Origin: an uncultured Actinomycetes bacterium
GTDB lineage: Bacteria > Actinomycetota > Thermoleophilia > UBA2241
Length of the DNA stretch: 64,000 bases
Direction of reading: 5' to 3'
NCBI GenBank assembly: GCA_963725665.1
Contig: CAVRZA010000001.1
Location: 288,001-352,000 of the forward strand
The notes below the pieces were generated by a model. It searched no databases, was not told where the DNA came from, and saw only the letters and a list, made by a program, of their open reading frames with translations. The translations under genes and the position numbers were made by a program. Positions 1-64,000 of the stretch are shown piece after piece (within the stretch, counting starts at the first letter, position 1; each line of letters opens with the position of its first letter).

Positions 1-489
1 AAGGTCCTCTTCGTGCAGATCGGGCAGGCCGGCTACGCCGACGCGGCAGGCGGCAAGCGCGTCACGCAGAGCGCCATCTCCGGCGGCGCCGACGTGGTCT
101 TCGGCATGGGGGACGGTTCGTCGTTCGGCATGATGCAGGCCGTTGAGACCGCGACGCCGCCGAGCGGCGCCGACAAGGTGTGGTTCATCGACGTCATCGG
201 CAACAAGAGCTCCCTCGACAAGAAGCACATCTACCTGTCGTCGGTCCTGTGGGACTTCACGCAGATCGACACGGAGCTCATCCAAGCGGTCCAGAACGGG
301 ACGTTCGGTCAGAAGAGCGTGTACCTGGATCTCAACAACGGCTTGGGTCTGCTGCAGACCGACCTCATTCCTGCGGATGTCTGGAGCAAGGTCGAGACCG
401 CTAAGCAGGCCATCATCGACGGCAGCATCCAGGTGCCGTTGACCACGAACATGAAGCAAGTCAAGAAGATGATCGCCTCTGGACAGTGA
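1..489 (+). CDS. BMP-family (PnrA/NupN-like) ABC transporter substrate-binding protein, 5' truncated by window edge
   Basis: Frame open from base 1. GADVVFG..G....GMMQA and WFIDV..K..SSVLWD..GTFG....L...GLGL..IIDGSIQVP match the BMP C-terminal half. Directly upstream of a Nup-type ATPase and two permeases. Confidence 0.85.
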   Translation, partial: KVLFVQIGQAGYADAAGGKRVTQSAISGGADVVFGMGDGSSFGMMQAVETATPPSGADKVWFIDVIGNKSSLDKKHIYLSSVLWDFTQIDTELIQAVQNGTFGQKSVYLDLNNGLGLLQTDLIPADVWSKVETAKQAIIDGSIQVPLTTNMKQVKKMIASGQ

Positions 490-2171
490 TCATGGCCCCG
501 TTCTCTCAAGAGGGTGACGGGGAGGGCGGGCGCGGTCTGACGACCGCGCCCGCCCTCCCCGTCGACGGGGCTGCCGCTCCCGGCGACGCCTCCGCGCAGA
601 CCATCGCCATCCAGTTCTGCGACATCACGAAAGAGTTCCCGGGGGTGCGCGCCAACGACTGCGTCAATCTCATCGTGCGGCAGGGCGAGGTGCATTGCCT
701 GCTCGGCGAGAACGGCGCCGGCAAGTCGACGCTGATGAACGTGCTGGCCGGCATCTATCAACCCGACGAAGGCACCATCCGCGTGTGCAACGAGGAGGTG
801 TGCATCAGCTGTCCGCGGGACGCGATCGACCTCGGCATCGGCATGGTGCACCAGCACAGCAGCCTGATCCCGACCTTCACGGTTCTCGAGAACCTCATGC
901 TCGGCCAGGGTGAGGGTGTGCGGCTCAGCGTCAAGAAGGCCCAAGACGGGCTCGCGAGCCTCTCGGCGACACTCGGCGTGGATGTCGACCCCGACACCGA
1001 GGTGGGACAGCTGTCGCTCGGCCAGCAGCAGCAGGTGGAGATCCTGAAGGCGCTCTGGCAGGGCTCCAAGGTCCTCATCCTCGACGAGCCGACCTCGATG
1101 TTGACGCCCAAGGGCATCGAGGATCTCGAGCGGGTCCTTCTGAGGCTCAAGCGGGAGGGCCTGGCCATCATCTTCATCACCCACAAGCTGCACGAGGCCG
1201 CCGCCATCGGCGACCGCGTCTCCGTGCTGCGTCAAGGTCGGCTGGAGGACACGATCGACAGCGAAATGATGCGGAGGCTCTCCCGCGAGGAGCTGCAGCG
1301 CATGATCGTTGATCTGATGTTCCCCGGCGAGGCCGAGAGCCTGGCCAGCGTCGCCGAGCTGCGCGACCTCGCGGAGCTGGGCGGCACGGGCAGCAAGGCG
1401 GCTATCGGGGGGCCGTTGCTGGAGCTCGACGGCGTCACTGTCGCCGGCAAGCACGGAGAGATCGGCATCGAGGAGGGCATCACGCTTACGGTGCACGCGG
1501 GCGAGGTGGTCGGCATCGCTGGCGTAGACGGCAACGGCCAGCGACCGCTGGCCGAAGCCATCGCCGGCCAGCGTTCGCTCTCCGGCGGCGATATCAGTCT
1601 CGGCGGCACCTCGATACGCAGGCTGAGCGTAGGCGCACGCCAGCGCCTCGGCTTGCGCTATGTAACCGACGATCGCTTCAACGAGGGGATTGTCGGTGCG
1701 CTCCCTGTGTCCATCAACATGGTCATGAAGAGCATCGGCATGCCGCCGTTCTGGATACACGGCCGCACGCGTCCCGCGGAGATCGATGCCAACGCCGAGA
1801 AGCTGGTCGACGAGTACAACATCATGACGCCGTCGATCCACACCCACGCAGGTTCTCTCTCGGGCGGCAACGCTCAAAAGATGGTGCTGGCGCGCGAACT
1901 GTCCTTCGACCCCAGGGCGGTGGTGTTCAACAAGCCGACCTACGGGCTAGACGTCAAGACCACGACGGCTGTACGCGCGCGAATCCGCGAATTGGTAGAC
2001 ACGGGGAAGGCCGGCGCCCTGGTCATCTCCACCGACCTTGAAGAGCTCCTGGTGCTCTGCGACCGCGTCGCGGTGCTGTCACGCGGCCGCCTCATGGGGG
2101 TCGTGCAGAACAAGCCCGGCGCGGAGCAGGAGATCGGCGCACTGATGATCGGAGGAGGGCGCGGTGAGTGA
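486..2171 (+). CDS. ABC transporter ATP-binding protein with two NBDs (nucleoside/monosaccharide CUT2 type)
   Basis: GENGAGKST Walker A, LSLGQQQ, LILDEPT; second domain GVDGNGQ, LSGGNAQK, ISTDLEE. Exact start uncertain. Confidence 0.93.
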   Translation: MIMAPFSQEGDGEGGRGLTTAPALPVDGAAAPGDASAQTIAIQFCDITKEFPGVRANDCVNLIVRQGEVHCLLGENGAGKSTLMNVLAGIYQPDEGTIRVCNEEVCISCPRDAIDLGIGMVHQHSSLIPTFTVLENLMLGQGEGVRLSVKKAQDGLASLSATLGVDVDPDTEVGQLSLGQQQQVEILKALWQGSKVLILDEPTSMLTPKGIEDLERVLLRLKREGLAIIFITHKLHEAAAIGDRVSVLRQGRLEDTIDSEMMRRLSREELQRMIVDLMFPGEAESLASVAELRDLAELGGTGSKAAIGGPLLELDGVTVAGKHGEIGIEEGITLTVHAGEVVGIAGVDGNGQRPLAEAIAGQRSLSGGDISLGGTSIRRLSVGARQRLGLRYVTDDRFNEGIVGALPVSINMVMKSIGMPPFWIHGRTRPAEIDANAEKLVDEYNIMTPSIHTHAGSLSGGNAQKMVLARELSFDPRAVVFNKPTYGLDVKTTTAVRARIRELVDTGKAGALVISTDLEELLVLCDRVAVLSRGRLMGVVQNKPGAEQEIGALMIGGGRGE

Positions 2172-3309
2172 CACCACGAACGAAGCCATCCTTGCCTTCG
2201 GTGCGCCCGCGCGACCGTCCGCGCTGCGGCGTGGGAGGAAGGCGTTCTGGCGGGCGGCCGTCCCCGTCTTCTACGGCCTCATCGCCGGCGGCGTACTGCT
2301 GCTCGTCTTGGGCAAGAACCCGGTCACCTTCTACTGGACGACACTCGAGAACGGATTGCTCACGTCGGCCGGCCTCGAGCAGACACTCATCCGCCTGGCC
2401 CCCCTGCTGTTGATGTCGGCGGGGTTCATCGTGGCCTTCCAGGCGGGACTGTGGAACATCGGCGGCGACGGTCAGTTCCTGATGGCGGCCGCATTGGTCG
2501 GCGGCCTCGGCGCGTCGATGGTGGCAGCGCTGCCTTTCTGGCTCGCGCTCGTCCTTCTCTGCATCATCGCCTTCCTGGTCGGCGCGGCTTGGACTCTCGT
2601 GCCGTCGTTCCTGAAGGCCTACTACGGCATGAACGAGATCATCACCAGCCTGATGATGGCCTACCTCGGCATCAACTTCGCCAACTTTCTGATCAAAGGT
2701 CCGTTCTTGACCGACGTGGGTTTCGTCCCACAAACGAACGTCATTCCCTTCGCGTACCTTCTGCCGTATCTACCGGGCACACGGATCCACGTGGGCATCG
2801 TCGTCGCGCTTGTCGTGCTGGGCCTTGTGCACTACATGCAGACTCGCACCGGGTACGGGCTCCGCCTGCGCATCCTGGGCGCCAACCCAAGAGCGGCAGT
2901 CCATGCCGGCATCAACGTGAAGCGTGACATCATCACTGCGTTCGCCCTGAGCGGCGGCCTCATCGGCCTAGCCGCCGCTGTCGAAGTGCTAGGCGTGTGG
3001 GGCTACGTGCGTGCTGACTGGAATCCCGCGTTCGGCATGACGCTGTTCGCGATCGTGTTCCTCGCCGGGCTCAACGTCATGGTGGTCATCCCCTTCGTGT
3101 TCTTCTTCGCCGTGATCCAGATAGGAGGCCACGAGGCCGCCCGGCAGGCGGGGTTGCCCAACGACTTCCTGTTGCTGTTGGTCGGACTGATCCTGTTCTT
3201 CATGGTGCTGACGGAGTGGGCACGCACGCGGGGATGGTTCAGCAGAAGGGGCAAGGAGGTCGCGTCGGGCGTTGCCCTCGGGCCGGAAGAGGCGGTGAGC
3301 AATGGGTAG
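2164..3309 (+). CDS. ABC transporter permease (NupB-like)
   Basis: Multi-TM; AGLWNIGGDGQ, NEIITSLM, GANPRAA..AGI motifs; overlaps the ATPase stop. Confidence 0.9.
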   Translation: MSDTTNEAILAFGAPARPSALRRGRKAFWRAAVPVFYGLIAGGVLLLVLGKNPVTFYWTTLENGLLTSAGLEQTLIRLAPLLLMSAGFIVAFQAGLWNIGGDGQFLMAAALVGGLGASMVAALPFWLALVLLCIIAFLVGAAWTLVPSFLKAYYGMNEIITSLMMAYLGINFANFLIKGPFLTDVGFVPQTNVIPFAYLLPYLPGTRIHVGIVVALVVLGLVHYMQTRTGYGLRLRILGANPRAAVHAGINVKRDIITAFALSGGLIGLAAAVEVLGVWGYVRADWNPAFGMTLFAIVFLAGLNVMVVIPFVFFFAVIQIGGHEAARQAGLPNDFLLLLVGLILFFMVLTEWARTRGWFSRRGKEVASGVALGPEEAVSNG

Positions 3310-4237
3310 CATCCTCACCGCTGACTTCGTCGCCGCCGTCATCTCGGGTGCCATCCTCGCCGGCATGCCGCTCCTCTTCGCCGCGCTCGGCGAGACCATC
3401 TCGGAGCAGGCCGGCCTGCTCAACATCGGTCTCGAGGGCATGATGCTCTTCGGCGCCTACGCCGGCTTCAACGCCGCTTACTACGGCGGTTCGTCCTGGA
3501 TCGGCTTCGTGGCGGCCATCGTCGGCGGCATGGCCGTCTCGGGGCTCATGGTCGTCTTCTGCGTGCGGATGGGGCGCGACCAGATCGTCGTCGGCATCGC
3601 CATCTTGCTCGCCATGGAGGGCCTCACCAGCCTGCTGCACCAGGTGCAGTTCGGCACGAGCTACCCGCGTCTAGGGAGTGTGCCGACCATCGCCATCCCC
3701 GGGCTCAGCAAGATCCCCGTGGTCGGGCCCAGCATCTTCACCCAGCCCCTGATCACCTACATCGGCGTCGCGCTCATCTTCGCGGTGGGCTGGATGCTCT
3801 ACCGGACCAACCTCGGTCTCAACATCAGGGCCGCAGGCTGGAAGCCGGTGGCCCTCGACAACGCCGGCGTGGACGTGCTCAAGATTCGCACGATCGCCGT
3901 TCTGGCCACGGGCGCCCTAGCCGGCCTTGGCGGCGGGTACATGGCGATCGTCGTGGCCGGGGTCTTCGTCCCGTTCATCACCGGCGGGTACGGGTTCATC
4001 GCGATCGTCATCGCCATGCTGGCCCGCGGACGCCCCGTCTGGGTGCTCATCGGCGCGCTGCTCTTCGGCGTCGCGTTGTCGATCGCCACGGCGCTGCAGC
4101 TAGTGGGCATCAACGTCTCCACCGATCTCGTGCAAATGCTGCCGTTCCTCGCCGTCATAGCCGCCCTCGCGCTGTTCGCGCGTCACACCATGCTGCCGGC
4201 GGCGCTGGCGACACCGTTCGTCAGGGGTCAGAAGTGA
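3302..4237 (+). CDS. ABC transporter permease (NupC-like)
   Basis: PLLFAALGE..SEQAGLLNIGLEGMML, G.GFIAI, QMLPF, PAALATPF motifs. Confidence 0.9.
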   Translation: MGSILTADFVAAVISGAILAGMPLLFAALGETISEQAGLLNIGLEGMMLFGAYAGFNAAYYGGSSWIGFVAAIVGGMAVSGLMVVFCVRMGRDQIVVGIAILLAMEGLTSLLHQVQFGTSYPRLGSVPTIAIPGLSKIPVVGPSIFTQPLITYIGVALIFAVGWMLYRTNLGLNIRAAGWKPVALDNAGVDVLKIRTIAVLATGALAGLGGGYMAIVVAGVFVPFITGGYGFIAIVIAMLARGRPVWVLIGALLFGVALSIATALQLVGINVSTDLVQMLPFLAVIAALALFARHTMLPAALATPFVRGQK

Positions 4238-4283
4238 GGTCGCGGCCATTAGGAGCGGCTCGACAGGAAGAGAGGTGGACGGC

Positions 4284-5465
4284 ATGAGACGATCGATCGA
4301 GTTCATGCTCACGGCGGGTCCGGTGGAGTACTCGGACAAGGTCCGCAGCGCCTTGGGCTCGCAGCTTTTGTTCGACTATTCGGAGCCCTTCTTCGAGCTC
4401 TTCCGCGACACGCAGGAGAAGTTCAAGCGGTTCTTCAAGACGACCAACGACATCGTGATGATGCAGGGGGAGGCGCTGCTCGGCCTCGAGGCCATCTCGA
4501 TCTGCGGTCTCGACGAGGGCGATGTCGTCATCAACGTCGAGAGCGGTCACTACGGCGAGGGCAACCGCTACTTCATCGAGAAGTACGGGGGCAAGGCAAT
4601 CCCGGTCGAGACCGCCTGGAACACGGTAGTCGAGCCCGAGCAGCTCGAGCCCGTGCTCAAGGCGCACCCGGAGGCGAAGATCCTCTGGCTGGTGCACTGC
4701 GAGACGCCCTGCGGGACCCAGATCGACCTCGAGGCGCTGGCGCGGCTCGGCAAGCAGTATGACAAGCTCGTGTTCGTCGACTCGGTGAGCTGCGCCGGCA
4801 GCGTCCCGGTGGAGGTCGACGCGTGGGGGATCGACATCGTCTCGGTCGGTTCCCAGAAGGTGCTGGGGGCGCCGCCGGGACTCAGCGCCATGGCGATCTC
4901 AGAGGTGGCTTGGGACCGCTTCCGCTCCGTGAAGCGTCCCAACCGCTACTCGTACACCAGCATCCTCGACTGGAAGGAGATGTGGCTCGAGAAGGGGTTC
5001 TGGCCCTACACCGCATCTGTGGCCGATGTGGGCGCCCTGAACGCCGCTGTGAGTGAATACCTCGAGCTCGGGCACGAAGAGAACTTCCGCCGCTACGCGG
5101 AGGTGGGCCGCGCCACGCGGCGCGCGGTCGAAGCGATGGGCCTCGATGTGTGGGCCGACACCGAAGAGCATGCCTGCAACATCGTCACCGCCGTCGCCGT
5201 TTCCGACGGCATCGACGACGAGGAGCTGCGGCGGCGCATGGTGGACCGGTTCGGCGTGTTGATCTCGGGCAGCCTCTTCAACACGCCGATCTACGGCAAG
5301 TTAGTGCGTATTGGTCACATGGGCAGGACCTGCAGCCCCTCGTACGCGCTCACCGCTGTCACGGCCCTGGGGCACTGTCTGCGGGAGCTCGGCCACGACG
5401 TCGACATGAGCGCCGGGGTCGAAGCTTTTCTCGGAGCCCTCGATCCACTGGAGGTCGCCACGTGA
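4284..5465 (+). CDS. ppaT: Class V aminotransferase, pyridoxamine-pyruvate aminotransferase-like
   Basis: LTAGPV, LFDY, QGEALLGLEA, LKAHPE, catalytic Lys in GSQKVLGAPPGL, SILDW...W, PYTASV, GKLVRIGHMG.T..P.YA..A.TALG. These blocks follow the Mesorhizobium loti PPAT sequence as I recall it. Class V assignment is secure; the PPAT subfamily needs alignment confirmation. Confidence 0.75.
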   Translation: MRRSIEFMLTAGPVEYSDKVRSALGSQLLFDYSEPFFELFRDTQEKFKRFFKTTNDIVMMQGEALLGLEAISICGLDEGDVVINVESGHYGEGNRYFIEKYGGKAIPVETAWNTVVEPEQLEPVLKAHPEAKILWLVHCETPCGTQIDLEALARLGKQYDKLVFVDSVSCAGSVPVEVDAWGIDIVSVGSQKVLGAPPGLSAMAISEVAWDRFRSVKRPNRYSYTSILDWKEMWLEKGFWPYTASVADVGALNAAVSEYLELGHEENFRRYAEVGRATRRAVEAMGLDVWADTEEHACNIVTAVAVSDGIDDEELRRRMVDRFGVLISGSLFNTPIYGKLVRIGHMGRTCSPSYALTAVTALGHCLRELGHDVDMSAGVEAFLGALDPLEVAT

Positions 5466-5872
5466 GCTACATCGCCTTCCACAAGGAGAAGTGTGTCTAC
5501 TGCGACCTCTGTGCGGGCGTCTGCTCGCTCAGCAAGCTGGAACGGGTCCAGCCACGCGGGGCCTGCATCACGATCGACCGCGAGCCAGGCGATGCCTTCG
5601 GAGAGCTGCGCTGTTCGGTCTGCGACATGACCCACGATCGCGCCTGCGTCGACGCTTGTCCCGAAGAGGCCCTTGTGTGGGATGCAAAGGCTGGGGTCGT
5701 GCGCTTCGTGGCAGAGCTCTGCACGATGTGCGAGAGCTGCCTTGACGCCTGCCCGAACGTCCATCTCGACGCCGTGTCTGAGCGCATCATGATCTGCGAT
5801 CTCTGCAACGGCGATCCGTTGTGCGTGCAGTGGTGCCCAGAGGGCGCCCTGACCTGGGAGGGGCGGGCATGA
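5462..5872 (+). CDS. 4Fe-4S dicluster (multi-cluster) electron-transfer protein, AOR partner
   Basis: CVYCDLCAGVC, CSVC..CVDACP, CTMCESCLDACP, CDLC..DPLCVQWCP; GTGA and ATGA overlaps with both neighbours. Confidence 0.9.
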   Translation: MSYIAFHKEKCVYCDLCAGVCSLSKLERVQPRGACITIDREPGDAFGELRCSVCDMTHDRACVDACPEEALVWDAKAGVVRFVAELCTMCESCLDACPNVHLDAVSERIMICDLCNGDPLCVQWCPEGALTWEGRA

Positions 5873-7683
5873 AGTACGGGGGCTACATGGGCAAGTTCCT
5901 TACGGTCGACCTTACGAGCGGCGCCCACGGCGAGCTCCCGGTCGACGAAGAGCTGGCCGAGAAGTACCTCGGCGGCCGTGGCTTCATCGCCAAGCTTCTC
6001 TACAGCCGTCTGCCGCGTCACATCGACCCATTGGCTCCCGAGAACGAGATCATCTTCGCGACGGGGCCGGCCACGGGGACGATGATCCCGACGGCGAGCC
6101 GCATCGCAGTCGGGGTCAAGAGCCCGCTCACAGGGACGATCTCGGCGAGCTACATGGGTGGCCACTTCGGCCCGGAGCTCAAGTACGCTGGCTGGGACGG
6201 GATCATCGTCACCGGGGTCTCGGCCGAGCCGGTCTACCTGGTCGTCGATGGGTCCAAGGTCGAGCTGCGTGACGCCGCCCACCTGTGGGGAAAGGACACC
6301 GAAGAGACGCAGGCCATCCTGCGGCGCGATCTGGGGGACGACTTTCGCACCGGGGCCATCGGGCAGGCCGGCGAGAACCAGGTCCTCTATGCCAACTTCC
6401 TCCACCTGCAGCACGCCGCCGGCAGAGGTGGTCCGGGCGCCGTGTTTGGCGCCAAGCGTCTGAAGGCGGTCGCCGTGCGCGGCCGCGGCGGGGTCTCGGT
6501 GGCCTCGCCGGCCGCCGAGTACATACCGGCCTGCAAAGAGCTCCACGACATCATCATGGAGAACCCGGTCAGGCCGGCGTTCCGCTGGGCGGGTACGACC
6601 GGCATGCTGCCCTTTGTCAATGAGGCCGTCGGTCTGCCTTACAGGAACCACCAGGACGACAAAGCTCCCGACGTGAGCGCGATCCACAACGAGGAGATCG
6701 CGAAGTTCGTGCAGCGCTACGAGTCCTGCAGCGGCTGCAACGTGATCTGCGGATCCGTGGTCGAGTTCGAACGTCAGGGTCGTGCCTACCGCACGGAGCG
6801 CATCGAGCACGAATCCGTGTGGGCCCTCGGCCCCAACTGCGGCGTTGTCGATCTGCCGGCGATTATGGAGGCCGCCCTCGTCTGCGACCGCCTCGGCATC
6901 GACACGATGACTGCCGGAGGCGCGATCTCCTGGGCCATGGAGATGACTCAGCGCGGCGAGCTTACGAAGGAAGACACAGGCGGTCTCGAGTTCAGCTTTG
7001 GCAACGCCGACGTGCTCCGTGAGGCGATCCTCAAGATTGGCGCGCGTGACGGCTTCGGCGATCTTCTGGCGCTGGGGTCACGCGGAGCAGCGCGGGCGTT
7101 CGGCAGGGGCGAGGAGTACGCCATGCAGGTGAAGGGCCTCGAGCTGTCGGCATACGCGCCACGCGCATTCACGGGGATGGGCCTCAGCTTTGCTACGACA
7201 GGACGCGGCGCGGATCACAACAAGGCCTTCACGGTCGCGGCCGAGTTTCTGGGCGTCTTGGGTGACTACGACCGCTATTCGCTCGAGGGCAAGCCTGCAC
7301 TGGTCAAGAGCATGCAGGACAGCACGGCGATCATCGATTCTCTGATCATGTGCATGTTCACGGTCGATCTCGGCATCAGCGTCGAGCTGTACGCCCGTTG
7401 CGCGAGTCTGCCGACGGGCATGAACATCACCGCCGAGGACGTGTACACGATCGGCGAACGGATCAACGCGGTGGAGCGCTTGTTCAACATCGAAGAGGGG
7501 TTCTCCAGGGCGGACGACGTGTTGCCGTCACGTTTCGCCGACGAAGCTGCTCCTTCCGACCCTGGTGCCCACACCCTCGATGTCACCGCAGTCATGGACG
7601 AGTACTACGAGGAACGCGGCTGGGATCGCGATGGCGTACCGACTCCCGCCCTTCTCTCGAAGCTTGGCATCCAGTCTCACTGA
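5869..7683 (+). CDS. aor: Aldehyde:ferredoxin oxidoreductase family protein (W-pterin), copy 1
   Basis: YLGGRG, KSPLTG, GG.FGPELK.AG.D, AGRGG.GAV.G.K.LKAV, CSGCNVIC, DRLGIDT, RGADH, LP.RF, YY..RGWD..GVP. Confidence 0.93.
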   Translation: MKYGGYMGKFLTVDLTSGAHGELPVDEELAEKYLGGRGFIAKLLYSRLPRHIDPLAPENEIIFATGPATGTMIPTASRIAVGVKSPLTGTISASYMGGHFGPELKYAGWDGIIVTGVSAEPVYLVVDGSKVELRDAAHLWGKDTEETQAILRRDLGDDFRTGAIGQAGENQVLYANFLHLQHAAGRGGPGAVFGAKRLKAVAVRGRGGVSVASPAAEYIPACKELHDIIMENPVRPAFRWAGTTGMLPFVNEAVGLPYRNHQDDKAPDVSAIHNEEIAKFVQRYESCSGCNVICGSVVEFERQGRAYRTERIEHESVWALGPNCGVVDLPAIMEAALVCDRLGIDTMTAGGAISWAMEMTQRGELTKEDTGGLEFSFGNADVLREAILKIGARDGFGDLLALGSRGAARAFGRGEEYAMQVKGLELSAYAPRAFTGMGLSFATTGRGADHNKAFTVAAEFLGVLGDYDRYSLEGKPALVKSMQDSTAIIDSLIMCMFTVDLGISVELYARCASLPTGMNITAEDVYTIGERINAVERLFNIEEGFSRADDVLPSRFADEAAPSDPGAHTLDVTAVMDEYYEERGWDRDGVPTPALLSKLGIQSH

Positions 7684-7695
7684 GAGGAGTGTGCG

Positions 7696-8785
7696 ATGCG
7701 CGCGGTTCGTCTGGTAGGAGCGAAGCAGCTTGTTGTGGACGACATTGACGACCCCGTCATCGTCGACCCCCACAACGCCATCATTGATGTCACGGCGACC
7801 GCGATCTGCGGTGCGGACCTGCTGCCCTACTGGGGGTACGTGCCTGGCTTTGAGTGGGGCACGACCATGGGACACGAGTTCGTCGGCATCGTGCGGGAGG
7901 TCGGACCCGCGGTCGCTCAGATCAAGGTCGGGGATCGCGTCGTCTGTTCCTCGATGACCTCGTGCGGCACGTGCTGGTACTGCCGTCGACAAGCCCAGCC
8001 CCAATGCGAGCACAGAGCTCTCTTCGGCTTCTCGGGGGCGTATCCGCGACTGGACGGCGGACAGGCCGAGCGCGTCCTCATCCCCAACGCCGATCGCGAC
8101 CTGTGGCGACTGCCGGACGACGTGTCGGATGATGCCGCCGTCTTCGTCGCGGACATTCTCTCGACGGCCTACCGGGGCGTCCAGCGGGCGGATCTTCAGC
8201 GTCGGCGACACGGTGGCGGTCGTCGGCTGCGGTCCTGTCGGGCTGATGGCGATCCTCGTCGCGCGCCTCACCGCCGGCAAGGTGCTCGCCGTCGACACGG
8301 TCGCCACACGTCTCGAGGTGGCTGCCGATCTGGGTGCCGTTCCGGTGGAAGCCAGCGAGGACGCGGTGGAGGCTGTCATGGCGGAGAGCGGTGGTCGCGG
8401 CGCTGATGCGGTGATCGAGTGCGCAGGCGGAGCGCCCGCACTGACCTCCGCCTTGAAGATGGCCCGTCCGAGAGGCACCGTGAGCGTTATCGGTGCCCAT
8501 TTCGAGCCCGACTTCTGCCTCGACGTCGGGGCGATGTTCGCCAACGAGACCACCCTTCGAGTGTCGGTGGGAGCCCCGACGGACGACCGCGAGAATGTCC
8601 TCGGCCTCATAAGCAGCGGCAGGATCGACCCGACCGTTGCGATCTCACACCGCATGCCCCTGGACGACGCGGCCGAGGCATACCAGCTCTTCGAGGCGCG
8701 ACTCGCCACCAAGGTCGTTCTGCTCACAGCGGCCGGCGAAGCCGCCAGGAGTTCACTGACGGCTTCGGCGGCGAGAGCCGAGTGA
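7696..8785 (+). CDS. Zn-dependent alcohol dehydrogenase (MDR); one frameshift near 8195 in this sequence
   Basis: ICGADL, GHEFVG, C..C.YC.......C Zn sites, GGQAE, ADILST in frame 7696. GCGPVG Rossmann motif and C-terminus in frame 8129. Removing one base in GATCTTCAGCGTC joins the two. Confidence 0.88.
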
Positions 8786-9042
8786 CAAGACACGACTCAG
8801 CAGCAGTGCAGATCACAGCCATCCTCTTCGGCACATACGCGGATCTCTTGCCGTCCTCGCGGCAGGGACGGACGATCGTCGACGTGCCTGCAGGCAGCAC
8901 AGTGGAGGACGTTCTTGACGCGCTCACCGTTCCCGCCGGCGCGCGGAGTTTCCTGACGCTGAACGGCGAGCGTGTCACTCCAGAGGACCCAGTACACGAT
9001 GGCGCGGAGCTGCGGGTGATCGTGCCTCTAGGGGGTGGGTGA
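8782..9042 (+). CDS. moaD: MoaD/ThiS family sulfur carrier
   Basis: About 86 aa, ubiquitin-like pattern (LF..Y.DLLP...G.TV.D.L..L..NG..L.DG), C-terminal GGG; commonly found beside AOR genes. Confidence 0.85.
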   Translation: MTRHDSAAVQITAILFGTYADLLPSSRQGRTIVDVPAGSTVEDVLDALTVPAGARSFLTLNGERVTPEDPVHDGAELRVIVPLGGG

Positions 9043-10012
9043 AGCGAACGTGATGGGACCGCCCTCCACGACCAGAGCAGCCCCGAGACCGAGGAGCACA
9101 TCGCGCCGTCGGACCGGCAAGGGCGCGGCCGAGGGCGGCGCGGCGTTTTCCGCCGCGCCGCCCTCGGCCGCGGATACGGCCCCCGACGCCACAGCCGCGC
9201 GGCGCGCCAAGCGTTCTGGCCTGCCCCTCTACTACCAGGTGATGCGCGACCTCAAGGAGCAGATCGTCTCCGGCAAGCTCGGTCCCGGCGACCGTCTGCC
9301 CTCGGAGGCGCGTCTGACGAGCCGCTATCGCGTGAGCCGGGTCGTGATCCGGCAGGCGCTGCAGATCCTCGAGGATCAGGGTCTGATCGAGCGCGAGCGG
9401 GGCCGCGGGACGTTCGTCTCGCGGAGGGTCGTCGACGACGCCACCCCGCGCATCACGGGGAGCCTCGAGGACCTCATCCACATGAGCCCCGAGACGACTC
9501 TCCGGGTGGCGGAGTTCCGGCTTGTCAAGGCCACACCCGACCTTGCCGAGGTCTTCGGCACGGAGGTCGATTCCGAGCTCTTCTTCGTCAAGCGCGTGCG
9601 CCTCGTCGACGAGATGCCTTTTGCCGTCCTCACGAACTACATCCCGTTCGAGATCGGCGCCTGCATCTCGCTGAGCGATCTCACGCGGCAGCCGCTCATC
9701 ACCCTGATCGAGCAGCAGGCCGGCGTCGACATCGAGTGGGCCTCGCAGGTCTACGAGGCGGTGGCGGCCGACGGGGAGATGGCCGAGCTGCTCGAGCTGG
9801 ACCTGCTCACGCCACTGCTCAAGCTGACGCTCACGGTCTACGCGGCCGACGGCAGCGTGGTCGACCTCGCACACGTCTTCTACCGGTCGGACCGGTATCA
9901 CCATCACGGCTACCTGGCGAGAAACCGCAAGGGCGAGGCGCGGTTCTGGAACGCCTGGGAGAGTCCCAGCTCCGCGCCGCCGGAGAGTGAGGCGGCGACG
10001 CGGGTGCGCTAG
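9035..10012 (+). CDS. GntR-family (HutC/UTRA) transcriptional regulator
   Basis: PLYYQV...L..QI.SG...PGDRLPSE..L...Y.VSR.V.RQAL..L...GLI.R.RGRGTFV plus a C-terminal UTRA domain (YRSDRY). Confidence 0.92.
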   Translation: MGEANVMGPPSTTRAAPRPRSTSRRRTGKGAAEGGAAFSAAPPSAADTAPDATAARRAKRSGLPLYYQVMRDLKEQIVSGKLGPGDRLPSEARLTSRYRVSRVVIRQALQILEDQGLIERERGRGTFVSRRVVDDATPRITGSLEDLIHMSPETTLRVAEFRLVKATPDLAEVFGTEVDSELFFVKRVRLVDEMPFAVLTNYIPFEIGACISLSDLTRQPLITLIEQQAGVDIEWASQVYEAVAADGEMAELLELDLLTPLLKLTLTVYAADGSVVDLAHVFYRSDRYHHHGYLARNRKGEARFWNAWESPSSAPPESEAATRVR

Positions 10013-10099
10013 AGCGGTGACGCCGGTGCACGTCAACGACGGCAGGAACAGGGACGGGATCCGCGGGGATGCCGCGACCGTCCCGCGGAGGAGGGTCTA

Positions 10100-11251
10100 A
10101 TGACGCAGGTGAGCAGGATGTTCTACACGCCGACCCGGATCGTGCACGGTCTCGGGTGCGTCGCTGGCCTCGGCGGGCAGGTGCGGGCGGTCGGCGGGAC
10201 CCGGGCGTTCGTCTGCACGGATGCCGGGCTGACCGCGGCCGGCGTCACGACGACAGTGACGTCGCACCTCGAGAAGGCTGGCGTGCCGTTCGTCGTCTTC
10301 GACGACGTCCAGGAGGATCCCGGTGTCCAGACCGTGGCGGCCGGTGTCGAGCGCTTTCGCGACGGCGGCTGCGACGTCGTCGTCGCGCTCGGAGGCGGCA
10401 GCCCCATGTGCGCCGGCAAGGGCATCGCGCTGGTGGCCGCCAACGGCGGCGTGCTCACCGACTATGAAGGCTTCAACAAGGCCGCCGATCCCCCCTACCC
10501 GGTCATCGCCCTGCCGACCACGGCCGGCTCGGGGACCGAGGTCTCGAAGGTCACGATCCTCACCGACGAGGCGCGTGACTTCAAGATGTCGATCCTCGAC
10601 GAGCGCACCTTCCCGAGGGTGGCCATCCTCGACGCGACACTCATGGAGACGCTGCCAGCGTGGCCGGCCCTCGTCGCGGGGATGGACGCCCTCGCCCACG
10701 CCCTCGACGCCGTCTGGTCGGTGGGGGCGACCCACTTCTCGGACGACCTTGCCGTGACCTCGGCGGCGACGATCTTCGCGTCGCTGGCGCCGGCGGCGCT
10801 CACGGGCGACCTCGCGGCCAAGCAGCGCATGCTCGAAGCGAGCTCGGCGGCCAACATGGCCACGGGGACCTCGCTGCCGGGTCTCGCTCACGTTCTTTCG
10901 CAGCCGCTCGGCCGCTATCACATCGCTCACGGGCTGGGCACGGGCATCATGTTGCCCTACACGATGGAGTTCAACCTGCCCGTGGCGGCCGAGAAGATGG
11001 CGCCGATCGCGCGCCTGCTCGGCTGTGTGGGCAGCGACAGGGAGTGCGCCGAGGAGCTCCTCGATCGGCTGTGGGAGCTGATGGAGGAGGTGGGCTTCCC
11101 GGCCACTCTCGACCCGGAGATCGTGCGCGAGGACGACCTGCCGCTGCTCGTAGAGCAGTGCACACAGGTCGTCAACTACAGGCTCAACGTGAGAAGGGCC
11201 TCGCCGGCGGACCTGACCAAGCTGTATCGCCGTGCGCTTGGAGAGGAGTGA
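10100..11251 (+). CDS. Iron-containing alcohol dehydrogenase
   Basis: ALGGGSPMC.GK, PTTAGSGTEV, GMDALAHALD, GLAH.LS, H.AHG metal ligands; GGAGG RBS upstream. Confidence 0.92.
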   Translation: MTQVSRMFYTPTRIVHGLGCVAGLGGQVRAVGGTRAFVCTDAGLTAAGVTTTVTSHLEKAGVPFVVFDDVQEDPGVQTVAAGVERFRDGGCDVVVALGGGSPMCAGKGIALVAANGGVLTDYEGFNKAADPPYPVIALPTTAGSGTEVSKVTILTDEARDFKMSILDERTFPRVAILDATLMETLPAWPALVAGMDALAHALDAVWSVGATHFSDDLAVTSAATIFASLAPAALTGDLAAKQRMLEASSAANMATGTSLPGLAHVLSQPLGRYHIAHGLGTGIMLPYTMEFNLPVAAEKMAPIARLLGCVGSDRECAEELLDRLWELMEEVGFPATLDPEIVREDDLPLLVEQCTQVVNYRLNVRRASPADLTKLYRRALGEE

Positions 11252-11254
11252 CGG

Positions 11255-13150
11255 ATGACCAGCGAGCAGAATGTCGGGGGCTTCTGGGGCAAGGTCCTCT
11301 TCGTCGATGTCGGCTCGGGTGAGACGCGGGAGGAACCTCTCGACACCCGAGGGGCCGTCGACTTCGTCGGCGGCCGCGGCCTGGGCGCCTACTACCTGTT
11401 CAAGCTGCTCGCGCCGGGCACCGATCCCCTGGCGCCCGAGAACCCCCTGATCTTCGCCCAAGGCCCGCTCTCGGGTACGGCCGCGCCCGGCTCCGCGCGC
11501 GCGGCCGTCGTGACGAAGTCGCCGCTCACCGGGCTCTATCTGTTCTGCATCACGGGGGGCAAGCTGGGCCCGGCGATGCGCCGCTGCGGCTACGACGTGA
11601 TCGTCCTCACGGGACGCGCGGAGGAGCCGGTCTACGTCGAGGTGGCCGGCGGCGCGGCGAAGATCCGCAGAGCCGCCCACCTCTGGGGCCTCGACACGCA
11701 GGCCACCCAGGAGTACATCCGCGACGAGCTGCCGACCGGCAAGCTGGCGATCACCTGCATCGGCCCTGGCGGTGAGCGGCAGGTGCCCTACGCGTGCCTC
11801 ATCAACGAGCGCCGCGCGCTCGGGCGCGGCGGCGCCGGCGCCGTCATGGGGGCCAAGAACGTCAAGGCGCTGGTCGTGCGCGAGGGGCCCGAGTCGGCGC
11901 CGGTCGCCGACCCCGACGCCTTCAAGCGAGCCGTGCGCAAAGTCGGGACTGAGCTGCGCGACAACCCGTTCACCTCGGGTCCGCTCAAGCTGCATGGGTC
12001 GGTGAGCACGGTGGCCGTGACGCTCAACACGGGCATCCTGCCGGCCGAGAACTGGCGTCGCTCGGCGACGCCGGCCGAGGCCGGCGGGCTCCTGGGCGAG
12101 ACGCTGCGCTCCGACTACCTCGTGAAGGACGCGCCCTGCGGCGACCCGTGCCCGGCGCGCTGCACCAAGGTCACCCTGGTGCGCGACGGCCCGCACGCCG
12201 GCGCCACCAGCGAAGGTCCGGAGTACGAGACGATCTACGCCCTGGGCACCTCCTGCGGCATCTACGACCTTGGCGCCGTCATCGCCGCCGACCAGCTCTG
12301 CGACCTGCTCGGCCTCGACACCATCTCGGTCGGGGTCACGATCTCGTTCGCCATGGAGTGCTACGAGCGGGGTTTGCTCGATGCGACCGACACGGGAGGC
12401 GTCGACCTGCACTTCGGCAACGCCGAGGCGATGCTGCAGCTCATCCGCGACGCGGCCTATCGGCGCGGCTTCGGGGCGCGCATAGCACGGGGCTCGCGCG
12501 CCTTGGCCGAGGAGATCGGTCAGGGGTCGGAGGCGTTCGCAATGCACTGCAAGGGGATGGAGGTCGGTGGTTACGACCCGCGCGGCGCCAAGGGGATGGC
12601 TCTTGTCTACGGCTGCGGCCCTCGCGGCGGTTGCCACCACGCCGGCGGTTACACCGTGACGGCCGAGTTGACCAACCCCGCGCTCGACCGCTTCGCCGAC
12701 TCGGGCAAGGCGCCGATCACACTGGCTACGCGCAACCGCAGGGCCGGCGCCGCCGACTCGGCCGGCACGTGCGCCTTCCTCTCTATCGGCATGCAGGACG
12801 ACACCCTGGCCGAGCTGGTCGCGGCGGCGACGGGCAGGCCCGTCGCCGCCGCCGACCTGTACCTCGCCGGTGAGCGGATCAACACGCTGGAACGCGTGCT
12901 CAACGTGCGCGAGGGGCTGCGCCCCGAGGGCGACGCCATCCCGCGGCGGCTGATCGACGAGGCCGTGCCCGAGGGCATGCTGGCGGGACAGACGGTGGAC
13001 TGGGAGCTGATGCGCTCGGAGTTCTACACGGCGAGCGGCCTCGACCCGGCCACCTCGCTGCCGACCCCGGAGACCCTGGCCCGCCTCGGCCTCGAGTGGG
13101 TGCGCGACGATCCGACGGTCGCGGCCCTGATGCCGGAGGCGAGGTCATGA
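11255..13150 (+). CDS. aor: Aldehyde:ferredoxin oxidoreductase family protein (W-pterin), copy 2
   Basis: GGRGLG, KSPLTG, GRGGAGAVMGAKNVKA, CGDPCPARC, GPEYET, DLLGLDT, RGGCHH, GTCAF. Confidence 0.93.
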   Translation: MTSEQNVGGFWGKVLFVDVGSGETREEPLDTRGAVDFVGGRGLGAYYLFKLLAPGTDPLAPENPLIFAQGPLSGTAAPGSARAAVVTKSPLTGLYLFCITGGKLGPAMRRCGYDVIVLTGRAEEPVYVEVAGGAAKIRRAAHLWGLDTQATQEYIRDELPTGKLAITCIGPGGERQVPYACLINERRALGRGGAGAVMGAKNVKALVVREGPESAPVADPDAFKRAVRKVGTELRDNPFTSGPLKLHGSVSTVAVTLNTGILPAENWRRSATPAEAGGLLGETLRSDYLVKDAPCGDPCPARCTKVTLVRDGPHAGATSEGPEYETIYALGTSCGIYDLGAVIAADQLCDLLGLDTISVGVTISFAMECYERGLLDATDTGGVDLHFGNAEAMLQLIRDAAYRRGFGARIARGSRALAEEIGQGSEAFAMHCKGMEVGGYDPRGAKGMALVYGCGPRGGCHHAGGYTVTAELTNPALDRFADSGKAPITLATRNRRAGAADSAGTCAFLSIGMQDDTLAELVAAATGRPVAAADLYLAGERINTLERVLNVREGLRPEGDAIPRRLIDEAVPEGMLAGQTVDWELMRSEFYTASGLDPATSLPTPETLARLGLEWVRDDPTVAALMPEARS

Positions 13151-14769
13151 CCGACTACGGCGACTTTCGCGAGTACATCACGGCCCTCGACGACGGCGGC
13201 CTCTTGCGCCGTGTGAAGTCCTCCATCTGCAAGGACACCGAGCTCATGCCACTGGTGCGCCTGCAGTTCCGCGGCCTGCCGGCCGAGGAGCGCACAGCGT
13301 TCCTCTTCGAGCAGGTGACCGACGCGACCGGCCGGCAGTACCCCGGGCCGGTCGCGGTGGGCGTCATGGGCGCCAACCGCGAGGTCTACGCCAAGGCCCT
13401 CGGCTGCGCGCCCGACGGCATAGTGCGAACGCTGGGCCGAGGTGCACGGCGGCGGCTACATCGAGCCTGTGCTCGTCGACGACGGTCCCGTGCTCGAGGA
13501 GGTCCACGTCGGAGACGATCTCCTCGAGCACGACGGCATCCTGGAGTTCCCCCACCCGATCTCGACACCCGGCTTCGACCCGGCGCCGTACTTCACCTCG
13601 CCCTTCTGGGTCACCAAGGACCCCGAGACCGGCGTGCGCAACGTGGGCACCTACCGGGTCATGGTCAAGGAGGCGGACAGCGGCCGGGATGATGGCCCAC
13701 CAGTCGCAGCACATCGGCATCCACCTGCAGAGCGCGCGCCAGCGGGGCGAGATGCTCGAGGCGGCCATCATCCTCGGCTGCGCGCCGGCGGTCGGACTGT
13801 GCAGCGTGGCCAAGATCCCCTACGGCGTCGACGAGTTCGCCGTGGCGGGGGCCATCGCCGGTCGACCCGATCGAGCTCGTGAAGTGCCGGACGGTCGATC
13901 TCGAGGTCCCGGCCAGCGCCGAGATCGTGGTCGAAGGATACGTCGACCCGACGTTTCGCGAGGCCGAGGCGCCATTCGGGGAGTACACCGGCTACATGGG
14001 GACGCAGGGTGGCCAACCCCGTCTTCATACGTCACCGGGATCACCCACCGCCGAAAGCCGGTCTACCAGGCCTTCCTCAGTCAGTTCCCGCCCTCGGAGA
14101 GCAGCCTCATCCGTAAGCTCGCCTACGACGCGGTCTACCTCAAGCACCTGCGTTCGGCCAATATCCCCGGCGTGCTCGACGTGCAGCTGCACGAGGCCAC
14201 GGGCAGCTACGGGCTCATGGTCATCCAGCTCAAGAAGGCGCACCCGTCGCAGCCGTGGCAGGCGCTGCACTCGGCGGCAGCGCTCGATCCGACCATCGGG
14301 AAGATGATCGTGGCCGTCGACGACGACATCGACCCCAACGATGCCGATGCGGTCAACTGGGCGATGGCCTATCCGCATGCGGCCTCATCTGGACGTGCAC
14401 ATCGTGACGGGCAAGGCCTCGATCCTCGACCCCTCGTCGGCGCCGCCCGAGGCGCACGTCGACGAGCAGCGCTTCCCGCCGCCGGTGGGCACGTCGTGCA
14501 TCCTCATCGACGCCACCCGCAAGTGGGACTACCCGCCCACCTCGCTGCCGCGCAAGGAGTTCATGGACAAGGCGTTGAGGCGGTGGGAGGAGGAGGGGCT
14601 GCCGCCGTTGTCGCTCAAGAAGCCGTGGTTCGGCTACGAGCTGGGCTACTGGACCGACGAGGCGCGCGAGGAGGCCAAGGCGGCGGTCGAAGGCGGCTAT
14701 CTCGAGCACCGGCGCTCGCCTGCGAACCACACGCGAGCCGGTGCCTTCGTCGGGGTTCGCGGACACTGA
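13147..14769 (+). CDS. UbiD-family (prFMN-dependent) decarboxylase; about 5 frameshifts in this sequence
   Basis: Collinear fragments: DFREYI..L...[57 protein letters not shown]...V.WA, LDPS, IDATRKW.YP. Confidence 0.88.
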
Positions 14770-14805
14770 GAGCACAGAGCACTGAGACGAGAAGGGGAGA
14801 GTTAG

Positions 14806-16029
14806 ATGGCTGATCTGTCGGTCGATTTCGCGGGGCTCAAGCTCAAGAACCCGTTCATCATCGCCTCATCCGAACTGACGAACAAACTGGACAAGATCAA
14901 GATCGCCGAGGAGAACGGGGCTTCGGCCGTCAGCACCAAGCTCACCTTCCTCAAGGTGCCGCTGTACGCGCGGCCCTACCACATCATCGAGAAGGGCGGC
15001 GCCTTCTATTCGCCCTCCGGCGAGCGCATGCAGGTGGAGGACACCCAGGAGCTCATCCAGCAGTGCAAGGAGCAGACCGACCTCAAGATGATCGCCAACA
15101 TGATGGGGCCGGGCGAGGATCTCGAGGGCTGGGCGAAGCTGGGGCGCATGCTCGAGGATGCGGGAGCCGACATGCTCGAACTCAACATGTCGTGCCCGAA
15201 CCTGGGCCTCATGGCCAAGCAGATGGGCGTCGACGAGGAGCCGGAGCTGGGCGCCACGCTGGGTAAGGACCCGCTGCTCGCCGGCCAGGTCACGAAGGCG
15301 GTCGTCGACGCCGTCAACATCCCGGTGATGCCCAAGATGACCCCCGAGGCCAACACCATGATGGTGTCGCAGTCGGTCGAGAGGAACGGGGCGGCGGCCG
15401 TGTCGGCCATCAACTGTCCGCAGTCGCTGCCGCCACTCGACATCAACAACGGCGGCCGGCCGTTTTACCCATCCACGGGCAACCAGTCCTACGCAGGGCT
15501 GTGCGGCCCCTGGATCCGGCCGCTCGCCTATCGGCACGTGGCTCAGATGAGCACCGTCTGCCCCGACCTGCCCATCGCCGGTGGCGGAGGGCTCATGAAC
15601 TGGCGCCATTCGATCGAGATGCTCATGTACGGCGCCACCGTGCTCACCTACTGCTCGCTGCTCTACCTCAAGGGCTACAAGGAGTTCACAAAGATCGAGC
15701 CGGGCGTGCACAGGTTCATGGACCAGCACGGCTACGAGACGCTGGCCGACGTGCGCGGCCTGGCCCTCAAGTACATCGTCACGCCGGGCGAGGTCGACTA
15801 CATCCCGATGCTGCCCGAGATCGATCTGCAGAAGTGCAACGGCTGTGGTCTCTGCGCGGCCCCCGGACACTGCGAGTGCATCGAGATCGTCGATGGCAAA
15901 GCCGTCCTGGTGAACTCCACGGACTGCTACTCGTGCGCCGTCTGCTACTTCCTGTGCGCGCGTGACGCCATCCGCATGAAGGAGGCGCCGATCGAGAAGA
16001 CGCGGGCCGGCGTCGCGGCTCGGGACTGA
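14806..16029 (+). CDS. Dihydropyrimidine dehydrogenase PreA / dihydroorotate dehydrogenase-like FMN protein with C-terminal 2x[4Fe-4S] domain
   Basis: DLSV.FAGLKLKNPFI.AS, ELNMSCPN (active-site Cys), PKMTP, AIN, GLCGPWIRPLA, GGGG; C-terminal CNGCGLC...C and CYSCAVC...C. ORF intact. Confidence 0.85.
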   Translation: MADLSVDFAGLKLKNPFIIASSELTNKLDKIKIAEENGASAVSTKLTFLKVPLYARPYHIIEKGGAFYSPSGERMQVEDTQELIQQCKEQTDLKMIANMMGPGEDLEGWAKLGRMLEDAGADMLELNMSCPNLGLMAKQMGVDEEPELGATLGKDPLLAGQVTKAVVDAVNIPVMPKMTPEANTMMVSQSVERNGAAAVSAINCPQSLPPLDINNGGRPFYPSTGNQSYAGLCGPWIRPLAYRHVAQMSTVCPDLPIAGGGGLMNWRHSIEMLMYGATVLTYCSLLYLKGYKEFTKIEPGVHRFMDQHGYETLADVRGLALKYIVTPGEVDYIPMLPEIDLQKCNGCGLCAAPGHCECIEIVDGKAVLVNSTDCYSCAVCYFLCARDAIRMKEAPIEKTRAGVAARD

Positions 16030-16057
16030 TGATCGGCTGGGGAGAGGGGCGGCGTCG

Positions 16058-16941
16058 ATGAAGGCTTTCGACTACGTTCGCCCGTCATCTGTCGAAGAGG
16101 CCTGCTCGGCCCTGACGGCCCCCGACGGTCAGGTGAAGGTCCTGGCCGGCGGCACCGACGTCCTCGTCCAGATGAGGCTCGGGACCCTGCAGCCGCAGAC
16201 GCTGGTCAGCCTGAGGGACGTCCCCGACCTTGCCATCGTGCGCCTCGAGGACGACGGCGCGCTGACTATCGGCGCCGCCACCACACTCGGGGCGGTCGAG
16301 AACGCGCCTGCGGTGCGGGGCAGCTTCCCGGCGATCGGCGAGGCGGCCGCGTGCATCGGCTCGGTGCAAGTGCGCAGCCGGGCGACGGTGGGCGGCAACC
16401 TCTGCAACGCCGCCCCATCGGCCGACATGGCGCCCATCCTTCTCGTCTACGAGGCCGAAGCGATCATCACCGATGGGAGGGCGGAGCGCAGCGTGCCCTT
16501 GGAGAAGTTCTTCGCCGGGCCGGGGGAGACGGTGCTCGGACCGGGGGAGCTGCTCAAGGCCCTGCGTGTGCCCCCCCTCCCTCGCGAGCAGCCACGCCAA
16601 GTACTACAAGACCTTCCGCTCCGCCATGGACTGCTGCACCGTAGGCGTCGCCATCGCCGCGGTCTTCACGCCGGGCACGACGAGCCTCAGCGACGTCCGC
16701 CTGGCACTCGGGGCCGTGGCGCCCACGCCCGTCCGTGCAAGGCAGGCGGAGAGGATGGCGCTCGATCAGCCGCTCGACGAGGGGCTGATCGAGCGCGTGA
16801 GCGCCCAGGCCGCCGCGGAGGCCTGGCCGATCAGCGACGTGCGCGCCTCGGCCGAGTACCGTACGACGCTCGTGGAGGTGCTCACGAGGAGAGCCCTGAA
16901 GGCGCGCTCTCTCCTGGGCGGAGCAAGGAGGGCGAGGGTGA
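16058..16941 (+). CDS. Xanthine dehydrogenase family FAD-binding subunit (frameshifted)
   Basis: [60 protein letters not shown]. Frameshift in the C-run near 16570-16590; probable true stop is the TGA at 16939-16941. Confidence 0.85.
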
Positions 16942-17421
16942 AGCGGGAGCTGCGCATCACGGTGAACGGCGACGAGCATCACCTGCTCGTCGACACGCGG
17001 CGCACGCTGCTCGAGGTCATCCGCGACGAGATCGGCCTGACCGGCACCAAGAACGGCTGCGGCGCCGGCGAGTGCGGCGCCTGCACGGTGCTGGTCGACG
17101 GTCTGCCGGTCAACTCCTGCCTGATGCTGGCCGACGAGGCCGACGGCCGGAGGTGACCACCATCGAGGGCCTCGCGGCCGGCGGCGAGCTCGCACCCCAT
17201 CCAGCGAGGCGTTCGTCGAGCACGGCGCCATCCAGTGCGGCTTCTGCACGCCCGGCATGGTCCTGTCCGCCAAGGCCCTGCTCGACCGCAACCCCGACCC
17301 GACGCGGGAGGAGATCCTGCAGGGGCTCTGGGGCAACCTCTGCCGCTGCACCGGCTACGTGAAGATCGTCGACGCCGTCGAAGCGGCGCGCGACATGCTC
17401 GCGGAGGTGGGGTCGCGATGA
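16938..17421 (+). CDS. Xanthine dehydrogenase family 2Fe-2S subunit (frameshifted)
   Basis: AAGGAGG RBS then [49 protein letters not shown] spread over three frames. Confidence 0.88.
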
Positions 17422-19737
17422 CGACGACGATAGAGGAGAAGCAGAGGCAGACCAGCGTCATCGGGCAACGGCTGCCGCGCATCGACGCCATCCCGAAGGT
17501 CTCCGGCGAGGCGCAGTACACCGTCGACCTCAACATGCCGCGGCATGCTCGTCGGCAAGATCCTGCGCAGCCCGCACCCGCACGCCCTGATCAGGTCGAT
17601 CGACACCTCGCTGGCGAGGCAGGTCAAGGGCGTGCGGGCGGTCATCACCGCCGACGACGTGCCCGACAACCTCTTCAGCTTCTTCCAGTGGCTGGCCGAC
17701 AAGCACATCCTCTGCATGGACAAGGTGCGCTACGTCGGCGACGAGGTGGCCGCGGTGGCCGCCGTCGACGAGGACACGGCCGAGGAGGCGATCTCGCCTG
17801 ATCAAGGTCGAGTACGAGGCGCTGCCGGCGGTCTTCGAGCTCGAAGAGGCGCATGCGACCCGGCGCGCCGCTGGTGCACGACGACAAGGAGAGCAACACG
17901 ACCTGGAGCGTCGACCGTCTCTTCGGCGACCCCGACACGGCGCTGCGCCGAGTGCGACTACGTCGTCGAGGGCACCTACGTCACCCATCAGGTGGCGCAC
18001 ACCTGCCTCGAGGTCGTCCAACTGCATCGCCAGGTGGGACAACAAGGACCGCCTCACCATCTGGACCAACGCCCAGGCACCGCACACGCAGCGACAGGAG
18101 GTGGCGCGCGTCCTGGGCATCCCGCTGCGCAACGTGCGCGTCATCAACTCGCACATGGGCGGCGGCTTCGGGTCGAAGCTGGTGATGGACATGAAGCTGC
18201 CCATCGCCGCCGTGCTGTCGAGGATCACCGGCCGCCCGGTGCGCATCGTCAACACCCGCAGCGAGGAGTTCATCGACGGCGCAAGACGCGCTACCCGTAC
18301 ACGATGCACCTGAAGACCGGGGCCACGAAGGACGGCCGCATCCTCGTGCGCGACCTGGAGCTGATCGGCGACGCCGGCGCCTACCACGACAAGGGGCCGG
18401 CCACCGTCAACTTCTCGAGCATGATGTTCGGCACCCTCTACAACGTGCCCAACATGCGCTTCCACGGCCAGCTCGTCTACACCAACAAGGAGATGGGCAC
18501 GGCGTTCCGCGGCTTCGGCAACCCGCAGGTGACGTTCGCCACCGAGTCGCAGATCGACGAGCTCGCCGAGAAGATGGGCATGGACCCGCTCGAGCTGCGC
18601 CTCAAGAACGCCAATCAGCCCATGCAGACCACGTTCACCGGCGCCGAGATCTCGGGCTGCGCCATGACGGAGTGCATGCTCGCCGCGGCCGAGGGCATCG
18701 GCTGGGAGGAGAAGAGGAAGCCGGCCGGGAAGAAGCCGCTCCGCGGCGTGGGCCTGGCCAACATGGTCCACACCGGAGGCGGCGGGCGCTTCTACGGCTA
18801 CAACTCGGCTGAGGCCTTCATCAAGCTCTCGGACGAGGGCACGGTGACGCTCATCACCTCCGCCCTCGACATGGGCCAGGGCGCCCACACCGCGATGGCG
18901 CAGATCGCCGCCGAGGAGCTCGGCGTGCCGCTGAGCGACATCAACGTCCTCTCCCACGACACCGACCTTACGCCCGTACGACCTGGGCTCCTGGGGGAGT
19001 CGGGCCAGCTTCATGAACGGGAACGCCGTCCTCGCGGCCGCCAGGGACGCGAAGCGCAACCTGGTCGAGGCCGCGGCCGAGATGCTCGAGGCCGATCCCC
19101 GAGGACATCCTCATCCAGGACGGCAAGATCTGGGTGAAGGGCTCGGCCGAGAAGCACGATCTCTCCGAGATCGTCGAGCCACGCCGTCAACGAGCACGGC
19201 GTCACCATCTCGGGCACCGGTCGCTTCGTCGACAGGCTGCCCGAGGGCTACACGATCCCGACCGCGTTCGCCAAGAACATCCCCTACTTCTCGTTCGGCA
19301 CGCAGGCGGCCGAGGTCGAGATCGACCCCGAGACGGGCCAGGTCCGGGTGCTCAAGGTGGTGGCGGCGCACGAGACGGGCACGACCATCAACCAGACCAT
19401 GGCCGAGGGGCAGATCGAGGGCGCCGTCGCACAGGGGATCGGCTTCGCCCTCATGGAGGAGCTCGTGCACGAGAACGGCAGGGTCGTGAACGACCGCTTC
19501 CTCGACTACAAGATCCCCAACATCGGCGACATGCCCGAGATCAAGGCGATCTGCGTCGAGAGCGTTGGCACGAACGGGCCGTTCGGCGCCAAGGGCATCG
19601 GCGAGCCGGGTCTGGTGCCCACGGCTCCCGCCATCGCCAACGCCGTCTTCGACGCCATCGGCGTGCGCTTCCACGAGCTGCCCATCACCCGGGAGAGAGT
19701 CCTCGAGGCCCTGAAGGAACGGCGAGCGGCGACGTAG
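17418..19737 (+). CDS. Xanthine dehydrogenase family molybdopterin-binding (large) subunit (multiple frameshifts)
   Basis: [67 protein letters not shown]...[13 protein letters not shown] (catalytic Glu), PITRE. Confidence 0.9.
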
Positions 19738-19751
19738 ACGCACGAGGGGAC

Positions 19752-20620
19752 ATGGCCGGAGTGGCGCTGCGGGCCGTCGCCTGCGACACACTCGCCGACG
19801 CCCTCGGTCTGGGGAGTCGGGAGATGGTGGCGCTGGTCGGTGGCGGAGGCAAGACCAGCGCCGTCCGCCTGCTCGCCGGCGAGCTGAGCGTCGAGGGGCA
19901 GGCGCGTGCTGGTGGCCACGACGACGGCCATGTTCCTGCGCGAGATGACCGCCGTCGGCCCGGTGGTGATGGGCGCCGACGGCGACGGCGCTGACAGACG
20001 GATTGAGGAAGGCTCTTGGCGAAGGGACGGACGGCTTCGGTGGCGCGTTGCCGCGGTCGAGGGCGGCAAGGTGGCCGGTCTGTCTCCGGCCGCGTCGACG
20101 AGCTGTGGGCCGAGGGTCTGGTCGATCACCTGATCGTCGAGGCCGACGGAAGCCGGGGCAGGTCGCTGAAGGCCTTCGGACCTCACGAGCCGCAGGTGCC
20201 GGTCACGGCCACCACGATCGTGCAGGTGGCCGGACTGGACGCCCTCGGGGCGCCGCTCACCGACGAGCACGTGCACCGGTCGGAGACGCTCGCGGCGCTG
20301 CTCGCGATACCGCTCGGCTCCACGGTGACGGCGCGCGTCTTCGCCGACAGCCTGCGGGTGCAGGTGCGGCGACTGCGGCGAGAAGGGAGGGTGGCTCGCC
20401 TGGCCGCCCTGCTGAACAAGGCCGACGGCCCGGCCGAGCAGGCGTCGGGGCTGGCCGTCGCGGAAGAGTTGCTGGAGGGCGCTGCTCGGTGCCGACGGTG
20501 TGTCGACCGGCGGTGGCCGCCGGTGGCCCGACGCTCTCGTCATCGCGAGCCTGCGGGAGCGGCGCTTCGCCCGTGTGTCGACGACGGAGGGGCGGGCGTA
20601 GTGGCCGGCGACGAGGCGCG
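19752..20620 (+). CDS. yqeC: Selenium cofactor protein YqeC (frameshifted; may be fused to the downstream MocA domain)
   Basis: VALVGGGGKTS, VLVATTT.M, IVEADGSRGRSLKA...HEP.VP, AGLDALG.PL....VHR, LLNKAD. End boundary approximate. Confidence 0.75.
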
Positions 20621-20634
20621 CGAAGCGAGGCCGG

Positions 20635-21229
20635 CGCGGCGTCTCCGTCGCGGCCGTCGTGCTGGCAGCCGGGCGCGCCACGCGCATGGGAGGGCAGAAG
20701 CTCCTGCTGCCGCTCGCGGGGCGGCCGCTGGTGCAGTGGGTCGTCGACGCGGCTCTCGGCTCCAAGGCCACCGAGACGATCGTCGTCGTCGGCCACGAGG
20801 CCGAGCGGGTGGCGGAGGTCCTCGAGGGCCGACCGGTGACCGTGGTCGTCAACTCGGACTACGAAGAAGGGCTTGAGCACCTCGCTCCAGGCGGGGGTGC
20901 GGGCGACGGGCACGGCCTGCGACGCGGCGGTCTTCTTGCTCGGCGACCAGCCGTTCGTCGACTCCGCGCTGTGTCGATCGCCTGATCGACCGGTTCGCGG
21001 AGTCGGGCGTGGAGGTCGTCCGGCCCGCTGATAGGCGATCGGCCGGCCCACCCGGTGCTGATGAGCGCCGGCTGTTCCCCGAGATCCTCGAGCAGCGCGG
21101 CGACGTGGGGGGCCGCGAGATCATCGAGCGGCATCCCGAGCGGGTCTGTCTGGTCCCGGTCGACGACCCCGCGTCGCCCAGGACATCGACTCGATGGAAG
21201 ACTACGAGGCGGCGAGGGAGAGCGCATGA
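20635..21229 (+). CDS. mocA: Molybdenum cofactor cytidylyltransferase (MocA/YgfJ-like NTP transferase), frameshifted
   Basis: AAVVLAAG.ATRMG..KLLLPL.GRPL, N.DY.EG.STSL..G, LGDQP, GHPV, GDVGGR, DID...DY; stop overlaps the xdhC ATG. Confidence 0.8.
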
Positions 21230-22070
21230 GGGAAGCGGACTCTACGCGAGGGTGGCCGAGCTCACCGGACAGGGACGCCGTTTCGTGCTGGCCACCATCA
21301 CCGACGTCAAGGGCTCGAGCCCCCGCGGCGTGGGCACGAAGATGCTGGTCATCAGGGACGGCTCGACCGTCGAGACCATCGGCGGGGGCGTGCTCGAGAG
21401 GCAGGCGATCGCGGACGCGCTCGCCTGTCTTGCCTCGGGGCGTCTCCCGCAGCGAACGCTACCAGTTGCGCGAGCAGGGCGACCACGCGCTCGGGGGACT
21501 GTGCGGGGGGGAGGTCACCGTCTTCTTCGAGCCGCACGTCCCCGCAGCACGCTCCTCATCGTCGGGCGCGGGCCACGTAGGCCAGGCGCTGTGCCGGTTC
21601 GCGGCGCTGCTCGACTACCGGGTGGTCGTCCTCGACTCCCGGGAGGACATGGTCATCGCGCGAGCGCTTCCCGAGGCCGAGCGAGCGCATCTGCGGCGAC
21701 CCGGCACGGACGGCCGAGCTGTTCGACATCGACGAGGACACGCACGTCGTCATCGTCACGCACGGTCACGTGCACGACCAGCGGCGCTGCGCTCGGTCAT
21801 CGACTCGCCGGCCGCCTACATCGGCATGATCGGCAGCGCGCAACAAGGTGCGGACGATCTTCGCCCGGCTTCGGGAGGACGGGCGTGGCCGCCGAGCTGC
21901 TCGACCGGGTCCACTCACCCATCGGCCTCGACATCGGCGCCGAGACGCCGGCCGAGCTCGCCCTCTGCATCATGGCCGAGATCGTGGCCGACCGGTACGG
22001 CAAGCTGGCGGCCGCGCACGCCGCGCTCGGCCGCCGGAGCGGGCGGCGGCCGAGGAGTCCCGCGCCGTGA
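21226..22070 (+). CDS. xdhC: XdhC/CoxI family molybdenum hydroxylase maturation chaperone (frameshifted)
   Basis: LATI....GSSPR..G.KM, TIGGG.LE, LCGG.V.VF.EP, GAGHVGQAL, VTHGH.HD, YIGMIGS, SPIGLDIGAETPAELALCI.AEI. Confidence 0.85.
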
Positions 22071-23033
22071 TCCCGCCGCGTCCAGCGGCCTCGACGACGC
22101 CGGCCGGCCGCGTGGCGCTCATCAAGGGTGCCGGCGACCTGGCCACCGGGGTGGCCTCTGCGCCTCCTGCGCTCGGGGTTCGCCGTGGTCATGACCGAGA
22201 TCGCCGCAGCCCACCGTCGTGCGACGGACGGTGGCCTTCGCCGAGGCCGTGTACGAGGGCCGCGACGGTGGTCGAAGGGGTGGAGGGAGTGAGGGTCGAG
22301 GCGGCCGAGCCGGATCGACGACCTCCTGGTCCGCGAAGCGGTGCCCGTGGTCGTCGATCCCGAGGCGGCGCGTGCTGCGCGAGCTCAGGCCCGCCCTGCT
22401 CGTCGACGCCATCGTGGCCAAGCGCAACCTGGGCACGCGCTGGGCGACGCCCCGGCGGTGGTCGCCCTGGGGCCGGGGTTCGTCGCCGGGCGCGACGTGC
22501 ACGCCGTGATCGAGACCAAGCGCGGTCACACGCTAGGCCGGGTCATCTTCGAGGGAGAGGCCCTGCCCAACACCGGCATCCCCGGAGAGGTGGGCGGCTT
22601 CGCGGAGGAGCGTGTGCTGCGTGCTCCCGGCGCGGGGGTCTTTCGCGGCGCGCGCGAGATCGGCGATCGGGTGAGTCGGGATGAGATCGTCGGCCACGTC
22701 GACGATCTCCCGGTCCCCGCGCGCCTGGACGGCGTGCTGCGTGGCTTGCTTCACTCGGGTGTCGCGGTGGGCGCCGGCTTCAAGGTGGGCGACGTCGATC
22801 CCCGCGCGCAGCGTGAGCACTGTTTCGTCGTCTCAGACAAGGCGCTGGCCATCGCTGGTGGAGTGCTCGAGGCCGCGTGCACCCTCCTCGGCGGCGTGCG
22901 CTTTGCGATGACAGAGACGCGACTGTATGAACGTGACGACAGAGACGCGACGGTGAGAGACGTGGCCGTCAGAGAGGCGACAGTGGGAGACGCGACAGAG
23001 ATCGACCGGAGGTCCGAAGGAGGTAGGCAGTGA
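22067..23033 (+). CDS. yqeB: Selenium-dependent molybdenum hydroxylase system protein YqeB (frameshifted)
   Basis: IKGAGDLATGVA, RRTVAFAEAVY.G, VDAI.AKRNLGT, ALGPGF.AGRD.HAVIET.RGH.LGRVI..G.A.PNTGIPG, ERVLRAP, G.LRGL, KVGDVDPR, SDKA.AI.GGVLEA. Confidence 0.88.
22913..23000 (+). repeat. Degenerate 15-bp tandem repeat (AGAGACGCGACRGTG-like) encoding an RDATV-type tail of YqeB
   Basis: Units at 22941, 22956, 22971 and 22986, with a related copy at 22913. Confidence 0.6.
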
Positions 23034-24031
23034 AGTCCTATAGCACACTCATCAAGGGCGCACGCCTTGTCGTGGAGCGTTGCTTCGCTGTGAAGGAGGG
23101 CGACGCGTTGCTCATCATCGCCGACGAGGACCACGAACGTGAGGCCAAGGCCATCGCCGGGGTGGCGTACTCGCACGGCGCGTACCCCACGATCGCCGAC
23201 GTCTCGCACCATGTGAGCGCCGCGCTGGCGTCGATGGCCGTTGCCATGGAGCCGTCCAAGACGGTGGCGGCCGCCATGAAGGCCTCCGACGTGATCATCA
23301 TCACGACCAACCTCGAGTGGGCGAACCGCTTCGCCCACGTGAACCCGGTCGCCGAGAGTTGCGCCCTGGGTGCCAAGATCGGGTCGGTCGAGGAGGGCAT
23401 GGCGGACTGGGACCTCACCTTCGACGACATCGACGCGATCGTGGGTCGGGCCGAGAAGCTCATGGCGGCCATGGAGGGCGCTCGGTGGTGTCGCGTCACG
23501 AACCCGTCGGGCACCGACGTGCGCATCTGCATCGAAGATCGCCCGCCGCTCAAGGTTGTGCCCATCAAGGGCGCCGGTGAGATGATGGGTCCAGTGCCGC
23601 TGTGGGGCGAGGTCGCCTACGCGGCGCGCGAGGACAAGACCGTCGGCACCATCGTGGTCGACGGCATCATGCTCGGCGTCGGGGTCTACGGGTCGCTCAA
23701 GGAGCCCATCACGTGGACCATCGAGGACGGACGCGCCGTGAAGATCGAGGGCGGGCCCGAGGCGGAGCGCCTCAGGAGCGTCATCGCCGATTCCGACGAC
23801 ATGGCCGACGTGGTCGCCGAGTTCGCCATCGGCACGAGCCACAAGGAGGTCTTCGGCTCACCCTCCGAGAAGGGCATGATGGGCACCACGCACTTCGCCC
23901 TGGGCGACAACTCGCACGCCTATCCGGGAGGACAGAGCCGCAGCCGGTTGCACCTCGACGGCTCGGTACGCGACGTGACCATCGAGGTCGACGGGAAGGT
24001 CGTCATCAAGGACGGTGCCCTTGTCATCTGA
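23030..24031 (+). CDS. AmpS/peptidase M29-like (aminopeptidase T family) metallohydrolase
   Basis: EP...VAAAM..SDV, GTD......R, P.GEV..A......GTIVVDG, I.GG.EA..L, AEFAIG, EK...GT.HFALGDN, GG...S.LHLDG. Confidence 0.8.
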   Translation: MKSYSTLIKGARLVVERCFAVKEGDALLIIADEDHEREAKAIAGVAYSHGAYPTIADVSHHVSAALASMAVAMEPSKTVAAAMKASDVIIITTNLEWANRFAHVNPVAESCALGAKIGSVEEGMADWDLTFDDIDAIVGRAEKLMAAMEGARWCRVTNPSGTDVRICIEDRPPLKVVPIKGAGEMMGPVPLWGEVAYAAREDKTVGTIVVDGIMLGVGVYGSLKEPITWTIEDGRAVKIEGGPEAERLRSVIADSDDMADVVAEFAIGTSHKEVFGSPSEKGMMGTTHFALGDNSHAYPGGQSRSRLHLDGSVRDVTIEVDGKVVIKDGALVI

Positions 24032-24032
24032 G

Positions 24033-24419
24033 ATGTCGGAGAGAGTAGTCGTGGTCGGGCTCGACGCCGGCAAGCGCAGCGACATCCCCGGCGGGAGCTG
24101 GGTCTGCGAACTGGTCTCGGGACCGCGCACGGGAGCGAGCGCCAGCATGCTGGGCTTCTCGAGCTGGGCTCCGGGAGCGGACACCAAGCAGCTCGTGCAC
24201 GAGGTCGACGAGCTGTGCTACATCGTGAGCGGCGAGGGCAAGCTCTCCGTGGGCGAGGAAGGCGTGCCGTTTCGCGCCGGGGAGGCGGTGTTCATCCCGG
24301 CCGGCGTGCCGCACGGCGTGGTGAACGACTCGACGGCCGAGATGACCATGGTCTACGTGTTCTCGCACCCCGAGTACCCGCCCACGCGTGAGGCCACCGA
24401 GGCTGAGAGAGGCGCGTGA
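24033..24419 (+). CDS. Cupin domain protein
   Basis: H...E..YIVSGEG and GEAVFIPAGVPHGV.N cupin motifs. Confidence 0.85.
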   Translation: MSERVVVVGLDAGKRSDIPGGSWVCELVSGPRTGASASMLGFSSWAPGADTKQLVHEVDELCYIVSGEGKLSVGEEGVPFRAGEAVFIPAGVPHGVVNDSTAEMTMVYVFSHPEYPPTREATEAERGA

Positions 24420-25068
24420 TCGGGCCGGGGCTGCCGTCGTGGGTCGTTCCGACGAGCGGCGGTCGCGGCTGAGTCACCGGGGCGAGCGCGGCGCCGCGCT
24501 CGTCGCCCTGGCCCTCGCCGCGCTCGTCGTACTGGCCGTCACGCTTCTCGGCGCCTGCTCGGAGTCCGCCCCCGGCGGGTCTCCTTCGCCATCGTCGGTG
24601 GGGGACGCGTTCCGTGCTGCGCACCCCTCGGGCGCCGTTCCGCCGGGGCTGAAGAGGGGCGGCGACGCGAGCCGCGCCGCGGAGCTGTTCGCGGCTCGCG
24701 TCGCCGCCGATCGCATCCTGCTCCCCGGCTGGCTGCCGCCAGACTACGGTCTTGCGGCGCCGTACGTCGGCATCGGGAGTGGCGTCGCCCTGCCCAACCC
24801 CTTCATCTGGGACGGCGGCTACCGCGTCTCCTACAGCGACGGTCGCGGCCTGATCCTGTTGCACGTGGGTTCAGGGCGCCTGCCCGGCGAGGGTGCCTGG
24901 CAGGCGCTGGCGCGCACGTGGCGCGGGACTACCTTACGGATGCGTATCGCGAACGGACTCACGACGGTGGCCTCCCGCGCCGGCGCCCGGCCGGTCGCCG
25001 TCGCCGTCGCCGGAGTCCCGGCCCCACGAGAGACGGCCGTCCGCGTGCTCCGCAGTCTCCGCAGGTGA
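24388..25068 (+). CDS. Hypothetical lipoprotein
   Basis: Hydrophobic stretch ending in the lipobox LLGAC, followed by an S/P-rich linker and a globular region. Start uncertain. Confidence 0.5.
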   Translation: MRPPRLREARDRAGAAVVGRSDERRSRLSHRGERGAALVALALAALVVLAVTLLGACSESAPGGSPSPSSVGDAFRAAHPSGAVPPGLKRGGDASRAAELFAARVAADRILLPGWLPPDYGLAAPYVGIGSGVALPNPFIWDGGYRVSYSDGRGLILLHVGSGRLPGEGAWQALARTWRGTTLRMRIANGLTTVASRAGARPVAVAVAGVPAPRETAVRVLRSLRR

Positions 25069-25133
25069 CGGCGGTCGGCTGACCGAGAGTGCTGGGCGGT
25101 CGGGTCGTCTGCTCGACGAAGCGAATCCCCCGC

Positions 25134-26609
25134 CTAGACCCGGCTTTCGTGTGCGGAGGGCGGCCCGCCTTCGCCGCACAGCCGAGCGAGCACGCCGGCG
25201 TACACGTCGACCGCGGCTTCGAGCTGCGCCACCGGCACGTGCTCGTTCGGGCGGTGGATGTTGCCCATCGCCTCGCCCGGTCCGAAGACGACCACGTCCG
25301 TTCCGGCTCCCTGGTACACCGACGCCTCGGTCGTGCCGCTCTTGAGCTCACTGTCGCTGGGCAGGCCGAGCGAACGCAGCGTCGTGGTGAGCGCCGCCAG
25401 GGTCGCTGAGTCGTCTTCCGCGAGGAAGGGCGGCGACTCGAGGAGGCGCCGGACCTCGACCGTGCATGCGCTCGTCACGCAGCCCTCCCTCAGTCGCTGC
25501 TCGTACTCGTCGAGAACGGCGCCTCGCCGGCCGGCGGACGCCGAGCCGGCGGGCACCGAGCGGACATCGATCACATACTCGAGTCGGCCGGGCGCCAGCC
25601 GCAGGAGACCGTTGTTGACGGTGCTCCACGGCGGCTCGAAGCCTTCCGCGATCTCCTCGCGTAGCTTGGATTTGAGCTGGCGCGTCGCCGCGCGTACGCG
25701 CAACAGCAGCGTGGCGAGGTCGGGCGAGGTGAGGGGCTCGTTCACGAGCGCGTCGGACGCCAAGGGAGACACCTCGACGGCCACCCCGCCGACGCGAGAC
25801 ACGTCGGGTCGCTCCGCGGCGCACATCACGAGTCGACAGGAGGCCGCCACCTTGTTGACGAGGTCGCCGCCCTCGATGCCGACCACTTCGACAGGCTGCT
25901 CGCCCGACCGTCTGCCCGCGAGGTCGCTCAGCAGGTCGAGGCAGGCGTCGTTGGCTGACGCCCCGACATGTGGCTGCGACGAGTGAGCCGCCCTGCCCGT
26001 GAAGGTGAGGCTCCAGAGGGGAAGTGGCGACGGCGACCTCACCGGCGCGTCGGCGGTGACGCGGAACTCGACGTAGCCCTTGTGAGCCGGAGTCGGGCGC
26101 AGGCCGCTCGGCTCGCCGACGAGCGCGAGGGTCGGTGGGGGCCGCAGCGCCGCGACGAGCAGCTTCGCCCCCCAGCGGCCCGTCTCCTCGCCGTAGGTGC
26201 CGGCGAGGAGCACCGGGCGCTGGAGCGGCTCCTCGCGGAGCCGCTCCAGCGCCGCCAGCTTGCAGAGGAAGTCGATCTTCACGTCGGCGGCGCCCAGGCC
26301 ATACAGCCGGCCTTCGCGCAGAGTGAGGGCGAAGGGGTCTCCCCCCGTGCGCGTCCACAACGCCGGGTCGCCGGGCGGCACGGTATCGAGGTGGGTCGTC
26401 AGCAGGAGGGCGCCGGACCGCGGCTCGCCCCGCCACGCCAGCAGGTTGTACTGTCGCTGCCCGTCGTGGACTTCCTCCTGCAGGGTCGTCGTCAGACCCG
26501 CTTGCGAGCAGAGCGGCGCGAGGAACTCGACTACGGGTCGGTCGGAGACTGAGGAGCGGCTGTCGATAGCGACGAGCTTGCGCGCGGCCGCGACGACGTC
26601 AAGCGACAT
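25134..26609 (-). CDS. M20 family metallopeptidase / acetylornithine deacetylase (ArgE/DapE-like)
   Basis: THLDTVP, LYGLGAADVK, GEETG..GA, VGEPS, AHKG, G.AAHSS.P..G..AN, TEAS, FGPG...IH.PNE. Confidence 0.85.
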   Translation of the reverse strand: MSLDVVAAARKLVAIDSRSSVSDRPVVEFLAPLCSQAGLTTTLQEEVHDGQRQYNLLAWRGEPRSGALLLTTHLDTVPPGDPALWTRTGGDPFALTLREGRLYGLGAADVKIDFLCKLAALERLREEPLQRPVLLAGTYGEETGRWGAKLLVAALRPPPTLALVGEPSGLRPTPAHKGYVEFRVTADAPVRSPSPLPLWSLTFTGRAAHSSQPHVGASANDACLDLLSDLAGRRSGEQPVEVVGIEGGDLVNKVAASCRLVMCAAERPDVSRVGGVAVEVSPLASDALVNEPLTSPDLATLLLRVRAATRQLKSKLREEIAEGFEPPWSTVNNGLLRLAPGRLEYVIDVRSVPAGSASAGRRGAVLDEYEQRLREGCVTSACTVEVRRLLESPPFLAEDDSATLAALTTTLRSLGLPSDSELKSGTTEASVYQGAGTDVVVFGPGEAMGNIHRPNEHVPVAQLEAAVDVYAGVLARLCGEGGPPSAHESRV

Positions 26610-26868
26610 GGGAGCCGGGCTCAGCGGCGGGGGCTTGAATGCGATCTGGCACGGTTGTCCTCGGGATCTTCTCCTCCTCAGGGTCGGGGTGCCGAGCAGG
26701 TCACGCGCTACGCCAAGCACGTCGCTCCGCACTCCATGGACGCCCCGAAGCACACCTTGCACGCCGGGGGGCTCTCATCCGGATGCTATAGTAGAAGGCC
26801 TGATGAGCGAACCCCTCGCCTCATTGTCGATCGGCGTCCCCGCGACCGCCGACGCCCGCTGAGGGCGG

Positions 26869-27645
26869 ATGGAGTCGAGCGGCATAGCCGGTAAGCGTGT
26901 CCTCGTCACCGCCGCGGCCACCGGCATCGGCCGCCGCGTGGCTGAGCGCTTCGCCGACGAGGGCGCCCGCGTCCACGTCTGCGACGTGGACGCGGGCGCC
27001 CTCGAGGCCTTCGGCGCCGCTCACCCCTCGATCACCGCTACGCTCGCCGACGTGGCCTATCCCAGCGACATCGACCAGCTCTTCTCCGACGTGCGCGCCC
27101 GCCTCGGCGGTCTCGACGTGCTCGTCAACAACGCCGGCATCGCCGGCCCCGCTGCTCCGGTCGAGGAGATGGACGACGGCAGCTGGCGGCGCACCCTCGA
27201 CGTGAATCTGACAGGCGCCTTCCTGTGCAGCAAGTTCGCGGTGCCGATGATCAAGGAGGCCGGCGGCGGGTCGATCGTCTTCATGTCGTCGAACGCCGGC
27301 ACGATGGGCCTTCCCTTCCGCGGGCCCTACGTGGCCTCGAAGTGGGGACTCATCGGCTTCACGAAGTCGCTGGCCATGGAGCTCGGCCCACACAACATCC
27401 GTGTCAACGCCATCTGCCCCGGCGACGTCGAGGGCGAGCGCATCGATCGCGTCATCGCCGCCGAGGCGCGCAACCGTGGCATGAGCGAGGATGAGGTCAT
27501 CGCCGAGCGTGTCACCGGCGTCTCGCTGCGCACGATGGTCACCGCCGACGACGTGGCCGCGCTCATCCTCTTCGTCTGCTCCGAGGCCGGGGCCAAGATC
27601 TCGGGCCAGGCGCTGGTCGTCGACGGCAACGCCGAGCGCGCCTGA
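26869..27645 (+). CDS. Short-chain dehydrogenase/reductase
   Basis: VTAAATGIG, DVLVNNAG, YVASKW (YxxxK), VNAICPG, ISGQ.LVVDG. Confidence 0.9.
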   Translation: MESSGIAGKRVLVTAAATGIGRRVAERFADEGARVHVCDVDAGALEAFGAAHPSITATLADVAYPSDIDQLFSDVRARLGGLDVLVNNAGIAGPAAPVEEMDDGSWRRTLDVNLTGAFLCSKFAVPMIKEAGGGSIVFMSSNAGTMGLPFRGPYVASKWGLIGFTKSLAMELGPHNIRVNAICPGDVEGERIDRVIAAEARNRGMSEDEVIAERVTGVSLRTMVTADDVAALILFVCSEAGAKISGQALVVDGNAERA

Positions 27646-27673
27646 GGGGTCAAACCCGGACAGTCAAGCGCAG

Positions 27674-28303
27674 ATGCGAACGGAGGCGCTCGACGTGCGT
27701 GCTCGCTGGTTCCTTGTCGCATTGTTGGCGACGCTGGTGGCTGTCGTCGCGGCGCTCGCCTATCGCTACGTCCCCCCCGTCCCCCCGCCCAGAGACGAGC
27801 TGGCGGCCATGCGGAAGACGGCAGCTGCCCTCGAAAGTGCCTTTCTGCCGGGCTGGCCCGACCAGTACGTCGGTAGACCGCTTCCCAAGACCGTGAGGGC
27901 GGCCGTCGACGCGGAGTACCAGGGCGTCATCGGTCGTCTTGGGACGGAGGAGCTCGCGCGCAGCTACTAAGGCACGGACAGCCACGCGCGCATCATGATA
28001 TGGGCGCAGCGTGAGAACCGACGGAACGACTACGTCGTCAGGCACTGGTTCGATCCTGAGAGCGTGCGCTTCGTGCGCAGGCTGTGGAACGGAGACGTCG
28101 AGATAGAGATCATCGGACGCGAACACGACGACGAGGCAACGTGGAGCTCGAGGCGTGAGCGCATCGTGCGCGTCACGGAGCGGCAGGCCTTCCACCGCGA
28201 CCTCATCCGCTTTCGCATGCGTCATGACGATGGTCGCTGGAGGGTCGTCTCCAAGGAATCGATCCGGGCCATCGACGAGACTGGCAGGATCGTCGAGGGG
28301 TAG
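27674..28303 (+). pseudogene. Hypothetical membrane-anchored protein interrupted by an in-frame TAA at 27968-27970
   Basis: ORFs 27491-27970 and 27995-28303 share a frame and are separated by one TAA; N-terminal TM segment. Confidence 0.45.
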
Positions 28304-28492
28304 CCCGGCCCCGCCTCCGCGGCACGACGTCGGGTGCTCTCGTGCGGCGGCCTAATCCTCCCGGCGTCGTCTTCTATTCCGTGGTGCGGCTCCCCCGGCA
28401 AACGGCTTCTGCGACGCAGCATCAGGGCAAGAAAGCTGGCGGTGAGAACGACGCGGGCCGTACCGGCCCGCATTCTGCAGAAGGAGGACGTC

Positions 28493-28807
28493 ATGTTCGC
28501 ACGCGTCACGTCGGCACAGCTCAAGCCGGACCAGGTAGAGACCTTCGTCAGCACGATCCGCGACCAGGTCATCCCCAGGGCGCAGAACCTGCCGGGCTTC
28601 AAGGGAGGCTACTGGCTGGTCGACCGCAGCACCGGCAGGGGTTACGGCATCACGTTGTTCGAGAGCAAGGAGGCACTCGACGCGACCGAGGCTCAGGCCA
28701 ACCGGATACGCGAGGAGGTCAGCAGGGGCGCGGGGCTTGCCATCCCCGCGTTCGAGCACTACGAGGTCGTGGCCTCGGTCGGCTCCGCCGAGGAGACGGC
28801 CGCCTAG
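28493..28807 (+). CDS. Small dimeric alpha+beta barrel (ABM-like) protein
   Basis: AAGGAGG RBS; MFARVT...........P.....PGFKG...L.DR.TG....ITL.ES..AL.A......YEV pattern. Confidence 0.75.
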   Translation: MFARVTSAQLKPDQVETFVSTIRDQVIPRAQNLPGFKGGYWLVDRSTGRGYGITLFESKEALDATEAQANRIREEVSRGAGLAIPAFEHYEVVASVGSAEETAA

Positions 28808-29048
28808 CCACAAGCGTGCCCGGGCGTTGCCGCGGTCGCCGGGGCGGCGACCGCGGCGGCCCGGGTCGAAGCCGACATCCAGCGTCACCCCGCCCAGCGC
28901 CGGGTCGATTCCCTCTTCTCCCGCGCGCACCTCTGTCGAACGGACCTGACACGAGGGGCTCGCCATCGCCTCACTGGCTGAGTCCCTCGACTCGTACCTA
29001 GAACGCGAGGAGGGGCGGGCAAAGGGCCCCGGCCGGCGGGCGGCCTCG

Positions 29049-29402
29049 TCAGCAGGTGATGTGAAGGACGGCGCGGGCCTCCTTCGCCTGTGCCTCTCCG
29101 AGCAGCCGTAACGCCTGCTCGGTGGGCAGCGCGACGATCTCGATGCCGCGTCGCTCGGCCTCCGCCCACACCTCTGGCATGATCGGCAGGCTGCCGTTGG
29201 CACCGGTCCCCACGATCAAGCGCTCGCCGCCCCAAGGGATCGCCTCATCGACGGAGAGCGGGGTGTGGCCATAGCGGTCGCGGTAGGCCTTGGAGCGTTT
29301 CTTGCTTCGCTTCTCGACCCGGCCCGCGTCGATCACCACGTCGTTGATGTAGCGGTGGCCGTCGATCTCGATCTCACCGAACTCGATCCAGCGCGCTTTC
29401 AT
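29049..29402 (-). CDS. Mth938-like domain protein
   Basis: FG.I.IDG..Y..DV, LIVGTG..G.L, GIE....PT..A, C-terminal LHITC; AGGAGG RBS. Confidence 0.85.
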   Translation of the reverse strand: MKARWIEFGEIEIDGHRYINDVVIDAGRVEKRSKKRSKAYRDRYGHTPLSVDEAIPWGGERLIVGTGANGSLPIMPEVWAEAERRGIEIVALPTEQALRLLGEAQAKEARAVLHITC

Positions 29403-29488
29403 CACCCACCTCCTACGGGTGCGGTGCTGCACCCCGTACCCGAGTGTTCCCGCAGCGGCCAGGGGTGCTGCGCCGGCCGGCTGCCTGG

Positions 29489-30310
29489 CTATGCCAGGCC
29501 CAGCCGGCGCAGGTCGTCCTCGTCGAGGCCGAAGTAGTGCGCCGTCTCATGGATGACGGTGACGCGGATCTGCTCGGCGATGTCCTCGGGCCGGCCGGCG
29601 TAGCGCTCGATGTTGCGCCGGAAGAGCAGGATCACGCCGCTCGCCGGACGACCCAGCGTCGAGCCGTGCGGCAGGGGGATGCCGGTGAAGAGCCCCAGGA
29701 TGCGCGGGTCGGTGCCGTCGAGCACCATCTCGCGCGAGGGGCGCTCGTGGACGACCACCGGGACGTTCCCCAGCTGATCGAGGAGCTCCCGTGGGAGCTC
29801 GTCGAGCGCAGCGCGGGCGATGCGCTCGAACTCCTCCTCGGTGAGCACCGGCCGGCGCGGGTCCATCGCCTCGTCGAGCCGCATCACGGCCAGGTTCTCG
29901 CGGATCTGCCCGGCCTGGTCGCCCTTGAGCTGCAACGCCTCGCTGAGCAGGTCGCGCGCGTCGGCCTCCTCGTCGGCCGCCATGTCGTAGTTGGAGAGGG
30001 CGTCGCGCAGGAGCCTGATGGCCGACTTCGTGTCGTCGGCGAAGTCGAGGTAGACCTCGGCCGCGCGCACGAGAGGCATCGGGTCGGTCGGATCGGCCTC
30101 CATCCAGCGCTCGAAGGCGTCGAGGGCGTCGTCGGGGTTCTCGTCGGCCAGCGCGATCTCGGCCTCGACCTCGATGACGGCGGGGTCGGCGGGGGCGGCG
30201 GCCTGGGCGCTCTCGAGCGCCCGCGCCGCCGCCCCCGCGTCGCCCTCCTCCAGGAAGGCCCAGGCATCTTCTATAGCGCGCTCGGCGCGCTTGCGGTCGG
30301 CGTCGTTCAC
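29489..30310 (-). CDS. Zincin-like metallopeptidase (DUF1025 type) with N-terminal TPR-like region
   Basis: F......ALD.LP.......NV.V.V...P, LGLF.G.P, I.LFRRNI, TV.HETAHYFG.D...L; helical A/E/D-rich N-terminus. Confidence 0.8.
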   Translation of the reverse strand: MNDADRKRAERAIEDAWAFLEEGDAGAAARALESAQAAAPADPAVIEVEAEIALADENPDDALDAFERWMEADPTDPMPLVRAAEVYLDFADDTKSAIRLLRDALSNYDMAADEEADARDLLSEALQLKGDQAGQIRENLAVMRLDEAMDPRRPVLTEEEFERIARAALDELPRELLDQLGNVPVVVHERPSREMVLDGTDPRILGLFTGIPLPHGSTLGRPASGVILLFRRNIERYAGRPEDIAEQIRVTVIHETAHYFGLDEDDLRRLGLA

Positions 30311-30418
30311 AGCGCCTGACTATACCCGAAAAGCCGGTCCCGGCTTCGAGGACCATGCCGGCGAGGTCGAGAGAGGGGGCGGCCTTGAGGAGGCGTCGCG
30401 ATGCCACGCGCCGTGTGT

Positions 30419-30800
30419 TCAGCCGACCCAGCCCTGGCCGTTCCAGTAGGCGCAGATCCTCTTGCCACGCCCGCAGAGTACGAGCTCGAGGGTCTTCGGC
30501 CACCATGTCCGGTCGGCCTCGAGCTGCAGGTCGAAACCCCGCACGCGCAGTCGACGAAAGAAGAGGCCCTGCTTCTGCGGACGCTCGGTGGCGGCCTCCA
30601 GCAACGCCGTGCGAAAGAGCCCCCACCCATGGATCGACACCCACACGTAGAGGTCGCCGCCGCCTTTGGCGACGAAGCGCCGGACATCGGGGGCGGCTAC
30701 GACGTCGATCGCCGCCAGCTCGTTGGTGATCTCGAGCTCGCCTGTGTCTGCGCGCTGCGAAGCCGGAACGTTCGCCTCCTGTGGGTCGGGACCGATCCAG
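30419..30800 (-). CDS. Hypothetical protein (start uncertain)
   Basis: Globular-looking C-terminal ~110 aa (V..F....GG.LYVW ... P..L.L ... AYWNG..W). No clear start codon. Confidence 0.4.
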
Positions 30801-31077
30801 CTGCGATGTGGGCGCGCAAGCATTGTTCCGCATTGCCGGCTGTCCGAACATGCGACGAGCCTCGTGTCCCATGTCTCCGTGCTGCGCCGTCGGCGCCGGG
30901 CCTGCCCTGACGGTCTCGCCTGCAGGCTTCGTCCTCCCGTTCGCGCTCTGTATAGTGTCCAGTGGCCCTCACCGAGGACGCCGCGCCGGCCTCCTCTGAA
31001 ACACGACGACACGGAGACCGCATGGAGACGCAGCCCGGAGCGACCGGACGAGACGAGGAGCGCAGAGGGACAGAAGA

Positions 31078-34000
31078 GTGACGAGGACGGCGGTGAGCAA
31101 GGCGGCGGCGAAGGCGACGGCGGCGGGCAAGACGCCGAGTGCGCCGAGATCTGCGAGGGCGTCGGCGAGCGGCCCGCGGCCGCTCGCCGGCGCCCTCGCC
31201 GTGGGCGTCGATCTGGGCAAGGTCACGACCTCGCTGGCCGTCGGCCGCGTCGCCGCCGACGGCTCGGTCGAGCTCGTCGAGACGATCGTCGAGCGCCACT
31301 GCGGCGAGCCGCTGCGTCCCTTCGTTGAGCTCTACGGGCGCCTGCTGGCGGGCGACGGGTCCGATGCGGCTGACGGCGCTTCTCGCCTCATCAAGGTCGT
31401 CGCGACCGGCGCCTACAGCGACCGCCTTGGCCCGCCGGTGCTCGCCGGCGTGCCCGAGGAGATCGCGCAGGAGCACGCCGCGCGCGCCCTCTTCGGAGAC
31501 GAGGGCGCGCTCAACGTCGTGCGCATCGGCGGCAGCGGCTACTCGGTGCTCACGCGCACTGCTGCCGGACGCGTCCGCTACGAGCCCAATGAGCGCTGCT
31601 CGGCCGGCACCGGCGAGACGATCGAGGGCCTCTGCACGCGCCTTGGCAGCTCGCTGGCGCGGGCCGTCGAGCTCGCGCAGGCGAGCCCCGACGCGATCGT
31701 CGTCACCAGCCGCTGCGCCGTGTTCGCCAAGAGCGAACTCACACACTACGCCAACGAGGGCGAGGACCACGGACGCATCTTCCGCGGCGTCTTCGAGAGT
31801 GTGGCGCGCAACGTGCACGCCCTCTACGACAAGGTGAAGGTCGACGGTCCCGTGGTCGTGGTCGGCAACGGCGCCCTGATCGGCCCCGTGGTCGAGGCCT
31901 TCTCGCGCCTCGCCGGGGTGAGCGTCATCGTGCCGCCGGAGGCCGGGTACTTCGAGGCGCTGGGAGCGCTGCGCTACGGCGCGGCGGATCTCGCGCCACG
32001 CGACACGGCAGAGAGCCCCCCCGTCTGGCCGGCCGACCCCGAGAGCCTGGTGCGGCGCTCGCCGCGTCGCATCCGCGCGCTGACGCCGGCGGCGGAGGGA
32101 GGAGGCTCCGTTGTCTGGCTAGACAACGGAGCCGCCGCACGCGTCGTGGGCAGCGCGACCCCGGCAGTCCTCGGACTCGACCTCGGGTCGACCGGCTCCA
32201 AGGCCGTCTTCCTCGACCCTCGCAAGGGCGAGCCGCTGGCAGACGTGTACCGGCGCACCGAGGGCAACCCCGTGGAGGCGGCGAAGGCCCTCGTCGCGGA
32301 GCTGCTCGAGCGCTCCCCCGTCGATGTGGCTGCGATCGGCGTCACAGGCTCTGGTCGCGACGCCGTCGCGACCGTCCTCCGCGCCGCCTACCCCGACCTT
32401 GGCGCGCGCCTCACGGTCCTCAATGAGATCGTGGCCCACGCCGCGGCCGCTGTGCGGATCGACCCCGACGGCGGCGCGAGCCTCTCGATCGTGGAGATCG
32501 GCGGCCAGGACTCCAAGTTCATCAACGTGCGCGACGGACGCGTGGTCGAGTCCGACATGAACCGGGTGTGCAGCGCCGGCACGGGATCCTTTCTCGAGGA
32601 GCAGGCGATCGCGTTCGGTCTCGACGACATCGCCCGGTTCGGCGAGTTCGCGGCGCGCTCCGAGCGGCCGCCCGACCTGGGACAAACGTGCACCGTCTTC
32701 GTGGCCGACGTGGCCGCCGAAGCGCTGGCCGAGGGCTACAGCCGCGACGACATCTTCGCCGGGCTGCAGTACTCGGTGATCCGCAACTACAAGGGCCGCG
32801 TGATGGGCGACCGGCGGTTCTTCGAGCGCGTCTTCTTCCAGGGCAAGCCGGCCAGCAACCCGTCGCTGGCGCGCACGCTCGCCGCCGTGACGGAGCGCGA
32901 GGTCGTCGTGCCGGAGAATCCGGGAGCCATGGGCGCCATCGGCATCGCGTTGCTGGCGGGCCGGGCCGCGGGGTTGAGCGAGGACGGCAACGGACGAGCC
33001 GTGCGCGACTCAACTGCGGGTGTACGAGTTGTGAGCACCGAGCCGCCGATCGACCTCGAAGGCTTCCTCTCGGCACGCGTCGCGGAGCGACGCGAGTGGC
33101 GCTGCGGCGATCGCCAGTGCAGCAACTTCTGTCGCCTCGAGACGGCGACCGTCGAGGTCAACGGCGACAGGCGCAAGATCGTCAGCGGTGGCACCTGCCC
33201 CAAGTACGACGCTGTCTCGGAAGGTGGGGTGAAGCTGCCCAAGGACGCGCCCAACGCCTTCCGCGAGCGCGAGGAGCTGCTGGGGGAGATGCTGCGGGAG
33301 GCTGCCGCGGCGCGGGCAGCAAGTGGGCCGGCGGACGCTGTCGAGGCAGAGGGACGGGAGATCGCCCTGCGGGTGGCCGTGCCGCAGGCGCACTACCTGA
33401 TCGACTTCCTGCCGTTCTTCGCCACGTTCTTCGCCCAGCTCGGTCACGAGGTCGAGGTGCTCAAGCCGAGCGACGCGGCGCTGGCCGACGGGGACCGGCG
33501 CTGCACGGCCGCCGGCGCGTGCGCGCCGGTCAAGATGGCCCACGGCCTGGTGACCCCCGATGCCGACGTGATCTTCACGCCCAAGTTCGTGCACGCGCCG
33601 TACCCGAACGCCGGCGCCGGCACCTTCACCTGTCCGCTGGCGCAGGGCACGCCCGAGCTGGTGGAGAGCGCCCTTCGCGCGGAGGGCAACGAGGTGCGCG
33701 TGCTGCGCCCCGTGTTCATGCGCAAGGATGGGGAGGACCTGGGGTCGGTCTCGTTCGTGCGCGAGCTGCTGCGCTGCGCGCAGCAGCTCGCGCACGAACG
33801 CCGCGCTCACCTGGTGCCGCGCTTCGTGCGCGCCTACCGCACGGCGCTGGCGGCGCAGCGGCGCTACGAGCGCGGCCTGCGCGCGATCGGCGAGCGCTCG
33901 CTCGCCTACGCACGCGCGCAGGGGTATCCCGTGGTGCTCATGGCCGGTGAGACGCACGTGGTGCACGATCCGGTGCTCAACTCCGGGATCCACGACCTGG

Positions 34001-35886
34001 TGGCGGCCAACGGTGCTCTGGCCGTGCCGGTCGACTGCTATCCCGTGCCAGACTCGGTGCCGCCGCTGGCGCGCGTGCACTGGGCGGCCGCGAGCAGCAC
34101 GCTGCGCGCCGCCATCGCCGCGAGGCGGGCCGGCGACGTCTACCCGCTGCTGCTGGGCGCCTACGGGTGCGGTCCCAACTCGTTCGTCGAGCACCTCTTC
34201 AACGACCTGCTCGCCGATCATCCGCACACCGTGCTCGAAAGCGACGGACACGGCGGCAAGGCCGGTTACGTGACGCGCGTGCAGGCGTTCCTGCACGCCG
34301 TGCGCTCGCATCGTGAGGAGGAAACGGTGCGAGCCGGGCGCTCGTTGGGGGAGCAGAGGGTCCGGGCCGGGGTGGAGGGCAGTGAAGAGACGCTGCTGCG
34401 CATCGAACGGGCTGCGGCAGAGAAGCGTCTCGCGCGCTACGACGTCCCCGTGCCGCGCAGGCTGCAAGGCAACGAGCACCGCAAGATGTACTTCGGCAAC
34501 GTCGGCGGCGCGCTCGGGCGCCAGCTTGCGGCCGCCATGCGCGGCGCCGGGCTCGACGTGGAGTTCGTAGGGGCGACCGACGCCGAGGCCCTGCAACGGG
34601 CGCGCGACGTGTGCTCGGGCAAGGAGTGCCTGCCCTACCAGCTCATCTGGGGGACCCTGGCGCGCTTTCTCGAGGAGCACGAGGCGGACGTTGCCGGTGA
34701 CAGCTCGGGGAGCGACGGTCCCCGCGCCGGCGACGGCTCGGGCGACGGGTCCGGTAACGGCGGCTCCGGCGACGGCCGACGGTCCGGGAGCGGCAACGGC
34801 AACGACGGCGACCTGCCGCTCTTCATCAGCATCGGGCGCGGCTTCCAGGCCTGTCGGGCCAACGTCTTCCCGACGACGCAGGAGATCGGCCTTGCCGGCC
34901 TGGGCCTCGGCGACCGTGTCGAGGTGGCCGACTTCACGCTGCTCTTCCAGGACTGGACCCTCACCGGGGTGGTATGGGCCGCCATGGTGGCCGTCGACCT
35001 GCTCAACGCGATGCGCTTCTACCGCTACGCGACCGAGCCCGAGCGGGGCGACGCCGACCGCGTCTTTGAGGAGTACGCCGACCGGCTCGAGGAGCTGCTC
35101 GCGCGGCCGCGCCGGGACGGCGCGGCCGCGCGCAACGGCGCTGGCCTGCTCACGCGGGCGAGGCGAAACGTGGCCGAGATCCGCACCGCGCTGGCCGAGG
35201 TCGAAGAGCTCGTGGCAGACGCGGCGCGCACCTTCGCCCGCCTCGCGGACGGCTCGCCTGACCGCCGCGACCTACGCGACGTCTTCCTCTGCGGCGACAT
35301 CTACCTGCGCGTCGACGAGTGGGGCAACGACGACCTGCAGCGCAAGCTCGCCGACCAGGGCCTGCGTCCCATCATGGAACCCTTCGGCGAGTTCTTCGAG
35401 CTCCTCTGCCTGCGCGACGTACAGGTGCACGGCTACACGTCGCGCAAGGGACTGGAGCGGGCGGCGGCGCTGCGCATCATGCGCTACATCGTCGGCGGTT
35501 TGCTGACCGCCGCACGCCGGCACGAGCCGTGGCTCTTCTGGCACGACGTCGGCGATGTGCAGGACGCGAGCCGCGAGCTCTTCGACGGCGTCCCGTTCGG
35601 CGAGTCGATCCCCACCATCGGCGGCGCCCTGCACACGTGGCGCAGCGAGCCGATCGACGGCGTTGTCGTAGTGAGCCCGCGCGGATGCGGTCCGGCGCTC
35701 GTCTCGGAGGCGCAGCTCCGCCGCCACGGCGAGCTGCCCCTCCTCTTCGTCTACAACGATGGCGACCCCATCGACGAGGCGCGCCTGGCCGGTTTCGCGT
35801 GGCGCCTGCGCGCCACGCCGAGCCGGCGGCCATCTCCGCCCTCGCGGGCAATGGTCGGTTTTTCACAAGTTCACGAAGGGCACTAA
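31078..35886 (+). CDS. Fused acyl-CoA dehydratase activase (2x BcrAD/BadFG ATPase) plus DUF2229/HgdD-like domains; PlsAR/Ger-like
   Basis: GVDLG, NERCSAGTG, SRCAVFAKSE; GLDLGSTGSK, TGSGR, EI.AH, EIGGQDSK, MNRVCSAGTGSFLEEQ, CTVF; C...C.N.C, GG.CPKY, CAPVK.AHG, CP, GCGPNS, GKECLP, CR, P.GCGP. Confidence 0.85.
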   Translation: MTRTAVSKAAAKATAAGKTPSAPRSARASASGPRPLAGALAVGVDLGKVTTSLAVGRVAADGSVELVETIVERHCGEPLRPFVELYGRLLAGDGSDAADGASRLIKVVATGAYSDRLGPPVLAGVPEEIAQEHAARALFGDEGALNVVRIGGSGYSVLTRTAAGRVRYEPNERCSAGTGETIEGLCTRLGSSLARAVELAQASPDAIVVTSRCAVFAKSELTHYANEGEDHGRIFRGVFESVARNVHALYDKVKVDGPVVVVGNGALIGPVVEAFSRLAGVSVIVPPEAGYFEALGALRYGAADLAPRDTAESPPVWPADPESLVRRSPRRIRALTPAAEGGGSVVWLDNGAAARVVGSATPAVLGLDLGSTGSKAVFLDPRKGEPLADVYRRTEGNPVEAAKALVAELLERSPVDVAAIGVTGSGRDAVATVLRAAYPDLGARLTVLNEIVAHAAAAVRIDPDGGASLSIVEIGGQDSKFINVRDGRVVESDMNRVCSAGTGSFLEEQAIAFGLDDIARFGEFAARSERPPDLGQTCTVFVADVAAEALAEGYSRDDIFAGLQYSVIRNYKGRVMGDRRFFERVFFQGKPASNPSLARTLAAVTEREVVVPENPGAMGAIGIALLAGRAAGLSEDGNGRAVRDSTAGVRVVSTEPPIDLEGFLSARVAERREWRCGDRQCSNFCRLETATVEVNGDRRKIVSGGTCPKYDAVSEGGVKLPKDAPNAFREREELLGEMLREAAAARAASGPADAVEAEGREIALRVAVPQAHYLIDFLPFFATFFAQLGHEVEVLKPSDAALADGDRRCTAAGACAPVKMAHGLVTPDADVIFTPKFVHAPYPNAGAGTFTCPLAQGTPELVESALRAEGNEVRVLRPVFMRKDGEDLGSVSFVRELLRCAQQLAHERRAHLVPRFVRAYRTALAAQRRYERGLRAIGERSLAYARAQGYPVVLMAGETHVVHDPVLNSGIHDLVAANGALAVPVDCYPVPDSVPPLARVHWAAASSTLRAAIAARRAGDVYPLLLGAYGCGPNSFVEHLFNDLLADHPHTVLESDGHGGKAGYVTRVQAFLHAVRSHREEETVRAGRSLGEQRVRAGVEGSEETLLRIERAAAEKRLARYDVPVPRRLQGNEHRKMYFGNVGGALGRQLAAAMRGAGLDVEFVGATDAEALQRARDVCSGKECLPYQLIWGTLARFLEEHEADVAGDSSGSDGPRAGDGSGDGSGNGGSGDGRRSGSGNGNDGDLPLFISIGRGFQACRANVFPTTQEIGLAGLGLGDRVEVADFTLLFQDWTLTGVVWAAMVAVDLLNAMRFYRYATEPERGDADRVFEEYADRLEELLARPRRDGAAARNGAGLLTRARRNVAEIRTALAEVEELVADAARTFARLADGSPDRRDLRDVFLCGDIYLRVDEWGNDDLQRKLADQGLRPIMEPFGEFFELLCLRDVQVHGYTSRKGLERAAALRIMRYIVGGLLTAARRHEPWLFWHDVGDVQDASRELFDGVPFGESIPTIGGALHTWRSEPIDGVVVVSPRGCGPALVSEAQLRRHGELPLLFVYNDGDPIDEARLAGFAWRLRATPSRRPSPPSRAMVGFSQVHEGH

Positions 35887-36004
35887 GGCCATAAGGGCGT
35901 GGATCGCTCCCGTCTGAGGCATATGGTCCGAGGGGCAGGCCCCCGGCCGACAAACGGGCCGAGGGAGTGATCTCCTCGGTGTGACAAACGAACCGAGGCA
36001 TGGG

Positions 36005-36907
36005 ATGAGTGCTCCGATACTGGTCACGGGTGCCACCGGCAAGGTCGGCGGCGCGATGGTGAAACGGCTGCTGGCGGCCGGCGCGCACGTGCGGGCCGCC
36101 GCGCACTACCCCGACAGGGGGGCTGCCGACCGGCACGACCCGGTCGACTGGGTCGAGATCGACTTCAACCGGCGCGACTCGCTGGCGCCGGCCTTCCGCG
36201 GCGTCGAGAAGGCAGTGCTGATCACGCCCGAGGACGTGGCCATGGTGTGCCAGACGGCAGAGCTCCTCGATGCCGCTCGTGCCGCGGGCGTATCACAGGT
36301 GCTGCGCGTATCGTTCCTGAACGCGGCCGACGACGGTGCCGGCGGGCCTCTGCTCGCGTGGCATCGCGAGGCCGAGAAGCTGGTCGAGGAGTCGGGCATC
36401 TCGTACACGATCCTGCGTCCCAACTCCTACATGCAGAACTTCGTTACCACCTACTCGCCGAGCATCCACCTGAAGGACGCCTTCTTCACGCCCATGGGGA
36501 AGGGGCGGATCAGCTACGTCGATGCGCTCGACGTCGGCGACGTGGCGGTCGAGGTGCTGCTGGGCGGCGGCCACGAGGGCAAGGTCTTCTCGCTCACCGG
36601 GCCCGACTCGCTCTCACATGATGAGATAGCGGATATCCTGAGTCGCGAGGTGGGCCGGCCGATCCGCTACGTCGACGTGGGCGAGGACGACGCCTGCAAC
36701 GCGTTGCACCGACGCGGCGTCTCACCGGAGCTGACCGCCGTGCTATGTGAGCTGTGGCTCGACATGCGGCGCGACAAGTTCGCGCCGCTGGCCGACGGTG
36801 TGGAAGAGGTCATCGGTCGCAAGCCGACGTCGTTCGAGCAGTTCGCGCGCGACCACAAGGCCGAGTTCAGCCTCTCGCCGCTGATCAAGACCAGCCCGGC
36901 TCGCTAG
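36005..36907 (+). CDS. NmrA-like / atypical SDR NAD(P)H-binding protein
   Basis: ILVTGATGKVG, H...E....SGI.YTILRPN.YMQN, VDA.DV, LTGP..LS, G..P.SFEQF. Confidence 0.88.
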   Translation: MSAPILVTGATGKVGGAMVKRLLAAGAHVRAAAHYPDRGAADRHDPVDWVEIDFNRRDSLAPAFRGVEKAVLITPEDVAMVCQTAELLDAARAAGVSQVLRVSFLNAADDGAGGPLLAWHREAEKLVEESGISYTILRPNSYMQNFVTTYSPSIHLKDAFFTPMGKGRISYVDALDVGDVAVEVLLGGGHEGKVFSLTGPDSLSHDEIADILSREVGRPIRYVDVGEDDACNALHRRGVSPELTAVLCELWLDMRRDKFAPLADGVEEVIGRKPTSFEQFARDHKAEFSLSPLIKTSPAR

Positions 36908-38244
36908 TCTCGGACCGGGTACTCAAGCGCGTACTCGGGCTCGGCGGCGTAGCCGGGCGCGAGGCCGAAGCGGTCGACGTCGGCGCAGCTGCGGGCGCCC
37001 TCCGTGTCGGCGACGCAGCTCCACTCGTGGCGCAGCGTGGGGGCGGCGGCGGCGAGGCCGGCGAGGGCGACGCCGCCGCCCAAGGCGAAGATCCAGCCGC
37101 CGATCATGTCGTAGAGGATAGGCGCCGTCAGCGTACCCAGGAGCGCGGTTAGCTGCATGGCCGTCTGCTCGGCGCCCTGGATCGTCCCCAGCCAGCGCGG
37201 CGGGCTCACCTGCACGAGGAACGCCTGCTTGGCGGGGAACGCCACGGCGAAAGCTGCGCCGCCCACGAGCATGGCCACGAGGTAGGCGCCGAGGTCGTGT
37301 GTGAGCGAGAAGACGAACCAGCTCGCGCCGACGATCGCGAAGCCGCCCACCATCAGCCTGAAGCGGCTGTAGCGGTCGGCGATGCCGCCGCCGACGAACG
37401 CGAAGACCATGGGCACGCTGAACGCGATCCAGGTGAGGCCGACGACCGTCATCGAGGCGCCGATGTCGCGCAGCCAGATGCTCCAGATGACCTCCCAGGC
37501 GCCCATGGCGAACTCGGCCGCCGCCACGACGGCGATGATGGCGACCACGGGTCGCGTGAGCAGCCGTCGCAGCGGCGGCCGCTTGCGCGGCGCGCTCTGG
37601 CGCCGGGCGCGCGCTCGCACCGGCTCGCGCAGGAAGAGCAGCAGAACGAGGGCCACTGCCGCCGTGAGCGCCGCCCCGAAGATGAAGATGGTGTAGAAGG
37701 CCCAGGCGCCCTGGCCGCCGCCGAGCGCGTAAAGGGGCCAGGCGAGGGCCGGTCCGATGATGAGGCCGCCGAACTGCGCCGAGGTCAGCCAGCCATAGGC
37801 GCGGCTGCGGTTCTCGTTGCTCGTGATGTCGGCGACGAACGCTTGCGCGGCCGGGACCACCGCAGCCGCGCCCATCCCCTCGATGAGGCGGAAGACGACG
37901 AACCAGCCGGGCTGGGTGGTGGTGACGAAGAGCGCCGTGGCCACCGCGTAGAGCACCGTCCCCAAGATGATCATCGGCTTGCGTCCCACCCGGTCGCTTA
38001 GGTGCCCGAACCACGACGAGAAGGCGAAGACGCCGACGAAGTAGGCGGCGGCGATCAGACCGATGAGGCTCAGCGAGGCGTGGGTCTGCTCCTTGAGGAA
38101 CACCGGCAGGTAGGGGAAGATGGCTCCCGCCCCGAGCCACACCGTGAAGTCGGTGCCGGCAATGAGGGCAAGCTGCGCCCGTCCCTTGGCCAGGCCAGAG
38201 GGGAGCGGAGCGTGCTCATGCGCCGGTGTCGGCAGTGCGCTCAT
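36904..38244 (-). CDS. MFS transporter (DHA1/TetA-like)
   Basis: About 12 TM segments; G.LSDRVGRK motif A, RLIEG.G, GLIIGPA. Confidence 0.88.
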   Translation of the reverse strand: MSALPTPAHEHAPLPSGLAKGRAQLALIAGTDFTVWLGAGAIFPYLPVFLKEQTHASLSLIGLIAAAYFVGVFAFSSWFGHLSDRVGRKPMIILGTVLYAVATALFVTTTQPGWFVVFRLIEGMGAAAVVPAAQAFVADITSNENRSRAYGWLTSAQFGGLIIGPALAWPLYALGGGQGAWAFYTIFIFGAALTAAVALVLLLFLREPVRARARRQSAPRKRPPLRRLLTRPVVAIIAVVAAAEFAMGAWEVIWSIWLRDIGASMTVVGLTWIAFSVPMVFAFVGGGIADRYSRFRLMVGGFAIVGASWFVFSLTHDLGAYLVAMLVGGAAFAVAFPAKQAFLVQVSPPRWLGTIQGAEQTAMQLTALLGTLTAPILYDMIGGWIFALGGGVALAGLAAAAPTLRHEWSCVADTEGARSCADVDRFGLAPGYAAEPEYALEYPVRD

Positions 38245-38410
38245 CTTTCCGTTGGGATTCGTGTCGGACGCCGGCCGTGGGATACGACATCGACTTCCCG
38301 GTGTGTCTGGGTCGGCTTCTCTGTCTCTACCCGGCGGTGAAATCCGCCAATCCCGCCGGACGCGGGCGGGTAGCGCAGCGGCCCTCACCTTGGCCGCCCC
38401 TGGCCGCTGT

Positions 38411-39196
38411 CTAGGCTCGATCCTCCGCGATCGTCCGCACGAGGAGCGGCAGGACCTCGCCGCCGGGTCCCTGCAAGAAGGCGTGCGCCATGCCTGCAAG
38501 CTCGTCGGGCTCCGGGTTGACGTCGATGAGGAAGTCGCCCGACTGCAGTGCCAGCAGCGGCATCGAGGCCGCCGGCTGTACAACCCCGGAGGTGCCGACC
38601 ACGAGCATCACGTCGCAGCGTCGCGCGACATCGAGGGCGCGCGTTATCGCCTCGTGAGGGAGCTGCTCCCCGAACCAGACCACGTCGGGGCGGATGAGGT
38701 CGCCGCACTTGGGGCAGCGAGGCGGCTCCGCCGCCTCGCTGCCCGACAGGTCGTCCCACGTGAACCCTGTGTGACGCTCGCCCAGGCACTTGAAGCGGGC
38801 CGCGCTGCCGTGCAGCTCGATGACGTCGCCCGACCCGGCGCGCTGGTGCAGCCCGTCGATGTTCTGCGTCACCACGATCACGGAGGGCACGTGGCGCTCG
38901 AGCTCCGCCAGCGCCACGTGCCCCGGGTTCGGCTGCGCCTCGCGCAGCTTGCCGAAGCGCTCGCGGTACCAGCGCCACACGAACGCTGGGTCGCGCAGGT
39001 AGGCCTCGCGCGTGGCGAGGTCCATCGGGTCGTACTGGGCCCAAAGCCCTTCGCCGGGGTCTCGAAAGGTCGCGATGCCGGACTCTTTCGAGACCCCGGC
39101 CCCGGTGAAGACGACCACGCGCTGTGCGCTCCCCACGCGGTCGGCCGCCCGGCGCAGGTCGCGGTCGAACCGCTCATCGGAATACATCCCGCCCAT
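38411..39196 (-). CDS. cobB: NAD-dependent protein deacylase, sirtuin class III
   Basis: TGAGVSKESGI.TFR, WYRER (YxxR), TQNIDGLH.RAG, ELHGS, RPDVVWFGE, VGTS..V.PAA. Confidence 0.92.
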   Translation of the reverse strand: MGGMYSDERFDRDLRRAADRVGSAQRVVVFTGAGVSKESGIATFRDPGEGLWAQYDPMDLATREAYLRDPAFVWRWYRERFGKLREAQPNPGHVALAELERHVPSVIVVTQNIDGLHQRAGSGDVIELHGSAARFKCLGERHTGFTWDDLSGSEAAEPPRCPKCGDLIRPDVVWFGEQLPHEAITRALDVARRCDVMLVVGTSGVVQPAASMPLLALQSGDFLIDVNPEPDELAGMAHAFLQGPGGEVLPLLVRTIAEDRA

Positions 39197-39200
39197 GGGA

Positions 39201-40562
39201 CTACGTTGCCACGGGCAGGGTGACGGTGACTGCGAGGCCGCCGGCCGCGCTGTCCTGCAGGAGCAGCGAGCCACCAGACGCCTCGGCGAGCGCGCGGGCG
39301 ATCGGCAGCCCCAGTCCGGTGCCGGGCGTGGAGTTGTCCAGCCGCCAGAAGCGGTCGAAGGCTTGCGCCTTCAGTTCGTCTGTGAGGCCGGGGCCTTCGT
39401 CGGCGATGACGATGCGGTGCTCTCTCTGGCCGGGGGATACGGTCACCGAGACACGCGTGTCGGCGGGCGAGACGGTTATCGCGTTGTCCACGAGGTTGTC
39501 GAGTATCTGCTCGACCCCGCTGTGGACGGCCCTCACGACGACCGGGTCGCCTGGGGAAGTCAGATCCAGTGCGATGCCCGCGCCGTCGGCGATGGCCGAC
39601 CACGTGTCGACTCTCTCGCGGGCGAGCTCCACAAGGTCGACTGGCTCTGGCGCCGCGGTCTGTTCGGCTCTCGCGAGCTTGAGCAGATCGGCCACGAGAA
39701 CGGAGAGCCTGTTCGTCTCATCGATGGCGGCGCTGAGGTCTTCCGCGCCGCCGCTGCCGTCGAGATCGCTCTGCAGGTTCTCGAGGCGAAGCCTCAGCGC
39801 CGTGAGTGGGGTGCGAAGCTGGTGCGAAGCGTCCGCGACGAAGGCCCGGTGTTCCTCCAGGAGCAGGTCGAGTCGCTGCGCCATCGTGTTCATGGTCGCT
39901 GCCAGCGCAGCGATCTCGGGTGGCGCGTCGGGGTCCGGCTCGGCGGCGGCCAGGTCGCCGGTGGCGAACCGGGCCGCCGAGCTGTGGAGCTTGCGCAGGG
40001 GCCGGTTGACGGAGCGAGCGATGGTCCACCCGATGCCGGCCATCACGGCGAGGACGACCGCCGTCACACCGGCCAGGCCGAGCCAGAAGCGATGGACGAG
40101 CGCGGTCACCGCGTGCGTGTCCATGGTCAGGCGCACGGCGCCGTGCACCTTCCCTCCGGAGGCTATGGGGACGGCCACGTAGAGAAGGTCGGTATTGAGG
40201 GTGTCGGACCGCCGCTTGCCGGTCGCGATCCGGCCGCCCAACGCGCTGCGGATCTCAGGGCGAGTGGAGAAGTCGCGGTGGGCGGCTCCGGAGGTGTCGA
40301 TCAGCGAGAGGCCGGCGTCGTCTACGATCACGACTCGCGCGCCGCTGCGGGCCGCGTATCTGCCGGCGGCGTTCGGGTCGATGGAGGCCTCCCGTTCGAG
40401 TGCGTCCTCGTAGAGACTCGCCAGGGTGGTTGCGTCGCGTTCCACATCCACCGTGAGGCGGCCCGTTTCGCGCTGCTGGTAGAAGATGGCCAGGGGAATC
40501 TCGAGGACGACGAGCACGATGGCCGCGATGGTCAGGTAGCTCAGCAGAAGGCGCTTGGTCAC
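39201..40562 (-). CDS. HAMP-domain sensor histidine kinase
   Basis: Two TM segments, HAMP, DASHQLRTPLT H-box, NLVDNA, DEGPG, FDRFWR, GTGLGL; GTG overlaps the regulator stop. Confidence 0.92.
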   Translation of the reverse strand: MTKRLLLSYLTIAAIVLVVLEIPLAIFYQQRETGRLTVDVERDATTLASLYEDALEREASIDPNAAGRYAARSGARVVIVDDAGLSLIDTSGAAHRDFSTRPEIRSALGGRIATGKRRSDTLNTDLLYVAVPIASGGKVHGAVRLTMDTHAVTALVHRFWLGLAGVTAVVLAVMAGIGWTIARSVNRPLRKLHSSAARFATGDLAAAEPDPDAPPEIAALAATMNTMAQRLDLLLEEHRAFVADASHQLRTPLTALRLRLENLQSDLDGSGGAEDLSAAIDETNRLSVLVADLLKLARAEQTAAPEPVDLVELARERVDTWSAIADGAGIALDLTSPGDPVVVRAVHSGVEQILDNLVDNAITVSPADTRVSVTVSPGQREHRIVIADEGPGLTDELKAQAFDRFWRLDNSTPGTGLGLPIARALAEASGGSLLLQDSAAGGLAVTVTLPVAT

Positions 40563-41233
40563 AGCGGTGCAGGGCCCTCGACTAGGCGGAACCCGACGCC
40601 GCGCACGGTCTCGATGGTCTCGGGGGCGAGCTTCTTGCGCAGCGAGGCCACGTGTACGTCGAGGGTCTTGGTGGAGCCCCACCAGTTCTCGTCCCACACC
40701 GCCTCGATGATCTGCTCTCGCGTGTGGACGGCGTCGGGGTCACGGGCGAGGTACACGACAAGGTCGTACTCCTTGGGCGTCAGCGCCACCGGCTGCCCAG
40801 CGAAGACGACGCTGCGCCTCCGCGTGTCGATCTGCAGGAGCCCGATTTCGATGCGAGGCGCGGGTTGTGCAGGGGGCTGTTCACCGCTGGTCCGGCGAAG
40901 AACGGCGCGGATGCGTGCGACGAGCTCGCGGAACCCGAAGGGCTTCACCACGTAGTCGTCGGCCCCGAGCTCGAGCAGGGTCACGCGATCGATCTCCTCG
41001 CTGCGGGCGGTCACCACGATGATGGGGACGCTCGAGCGCTCGCGAAGGTGTCTACAGACGACCCGTCCGTCGAGGTCGGGGAGGCCGAGGTCGAGCAGCA
41101 CCAGATCGCACTCGCGCGCGGCGAGCGCCCCGGCGCCGCTGACCGCCAGATCGACGTCGAACCCCTCGCGCTGCAGACCCTTGCGGAGCGGATCGGCGAT
41201 GGAGAGGTCATCTTCCACGAGCAGTAGACGCAC
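40559..41233 (-). CDS. OmpR-family response regulator
   Basis: LLVEDD, LLDLGLPD.DG, LGADDYVVKPF, LTPKEY, TLDVHV..LRKKL, TVRGVGFR. Confidence 0.95.
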   Translation of the reverse strand: MRLLLVEDDLSIADPLRKGLQREGFDVDLAVSGAGALAARECDLVLLDLGLPDLDGRVVCRHLRERSSVPIIVVTARSEEIDRVTLLELGADDYVVKPFGFRELVARIRAVLRRTSGEQPPAQPAPRIEIGLLQIDTRRRSVVFAGQPVALTPKEYDLVVYLARDPDAVHTREQIIEAVWDENWWGSTKTLDVHVASLRKKLAPETIETVRGVGFRLVEGPAPL

Positions 41234-41282
41234 CCGCCTATGTTCGCACGGAAATCGTCGCGAGACAGGGGACGGGCCGAAT

Positions 41283-41338
41283 CTTTACCGAACCTTAACC
41301 TTGTTCTGGGCCTCCCTTGGGTCGCCGCTCTGTAGGCT
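41283..41338 (+). promoter_or_regulatory. Candidate OmpR-type direct-repeat site (CTTTACC-N4-CTTAACC) and TAGGCT -10 element upstream of the ApbE operon
   Basis: Repeats at 41283-41289 and 41294-41300 (11-bp period) in the divergent intergenic region; TAGGCT at 41333-41338. Confidence 0.45.
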
Positions 41339-41383
41339 TCGCCCGAAGGAACCTCCGGGCCCGCTCGAGAGAGGAGTCCAAGC

Positions 41384-41953
41384 ATGGCACACCGCACCGC
41401 CCTGATCACCGCCGGCTCGATCGCCATCGTGGTCGCCGCCGCCGCCGTGGCCATCGGCGCGAACTTCGGCATCCTCAGCGTCGCGGATTCGCGGCCGGTC
41501 GGGAAGCTCTCGGCGTCGGCCGCAGTGCAGACGGGCGCCTCGCCGATGGCTTCTGTACCCACCGGTAGCCGGAAGGTCGCCGTGACGCAGAAGTACATCA
41601 TCAAGAAGGCGGGGACGGTGAGCGTCGCCGCCTCGAAGGGCGGTCTGCGGCTGGTCGATGTGGCCTCGAGATCGGGCTGGAAGTGGGCGCTGGCCCAGAC
41701 CACCGACAAAAGGCTCACCATCACGTTCCGGTCGCACGCGCGCACCTATAAGTTCGTGGCCGTTCTCGGTCGTCACCGCACCATCGTGGCTCGGGTCGAC
41801 GAGCCGGTCACCAAGGTGGTGCCGTCGCGCTCGACGGCTGTGGTCGCTTGGTCGGCGGCGCCGGCGACCGCCTCGGCGGCTCCGGCGGTCACGCACGGCG
41901 GCGAATCCGATCACGGCGACGACGGCGGAGGAGGTGCAGGAGCAGATGACTGA
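41384..41953 (+). CDS. Hypothetical secreted or membrane-anchored protein
   Basis: GAGGAG RBS, N-terminal hydrophobic helix, small beta-rich domain, acidic Gly-rich tail. Confidence 0.65.
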   Translation: MAHRTALITAGSIAIVVAAAAVAIGANFGILSVADSRPVGKLSASAAVQTGASPMASVPTGSRKVAVTQKYIIKKAGTVSVAASKGGLRLVDVASRSGWKWALAQTTDKRLTITFRSHARTYKFVAVLGRHRTIVARVDEPVTKVVPSRSTAVVAWSAAPATASAAPAVTHGGESDHGDDGGGGAGADD

Positions 41954-42455
41954 CGATGCACACGTGCTGAAGCTTGTGATTGACGAGACGCGTATGCGCG
42001 AGCCGATGACTGACGAGGCACTGCCGCCCGATGTGACGGGAGGCGGAGATCAACCGAGCGGCCCCGGCGGAGCAACGCCGGATCGTTCCGGCCGTCAGAA
42101 GCGGCCTCGACATCCGGCGCGCCGTTCCCGGATCGTCGCGGTGGGGATCGGCGTCGCCGCCATGGTGGGCCTGGTGAGCAACATGGAGGTATCCGGCAGC
42201 CGGGCCCAGGCGAAGGACCCCGCCGCATCGACCACCAAGTCGTCCACACGCGCCAAGCTCGGCCTCCCACGCTCTCGGTCTGGCAAAGCCGTCGCCGTCG
42301 CGTCGCGGCGCCCGATCGTCCTGACCCCTCACGCCGTGGTGCATACGGTGGCCGCCCCGGCGGCCGGCGGGTCGGGAGGATCCGGAGGATCGGGCTACGT
42401 CGCCGCCGCCGCTCCGGCGGCCGCTCCGGCGGCGAGTACCGGTGGCAGCCGCTGA
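41946..42455 (+). CDS. Hypothetical membrane-anchored protein ending in STGGSR (candidate flavinylation substrate)
   Basis: One TM segment, then an A/S/P/G-rich linker and C-terminal ASTGGSR; immediately before apbE. Confidence 0.6.
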   Translation: MTDDAHVLKLVIDETRMREPMTDEALPPDVTGGGDQPSGPGGATPDRSGRQKRPRHPARRSRIVAVGIGVAAMVGLVSNMEVSGSRAQAKDPAASTTKSSTRAKLGLPRSRSGKAVAVASRRPIVLTPHAVVHTVAAPAAGGSGGSGGSGYVAAAAPAAAPAASTGGSR

Positions 42456-42463
42456 GCAGACCG

Positions 42464-43393
42464 GTGAGGGTCACCGAGTTGAAGTTCCGAGTCATGGCCA
42501 GTGACGCGCACGTGATCCTGGTCGACCCGGTGCGGGGCGCCAAGGAGCGCGCCCGGCGTCGTCTCGAGGAGCTGGAACGGCGCTGGAGCCGGTTCCTGCC
42601 CACCAGTGACATCTCGCGATTGAACACCGCGCCGGAGGCGTTGATGCTCGTGTCGTCGGACACCCTCGCTCTGCTGGTCGCGATGAAAGAGGCCTGGCGT
42701 CTGACCAGCGGCCGCTATGACCCGACGACGCTATCTGCCGTCGTCTCGGCGGGCTATTCGGCGAGTATCGACGGCTCCGGCAGACGGAGCCCGACGGTAG
42801 GGACGCCCTCTCGGGCGTGCACGGTCTGTGATGTGGCGATCGACCCAACGACATCGGCCGTCGTCGTTCCCAACGGTGTCGGCCTCGACCCGGGCGGGAT
42901 CGGCAAGGGCCTCGCCGCCGACATGGTCGTGACCGAGCTTCTCGCCGGGGGCACCGGTGGCGCCCTCGTCTGTGTCGGCGGCGATCTCGCGGCGTCGGGC
43001 ACTGCGCCTTCGGCGACGGGCTGGCTTGTCAACGTGGAGCACCCGCTCGACCGCGCCTCGAGCCTCTCGACTCTCGCTCTGGGCGCCGGTGGGATCGCCA
43101 CCTCCAGCACACTGTCGCGGGCATGGCTGCAGAACGGACGCCGGCGTCACCACGTCATCAACCCCGGCACGCACACCTGCTCGAGGACTGATCTGGCCGC
43201 GGTGACCGTCATCGCGCGGGCCGGGTGGGAGGCAGATGCGCATGCCACTGCAGCGCTCCTGTGCGGCAGGCGGCGAGTCCTCGACTACCTCGCGAGCCGC
43301 GGACTCGCCGGCCTCGCTACAGGCCTCGATGGAGTCACGGTGATGAGCCCGGGGCTGGAGGATGCAGGCGTCATCGAAGGGAGCGTGGTGTGA
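42464..43393 (+). CDS. apbE: FAD:protein FMN transferase
   Basis: F.VM, E..WSRF.P.SDISRLN, T.G.YDPT, LDPGGIGKGLAAD, GGD, IATSS...R.W, HH.I.P.T, AD..ATA. Confidence 0.92.
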   Translation: MRVTELKFRVMASDAHVILVDPVRGAKERARRRLEELERRWSRFLPTSDISRLNTAPEALMLVSSDTLALLVAMKEAWRLTSGRYDPTTLSAVVSAGYSASIDGSGRRSPTVGTPSRACTVCDVAIDPTTSAVVVPNGVGLDPGGIGKGLAADMVVTELLAGGTGGALVCVGGDLAASGTAPSATGWLVNVEHPLDRASSLSTLALGAGGIATSSTLSRAWLQNGRRRHHVINPGTHTCSRTDLAAVTVIARAGWEADAHATAALLCGRRRVLDYLASRGLAGLATGLDGVTVMSPGLEDAGVIEGSVV

Positions 43394-43983
43394 ACCCTCA
43401 GATCTGGTGGTATCTGTCGCGGGCCTCAGGGATAGTGGCCTGGCTCATGTTGACGGCCTCGGTCCTGTGGGGGATCGTGCTGGCGACGGATCTGTTTCCG
43501 CGCCGCCGCCGACCGGCCTGGCTCCTCGACCTGCATCGCTGGTTGGCCGGCCTCACAATCTTCTTTCTCGCCGGTCACCTGGGCGCCCTCCTAGCGGACC
43601 GCCATGCCCATTTCGGCGTCCTGGACGTCGTGGTGCCGTTCTCCAGCACGTGGCGACCGACGGCGATCGCCGTCGGCATCATCGCCGCATGGCTGCTCAT
43701 CGCCATCGAAGGGACCGCTCTCGCCATGAAGCGGCTGTCGAAGAAGTGGTGGCGTGACGTCCATATCGTCAGCTACTGGGTCTTCTGGGGGACGTGCGTC
43801 CACGCCGCCCTCGCGGGCACCGACACGTCGAAGCCCATCTACACCGTGACGTCGCTGGTCGCGGTGGCGATGGTCGTCTTCGCGGCCTCCTATCGCGTCC
43901 TCTCGCGCGACTTGCCGAAGCGCAGGCCTCAGCGCGGGACGGAGCGGGCACGCGGACCGTCGACTGCGGGCGACAACGCGTAG
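43390..43983 (+). CDS. Ferric reductase-like transmembrane (MsrQ-like) heme b protein
   Basis: WY.SRASG.VA, LHRWL, H, W...H..SY, H...AGTD: four His positioned as heme ligands. Confidence 0.85.
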   Translation: MNPQIWWYLSRASGIVAWLMLTASVLWGIVLATDLFPRRRRPAWLLDLHRWLAGLTIFFLAGHLGALLADRHAHFGVLDVVVPFSSTWRPTAIAVGIIAAWLLIAIEGTALAMKRLSKKWWRDVHIVSYWVFWGTCVHAALAGTDTSKPIYTVTSLVAVAMVVFAASYRVLSRDLPKRRPQRGTERARGPSTAGDNA

Positions 43984-44176
43984 CCGTAGGATGTCTGTGC
44001 GCCCCGGGCGCACGATTCGTCGTCGCGGGCTCGACATACGCGCGCTCGCCCCGCCGCTCGGGGCGGATTGGACACGCGGGTCGCATTGGTGAAACGCTGC
44101 GCTCGACGTCACGGTCGACGAACGTTTCGCCCGAGGCGTTTCCGAGGTTAGCTGTCCGACCGAGGAGACCGCTGCG

Positions 44177-45436
44177 ATGAAGACCTGCGCGCACCATGCC
44201 GTTCGTCGCCGTGTCGTAGTGGGTGTCCTTGCGGCCGTCTTCATCTTCGCGTGCGCCGCCTTCGCTCTCGGCGCCTGCGGCAAGGGCTCCGGCGGCGGTG
44301 CGACCGCGACCGCCCCCGGGTCGACAGCCGCGGCGAGCCCCTCGAACCTTCCGAGCTCCGCGGGGCCGAGCAGCTCCGCGATCTCGCGGCTGGCAGGGGC
44401 GAAGCAGCTCGTTGTCGCCGTGGCTAGCGGCGCGAAAGGCAACGGCCTCAGCGCCATCAGCTCGACGGGTCAGGTCAAGCAGGTGCTCGCCCCGAGCGGC
44501 GGCCCGTTCCGCGACCTCGCGTGGTCGCCCGACGGCAGACGCCTCGCGTACCTGCAGGCACGAAGTGGCAACGACTACGCGGCGCGGCTCTTCTGCTACA
44601 ACGCGACGACCGGCAAGGCCTCACAGGTCTCTTTCCCGAACGAAGACAATGAAGTGGCAATCGACAGCTTCACCTGGGTTGCGCCTACCGAGCTGATCGC
44701 GTCCGTGATAGCCAGCGGGCCGACCTACCGCGCTAACGGGGCGCTGTGGCTATGCGACGTCGCGAAGGGGACGAAGGAGGTCGTGAAAGACGCCGGCGGC
44801 CACGTGGTGCGTGGCGCCGGCGTCTCATCGTCCGCCGACAGCATGATGATCGCCTACGTCTTCCACGGTGCCGCGTCGGGTGGCACAGTCCCGGAGAAGC
44901 TCAGGGTCCTCGATGCGGACAACCTCGTCGTCGCGACGGTGGCGAACGACTGGCACCCGGCGACTGAGGACGGCGACGCCTTCGCCTACCCGCTGATCTC
45001 TCCCGACGGGTCGGCGATCTACACCACGCAGACGGGGAGCGACCCCGGCTTCGGCTGCACAGTCTGGGACGTTGGCGGCTCCAAGGCGATGCGCGTGACG
45101 GGCCTCATCTGGCCGGCGCCCGGCTCGTGGTCGTCCGCTGGGCGTCTCGCGTTCGGAGGCGCGTACGGCCTGGGGAACGCCAAGATGTCCGACTCGATCC
45201 AGGTCTGGCAGCGCGGCGTGGCCAAGCCGACAGCCATCCTCGTGCCTCCCGCCAAGCTCCCCATCACCTCACTCGCGTGGTCGCCTCAGGCCAAGCAGAT
45301 CGCCTACTCGGTCTCGAAGTCGAGCGGCCTGAACGGCTCACTCTGGGTGGTCAACGCGGATGGGTCGAACAGGCACCTGCTGCTTGCAAGCGGCAGCTGG
45401 CCCGCGTGGGCCATGGCGCCGATTAGATTCCCGTAG
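44177..45436 (+). CDS. Secreted lipoprotein with TolB/PD40-type beta-propeller repeats
   Basis: Lipobox LGAC, S/P linker, repeated WSPDG, ISPDG and WSPQA units, LWVVNADGS. Confidence 0.75.
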   Translation: MKTCAHHAVRRRVVVGVLAAVFIFACAAFALGACGKGSGGGATATAPGSTAAASPSNLPSSAGPSSSAISRLAGAKQLVVAVASGAKGNGLSAISSTGQVKQVLAPSGGPFRDLAWSPDGRRLAYLQARSGNDYAARLFCYNATTGKASQVSFPNEDNEVAIDSFTWVAPTELIASVIASGPTYRANGALWLCDVAKGTKEVVKDAGGHVVRGAGVSSSADSMMIAYVFHGAASGGTVPEKLRVLDADNLVVATVANDWHPATEDGDAFAYPLISPDGSAIYTTQTGSDPGFGCTVWDVGGSKAMRVTGLIWPAPGSWSSAGRLAFGGAYGLGNAKMSDSIQVWQRGVAKPTAILVPPAKLPITSLAWSPQAKQIAYSVSKSSGLNGSLWVVNADGSNRHLLLASGSWPAWAMAPIRFP

Positions 45437-45502
45437 GGGATCACTAGCCGGCGTCATCCCAAGCCGCGGCGGAGGTCACCGCCGCCACCCGTTTCGCGGC
45501 GC

Positions 45503-46147
45503 CTACCTTAGCCGGATGGTCTCACTGAGCGTGCCGATGGGCTCCATGCTCGGCAGTGTGTAGCCGAAGGCCGAGTCCAGCGCCGCGCGCGCCGCAGCCG
45601 TGTAGAAGAGCAGCGCGCCCTGGATGCGCACGTAAAGGTGGCCGTTCCTCGAGAAGCGATGGTCGGTCATGCCCATCTCGTTCACATCGGCGAAGCGCAC
45701 CATGGGACCGCCGTTGATCGAGGCCGTCACACCCTGTGTCTTGATGTTGAAGGTCAGCTTCGTCACCGTGACCTGGGTCCAGGTGGCGGCCGGGGTGAGC
45801 TTCAGAAAGCGGATGCCGCCGGCGAAACGCACTGGTCCCCAGTAGGGCGACGTGGTGCGGAAGCTGCCGCCGGCGACCGGCGAGGTGAGCCGGACCGTGT
45901 TCGGTACCGGCTTCAGGGCAGTCGACCCGATGGGCAGCACCATGACGTTGTTGGTGAGCTGCTGGCTCGCCAGATCGCCCGCGTCCCACCTCAAGACGCC
46001 GGTGCCGTGGGGAGTGATTGCGGCAGGCAAAGCCGCCGTCGCGCTGCCCGCGGCCTCGAGCGCGACGATCAGGACGATCGCGCAGCCGAGTGCAAGGGCG
46101 ACGAGCGCGTGCGTGCGCATCGTGCTTTGTGAGAGTCTTGCCATCAT
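45503..46147 (-). CDS. Secreted hypothetical protein (possibly HtaA-like beta fold)
   Basis: AAGGAGG RBS, signal peptide, G.V...GG..F and T..A.AAL...F....IG pattern. Confidence 0.55.
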   Translation of the reverse strand: MMARLSQSTMRTHALVALALGCAIVLIVALEAAGSATAALPAAITPHGTGVLRWDAGDLASQQLTNNVMVLPIGSTALKPVPNTVRLTSPVAGGSFRTTSPYWGPVRFAGGIRFLKLTPAATWTQVTVTKLTFNIKTQGVTASINGGPMVRFADVNEMGMTDHRFSRNGHLYVRIQGALLFYTAAARAALDSAFGYTLPSMEPIGTLSETIRLR

Positions 46148-46273
46148 GGCGTCTTCCTCCTTCGGGGAAGTGGCGCGCAGAACGTGCTCTGGCTCCGACT
46201 TACGGCTCTATACCCGATTCCTGGTCACAAGGAGATGTGTCGGTATGTCTGTCGCTCGCCGGGCGGGGATGAT

Positions 46274-47467
46274 GTGCGAGTGACCAGGGCTCTCCCAGTC
46301 CTCCTTGCCGTCGCCGCGCTCTCCCTCGCCGCGTGTGCAGGCCCCGGCGGCGGTGGCGCCACCCAAAGCGCGCCGGCGAGCCGCTCGCCGACGCCGTCGG
46401 CGAGCTCCAGCGCCGGCGCCGGCCGGTCACCGTCGACGACACCCTCGCCAACCCCGCAGCTCTCACTGCACCAGCTCGCCGGCCAGCGCGTGATCTACAG
46501 CTACCGGGGGCTCAAGCCCCCTGCTGCCCTGCTGGCCAAGATCAGGGCCGGGGAGGCGACCGGCGTCATCTTCTTCGGGAGCAATATCGCCGGCCGCTCG
46601 CAGATCCGCGCAGTGATCACGGAGCTAGAACAGGCGGCCGCGCGGAGCCCGGTGAAGGTTCCGCTGCTGCTGATGACGGACCAGGAGGGGGGTCTCGTGC
46701 GCCGCCTGCCGGGCCCCCCGCTGCTCTCTGAGAAGCAGATCGGCGCCGCGGCCGACCCCGCCGCGGAGGCACGGCGGGCCGGCCGCGGCGCCGGGCTCAA
46801 CCTGCGGAGCGTCGGCATGAACGTGAACCTGGCGCCGGTGCTCGACGTCTACCGCGCGCCAGGCGACTTCATCGATCGGTTCGGGCGCTCCTACAGCACG
46901 GACCCGCGGGTGGTCGCGCAGCTCGGAGCGGAGTTCATCACCGCGCAGCAGAGCACCGGTGTGGCCGCCACGGCCAAGCACTTCCCGGGACTCGGAGCTG
47001 CCGCGCGGGCACAGAACACCGACAAGCTCGCGGTGACCCTGCGCGTGCCGCTGGCGACCCTGCGGGTCGGAGACGAGGTGCCCTACAAGCTCGTGATCCC
47101 CGCCGGGGTACGTCTGGTCATGGTCTCGTGGGCCACGTACCCGGCGCTCGACGCGCGCCGGCCGGCAGGGCTGTCGTCCGTGGTCGTCCTGGACGAGCTG
47201 CGCGGGCGGCTCGGGTTCACGGGCGTCACGATCACCGACGGCCTCGGAGCCGGTGCACTGCGTGCCTTCGGAGGCATTCCCGATCGCGCCGTGCTTGCCG
47301 CCCACGCGGGAGCGGATCTGATGCTCTGCTCCGGCCGCAGTGTGAGCCAGGGGACCAGCGCGGCAGACGCGCTCGAGGCCGCGCTGAGCAGCGGCCGACT
47401 CGACCGGCCCGCCTTCCTGGCGTCCGTCAAGAGGGTCATGTCCCTGCGATCAAGCTTGGCGAGGTAG
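46274..47467 (+). CDS. Glycoside hydrolase family 3 N-terminal domain lipoprotein (NagZ-like)
   Basis: Lipobox LAAC; DQEGG.V.R, NLAPVLDV, RSYS.DP, KHFPGLG, LR..LGF.GV.ITD.L, AGAD..L. Confidence 0.88.
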   Translation: MRVTRALPVLLAVAALSLAACAGPGGGGATQSAPASRSPTPSASSSAGAGRSPSTTPSPTPQLSLHQLAGQRVIYSYRGLKPPAALLAKIRAGEATGVIFFGSNIAGRSQIRAVITELEQAAARSPVKVPLLLMTDQEGGLVRRLPGPPLLSEKQIGAAADPAAEARRAGRGAGLNLRSVGMNVNLAPVLDVYRAPGDFIDRFGRSYSTDPRVVAQLGAEFITAQQSTGVAATAKHFPGLGAAARAQNTDKLAVTLRVPLATLRVGDEVPYKLVIPAGVRLVMVSWATYPALDARRPAGLSSVVVLDELRGRLGFTGVTITDGLGAGALRAFGGIPDRAVLAAHAGADLMLCSGRSVSQGTSAADALEAALSSGRLDRPAFLASVKRVMSLRSSLAR

Positions 47468-47532
47468 GCCGTCCAGACCAGGCCGCCGCGAGAGTCCACT
47501 CTGTAGAATGTGCGCGGACGAGGGGGTGCTGC

Positions 47533-49323
47533 GTGAGGGATGACGACGGCCGATCTGGCGCTCGTGGGGTCAGCGAGGCGAGGGCGGACATCGAGTCTGA
47601 GGCGAGACGTCTCTGGCACTGGTCGAAGGCCAAGGCCCCATCCCTGCCCCTCCTCGACTGGCTGCCGCACTACCGCCAGCGCTGGCTGCGGCCCGACGTC
47701 GTCGCGGCCGCGGCGGTCTGGGCCGTGCTCGTGCCCGAGGGTATGGCCTACGCCTCGCTCGCCGGCCTGCCGCCTGAGACCGGCCTCTTCGCGGCCCTGG
47801 CGCCGCTGCTCGCGTATGCAGCTCTCGGTACCTGCCGGCAGTTGACGGTCGGGCCCAGCTCGGCGATCGCCGCCTTCTCGGCGGCCGCCGTCGCGCCGCT
47901 GGCGGCCGGCGACGGCGGCCGCTTCATCGCCCTCTCGGCGCTGCTCGCCCTCATGGTCGGTGCGCTTCTCCTGGTCGCCGGCCTCACCCGGCTGGGCTTC
48001 ATCGCCGACTTCTTCGCCCGGCCGGTGCTGACCGGCTTCGTCGCCGGGCTGGCCCTCGTCATCGGCGTCGGGCAGGTCTACAAGCTGCTCGGCGTCGAGG
48101 GCGGCGGCACCTCGTTCTTCGGCAAGCTCGAGGTCCTCGCCCGGCAGCTCGGCTCGACCAGTCTACTCACGCTGGCCGTCGGGCTCGCCGCCTTGGGGGT
48201 CATCTTCGCGCTGCGGGCCTACGCGCCCAAGGTCCCCTCTGCTCTGGTCGCCGTCGTGCTGGGGATCGCGGCCGTCGCCGTCTTCGGTCTCGACAGTCAT
48301 GGCGTCCAGGTCGTGGGCGCCATCCCCGCCGGCCTGCCGACGCCCACGATCCCCAGCTTCAGCCTCGCCGACGTTACCGACATGGCGCCCGACGCTTTCG
48401 CTCTCGCCCTGATCGCGTTCGCCGAGTCCGTCGCGGGCGCGCGCGCCTTCGCGGCCAGGCACGGCTACGAGGTGAACGCCGACCAGGAGCTGGTCGCCCT
48501 CGGCGTCGCCAACCTGGGCGCCGGCCTCCTGCAAGGATTCTCAGTCGACGCCAGCCTCTCGCGCTCGGCGGTGAACGATTCGTCGGGCGTCAGGACGCAG
48601 CTCTCGGGCGTCATCCTCTTCGGCTTTCTCATCGTGACGATGCTTTTGCTCATGCCGCTGTTCCACGACCTGCCTGAGGCGGTGCTCGGGGCGATCGTCA
48701 TCGCCGCCGTCGCCCACCTGGTCGACGTCGCGGCGCTGCGCCGGCTGTGGCGGGTCGATCGCACCGACTTCCTGCTGGCGTTGCTCTGCTTCGCCGGGGT
48801 CCTGGTGTTCGGCATCCTCGTCGGCCTGCTCGTGGCGGTCGTCGTGTCACTGCTCGCGCTCGTCTTTAGGGCCTATCGTCCCAGCAGCGCCGTCCTCGGC
48901 CGTGCTCCCGGGGCGATGGACGATGAGACCTATCGCTTCCGCGGCGTGAGGGATCACCCCGAGTACGAGACCTTCCCCGGCCTGGTGATCCTGCGTGTCG
49001 AGGGAGAGCTCTTCTTCGCCAACGCACGCTGGTTTCGCGAGACGGTGCGCTCCCTGGTGCGTGGGCAGTCGCCGCCGGTGCGCGAGGTGCTCGTGCACGC
49101 CGGCGCTGTCCCGTACATCGACACCACCGCCGCGGCCACGCTGAGGGAACTGATCGCGGAGCTGTACGAGAGCGAGGTCGAGCTGCACTTCGCGCGCGTG
49201 ACCACCTCGCTGTACGAGAACCTCGAGCGCAACGGCATCCTGGAGCTCGTGGGAAGCGATCGGTTCCATGAGACCGTCCTCGCCGGCGTCGCCGACTTCC
49301 TGCGGCGCGACCGGGTCCATTGA
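47533..49323 (+). CDS. sulP: SulP/SLC26 anion transporter with STAS domain
   Basis: VPEGMAYA.LAGLPP..GL, VGP.S, NADQEL.A.G.AN, SLSRSAVN, LFFAN, IDTTA. Start approximate. Confidence 0.92.
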   Translation: MRDDDGRSGARGVSEARADIESEARRLWHWSKAKAPSLPLLDWLPHYRQRWLRPDVVAAAAVWAVLVPEGMAYASLAGLPPETGLFAALAPLLAYAALGTCRQLTVGPSSAIAAFSAAAVAPLAAGDGGRFIALSALLALMVGALLLVAGLTRLGFIADFFARPVLTGFVAGLALVIGVGQVYKLLGVEGGGTSFFGKLEVLARQLGSTSLLTLAVGLAALGVIFALRAYAPKVPSALVAVVLGIAAVAVFGLDSHGVQVVGAIPAGLPTPTIPSFSLADVTDMAPDAFALALIAFAESVAGARAFAARHGYEVNADQELVALGVANLGAGLLQGFSVDASLSRSAVNDSSGVRTQLSGVILFGFLIVTMLLLMPLFHDLPEAVLGAIVIAAVAHLVDVAALRRLWRVDRTDFLLALLCFAGVLVFGILVGLLVAVVVSLLALVFRAYRPSSAVLGRAPGAMDDETYRFRGVRDHPEYETFPGLVILRVEGELFFANARWFRETVRSLVRGQSPPVREVLVHAGAVPYIDTTAAATLRELIAELYESEVELHFARVTTSLYENLERNGILELVGSDRFHETVLAGVADFLRRDRVH

Positions 49324-49523
49324 CGGCGCCCCGAGTGTGACGGGACGCTGACGAGGATGCCGACTCGCCGAGCACGGCGCGACACGGTGGCCATCTTCAC
49401 GAAGCGTTGTCACACGTGACGGAAAGCGGTCCATGCGGCGCCAAGCGGGAAGCATCATCGATGTAATCCAAGAGGGGACGCGGGCTCTCGGTTGGGGGAT
49501 CCCCTTGAGGGGTCTACTGCCGC

Positions 49524-50168
49524 TCATGGCCTGTTGTGCGGTTGGGCGCTGACCTCGACTCGGGTCACCCACTTCACGTTCTTGTACCCCATCCTCGTGG
49601 GGACGACGAGCCGCAGCGGACCCCCGTGAGCCGCGGGCAGAGGCGCACCGTCAAGGCTATCGGCGAGCAGGGACTCGGGCGCTAGGGCCTCCTCCAGTGT
49701 GAGACTCTTCGCGTAGCTGCCGCCGAAGGCGTGGAAGGAGACGAACTGCCCCTCGGGGCGAACCGTGACGCGGTGCAAGAGATCTTTGACGCTGACACCC
49801 TCCCAGCGAAGGTTCCGCGCGTTCCAGCCTTCCACGCAGTGCAAGTCGATGGTCTTCCGCGCGCGTGGCAAGGCGAGCCAAGCCGCGCGATCCAGTCGTA
49901 GCGGCTGAGCGACCAGACCGTCGACGGACAGCACCCAGTCGCGAGCTGCCACGGCGGGTGGACCATCCTCGATGTTCAGGACCGGGAAGTCGTGGAGCAG
50001 GGCCGGGAGGTCGGTACCCAGGCGCTTCGCGTCGCCGTTCTGCAGGCGCTGCCAGCCGATCAGACCGGCCAGAGCGGCCGCTCCCAGCAGAAGGAACGTG
50101 CGCCGGCCGAAGCGCGTCTGCCGGCCTAGACCGCGGTTGGCAACGTCATTGCCCGGTTCCTCGCCCAT
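49524..50168 (-). CDS. Sulfite oxidase family molybdopterin-dependent oxidoreductase (MsrP/YedY-like catalytic domain) with Tat-like signal
   Basis: GRRTFL, W.L.VDGLV..P, LHCVEGW, W.GV, L...HGGPLRLVVP...GYKNVKWV. Confidence 0.88.
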   Translation of the reverse strand: MGEEPGNDVANRGLGRQTRFGRRTFLLLGAAALAGLIGWQRLQNGDAKRLGTDLPALLHDFPVLNIEDGPPAVAARDWVLSVDGLVAQPLRLDRAAWLALPRARKTIDLHCVEGWNARNLRWEGVSVKDLLHRVTVRPEGQFVSFHAFGGSYAKSLTLEEALAPESLLADSLDGAPLPAAHGGPLRLVVPTRMGYKNVKWVTRVEVSAQPHNRP

Positions 50169-50270
50169 ATCGCTCCTGAGTCGGCTGAGGGTCTATTCCC
50201 GAGGGGGCACCCGAGCAGCACCGTGCTGTGCGCGGTGGCCGTTGCGCAGTGCCTCGCCCTCCCTGGCCGT

Positions 50271-52439
<2,169 letters not shown>

Positions 52440-52528
52440 GATCGTCCTTTCTCTTCGGCCGGAGGCCCGATGCGGCCGGCAGCGGGTATGATTCCTCGAA
52501 CAGCGCTCGCTAATCCGAGGAGCGTCCC

Positions 52529-53257
52529 GTGGAGCACGTTATCGGCGAAGAGTTCCAGCGAGCGACATCCTACTCGCGGTCGACCCTGACTGGAGGACGT
52601 CTCGACTGGTCGCGCCAGCCGGAGGTCTTCAAGCGTTACCCCGATGCGCCCCGGGCGCCGCTGCCCCCGGCCCCGGCCGCCGGCGGGCCGGGGTTCTGGG
52701 AGGTAGTCGCGGGGCGGCGGAGCGTGCGTGAGTACGCGGAGCCGCACCTGACGCTCGACGACCTCTCCGCGCTGCTCTGGGCCGCGGCCGGGGTCAACCG
52801 TGTGGAGTACGGCCTTCCCTTCCGGACGGTGCCCTCGGCGGGGGGCCTGTACCCGATCGAGACGTACATCGCGGCACATCGCGTCGAGGGTCTGGAGCCC
52901 GGTATCTACCACTACGCCGTGCTCGAGCGCGTCCTCGAACGGCTGCGCGCCGGCGACTTCAGGCACGCCGCCGCGGCGGCCGCGCTCGACCAGCCGATCG
53001 TCTTCGATGGCGATGTCGTCTTCGTCTGGAGCGCCGTCTTTGGCCGCTCGATATGGAAGTACGGCCAGCGCGCCTTCCGTTACGTGTACCTCGATGCGGG
53101 GCACATCGCCCACAGCGTCGCACTCGCCGCGGTGGCCCTTGGGCTCGGCAGTTGCCAGGTCGCGGCGCTGTTCGACGACGAGGCCAACGAGCTCATCGGG
53201 CTCGACGGCGAGGAGGAGAGCGTCATCTACCTGACCACCGTCGGGAGGCCGGCGTGA
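52529..53257 (+). CDS. SagB/ThcOx family nitroreductase-like dehydrogenase
   Basis: [40 protein letters not shown]...N.L.G.DG..E. Confidence 0.9.
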
Positions 53258-54408
53258 GGGACAAGACGACCACCGCCACCGAGAAGGCCTCCGGCGTGAG
53301 CGGTGGGGCGACTTCCTCGAATGAGAGCTCGAGTCGGCAGAGTCAACAGCTGACCAGGGACGGTAACCTGCCGGCCATTCCTTTGCGGCGCCGCTTCCCG
53401 ACGAAGCGTATCGTCTTCCTCGTCATCACCGGCGTCGCCCTCTACTTCGTGTGGCCGAGGATCGTGCTGCTCTTCTCGCAGGTGCCTGAGCTGCGCGGGA
53501 TCACGTGGTTCTGGTTCGTTCTCATCGCGCTCCTCGAGTTGGCCAGCTTCGCCTGCTACTGGGGCCTGATGAGGGTCGCCTTGGGCGAGAAGAGATGGTT
53601 CGTGGTCAGCACGACGCAGCTCGCCAGCAACGCCTTCAGCCGCATCGTCCCCGGAGGCGCCGCGTCGGGAGGCTCGGTCAGTTACCAGATGTTGACGAAC
53701 GCCGGCTCGCCCCCGGCACGCGTCCTCACAGCGCTAACGGCGACAGGTCTCTTCTCGCCCGCCGTGCTCTTCGCCCTGCCGGTGCTGTCGATCCCTGCGA
53801 TCCTGACGGGGGCACCGGTCGATCGCAGTCTCCTACGCACCGCCCAGACCGGCGCGGTCATCTTCTTCTTCATCGTGACTGTCGGCGCGCTCTTCCTTTT
53901 CACCGACCGTCCTCTCGAGGGGGTCGGCCGCGTCGCACAGCGCGTCATCAACCGGCTTCGCCGTCACCACGAACCGGTCGCCGAGCTGCCGGAGACGCTC
54001 GTGCAGGAGCGCGACCTGATCAAGGGCCTCATCGGCAACCGTTGGTGGGAGGCCTTGCTCTTCGCGGGCGGCAACTGGCTGCTCGACTTCGGCGCCTTGC
54101 TCGCCGCCCTCGCCTCGACCGGAGCGCGGCCGCGAGCCTCGCTCGTGCTGTTGGCCTACGTCGTCGCCGCGCTGCTCGGCATGCTGCCTTTCACGCCGGG
54201 CGGACTGGGGTTCGTCGAGGTCGGCCTCGTCGGCACCCTGCAGCTCGCCGGCGTGTCGCCGGCCCAGGCCGTGCTCGCCACTCTGGCCTACAGGCTGGTC
54301 GCCTTTTGGCTGCCGATCCCTCTCGGGCTGATCGCCTACGTCGTCTACAGGCGGCGCTTCGGAGGCCCTCGCGAGCGCGAGCTCGTGAGGGGGGGTTCGC
54401 CTCCCTAA
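53254..54408 (+). CDS. Lysylphosphatidylglycerol synthase TM / YbhN-like flippase membrane protein
   Basis: Multi-TM; PGG..SG, PFTPGGLGFVE, A.LA..LAYRL..FWLP. Confidence 0.85.
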   Translation: MRDKTTTATEKASGVSGGATSSNESSSRQSQQLTRDGNLPAIPLRRRFPTKRIVFLVITGVALYFVWPRIVLLFSQVPELRGITWFWFVLIALLELASFACYWGLMRVALGEKRWFVVSTTQLASNAFSRIVPGGAASGGSVSYQMLTNAGSPPARVLTALTATGLFSPAVLFALPVLSIPAILTGAPVDRSLLRTAQTGAVIFFFIVTVGALFLFTDRPLEGVGRVAQRVINRLRRHHEPVAELPETLVQERDLIKGLIGNRWWEALLFAGGNWLLDFGALLAALASTGARPRASLVLLAYVVAALLGMLPFTPGGLGFVEVGLVGTLQLAGVSPAQAVLATLAYRLVAFWLPIPLGLIAYVVYRRRFGGPRERELVRGGSPP

Positions 54409-54414
54409 GACCGT

Positions 54415-55230
54415 CTAGGGGAGGCTAACGCGCGCCGCGACCGGCCAGTGGTCCGACGGCAGGCGCGCGCCGGCCCGCTCCTGGGCCACCCAGGCCTTCT
54501 CGACTCGCCAGTGCCCGCTTGCCAGGACGTAGTCGATGCGCCGTCCGGCGGAGATTCTGCCGAACCCGTGCTCCGTCGCGACGCGCTCGGTAGCGACGCT
54601 TTCGGTTGCCGGGTCGTGTGAGGCGAGGGGCTGCGCCGACACCCCCTGCCGCTCGGCCAGAAGGTCGCGCAGGCCGGCTGCGACGAAGCGGCGGACGGCC
54701 GGTCCGCCGGGCGCCTCGTTGAGGTCCCCGGCGACCAGCCAGGGGAGGTCCGGCTCGAGCCACGAGACGAGGGCCTCGGCGGCGCGCTCGCGCGACGCCG
54801 CCGAGGCCCCGTCGAGATGGAGGTTCGCGAACTCGAAACGGCGCCCGGAGGCCTCGTCGGCGAAGCGGCAGAGGGTCACAACGCGAGGCAGTGGGTTGCC
54901 CCAAGTGCGCGAGCCGGGCACGTCGGGTGTGTCCGAGAGCCAGCGCGTGCGCGAGGCCTCGAGGTGGAGACGCGCTCGACGGAAGAAGACGCTGCAGCGT
55001 TCGCCGCCTCCTCTGGCGTTGCGCCCCGCACCGGTCGCCGCGTAGCCGTCAAGGGAGCGCACGAGGTAGCGCTCCTGGAAGCCATAGGACTCTTGCAGCC
55101 CGACGATGTCGGCTTCGAGGCGGGCGATGGCCTGCGCCGTCGCCCGCCTCCTGAACGGCCACGAGTGCAGGCCGTCGCAGGCGATGCCGTTGCGAATGTT
55201 GAAGCTCACGACGGTGAGGGCCGTGCTCAC
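54415..55230 (-). CDS. Endonuclease/exonuclease/phosphatase family protein
   Basis: SFNIR, DIVGLQE, WLS.TP, N.HLD, GDLN, RIDY, SDHWPV. Confidence 0.9.
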   Translation of the reverse strand: MSTALTVVSFNIRNGIACDGLHSWPFRRRATAQAIARLEADIVGLQESYGFQERYLVRSLDGYAATGAGRNARGGGERCSVFFRRARLHLEASRTRWLSDTPDVPGSRTWGNPLPRVVTLCRFADEASGRRFEFANLHLDGASAASRERAAEALVSWLEPDLPWLVAGDLNEAPGGPAVRRFVAAGLRDLLAERQGVSAQPLASHDPATESVATERVATEHGFGRISAGRRIDYVLASGHWRVEKAWVAQERAGARLPSDHWPVAARVSLP

Positions 55231-55284
55231 GGCCTCACACAGCGGCGGGATGTCGCCGTCCGTCGCGCCGCGACCGGCGAGGGC

Positions 55285-55695
55285 TCAAGACCGTTCGGGC
55301 CCCATCTCGCTCGCCGGCCTCCTCGCCCAGCCGCCGGGCAGCGCCGCGCGCAGAGCCGCCCGGCGCCAGGGCGTCACGCCCTCGATCTCGATCTCGAGCG
55401 AGAAGCTGAGGAAGGTGCGGATGAGGATGATGAGCCCGAGCACGAGGACGTTCTCGAGCGAGGGCTCGACGGCGACCGTACGGATCAGGTCGGCGGCGAC
55501 GAGGATCTCGAGGGCGAGGAGGATGCTGCGCTCGAACATCCGGCGCAGCGCCGTGAAACGGTCCGTCCCCTCCCTGCCCGGTCCGGCGGGTCGCGCTGCG
55601 CGCAGCAGCGCCCAGACGAAGCCCGCGACGAGGACGAGCACGCCTCCGATCTCGAAGCCGCGGGCGACCCCGTCCATGAGCTCGGTGTAGCTCAC
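55285..55695 (-). CDS. DUF1622 family membrane protein
   Basis: R.ILL.LE.LVAAD.IRTV..P....V..LG.I.LIRTFLS.SLE.EI.G..PW. Confidence 0.85.
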   Translation of the reverse strand: MSYTELMDGVARGFEIGGVLVLVAGFVWALLRAARPAGPGREGTDRFTALRRMFERSILLALEILVAADLIRTVAVEPSLENVLVLGLIILIRTFLSFSLEIEIEGVTPWRRAALRAALPGGWARRPASEMGPERS

Positions 55696-55769
55696 TGCGT
55701 TCTTCCTCTCGCGCGGCGTCCCTCACGACTCGGCCGCGGGCCGAGACGCTCCCGTCGCCCCCGCGCAGC

Positions 55770-57293
55770 TCAGGTCTGGACCGACGGGGGCTCGGCCGGG
55801 ATCGCCTCCGGTGGCGTGGCGCGGTGCACCAGGTAGCGGATGAAGAGCTCCCAGGCGAGCAGGATCAGCACGATGGCGATGATCCAGCCCCAGCTTGGCG
55901 TGGCGAGCAGCAGCACGAGCAGGGCGATGATGATGCCGGCGAGACGCAACCAGTCGGCATAGCGGACCATGAAGCGCAGCACCTTGGCCTGTGGCGAGGC
56001 CGGCTCTGCCGTCGTCTCGGCCAAGGTGGCGATGCCCTCGCCCGCCTTGCTGAACCACTGCGGCTTGCCCACCAGGAAGGCCGCCACCGCCACGATGATG
56101 CCGGCGATCAGGAAGGCCAGGGTGAAGCTCTGCATGTTGTCGACGGCCGTCTTGAGGATCGGCCCACCGATGCCCGGGCCCTGGCCCGTCTTGAGGCCGT
56201 TGACGATGTTCTCCTCGATGCGGTTGACCAGCACGCGGGCGATGATCAGCGCGACAGCGACGCCGACGCCCAGCTCGATCAGCGTGCGCCGCCTCTTGAG
56301 CGACAGCCACACGGAGGCGACGATGAGGGCGATGGTGAGGATCACGAGGATCACCACGACCGCGTTGAAGATGCGCACGATCTGCTGCGCCGTCTTGAGA
56401 TCCTGGCTCTTGAGCAGCGTCACCTGACCGAAGTCGGCCGGCAGCTGGACGCCGAGGGCCTGTGAGAGCTGCGCATTGGCCTCGGCGGGGGGCGTCTCCG
56501 GGGGGATCTCGGGGATCGTGATGCCGGAGAGCAGCCGCGGGGCTTTCTGCTGCACCTGGATGAGCGCCTTGGAGAGCAGGGGCAGCAGGTTCAGCTTGGC
56601 TTCGCCGTTGTTGACGGAGAGCGCGCCGGGTTCGTTGTTGAGGGCGTTGACGACCTGCTCGTGGGCCACGCGGTTGACACCCACCCAGAGGTTGTAGGCC
56701 GTATCCGTGGCGAGGAAGCTCTGGAGGTTCTTCTGCAGGAACGTCTGCAGCCAGCCCTCGACGGCAGTGGCGATGGGGGCCGCCAGGGGGTCGAACTGCG
56801 AAGGTAGGGCGTTCTCGGCGCGCTGCTGGATGTTGATGGCGTCGACGCCCCGTTGCGCCAGGTACACACTCAGGTCGTGCTGCACCTGGGGGTCTTTGGC
56901 GACCGGCGAGACCACCTCGACCCACTTGTCCGTGTTCATGAGGACGTTGTGGGCCCAGAGCGTCACCGTGCTCACCAGGACGCCGAGCACGGCCAGCACG
57001 ACGAGGATGCCGACGAGCCAACGGCGCATGCGCACGTGGGTCCTGCCCGCGCTGCGGTCGCCGAACCAGGCCGAGACGGACTGCCACACACTCTTCTCGC
57101 GAGTCTCCGCGGCAGTGTCGCCGCTGTCACTCTCTGCGCTGTCGGTGTCGGAGCCGCTCTCGGGGCTGCCGGCCTCAGCGCCGGTCTCCGGGCTGCCGGC
57201 GTCAGCCTCGCTGCTGCCGCCCGACTCGGCCCCAGTTCCTTCGTCGCCGGCGTCCGGCAGCGGCACCGTGCGTTCGTCGGTGTCGTCGCTCAT
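55770..57293 (-). CDS. Hypothetical integral membrane protein with acidic low-complexity N-terminus
   Basis: Long ORF with good codon pattern; one N-terminal TM, an extracytoplasmic domain and several C-terminal TMs; AAGGGGAGG RBS. Confidence 0.75.
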   Translation of the reverse strand: MSDDTDERTVPLPDAGDEGTGAESGGSSEADAGSPETGAEAGSPESGSDTDSAESDSGDTAAETREKSVWQSVSAWFGDRSAGRTHVRMRRWLVGILVVLAVLGVLVSTVTLWAHNVLMNTDKWVEVVSPVAKDPQVQHDLSVYLAQRGVDAINIQQRAENALPSQFDPLAAPIATAVEGWLQTFLQKNLQSFLATDTAYNLWVGVNRVAHEQVVNALNNEPGALSVNNGEAKLNLLPLLSKALIQVQQKAPRLLSGITIPEIPPETPPAEANAQLSQALGVQLPADFGQVTLLKSQDLKTAQQIVRIFNAVVVILVILTIALIVASVWLSLKRRRTLIELGVGVAVALIIARVLVNRIEENIVNGLKTGQGPGIGGPILKTAVDNMQSFTLAFLIAGIIVAVAAFLVGKPQWFSKAGEGIATLAETTAEPASPQAKVLRFMVRYADWLRLAGIIIALLVLLLATPSWGWIIAIVLILLAWELFIRYLVHRATPPEAIPAEPPSVQT

Positions 57294-57405
57294 GCGTCGC
57301 CTCCCCTTGCGTGGGCTCCACGGCTGTGGCTCGTCCTTACCGCGCACATACTTGCGTCATCATACCCGACCGCCGTCGCGATGGAACGGACGTCCCTCGC
57401 GTGGG

Positions 57406-58161
57406 TCACACGGTCGTGACGATCACGCCGGCGTCTGTGAGGTGCGCCATCTCGGTGGGGTTGGCCATCCCGTCGGTGATGAGCTCGTCGATGTCGTCGA
57501 GGCCGGCGATACGCGCGAGGGCGCGCCGCCCGACCTTGGAGCCGTCGGCGACGACGACGGTCCGGGCGGCGCGCCTGATCAGATGCAGGTTCGTGTGGGC
57601 CTCGACCTCGTGGTGGGTCGTGAGCCCGGCGTCGACCGAGATCCCGTCGACGCCGACGAAAGCCACATCGAGGTTGAGGCCGTCGAGGGTGAGCTCGGCG
57701 AGCGGTCCGACGAGCTCGTAGGACTCGCTGCGGGCCGTCCCGCCGGTGACGATCAGCTTGAGGTCGGGGCGCAGGGCGAGCTCGGAGGCGATGTTGAGCG
57801 CGTTCGTCACGACGGTGAGTCCCGGACGCGTCATCAAGACGCGCGCCACTTCCGTCGTCGTGGTGCCGCCTGTGAAGCCTACCGTCGACACCCCGTCGGC
57901 GCGGCGTGCGGCTTCGGCCGCTATGCGGCGCTTCTCCTCGATGTGGCGTCCTCCCTTGTAGCGCAGCGGTAGCTCGATGAGCCCGCTGGCGACGGCTCCG
58001 CCGTGAGTGCGCGAGAGTAGGCGCTGCTGCTCGAGGAGCTGCAAGTCGCGGCGCACCGAGGCAGTCGAGACGCCGAGCAGGGCGGCGAGCTCGCTGACGG
58101 CGACCGAGCCGCGATCGGCGAGCCGTTCGAGGATCACGCTGAGGCGTTCCTCCTGGCGCAT
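57406..58161 (-). CDS. DeoR/GlpR (AgaR-like) transcriptional regulator
   Basis: R...IL..L...G.V.V.ELA..L.VS.ASVRRDL..LE....L.RTHGGA, GGTTT, VVTNALNIA, AD.SK.G. Confidence 0.93.
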   Translation of the reverse strand: MRQEERLSVILERLADRGSVAVSELAALLGVSTASVRRDLQLLEQQRLLSRTHGGAVASGLIELPLRYKGGRHIEEKRRIAAEAARRADGVSTVGFTGGTTTTEVARVLMTRPGLTVVTNALNIASELALRPDLKLIVTGGTARSESYELVGPLAELTLDGLNLDVAFVGVDGISVDAGLTTHHEVEAHTNLHLIRRAARTVVVADGSKVGRRALARIAGLDDIDELITDGMANPTEMAHLTDAGVIVTTV

Positions 58162-58167
58162 GGCGCC

Positions 58168-58254
58168 ATCGTATCACAGGGTCTGCAAGGTTCTGTACGA
58201 TTCGCGGATGTAATGAGCAAGAAGCAACACGCGCGCGTTCGGGGTTGGTAGGAT
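58168..58254. promoter_or_regulatory. Divergent leaderless-type -10 elements (TACGAT on - strand, TAGGAT on + strand), each 6 nt from an ATG
   Basis: ATCGTA at 58168-58173 precedes the deoR ATG (58161); TAGGAT at 58249-58254 precedes the MFS ATG (58261). Neither gene has a Shine-Dalgarno sequence. Confidence 0.5.
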
Positions 58255-58260
58255 GGGGGC

Positions 58261-59490
58261 ATGGCGCCGGGCCCCGAGCAGCGATCCGGAGCGGGGAGCG
58301 AACGTCGGCGAGGCTCCTCAGCCGCCTCCGCCGAGGGGCGCGTCGACCTCTGGCCGCTGAGGTCTCTGTTTGCCCTTTCGGGCGCAGCCGGCGCCGCGTT
58401 GCTGCCGTTCTTCGCCCTGCTCCTGCGTGACCGTGGCCTGGGCCCGGAGCGCATCGGTCTCGTGCTCGCCGCCGCGTCGCTCGCCGGGGCCCTCGTCACG
58501 CCCGTGTGGAGCCACGTCGCCGACACACGGGCCGGCATCGTCCTCGCCCTGCGCTTCTCGGCCTTCGCCACCGCGGCCTGCGCCGTCGCCCTCGCGGCCA
58601 CCGGCTCGGCGTTCGTGCCCATCCTGCTCGCCGCCGCCGCCATGTCGGCGTGCTCGGCGCCGGGGGCGCCGCTCTCGGACGCCCTCGCCGTCGGGTACCT
58701 GGGCCCCGAGCGGATGACGGAGTACGGCACGATTAGGCTCTGGGCGAGCGCCGGCTGGGGAGTGGCGGTCATCGCCTTCGGCGCCCTCTTCGAGGGTCTC
58801 GGCCTGGGGCCGGCGCTGCCCGCATACGCCCTCGGCAGCGTCGCCCTCGGCCTGTGGACCTTCCGGCTCCCGCCCGGGGCTCCGCTGCCGCAGCCCTCAC
58901 ACTCCCGCCTGGGGGCCGTGGGCGACGCGCTGCGCGCGTCGCCCAGGCTCGTTCCCTTCCTCGGTGGCGTGTTCCTCGTGGCCGTGGCTTCGTCTGCGGC
59001 CTGGTCGTTCGTCGGCTTGCGGATCGTCGGACAGGGCGGCGGACCGTTCCTCGTGGGCCTCGCCGCCGGCCTCACGGCCTTCATCGAGATCCCCGTCATG
59101 CAGTACAGCGGTGCGCTCGGACGGCGGTTCGGTCTCCGGGCCGCGTTCGGTGCCGGAGCCCTTGTGTATGCGCTCGTCTTCCTCGTGTGGACCTTCGTGC
59201 GCAGTCCGCTCGTCATCACCCTTGTCGCGAGTGCCGACGGAGTCGCGTTCGCGCTCGTCTACACCGGTGTGGTGGTCATCACCGGCCGGCTCGTGCCCGA
59301 GCGCCTGAGCTCGACCGGCCAGGCGCTCGCGCAGACGGTCAACTGGAACGTGGCCCCGATCGTCGGCGCCGCGCTGGGTGGCGTGGTCTTCGCCCGTCTC
59401 GGCGCGCCGGTGCTTTTCGCCGGCGCCGCCGTCCTCGCCGTCGCCGGCGCCGCCGTGGTGTGGCTCGCGCTGGGACGGGCGCAGGCGTGA
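58261..59490 (+). CDS. MFS transporter (HcaT/YwbF-like)
   Basis: PF..L.L..RGL....IG, P.W..VAD, YG.IRLW.S.GW, EIP; about 12 TM segments. Confidence 0.85.
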   Translation: MAPGPEQRSGAGSERRRGSSAASAEGRVDLWPLRSLFALSGAAGAALLPFFALLLRDRGLGPERIGLVLAAASLAGALVTPVWSHVADTRAGIVLALRFSAFATAACAVALAATGSAFVPILLAAAAMSACSAPGAPLSDALAVGYLGPERMTEYGTIRLWASAGWGVAVIAFGALFEGLGLGPALPAYALGSVALGLWTFRLPPGAPLPQPSHSRLGAVGDALRASPRLVPFLGGVFLVAVASSAAWSFVGLRIVGQGGGPFLVGLAAGLTAFIEIPVMQYSGALGRRFGLRAAFGAGALVYALVFLVWTFVRSPLVITLVASADGVAFALVYTGVVVITGRLVPERLSSTGQALAQTVNWNVAPIVGAALGGVVFARLGAPVLFAGAAVLAVAGAAVVWLALGRAQA

Positions 59491-59492
59491 TG

Positions 59493-59521
59493 TTGCATCC
59501 TGCACGATTGGTGCATAGTAT
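59493..59521 (+). promoter_or_regulatory. Sigma70-type promoter TTGCAT-N17-TAGTAT with overlapping palindrome TGCAC-N5-GTGCA (candidate DeoR operator)
   Basis: -35 at 59493-59498, -10 at 59516-59521, palindrome at 59501-59515; ATG at 59530 with no SD. Confidence 0.55.
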
Positions 59522-59529
59522 GGACAGAA

Positions 59530-60432
59530 ATGAACAAGACGACGGCCGAGATACTGACACAACCAGCCTGCTGGCGACGTGCCGCGGCCGTCGCGGCGAC
59601 GGCGGACGCGGGCGGGGCTCTGCCCGCGGCGGGCGAGCGCATCGCCGTGGTCGGCTGCGGCACGTCGCTCTACGTCGCCCAGGCCTACGCGGCGGCGCGT
59701 GAGGCGGACGGTCTCGGCGTGAGCGACGCCTTCGCCGCTTCCGAGTATCCCGAGGCGCGCTCCTATGGCAAGGTTGTCGCCCTCTCCCGCTCGGGCACGA
59801 CGAGCGAGGTCCTCGCCTTGCTCGCCTCGCTGCCGCAGCGGGAGGCGTCGCTGGTGATCACGGCGGTCGGCGACTCGCCGGCGGCTGCGGCCGCCGGCGA
59901 GTCGCTCGTGCTCGACTTCGCCGACGAGCAGTCGGTCGTGCAGACGCGCTTCGCAACGACCGCGCTGGCGCTGCTGCGAGCCTCACTCGGGCACGACATC
60001 GAGCGCGCGGCCGACGACGCCGCGCGCGCCCTCGACGTCGACCTTCCTCTCCAGCCGGGGTCGGTTTCGCAGGTGACCTTCCTCGGCACAGGCTGGACGG
60101 TGGGCCTGGCCTCCGAAGCGGCGCTCAAGCTGCGCGAGGCCGCGCAGGCGTGGACCGAGTCGTACACCGCCATGGAGTACCGCCACGGGCCGATAGCCAT
60201 CGCCGCGCCGGGGCGCGCCGTCTGGCCGTTCGGCCCTCTGCCGCGCGGCCTCGCCGACGACATCGAGGCGACAGGGGCGACCCTGGTCGACATCGGCGAC
60301 CTCGACCCGATGGCGGCGCTCGTCCTCGCCCAGCGCTTCGCGGTGGCCGAGGCTGAGCACCGCGGACTCGATCCCGATCGGCCGCGCAACCTGACACGGT
60401 CGGTCGTCTTGCCGTTCTTGGAGACGAGGTGA
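59530..60432 (+). CDS. SIS-domain sugar-phosphate isomerase/deaminase (AgaS/GlmD-like)
   Basis: EI.TQP, GCGTS, SRSGTT.E, DE.SVVQTRF.T, EAALKLRE, EYRHGP, G.DPD.PRNLTRSV. Confidence 0.9.
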   Translation: MNKTTAEILTQPACWRRAAAVAATADAGGALPAAGERIAVVGCGTSLYVAQAYAAAREADGLGVSDAFAASEYPEARSYGKVVALSRSGTTSEVLALLASLPQREASLVITAVGDSPAAAAAGESLVLDFADEQSVVQTRFATTALALLRASLGHDIERAADDAARALDVDLPLQPGSVSQVTFLGTGWTVGLASEAALKLREAAQAWTESYTAMEYRHGPIAIAAPGRAVWPFGPLPRGLADDIEATGATLVDIGDLDPMAALVLAQRFAVAEAEHRGLDPDRPRNLTRSVVLPFLETR

Positions 60433-60515
60433 CCGGTTGCGGTCGTCATGAATGCCCGCACTGCGGCACAAGGCTCGTGTACGCTTCAGTCTGAGAGACA
60501 GGGGGAGGTCCCGGG

Positions 60516-61856
60516 ATGAGCATCGCATCGTCACGCAGCGCCGTCGCCAAGGCGCTGGCGCTGGCCACGTTGTTCCTCGCACTTGCCGTCGCAGCGTGCG
60601 GCGGCACCAGCCCAAGCACGACGTCGAGCCCCTCTGGCGGCGCCGCCGCCCTGCCTTCGCCTGGCGGCGGCGGCACGGTGACGCTCTGGCACGGCTACAC
60701 CGACGTTGAACGCACCGCCACCGACGCCTTCGTGGCGAAGTTCAACGCCACGAATGCGGGCTTCACCATGAAGGCCGTGTTCGCCGGCAACAACGACTAC
60801 GCCCTGCAGAAGCTGCTCACCGCTCTCGCCGCCGGCAAGGCGCCGGAGATCTCCTACCAGTACGGCTCCTCGATGGCCAACCTGGCGACCTCGCCCAAGA
60901 TCGTCGACCTCGGTCCCCTCATGGCCGCGACGCCCGACTTCAACTGGGACGACTTCTACCAGGCCGAGCGCCTCGCCACGACGGTGAACGGCAAGGTCAT
61001 CGGGGTGCCCGCCCTTGTCGACAACTTGGCCATCGTTTACAACAAGGCGGTGTTCGACAAGGCCGGGGTCGCTTACCCGACGAAGGACTGGACGTGGACA
61101 GATTTTCGCGCCGCGGCGCAGAAGCTCACCGATCCCGCGACAAAGCAATTCGGATGGGCCTACGTCAACGACGGCAGCGAAGACACGGTGTGGCGCTTCC
61201 TCGCCCTGCTCTGGCAGGCCGGTGGAGACCTCCTGAATGCCGACAACAGCGCCTCGGCCGTCAACAGCCCTCAAGGGCTCAAGGCAATGACCCTCCTGCA
61301 TGACATGGCCGTCACGGACAAGTCGATCTACCTCGACAACGGCAGCGGCAACTACATCAACGTGTTCAACGCCGGCAAGATCGCCATGTTGTGGACAGGT
61401 CCCTGGGATCTTTCGGCGATCAACGCCGGGGTCGACTACGGCGTCGAGATCCTGCCGGCCGACGTGACGCACGCGACCATCGCCGGTCCGGACAACTACG
61501 TGCTCATCGACAACGGGCCACAGCAGGTGGCCAACGCCTGGGACTTCGTGAACTGGTTCTGCTCGCCAGAGGTGCACCTGGCGTACTGCATCGCGACGGG
61601 ACACCTGCCGATCCGCAAGTCGGAGACCAAGCTACCGGCCTACCAGACCTACCTCAAGAAGTACCCGGCCGACGAGATCTTCGTGGCGAACCTGGAGAAC
61701 GTGAGCAAAGCGCGGCCGAACCTGGCGACCTACCCGAAGATCTCAGCGGCGCTGGGGCAGGCGGTGCAGTCGGTGCTGCTCGGCCGGGCGCAGCCGCAGC
61801 AGGCACTGCAGGCCGCGAGTCAGCAGATCGACTCGATCCTGGCGGCCGGCCAGTGA
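60516..61856 (+). CDS. Carbohydrate ABC transporter substrate-binding lipoprotein (CUT1)
   Basis: Lipobox VAAC; YNK.VF..AG...P...WTW.DF, F..GK.AM...GPW. Confidence 0.92.
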   Translation: MSIASSRSAVAKALALATLFLALAVAACGGTSPSTTSSPSGGAAALPSPGGGGTVTLWHGYTDVERTATDAFVAKFNATNAGFTMKAVFAGNNDYALQKLLTALAAGKAPEISYQYGSSMANLATSPKIVDLGPLMAATPDFNWDDFYQAERLATTVNGKVIGVPALVDNLAIVYNKAVFDKAGVAYPTKDWTWTDFRAAAQKLTDPATKQFGWAYVNDGSEDTVWRFLALLWQAGGDLLNADNSASAVNSPQGLKAMTLLHDMAVTDKSIYLDNGSGNYINVFNAGKIAMLWTGPWDLSAINAGVDYGVEILPADVTHATIAGPDNYVLIDNGPQQVANAWDFVNWFCSPEVHLAYCIATGHLPIRKSETKLPAYQTYLKKYPADEIFVANLENVSKARPNLATYPKISAALGQAVQSVLLGRAQPQQALQAASQQIDSILAAGQ

Positions 61857-61911
61857 GAGCGGCCGATGAGGGTTGAGGTCGGGCGGGGCGGGGCGTCACG
61901 ATAGCGGCGAA

Positions 61912-62862
61912 ATGTCTGAAGCGACGCTGAGCCCCACATCTCCCGAGGCCCCAGCGCGGGCCTCGCGCAAGGCCTCACACTGGGAGCGTTTCCTCTCCTC
62001 CGACAGCCTCGCCGGGTGGGGCTTCGCCTCGCCGGCGATGCTGCTCATCGCCGTCTTCGGCATCGCCCCCATCATCTGGTCGGCGGTGCTCTCCTTCCAG
62101 CGCAACAACCTGCTCTCACCCGGAGTCTGGATCGGCTTCAAGAACTACGAGCGTCTCATGCGCGACCCGCTCTTCGCCCACTCGGTGCGGCTCACTGTGC
62201 TCTACACCCTCCTCTTCGTGCCCATCAGCATCGTGCTCTCGCTGCTCTGCGCGGTGGCCCTCAACCGCAAGCTGTGGTTCATCCGCCTCTACCGCACGGC
62301 CATCTTCCTGCCCGTCGTGGCCTCGACGGTCGCCGAGGCGATCCTCTTCCTCTGGCTCTTCGACCCCTACAACGGGATCGCCAACGTCGTCCTGAGCAAG
62401 GTCGGGGTCCCCTCACAGAGCTTCTTCCAGAACCCCTCCCAGGCTCTCTATTGCATCGTTGCCATGACCGTCTGGGGCTGGCTGGGGTTCAGCGTGATCA
62501 TCTACCTGGCCGCGCTCCAGGGGATCCCCAAGGAGCTCGTTGAGGCGGCGGCCATCGACGGTGCCACCCGCTGGCGCATCTTCCGTCGCGTCGAGCTGCC
62601 GCTCCTGGGGCCGACGACCCTGTTCCTGGTGATCTACCTGAGCATCAACGCATTGCAGCTCTTCGACGAGATCTACGTGACGACACGCGGCGGCCCTCTC
62701 AACTCGACCCTCGTCGTCGTCTACTACCTCTACCAGCAGGCGTTCCAGTTCTTCGACGCGGGCTATGCGACGGCGATCGCCTACGTGCTCTTCCTCGGCA
62801 TCCTCGTGCTGACGATCGTGCAGCTGCTCTTCGGCCGCCGCTTCGTCCACTACCGCTCGTAG
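61912..62862 (+). CDS. Carbohydrate ABC transporter permease
   Basis: G..NY, R.AIFLP, YLAALQGIP.EL.EAA.IDGA (EAA motif), GYA.AIA. Confidence 0.92.
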   Translation: MSEATLSPTSPEAPARASRKASHWERFLSSDSLAGWGFASPAMLLIAVFGIAPIIWSAVLSFQRNNLLSPGVWIGFKNYERLMRDPLFAHSVRLTVLYTLLFVPISIVLSLLCAVALNRKLWFIRLYRTAIFLPVVASTVAEAILFLWLFDPYNGIANVVLSKVGVPSQSFFQNPSQALYCIVAMTVWGWLGFSVIIYLAALQGIPKELVEAAAIDGATRWRIFRRVELPLLGPTTLFLVIYLSINALQLFDEIYVTTRGGPLNSTLVVVYYLYQQAFQFFDAGYATAIAYVLFLGILVLTIVQLLFGRRFVHYRS

Positions 62863-62870
62863 GTCGCCCG

Positions 62871-63755
62871 GTGGACGCGGTCGCCAGAAGACAGGAGGTC
62901 GTCCCCCAGCTCGGCTCGCTGCAGGCCGAGGTCAAGCCGGCGCGACGTTGGCGGCCGAGCACCTGGCATCTCTTCCTCGTGCCGATGTCCCTGCTCATGG
63001 CGTTTCCGTTCATCTGGATGGTCATCACCGCGGTCTCGACGCGTGAGGAGACGCGCCAGTTCCCGCCCAGCCTGCCGCACAGCATCCAGTGGCACAACTT
63101 CGTCGATGCCTGGACCGTGGTCCCGTTCGACCGTTGGCTGCTCAACACGACGATCGTGGCCGTGGCCTCGGTGGTGGGCAACCTGGTGTTCTGCAGCATG
63201 GCGGGCTACGCCCTGGCGCGGCTTCGCTTCATCGGCGGCGGCCTCGCCTTCCTCCTCATCCTGGCCACGCTCATGGTGCCCTTCCAGGTCGTGATGATCC
63301 CGACGCTGCTCATCGTGCGCGGCCTGGGGCTGGTCGACACGCTCGGCGCCCTCGTCGTGCCCAACCTGGTGACGCCGTTCGGCATCTTCCTGCTGCGCCA
63401 GTTCTTCAGGACGCTGCCGGTCGAGATCGAGGAGGCGGCGCGCATCGACGGCGCCAGCCGTCTGGGCACACTGGTGAAGATCGTCCTGCCGCAGATGAAG
63501 GCGCCTCTCGCCACCGTGGGCATCATGACGCTGCTGTGGCGCTGGAACGACTTCCTGTGGCCACTGATCGCCATCCAGACAGAGTCGCGCTACACGCTTC
63601 CGCTGGGGCTTGCCTCGTTCCAGGGGGCCCACAACACGAACATCCCGCTGCTCATGGCGGGAACGCTGATGAGCCAGCTGCCGATGCTTGTCGTCTTCAT
63701 CGTCGCGCAGCGCTGGTTCGTGCAATCCCTGGCCTCGTCCGGGATCAAGGGATAG
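62871..63755 (+). CDS. Carbohydrate ABC transporter permease
   Basis: MAGYALAR..F, MVP.QV..IP, LP.EIEEAARIDGA, WNDFLWPL, G.KG terminus. Confidence 0.92.
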   Translation: MDAVARRQEVVPQLGSLQAEVKPARRWRPSTWHLFLVPMSLLMAFPFIWMVITAVSTREETRQFPPSLPHSIQWHNFVDAWTVVPFDRWLLNTTIVAVASVVGNLVFCSMAGYALARLRFIGGGLAFLLILATLMVPFQVVMIPTLLIVRGLGLVDTLGALVVPNLVTPFGIFLLRQFFRTLPVEIEEAARIDGASRLGTLVKIVLPQMKAPLATVGIMTLLWRWNDFLWPLIAIQTESRYTLPLGLASFQGAHNTNIPLLMAGTLMSQLPMLVVFIVAQRWFVQSLASSGIKG

Positions 63756-63812
63756 GCGGATCGAACGATGAGTCGGAGCAGGTAGAGGCGGGAGCGGGGA
63801 ACGGGCAGGAAG

Positions 63813-64000
63813 ATGGCCAGGATCGTCCTCGAGAAGTTGCGCAAGGTCTTCCCCGGCAAGCCACCGACGGTGGCGCTCGAGGGGCTCGACCTGACGATCG
63901 AGGACGGCGAGCTCCTGATCCTCGTAGGCCCGTCGGGGTGTGGCAAGACGACCGCCTTGCGCTGTGTGGCCGGCCTCGAGACGCCGACCTCGGGGCGCAT
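63813..64000 (+). CDS. Sugar ABC transporter ATP-binding protein (MalK/MsmK-like), 3' truncated by window edge
   Basis: [13 protein letters not shown]...[36 protein letters not shown], read directly from the sequence (absent from the ORF track). Confidence 0.9.

Follow-up and report, generated by a model that had tools for sequence, protein, structure and literature searches.

A conserved gene cluster in uncultured Thermoleophilia as a candidate operon for uptake and catabolism of vitamin B6 vitamers

Gene content and conservation of the cluster

The window (the whole stretch of 64,000 nucleotides that was analyzed) begins with 21–22 co-oriented genes on the forward strand (positions 1–24,419), in keeping with the approximately 22 claimed in the first-pass annotation, followed by a gene on the opposite strand.

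1..489, +, BMP-family ABC substrate-binding protein, 3′ part (Pfam Bmp)
486..2171, +, ABC transporter ATPase with two ABC domains (Pfam ABC_tran, two stretches)
2164..3309, +, ABC permease 1 (Pfam BPD_transp_2)
3302..4237, +, ABC permease 2 (Pfam BPD_transp_2)
4275..5465, +, class-V aminotransferase resembling pyridoxamine-pyruvate transaminase (PPAT; NF046070, PDB 2z9u, tree)
5821..7683, +, aldehyde:ferredoxin oxidoreductase 1 (AOR1) of the tungstopterin family, full length (Pfam AFOR_N and AFOR_C)
7696..8722, +, Zn-dependent alcohol dehydrogenase (Zn-ADH), frame-broken near 8197 (Pfam ADH_N)
8827..9042, +, small ThiS/MoaD-like ORF (Pfam ThiS, E = 3.8e-7)
9035..10012, +, GntR/UTRA transcriptional regulator (Pfam GntR and UTRA)
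10100..11251, +, iron-type alcohol dehydrogenase (Fe-ADH; Pfam Fe-ADH and ADH_Fe_C)
11255..13150, +, aldehyde:ferredoxin oxidoreductase 2 (AOR2), full length (Pfam AFOR_N and AFOR_C)
13147..14813, +, UbiD-family (prFMN) decarboxylase, frame-broken (intact G006 orthologue, TIGR00148)
14806..16029, +, PreA-like flavin/Fe-S reductase, intact (Pfam DHO_dh)
16058..16950, +, Mo-hydroxylase FAD subunit, frame-broken, end approximate (Pfam FAD_binding_5)
16955..17420, +, Mo-hydroxylase [2Fe-2S] subunit, frame-broken, coordinates approximate (mapped from C12)
17440..19740, +, Mo-hydroxylase molybdopterin subunit, frame-broken, coordinates approximate (domains of the G006 orthologue)
19800..22910, +, YqeC, MocA, and long-form YqeB (XdhC-like N-terminus), frame-broken, coordinates approximate (Pfam fragments YqeC, XdhC_CoxI, and XdhC_C)
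23030..24031, +, M29/NicX-fold metalloenzyme, intact (structure model, Foldseek, profile)
24015..24419, +, small single-domain cupin, intact (Pfam Cupin_2)
25134..26762, −, M20-family amidohydrolase (Pfam Peptidase_M20)

The co-oriented cluster is a real, conserved operon: it is collinear over its whole length in four relatives (G005, G006, G012, and G013; 75–79% nucleotide identity), with the GntR/UTRA regulator syntenic in all of them, and its form recurs in further Thermoleophilia and one SAR324 MAG. Seven start/stop overlaps of 4–17 nt (486/489, 2164/2171, 3302/3309, 9035/9042, 14806/14813, 23030/23033, and 24015/24031) match the gene overlaps that had been claimed, and a Pfam scan of 30 ORF translations yielded neither a flavin monooxygenase nor a Rieske domain, again as claimed. 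Synteny with the relatives reaches 5′ as far as the BMP gene, whose start lies ∼520 nt ahead of position 1 (near G000:C1:287479), unlike the extent given in the first-pass annotation. The M20-family amidohydrolase gene is possibly associated with the cluster; it occupies the equivalent position on contig C12 (91% amino acid identity), and its nucleotide similarity to the DNA that follows the G006 and G013 clusters is only weak.

Frame breaks and a second copy on C12

Compared with all four relatives, which hold open frames for them, eight window genes have broken reading frames (those for Zn-ADH, UbiD, the FAD, FeS, and Mo subunits, YqeC, MocA, and YqeB); an intact window copy is thus not borne out. 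Beside one frame shift near 8197, placed at 8195–8199 by tblastn with the G013 Zn-ADH orthologue (intact, with ADH_N and ADH_zinc_N), the interval from 13425 to 22441 contains single-base indels, ∼35 in number and for the most part +1 insertions. They include at least seven single-base insertions in the UbiD gene and indels near 16570 and 16904 (FAD subunit) and at 17147–17415 (FeS subunit); no indels were found in the window genes for PreA, the M29-like protein, and the cupin. C12 duplicates positions 14136–29695 at 75% to 99.6% identity and has open frames for PreA, the FAD and Mo subunits, YqeC, MocA, YqeB, and the M29-like protein, and a cupin gene with one frame shift. The FeS query matched C12:2822-3274, from where the coordinates were transferred via the C12/window alignment.

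The frame breaks are most likely assembly artefacts. That the window copy is instead a decaying, nonfunctional remnant, in which UbiD, hydroxylase, and maturation genes are true pseudogenes and function is supplied by the C12 copy or not at all, is unlikely, even though the indels are confined to particular genes (sparing PreA, the M29-like gene, and the cupin) and the duplicate keeps its frames open except in the cupin. The indels are nearly all +1 insertions outside homopolymers, the in-frame pieces of the window UbiD are still 81–84% identical to G006, as intact genes are, and nucleotide identity to the relatives is as high in the broken part as elsewhere. Moreover, several of these inserted bases are missing from short related contigs of public runs from wetlands and sediments (of the pieces, 27, 36, 150, and 1 reach ≥99% likeness and the others 90–99%). 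Such breaks are also not peculiar to the cluster: about one-tenth of the genome's 5-kb bins show as many GC3 frame switches, another AOR elsewhere in the genome is split, and C12 itself carries the shift in its cupin gene.

Family assignments and related loci

Judged by sequence, the nearest relative of the aminotransferase is PPAT. Its best NCBIfam family was NF046070 (332 bits, below the cut-off of 600, versus 167 for the next family; the annotated PPAT of Rhizobium daejeonense, used as a control, scored 645), and its best PDB match was 2z9u (261 bits versus 139 for the next entry, and 138 for the PucG-type 3isl). In a 30-row tree it fell inside a 28-row clade (96/91 support) together with the R. 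daejeonense PPAT, whereas the two AGT-like paralogues of the genome fell outside; the stem branch of its own clade is long (0.98), which counts against the B6 reading. The PPAT-likeness claimed earlier thus stood up to the tree that had been called for. The importer is probably of the B6-associated BMP type: the sole match of the full-length BMP protein (L110) was NF047927, “putative B6 ABC transporter SBP” (362 bits, below the cut-off of 400), and all four transporter proteins are 41–55% identical to those of the R. daejeonense plasmid cluster that holds the annotated PPAT (BMP protein 41%, ATPase 49%, permeases 48% and 55%).

NF047927 is itself a merely “putative” assignment. The scores of both B6 markers (aminotransferase 332 bits, BMP protein 362 bits) lie below the NCBIfam cut-offs, which counts against a role in B6 metabolism.

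Both AORs are conserved in all relatives, which fits a substrate bearing two oxidizable arms. However, 13 of the 15 AFOR_C matches in the genome lie outside the cluster, so that the presence of AORs within it is less specific than it appears. The count of exactly two alcohol dehydrogenases given in the first-pass annotation holds for the window but not for the clusters of two of the four relatives (G006 and G012), from which Zn-ADH is absent; because Zn-ADH is variable, a fixed scheme in which each arm has its own ADH and AOR is not supported.

The intact G006 UbiD exceeded the TIGR00148 cut-off (257 versus 244.85), and its best PDB matches were 6h6x and 6h6v (222 bits versus 142 for the next). 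The solved UbiD nearest to that of the cluster is HmfF, a heteroaromatic dicarboxylate decarboxylase; 6H6V is PtHmfF, which according to PMC8988006 acts on furan dicarboxylic acid. The PreA-like protein has a DHO_dh fold and, at its C-terminus, a part resembling ferredoxin; it scored 219 bits with NF006183 (PreA; cut-off 335), and matched dihydropyrimidine dehydrogenase best in the PDB. The reduction of pyrimidines is the process in which such proteins are best known, and this counts against B6 as the substrate.

For the Mo hydroxylase, the intact G006 orthologues add CO_deh_flav_C (FAD subunit) and Ald_Xan_dh_C, MoCoBD_1, and MoCoBD_2 (Mo subunit). The halves of the C12 Mo subunit matched two Eubacterium-type nicotinate dehydrogenase chains with 294 and 222 bits, and its best PDB match was the alpha subunit of 4-hydroxybenzoyl-CoA reductase (499 bits). 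This best single match is a reductive dehydroxylase, which counts against the B6 reading. A selenium system is supported, as far as sequences tell, by YqeC (TIGR03172, 153 versus cut-off 73), MocA (TIGR03310, 187 versus 186.45), and YqeB (TIGR03309, 369 versus 220), all intact in G006, and by SelD in the genome.

Among 80 loci with PPAT-like genes from many phyla, BMP was present in 53, a Mo-hydroxylase subunit in 46, and an M29-like gene in 23 (22 of them with the cupin too), counts that overstate independence because the loci are phylogenetically related. At L091, the module of Mo hydroxylase, M29-like protein, and cupin lies beside recognized B6-catabolic genes, namely those for 4-pyridoxolactonase (389 bits) and an SDR pyridoxal 4-dehydrogenase (381 bits), both above the cut-off of 325, an FHMPC-dehydrogenase-like gene (398 bits, below the cut-off of 500), and a class-II-aldolase-type gene (AldoII). 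The lower-pathway genes proposed earlier thus recur with B6 genes in other phyla. Where those clusters have SDR plus lactonase, FHMPC dehydrogenase, AldoII, and an LLM oxidoreductase, the present lineage has AOR1, Fe-ADH, AOR2, UbiD, and PreA; AldoII and UbiD occurred together in none of the 80 loci, nor did LLM and PreA. The step-by-step match of AOR, ADH, and UbiD to the Mesorhizobium loti pathway that had been proposed agrees with this mutually exclusive replacement. The AOR/UbiD/PreA form was found in Thermoleophilia (L030–L033, L035, and L055) and in SAR324, where L058 adds an FHMPC-dehydrogenase-like gene (340 bits). Between the two types of cluster, Mo subunits share only 34–35% identity, so that their reactions may differ. 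The refutation tests named in the first-pass annotation spoke for its reading: among 40 relatives, high-identity M29-like orthologues were found in exactly those six genomes with a high-identity aminotransferase.

Proposed pathway and competing readings

The operon probably serves uptake and catabolism of vitamin B6 vitamers (pyridoxamine, pyridoxal, and pyridoxine) under the GntR/UTRA regulator. A purine/pyrimidine or nucleoside pathway like that of the Escherichia coli ygeW-ygfU/xdhD region, with the BMP protein importing nucleosides and the Se-Mo hydroxylase acting on purines, is very improbable. The region does hold YqeB, YqeC, MocA, an XDH-family enzyme, a PreA-like protein, and an M20 peptidase, all of them elements of that E. 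coli region, and some members of the BMP family bind nucleosides (Pfam name “PnrA-like”). Yet the only model matched by the BMP protein is of the B6 type, the aminotransferase resembles PPAT rather than PucG, the Pfam scan of the ORF translations gave no domain of a hydantoinase, carbamoyltransferase, or carbamate kinase, and AOR, ADH, and UbiD are not known to have a role in purine catabolism. Less remote but still quite unlikely is another hydroxymethyl- or aminomethyl-substituted N-heterocycle (the pyrimidine moiety of thiamine, a pterin, or a plant or microbial B6 analogue), for which PPAT-like and BMP proteins would have been re-specialized. The subthreshold marker scores, the long stem branch, and the likeness of PreA to dihydropyrimidine dehydrogenase would suit it, as would the joint appearance of UbiD and Mo-hydroxylase terms in a paper on pterin/lumazine degradation (PMC12391406). 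Several findings speak against it: sister clusters that share the module hold 4-pyridoxolactonase and pyridoxal 4-dehydrogenase genes scoring above the cut-offs, the SAR324 cluster has an FHMPC-dehydrogenase-like gene, and the two conserved AORs fit a substrate with two arms.

It is possible, if doubtful, that B6 is the substrate and that O2 serves to open its ring. A non-haem iron dioxygenase, either the M29/NicX-fold protein or the cupin, would then act on the compound of 2,5-dihydroxypyridine type formed by the Mo hydroxylase, and the operon would be a micro-oxic hybrid. On chemical grounds, a C6-hydroxylated B6 ring would show the para-dihydroxy pattern cleaved by NicX, whose reaction is described in PMC7910607. 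The structure model of the M29-like protein (pLDDT 86) matched NicX best in Foldseek (TM 0.76, E = 7.5e-21; M29 aminopeptidases, TM 0.63–0.69), so the “M29 hydrolase” of the first-pass annotation has the NicX dioxygenase fold, yet it keeps only two of the four NicX iron ligands (His318 and Asp320; Glu takes the place of His265, and Ala that of Ser302), and its profile match to PepS (5e-6) is stronger than that to NicX (5e-3). The family conserves E194, E264, H288, H308, and D310, a set that resembles the carboxylate-rich metal site of M29 aminopeptidases. The cupin retains His, Glu, and His across its two motifs (read from the alignment), the genome encodes two terminal oxidases (COX1 and cytochrome bd), and the M29-like/cupin pair also occurs in clusters of lineages apparently aerobic by name; conversely, anoxic metabolism is the usual setting of AORs and of hydroxylase systems of the selenium type. 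Oxygen independence of the pathway is therefore plausible but, given the oxidases, the NicX fold, and the cupin residues, not established.

Literature searches brought up no description of a pathway for B6 such as the following. The families are those assigned above, the B6 link comes from comparative genomics, and for steps 3–8 we infer order and chemistry. Vitamers would enter through the BMP-type ABC importer (step 1), and the PPAT-like transaminase would convert pyridoxamine to pyridoxal (step 2). AOR1 would oxidize the 4′-aldehyde to 4-pyridoxate (step 3), Fe-ADH, joined by Zn-ADH where present, the 5′-alcohol (step 4), and AOR2 the resulting aldehyde to the 4,5-dicarboxylate (step 5), from which UbiD would remove one carboxyl group (step 6). 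The (selenium-type) Mo hydroxylase may then place a water-derived hydroxyl on the free ring carbon adjoining the nitrogen (step 7), and the PreA-like reductase, M29/NicX-fold metalloenzyme, and cupin would reduce, open, and process the ring (step 8). Of what had originally been proposed, PPAT, the BMP importer, the lower-pathway genes, and the step mapping were upheld, as were, for the locus itself, the cluster and its overlaps; oxygen independence, intactness, the extent, and the fixed ADH–AOR pairing for each arm were not. In the B6 pathway proposed here, enzymes typical of oxygen-poor life most likely stand in for the known oxygen-dependent B6 enzymes.

Gene order, synteny and reading frames

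The genome under study (12 contigs, 3.73 Mb, ∼70% G+C) carries the candidate vitamin B6 cluster at positions 1-24419 of the window, which spans C1:288001-352000. Going by the names of near-identical proteins and loci, the genome falls within Thermoleophilia. Its gene order was derived from Pfam and NCBIfam scans of + strand ORFs, together with orthologues from relatives in which the frames are open.

Genes of the cluster, in order (position in the window; strand; product; basis)
First in the cluster; +; BMP-family ABC substrate-binding protein, ABC ATPase and two permeases; Pfam/NCBIfam
4275-5465; +; class-V aminotransferase; Pfam/NCBIfam
5821-7683; +; aldehyde:ferredoxin oxidoreductase AOR1; Pfam
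Next; +; Zn-dependent alcohol dehydrogenase (Zn-ADH), then a small ThiS/MoaD-like ORF (8827-9042), then a GntR/UTRA regulator; Pfam
10100-11251; +; Fe-dependent alcohol dehydrogenase (Fe-ADH); Pfam
11255-13150; +; aldehyde:ferredoxin oxidoreductase AOR2; Pfam
Between AOR2 and the PreA-like gene; +; UbiD decarboxylase; Pfam and relatives' orthologues
14806-16029; +; PreA-like reductase; Pfam
3′ of the PreA-like gene; +; FAD, [2Fe-2S] and Mo subunits of an XDH-family hydroxylase; Pfam and orthologues
3′ of the hydroxylase subunits; +; YqeC, MocA and YqeB; Pfam and orthologues
23030-24031; +; M29/NicX-fold protein; Pfam
24015-24419; +; cupin; Pfam

The cluster is collinear, at 75-79% nucleotide identity, in four genomes (G005, G006, G012 and G013) that represent two further genera within the family, and synteny ends upstream at the BMP gene. 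The operon that a first-pass annotation had recognized in this stretch is real, apart from its frame breaks. Two local differences were seen. One relative (G012, loci L021/L022) has ∼4.8 kb between AOR2 and UbiD that neither the window nor any other of these relatives has. YqeB exists in a long form with an XdhC-like N-terminal part (21229-22114 in the window), shared by the window, G005 and contig C12 of the same genome, and in a short form without this ∼0.8 kb in G013 and G006.

The frame breaks were mapped by GC3 frame tracking, by tblastn with the relatives' proteins, and by parsing the gaps of pairwise BLAST alignments against the four relatives, and the methods agreed. Zn-ADH contains one frame shift near 8197. 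A further ∼35 single-base indels, nearly all of them +1 insertions outside homopolymers, fall between 13425 and 22441 in UbiD (at least seven insertions), the three hydroxylase subunits, YqeC, MocA and YqeB; PreA, in the middle of this stretch, contains none. Recent genuine decay is the alternative reading of these breaks, but they are quite probably assembly artefacts of a mixed-strain region, because the in-frame pieces of UbiD are still 81-84% identical to the orthologue of G006, nucleotide identity to the relatives does not fall off in the broken part, several inserted bases are missing from short related contigs of public runs, and frame switches also occur elsewhere in the assembly. The public-run contigs are to be read as related sequences, each run containing at most 0.15 of the sampled words and none being shown to be the source sample; 27, 36, 150 and 1 pieces in runs X1-X4, respectively, reached at least 99% likeness, and the remainder 90-99%. 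A census of GC3 frame switches in 5-kb bins puts the cluster bins (22 and 17 switches) near the 90th percentile, about one-tenth of the genome's bins having as many, and does not discriminate between artefact and decay. That frame errors do occur elsewhere in the assembly is suggested by one of the 15 genome-wide AFOR_C matches, an AOR on contig C3 (e.g. C3:131322-132163) that is split into two adjacent frames.

Contig C12 (L112:1-15491; 15.5 kb) duplicates window positions 14136-29695 with open frames for PreA, the FAD and Mo subunits, YqeC, MocA, YqeB and the M29-like gene, and with a single shift, in the cupin gene. Its identity to the window is a mosaic ranging from 75% to 99.6%: the M29-like gene is ∼99% identical, the hydroxylase and maturation genes 75-89%. 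C12 may stem from a strain variant that was binned with this genome, or it may be a genuine second copy.

A PPAT-like transaminase and its neighbours across phyla

The best NCBIfam family of the aminotransferase is pyridoxamine-pyruvate transaminase (PPAT; NF046070), with 332 bits against 167 for the next family. This score is below the equivalog cut-off of 600 bits, as is that of a paralogue in the same genome (330 bits), and the positive control, the annotated PPAT of Rhizobium daejeonense, reached 645 bits. The PPAT-like proteins of four loci in other genomes (L091, L044, L055 and L058) scored 389-454 bits, that of L091 despite adjoining B6 genes that are themselves above their cut-offs. 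Since all non-proteobacterial members, including those in clearly B6-type clusters, lie between 330 and 454 bits, missing the cut-off is a lineage-wide property. The best solved relative is the PPAT of Mesorhizobium loti (PDB 2z9u; 261 bits, against at most 139 for AGT/PucG structures). Of the residues that we take to form its active site, Lys197, Asp171, Thr146, Glu68, Tyr95 and Arg345 are identical in the window protein, and Arg336 aligns with a Leu beside an indel. In a tree, the protein falls within a clade of 28 rows that includes the annotated R. daejeonense PPAT, with two AGT-like paralogues of the same genome outside (support 96/91); these paralogues, rather than characterized AGT, PucG or SgaA sequences, constitute the AGT-like comparison. 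Asked, as the first-pass annotation had proposed, whether it groups with PPAT or with AGT/SgaA/PucG, the aminotransferase sides with PPAT on both the structural scores and the tree so composed.

The genome encodes a second PPAT-like protein at C1:154785-155951 (L111:4786-5952), on the contig that also contains the window. This paralogue shares 81% identity with the window protein, and in the tree it is nearer to the gene of another cluster (L030) than the window gene is. Around it lie an SBP_bac_5 protein, an ODP-type β-lactamase-fold protein, a further class-V aminotransferase and a GntR/FCD regulator, a setting that is not of the B6 cluster type.

The only family matched by the BMP protein at E ≤ 1e-30 is NF047927, "putative B6 ABC transporter", at 362 bits and thus below the cut-off of 400. 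Scores on the same profile were 379 for the G012 orthologue, 392 for L091 and 450 for the R. daejeonense control, and the four transporter proteins share 41-55% identity with their counterparts in the R. daejeonense plasmid cluster that carries the PPAT gene.

A PPAT-like profile scan using one genome per species yielded 80 loci, which were inspected with flanks of up to 10 kb; as the loci are interrelated, the following counts are descriptive, not statistical. A BMP gene was present in 53 of the 80, a Mo-hydroxylase subunit in 46, and none of the cluster genes in 12. An M29-like gene occurred at 23 loci, accompanied by a cupin in 22, an LLM oxidoreductase in 20 and a class-II-aldolase-type (AldoII) gene in 21. 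Clusters of this kind are widespread in Actinomycetota, Chloroflexota, Dormibacterota and others (e.g. L091, L103, L044 and L105), and no description of them was found in the literature searched. Like the window, they have a PPAT-like gene, an importer of the BMP-ABC type, a Mo hydroxylase of three subunits, an M29-like protein (47-52% amino acid identity) and a cupin (33-47%), often also the Zn-ADH (50-52%); their Mo subunits are only 34-35% identical to the window type, and YqeB and YqeC had no match above thresholds in their flanks, save a 31% YqeC in L079. The two types differ in the remaining enzymes. In L091, the same module is accompanied by a 4-pyridoxolactonase (389 bits, cut-off 325), an SDR pyridoxal 4-dehydrogenase (381 bits, cut-off 325) and an FHMPC-dehydrogenase-like gene (398 bits, cut-off 500). 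These three genes, like AldoII and LLM, belong to the widespread clusters and are missing from the window's lineage, which has AOR1, Fe-ADH, AOR2, UbiD and PreA instead. Consistent with this division, AldoII and UbiD never occurred together (0/80), nor did LLM and PreA (0/80). Outside the window's lineage, a locus in a SAR324 MAG (L058) brings together AOR, UbiD, PreA, M29-like, cupin and hydroxylase genes, and alongside these it has a PPAT-like, a ferredoxin and an FHMPC-dehydrogenase-like gene. Among 40 relatives of the genome under study, the same six carry both a high-identity aminotransferase and a high-identity M29-like protein. With the likeness to PPAT, the B6-type BMP protein and this recurring context across phyla, the case for B6 as the substrate is substantially stronger than when it was first proposed.

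Besides its annotated PPAT, the R. daejeonense plasmid cluster itself (L029; NZ_CP048425.1 118794-149933) encodes a protein annotated as 2,5-dihydroxypyridine dioxygenase. An HpaB-like hydroxylase, a GMC oxidoreductase and two amidases are encoded there too, and the cluster may represent a further variant of B6 or pyridine catabolism.

Proposed oxidations, decarboxylation and ring hydroxylation

Aerobic B6 pathway I of M. loti and Pseudomonas MA-1 employs PPAT, pyridoxal 4-dehydrogenase, 4-pyridoxolactonase, 4-pyridoxate dehydrogenase, FHMPC dehydrogenase, HMPDC decarboxylase, MHPC oxygenase and AAMS amidohydrolase. Its PPAT-type transaminase recurs in the cluster, along with a BMP importer of the B6 type and a GntR regulator, a combination also seen in the annotated R. 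daejeonense plasmid cluster. By its predicted chemistry, the cluster would further share the oxidations to a dicarboxylate and the ensuing decarboxylation. In contrast, Pfam scans of 1-24419 detected no SDR dehydrogenase, lactonase, 3HCDH-type dehydrogenase, AldoII-type decarboxylase, flavin oxygenase or α/β-hydrolase; in their place are two AORs, Fe- and Zn-ADH, UbiD, the Mo hydroxylase, the PreA-like reductase, the M29/NicX-fold protein and the cupin.

With the M. loti order as a template, the individual steps can be assigned as hypotheses. Pyridoxamine would first be transaminated by the PPAT-like enzyme. AOR1 would then oxidize the aldehyde, in the position held in other clusters by the SDR dehydrogenase and the lactonase. 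One of the ADHs would oxidize the 5′-alcohol, AOR2 the resulting aldehyde in place of FHMPC dehydrogenase, and UbiD would decarboxylate in place of the aldolase-type enzyme. AOR1 and AOR2 can be assigned to the AOR family, with full-length domain matches (profile positions 1-198 of 199 for AFOR_N and 2-385 of 385 for AFOR_C). The UbiD orthologue of G006 exceeds its family cut-off (TIGR00148; 257 vs 244.85), and the genome contains two matches to the Flavoprotein family, one in a 213-aa frame, which does not separate UbiX from CoaBC.

The Cupriavidus basilensis HMF/furfural pathway proceeds through oxidation to 2,5-furandicarboxylate, decarboxylation by HmfF/HmfG and hydroxylation by the Mo enzyme HmfABC. 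The cluster shares its logic of two arms oxidized to a heteroaromatic dicarboxylate, UbiD-type decarboxylation and a subsequent Mo hydroxylase. A furan pathway was considered because HmfF, which decarboxylates furan dicarboxylate according to passages of PMC8988006, is the nearest solved structure to the cluster UbiD. It was rejected because no CoA ligase or hydratase was found in the cluster, which does carry B6 markers, the PPAT-like transaminase and the B6-type importer.

Against PDB, the Mo subunit matched 4-hydroxybenzoyl-CoA reductase with 499 bits and, over its two halves, the two chains of nicotinate dehydrogenase (3hrd) with 294 and 222 bits, so that by sequence it appears about equally near to both. 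Reductive dehydroxylation, as suggested by the best single match, was given low weight, because the FAD subunit is nearer to XdhB (235 bits) than to the β subunit of 4-hydroxybenzoyl-CoA reductase (128 bits), and because YqeB and YqeC speak for a hydroxylase of the selenium type. In G006, the maturation proteins score above their cut-offs (YqeB, TIGR03309, 369 vs 220; YqeC, TIGR03172, 153 vs 73; MocA, TIGR03310, 187 vs 186.45), the window copies being frame-broken, and all three adjoin the XDH-family enzyme. The genome also encodes SelD (334 vs 125; G000:C11:541083-541916), completing the gene set of a predicted selenium-dependent Mo hydroxylase system. A single in-frame TGA lies within the SelD match, which fits a selenophosphate synthetase that itself contains selenocysteine. 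Given YqeB, YqeC, MocA and SelD, hydroxylation beside the nitrogen of the ring, in the manner of nicotinate dehydrogenase, is favoured.

In the nicotinate fermentation of Eubacterium barkeri, a Se-Mo nicotinate dehydrogenase is followed by 6-hydroxynicotinate reductase and an enamidase. The common logic would be that an XDH-family enzyme introduces a water-derived hydroxyl beside the ring nitrogen, after which the ring is reduced and then opened by hydrolysis; by analogy, the PreA-like protein may reduce the ring and the M29-like enzyme may then hydrolyse it. The parts differ: here, the Mo subunit is a single chain, the reductase is PreA-like, and the candidate hydrolase, with its M29/NicX fold, differs from the enamidase, a member of the amidohydrolase superfamily. 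The PreA-like protein scored below the cut-off of NF006183 (219 bits vs 335), and Pfam scans of 1-24419 revealed no PreT-like gene.

The M29/NicX-fold protein, oxygen and significance

By fold, the structure model of the M29-like protein (pLDDT 86) comes closest to NicX, a dioxygenase (TM 0.76), with M29 aminopeptidases next (TM 0.63-0.69). With NicX and the M29 aminopeptidases (PepS, AmpS and AmpT) it shares the fold and the HxD motif, but it is ∼80 residues shorter than the latter, and its match to Pfam M29 is confined to 58 residues at the N-terminus (PF02073; residues 6-63, 31.5 bits vs a cut-off of 27). Metal ligands in M29 aminopeptidases are presumably Glu, Glu, His, His and Asp, and the set invariant in the M29-like family (E194, E264, H288, H308 and D310) resembles these. 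Its profile finds PepS (E = 5e-6) better than NicX, and Glu264 of the family is aligned to the Glu of the PepS motif GECAL. The Fe(II) ligands of NicX, as given in passages of PMC7910607, are His265, Ser302, His318 and Asp320; only the latter two of the four are kept, His265 being replaced by Glu and Ser302 by Ala in all eight aligned members. Because of these replacements, the Glu/Glu/His/His/Asp set and the better match to PepS, the protein is somewhat more likely a hydrolase than a dioxygenase. The neighbouring cupin could bind iron.

The first-pass annotation had called the pathway oxygen-independent. From its gene content this is plausible but unproven, as the genome encodes both a haem-copper oxidase and cytochrome bd, and the M29-like protein has the NicX fold.

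To our knowledge, B6 catabolism is known from two aerobic pathways only, both of which depend on a flavin oxygenase for ring opening. No anaerobic, AOR-, UbiD- or Mo-hydroxylase-based B6 pathway was found in the literature searched, which covered journals in part and included passages of a recent preprint on B6 catabolites. We tentatively propose, as a possibility that we rate somewhat below even, that several phyla share an undescribed lower pathway in which the ring would be opened without an oxygenase, by a water-dependent Mo hydroxylase, an LLM or PreA reductase, an M29/NicX-fold metallohydrolase and a cupin, and that Thermoleophilia and SAR324 possess a fully oxygen-independent version, where tungsten AORs together with a prFMN decarboxylase and a selenium-matured hydroxylase would take the place of every upper-pathway enzyme known from M. 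loti. The gene-for-gene replacement pattern leads to directly testable substrate predictions for each enzyme. If the cluster works as predicted, it would extend the substrate range of tungsten AORs, of UbiD enzymes and of selenium-dependent Mo hydroxylases, would explain what a widespread M29/NicX-fold family and its partner cupin do, and would reveal a route of vitamin recycling in wetlands, sediments and other oxygen-poor habitats.
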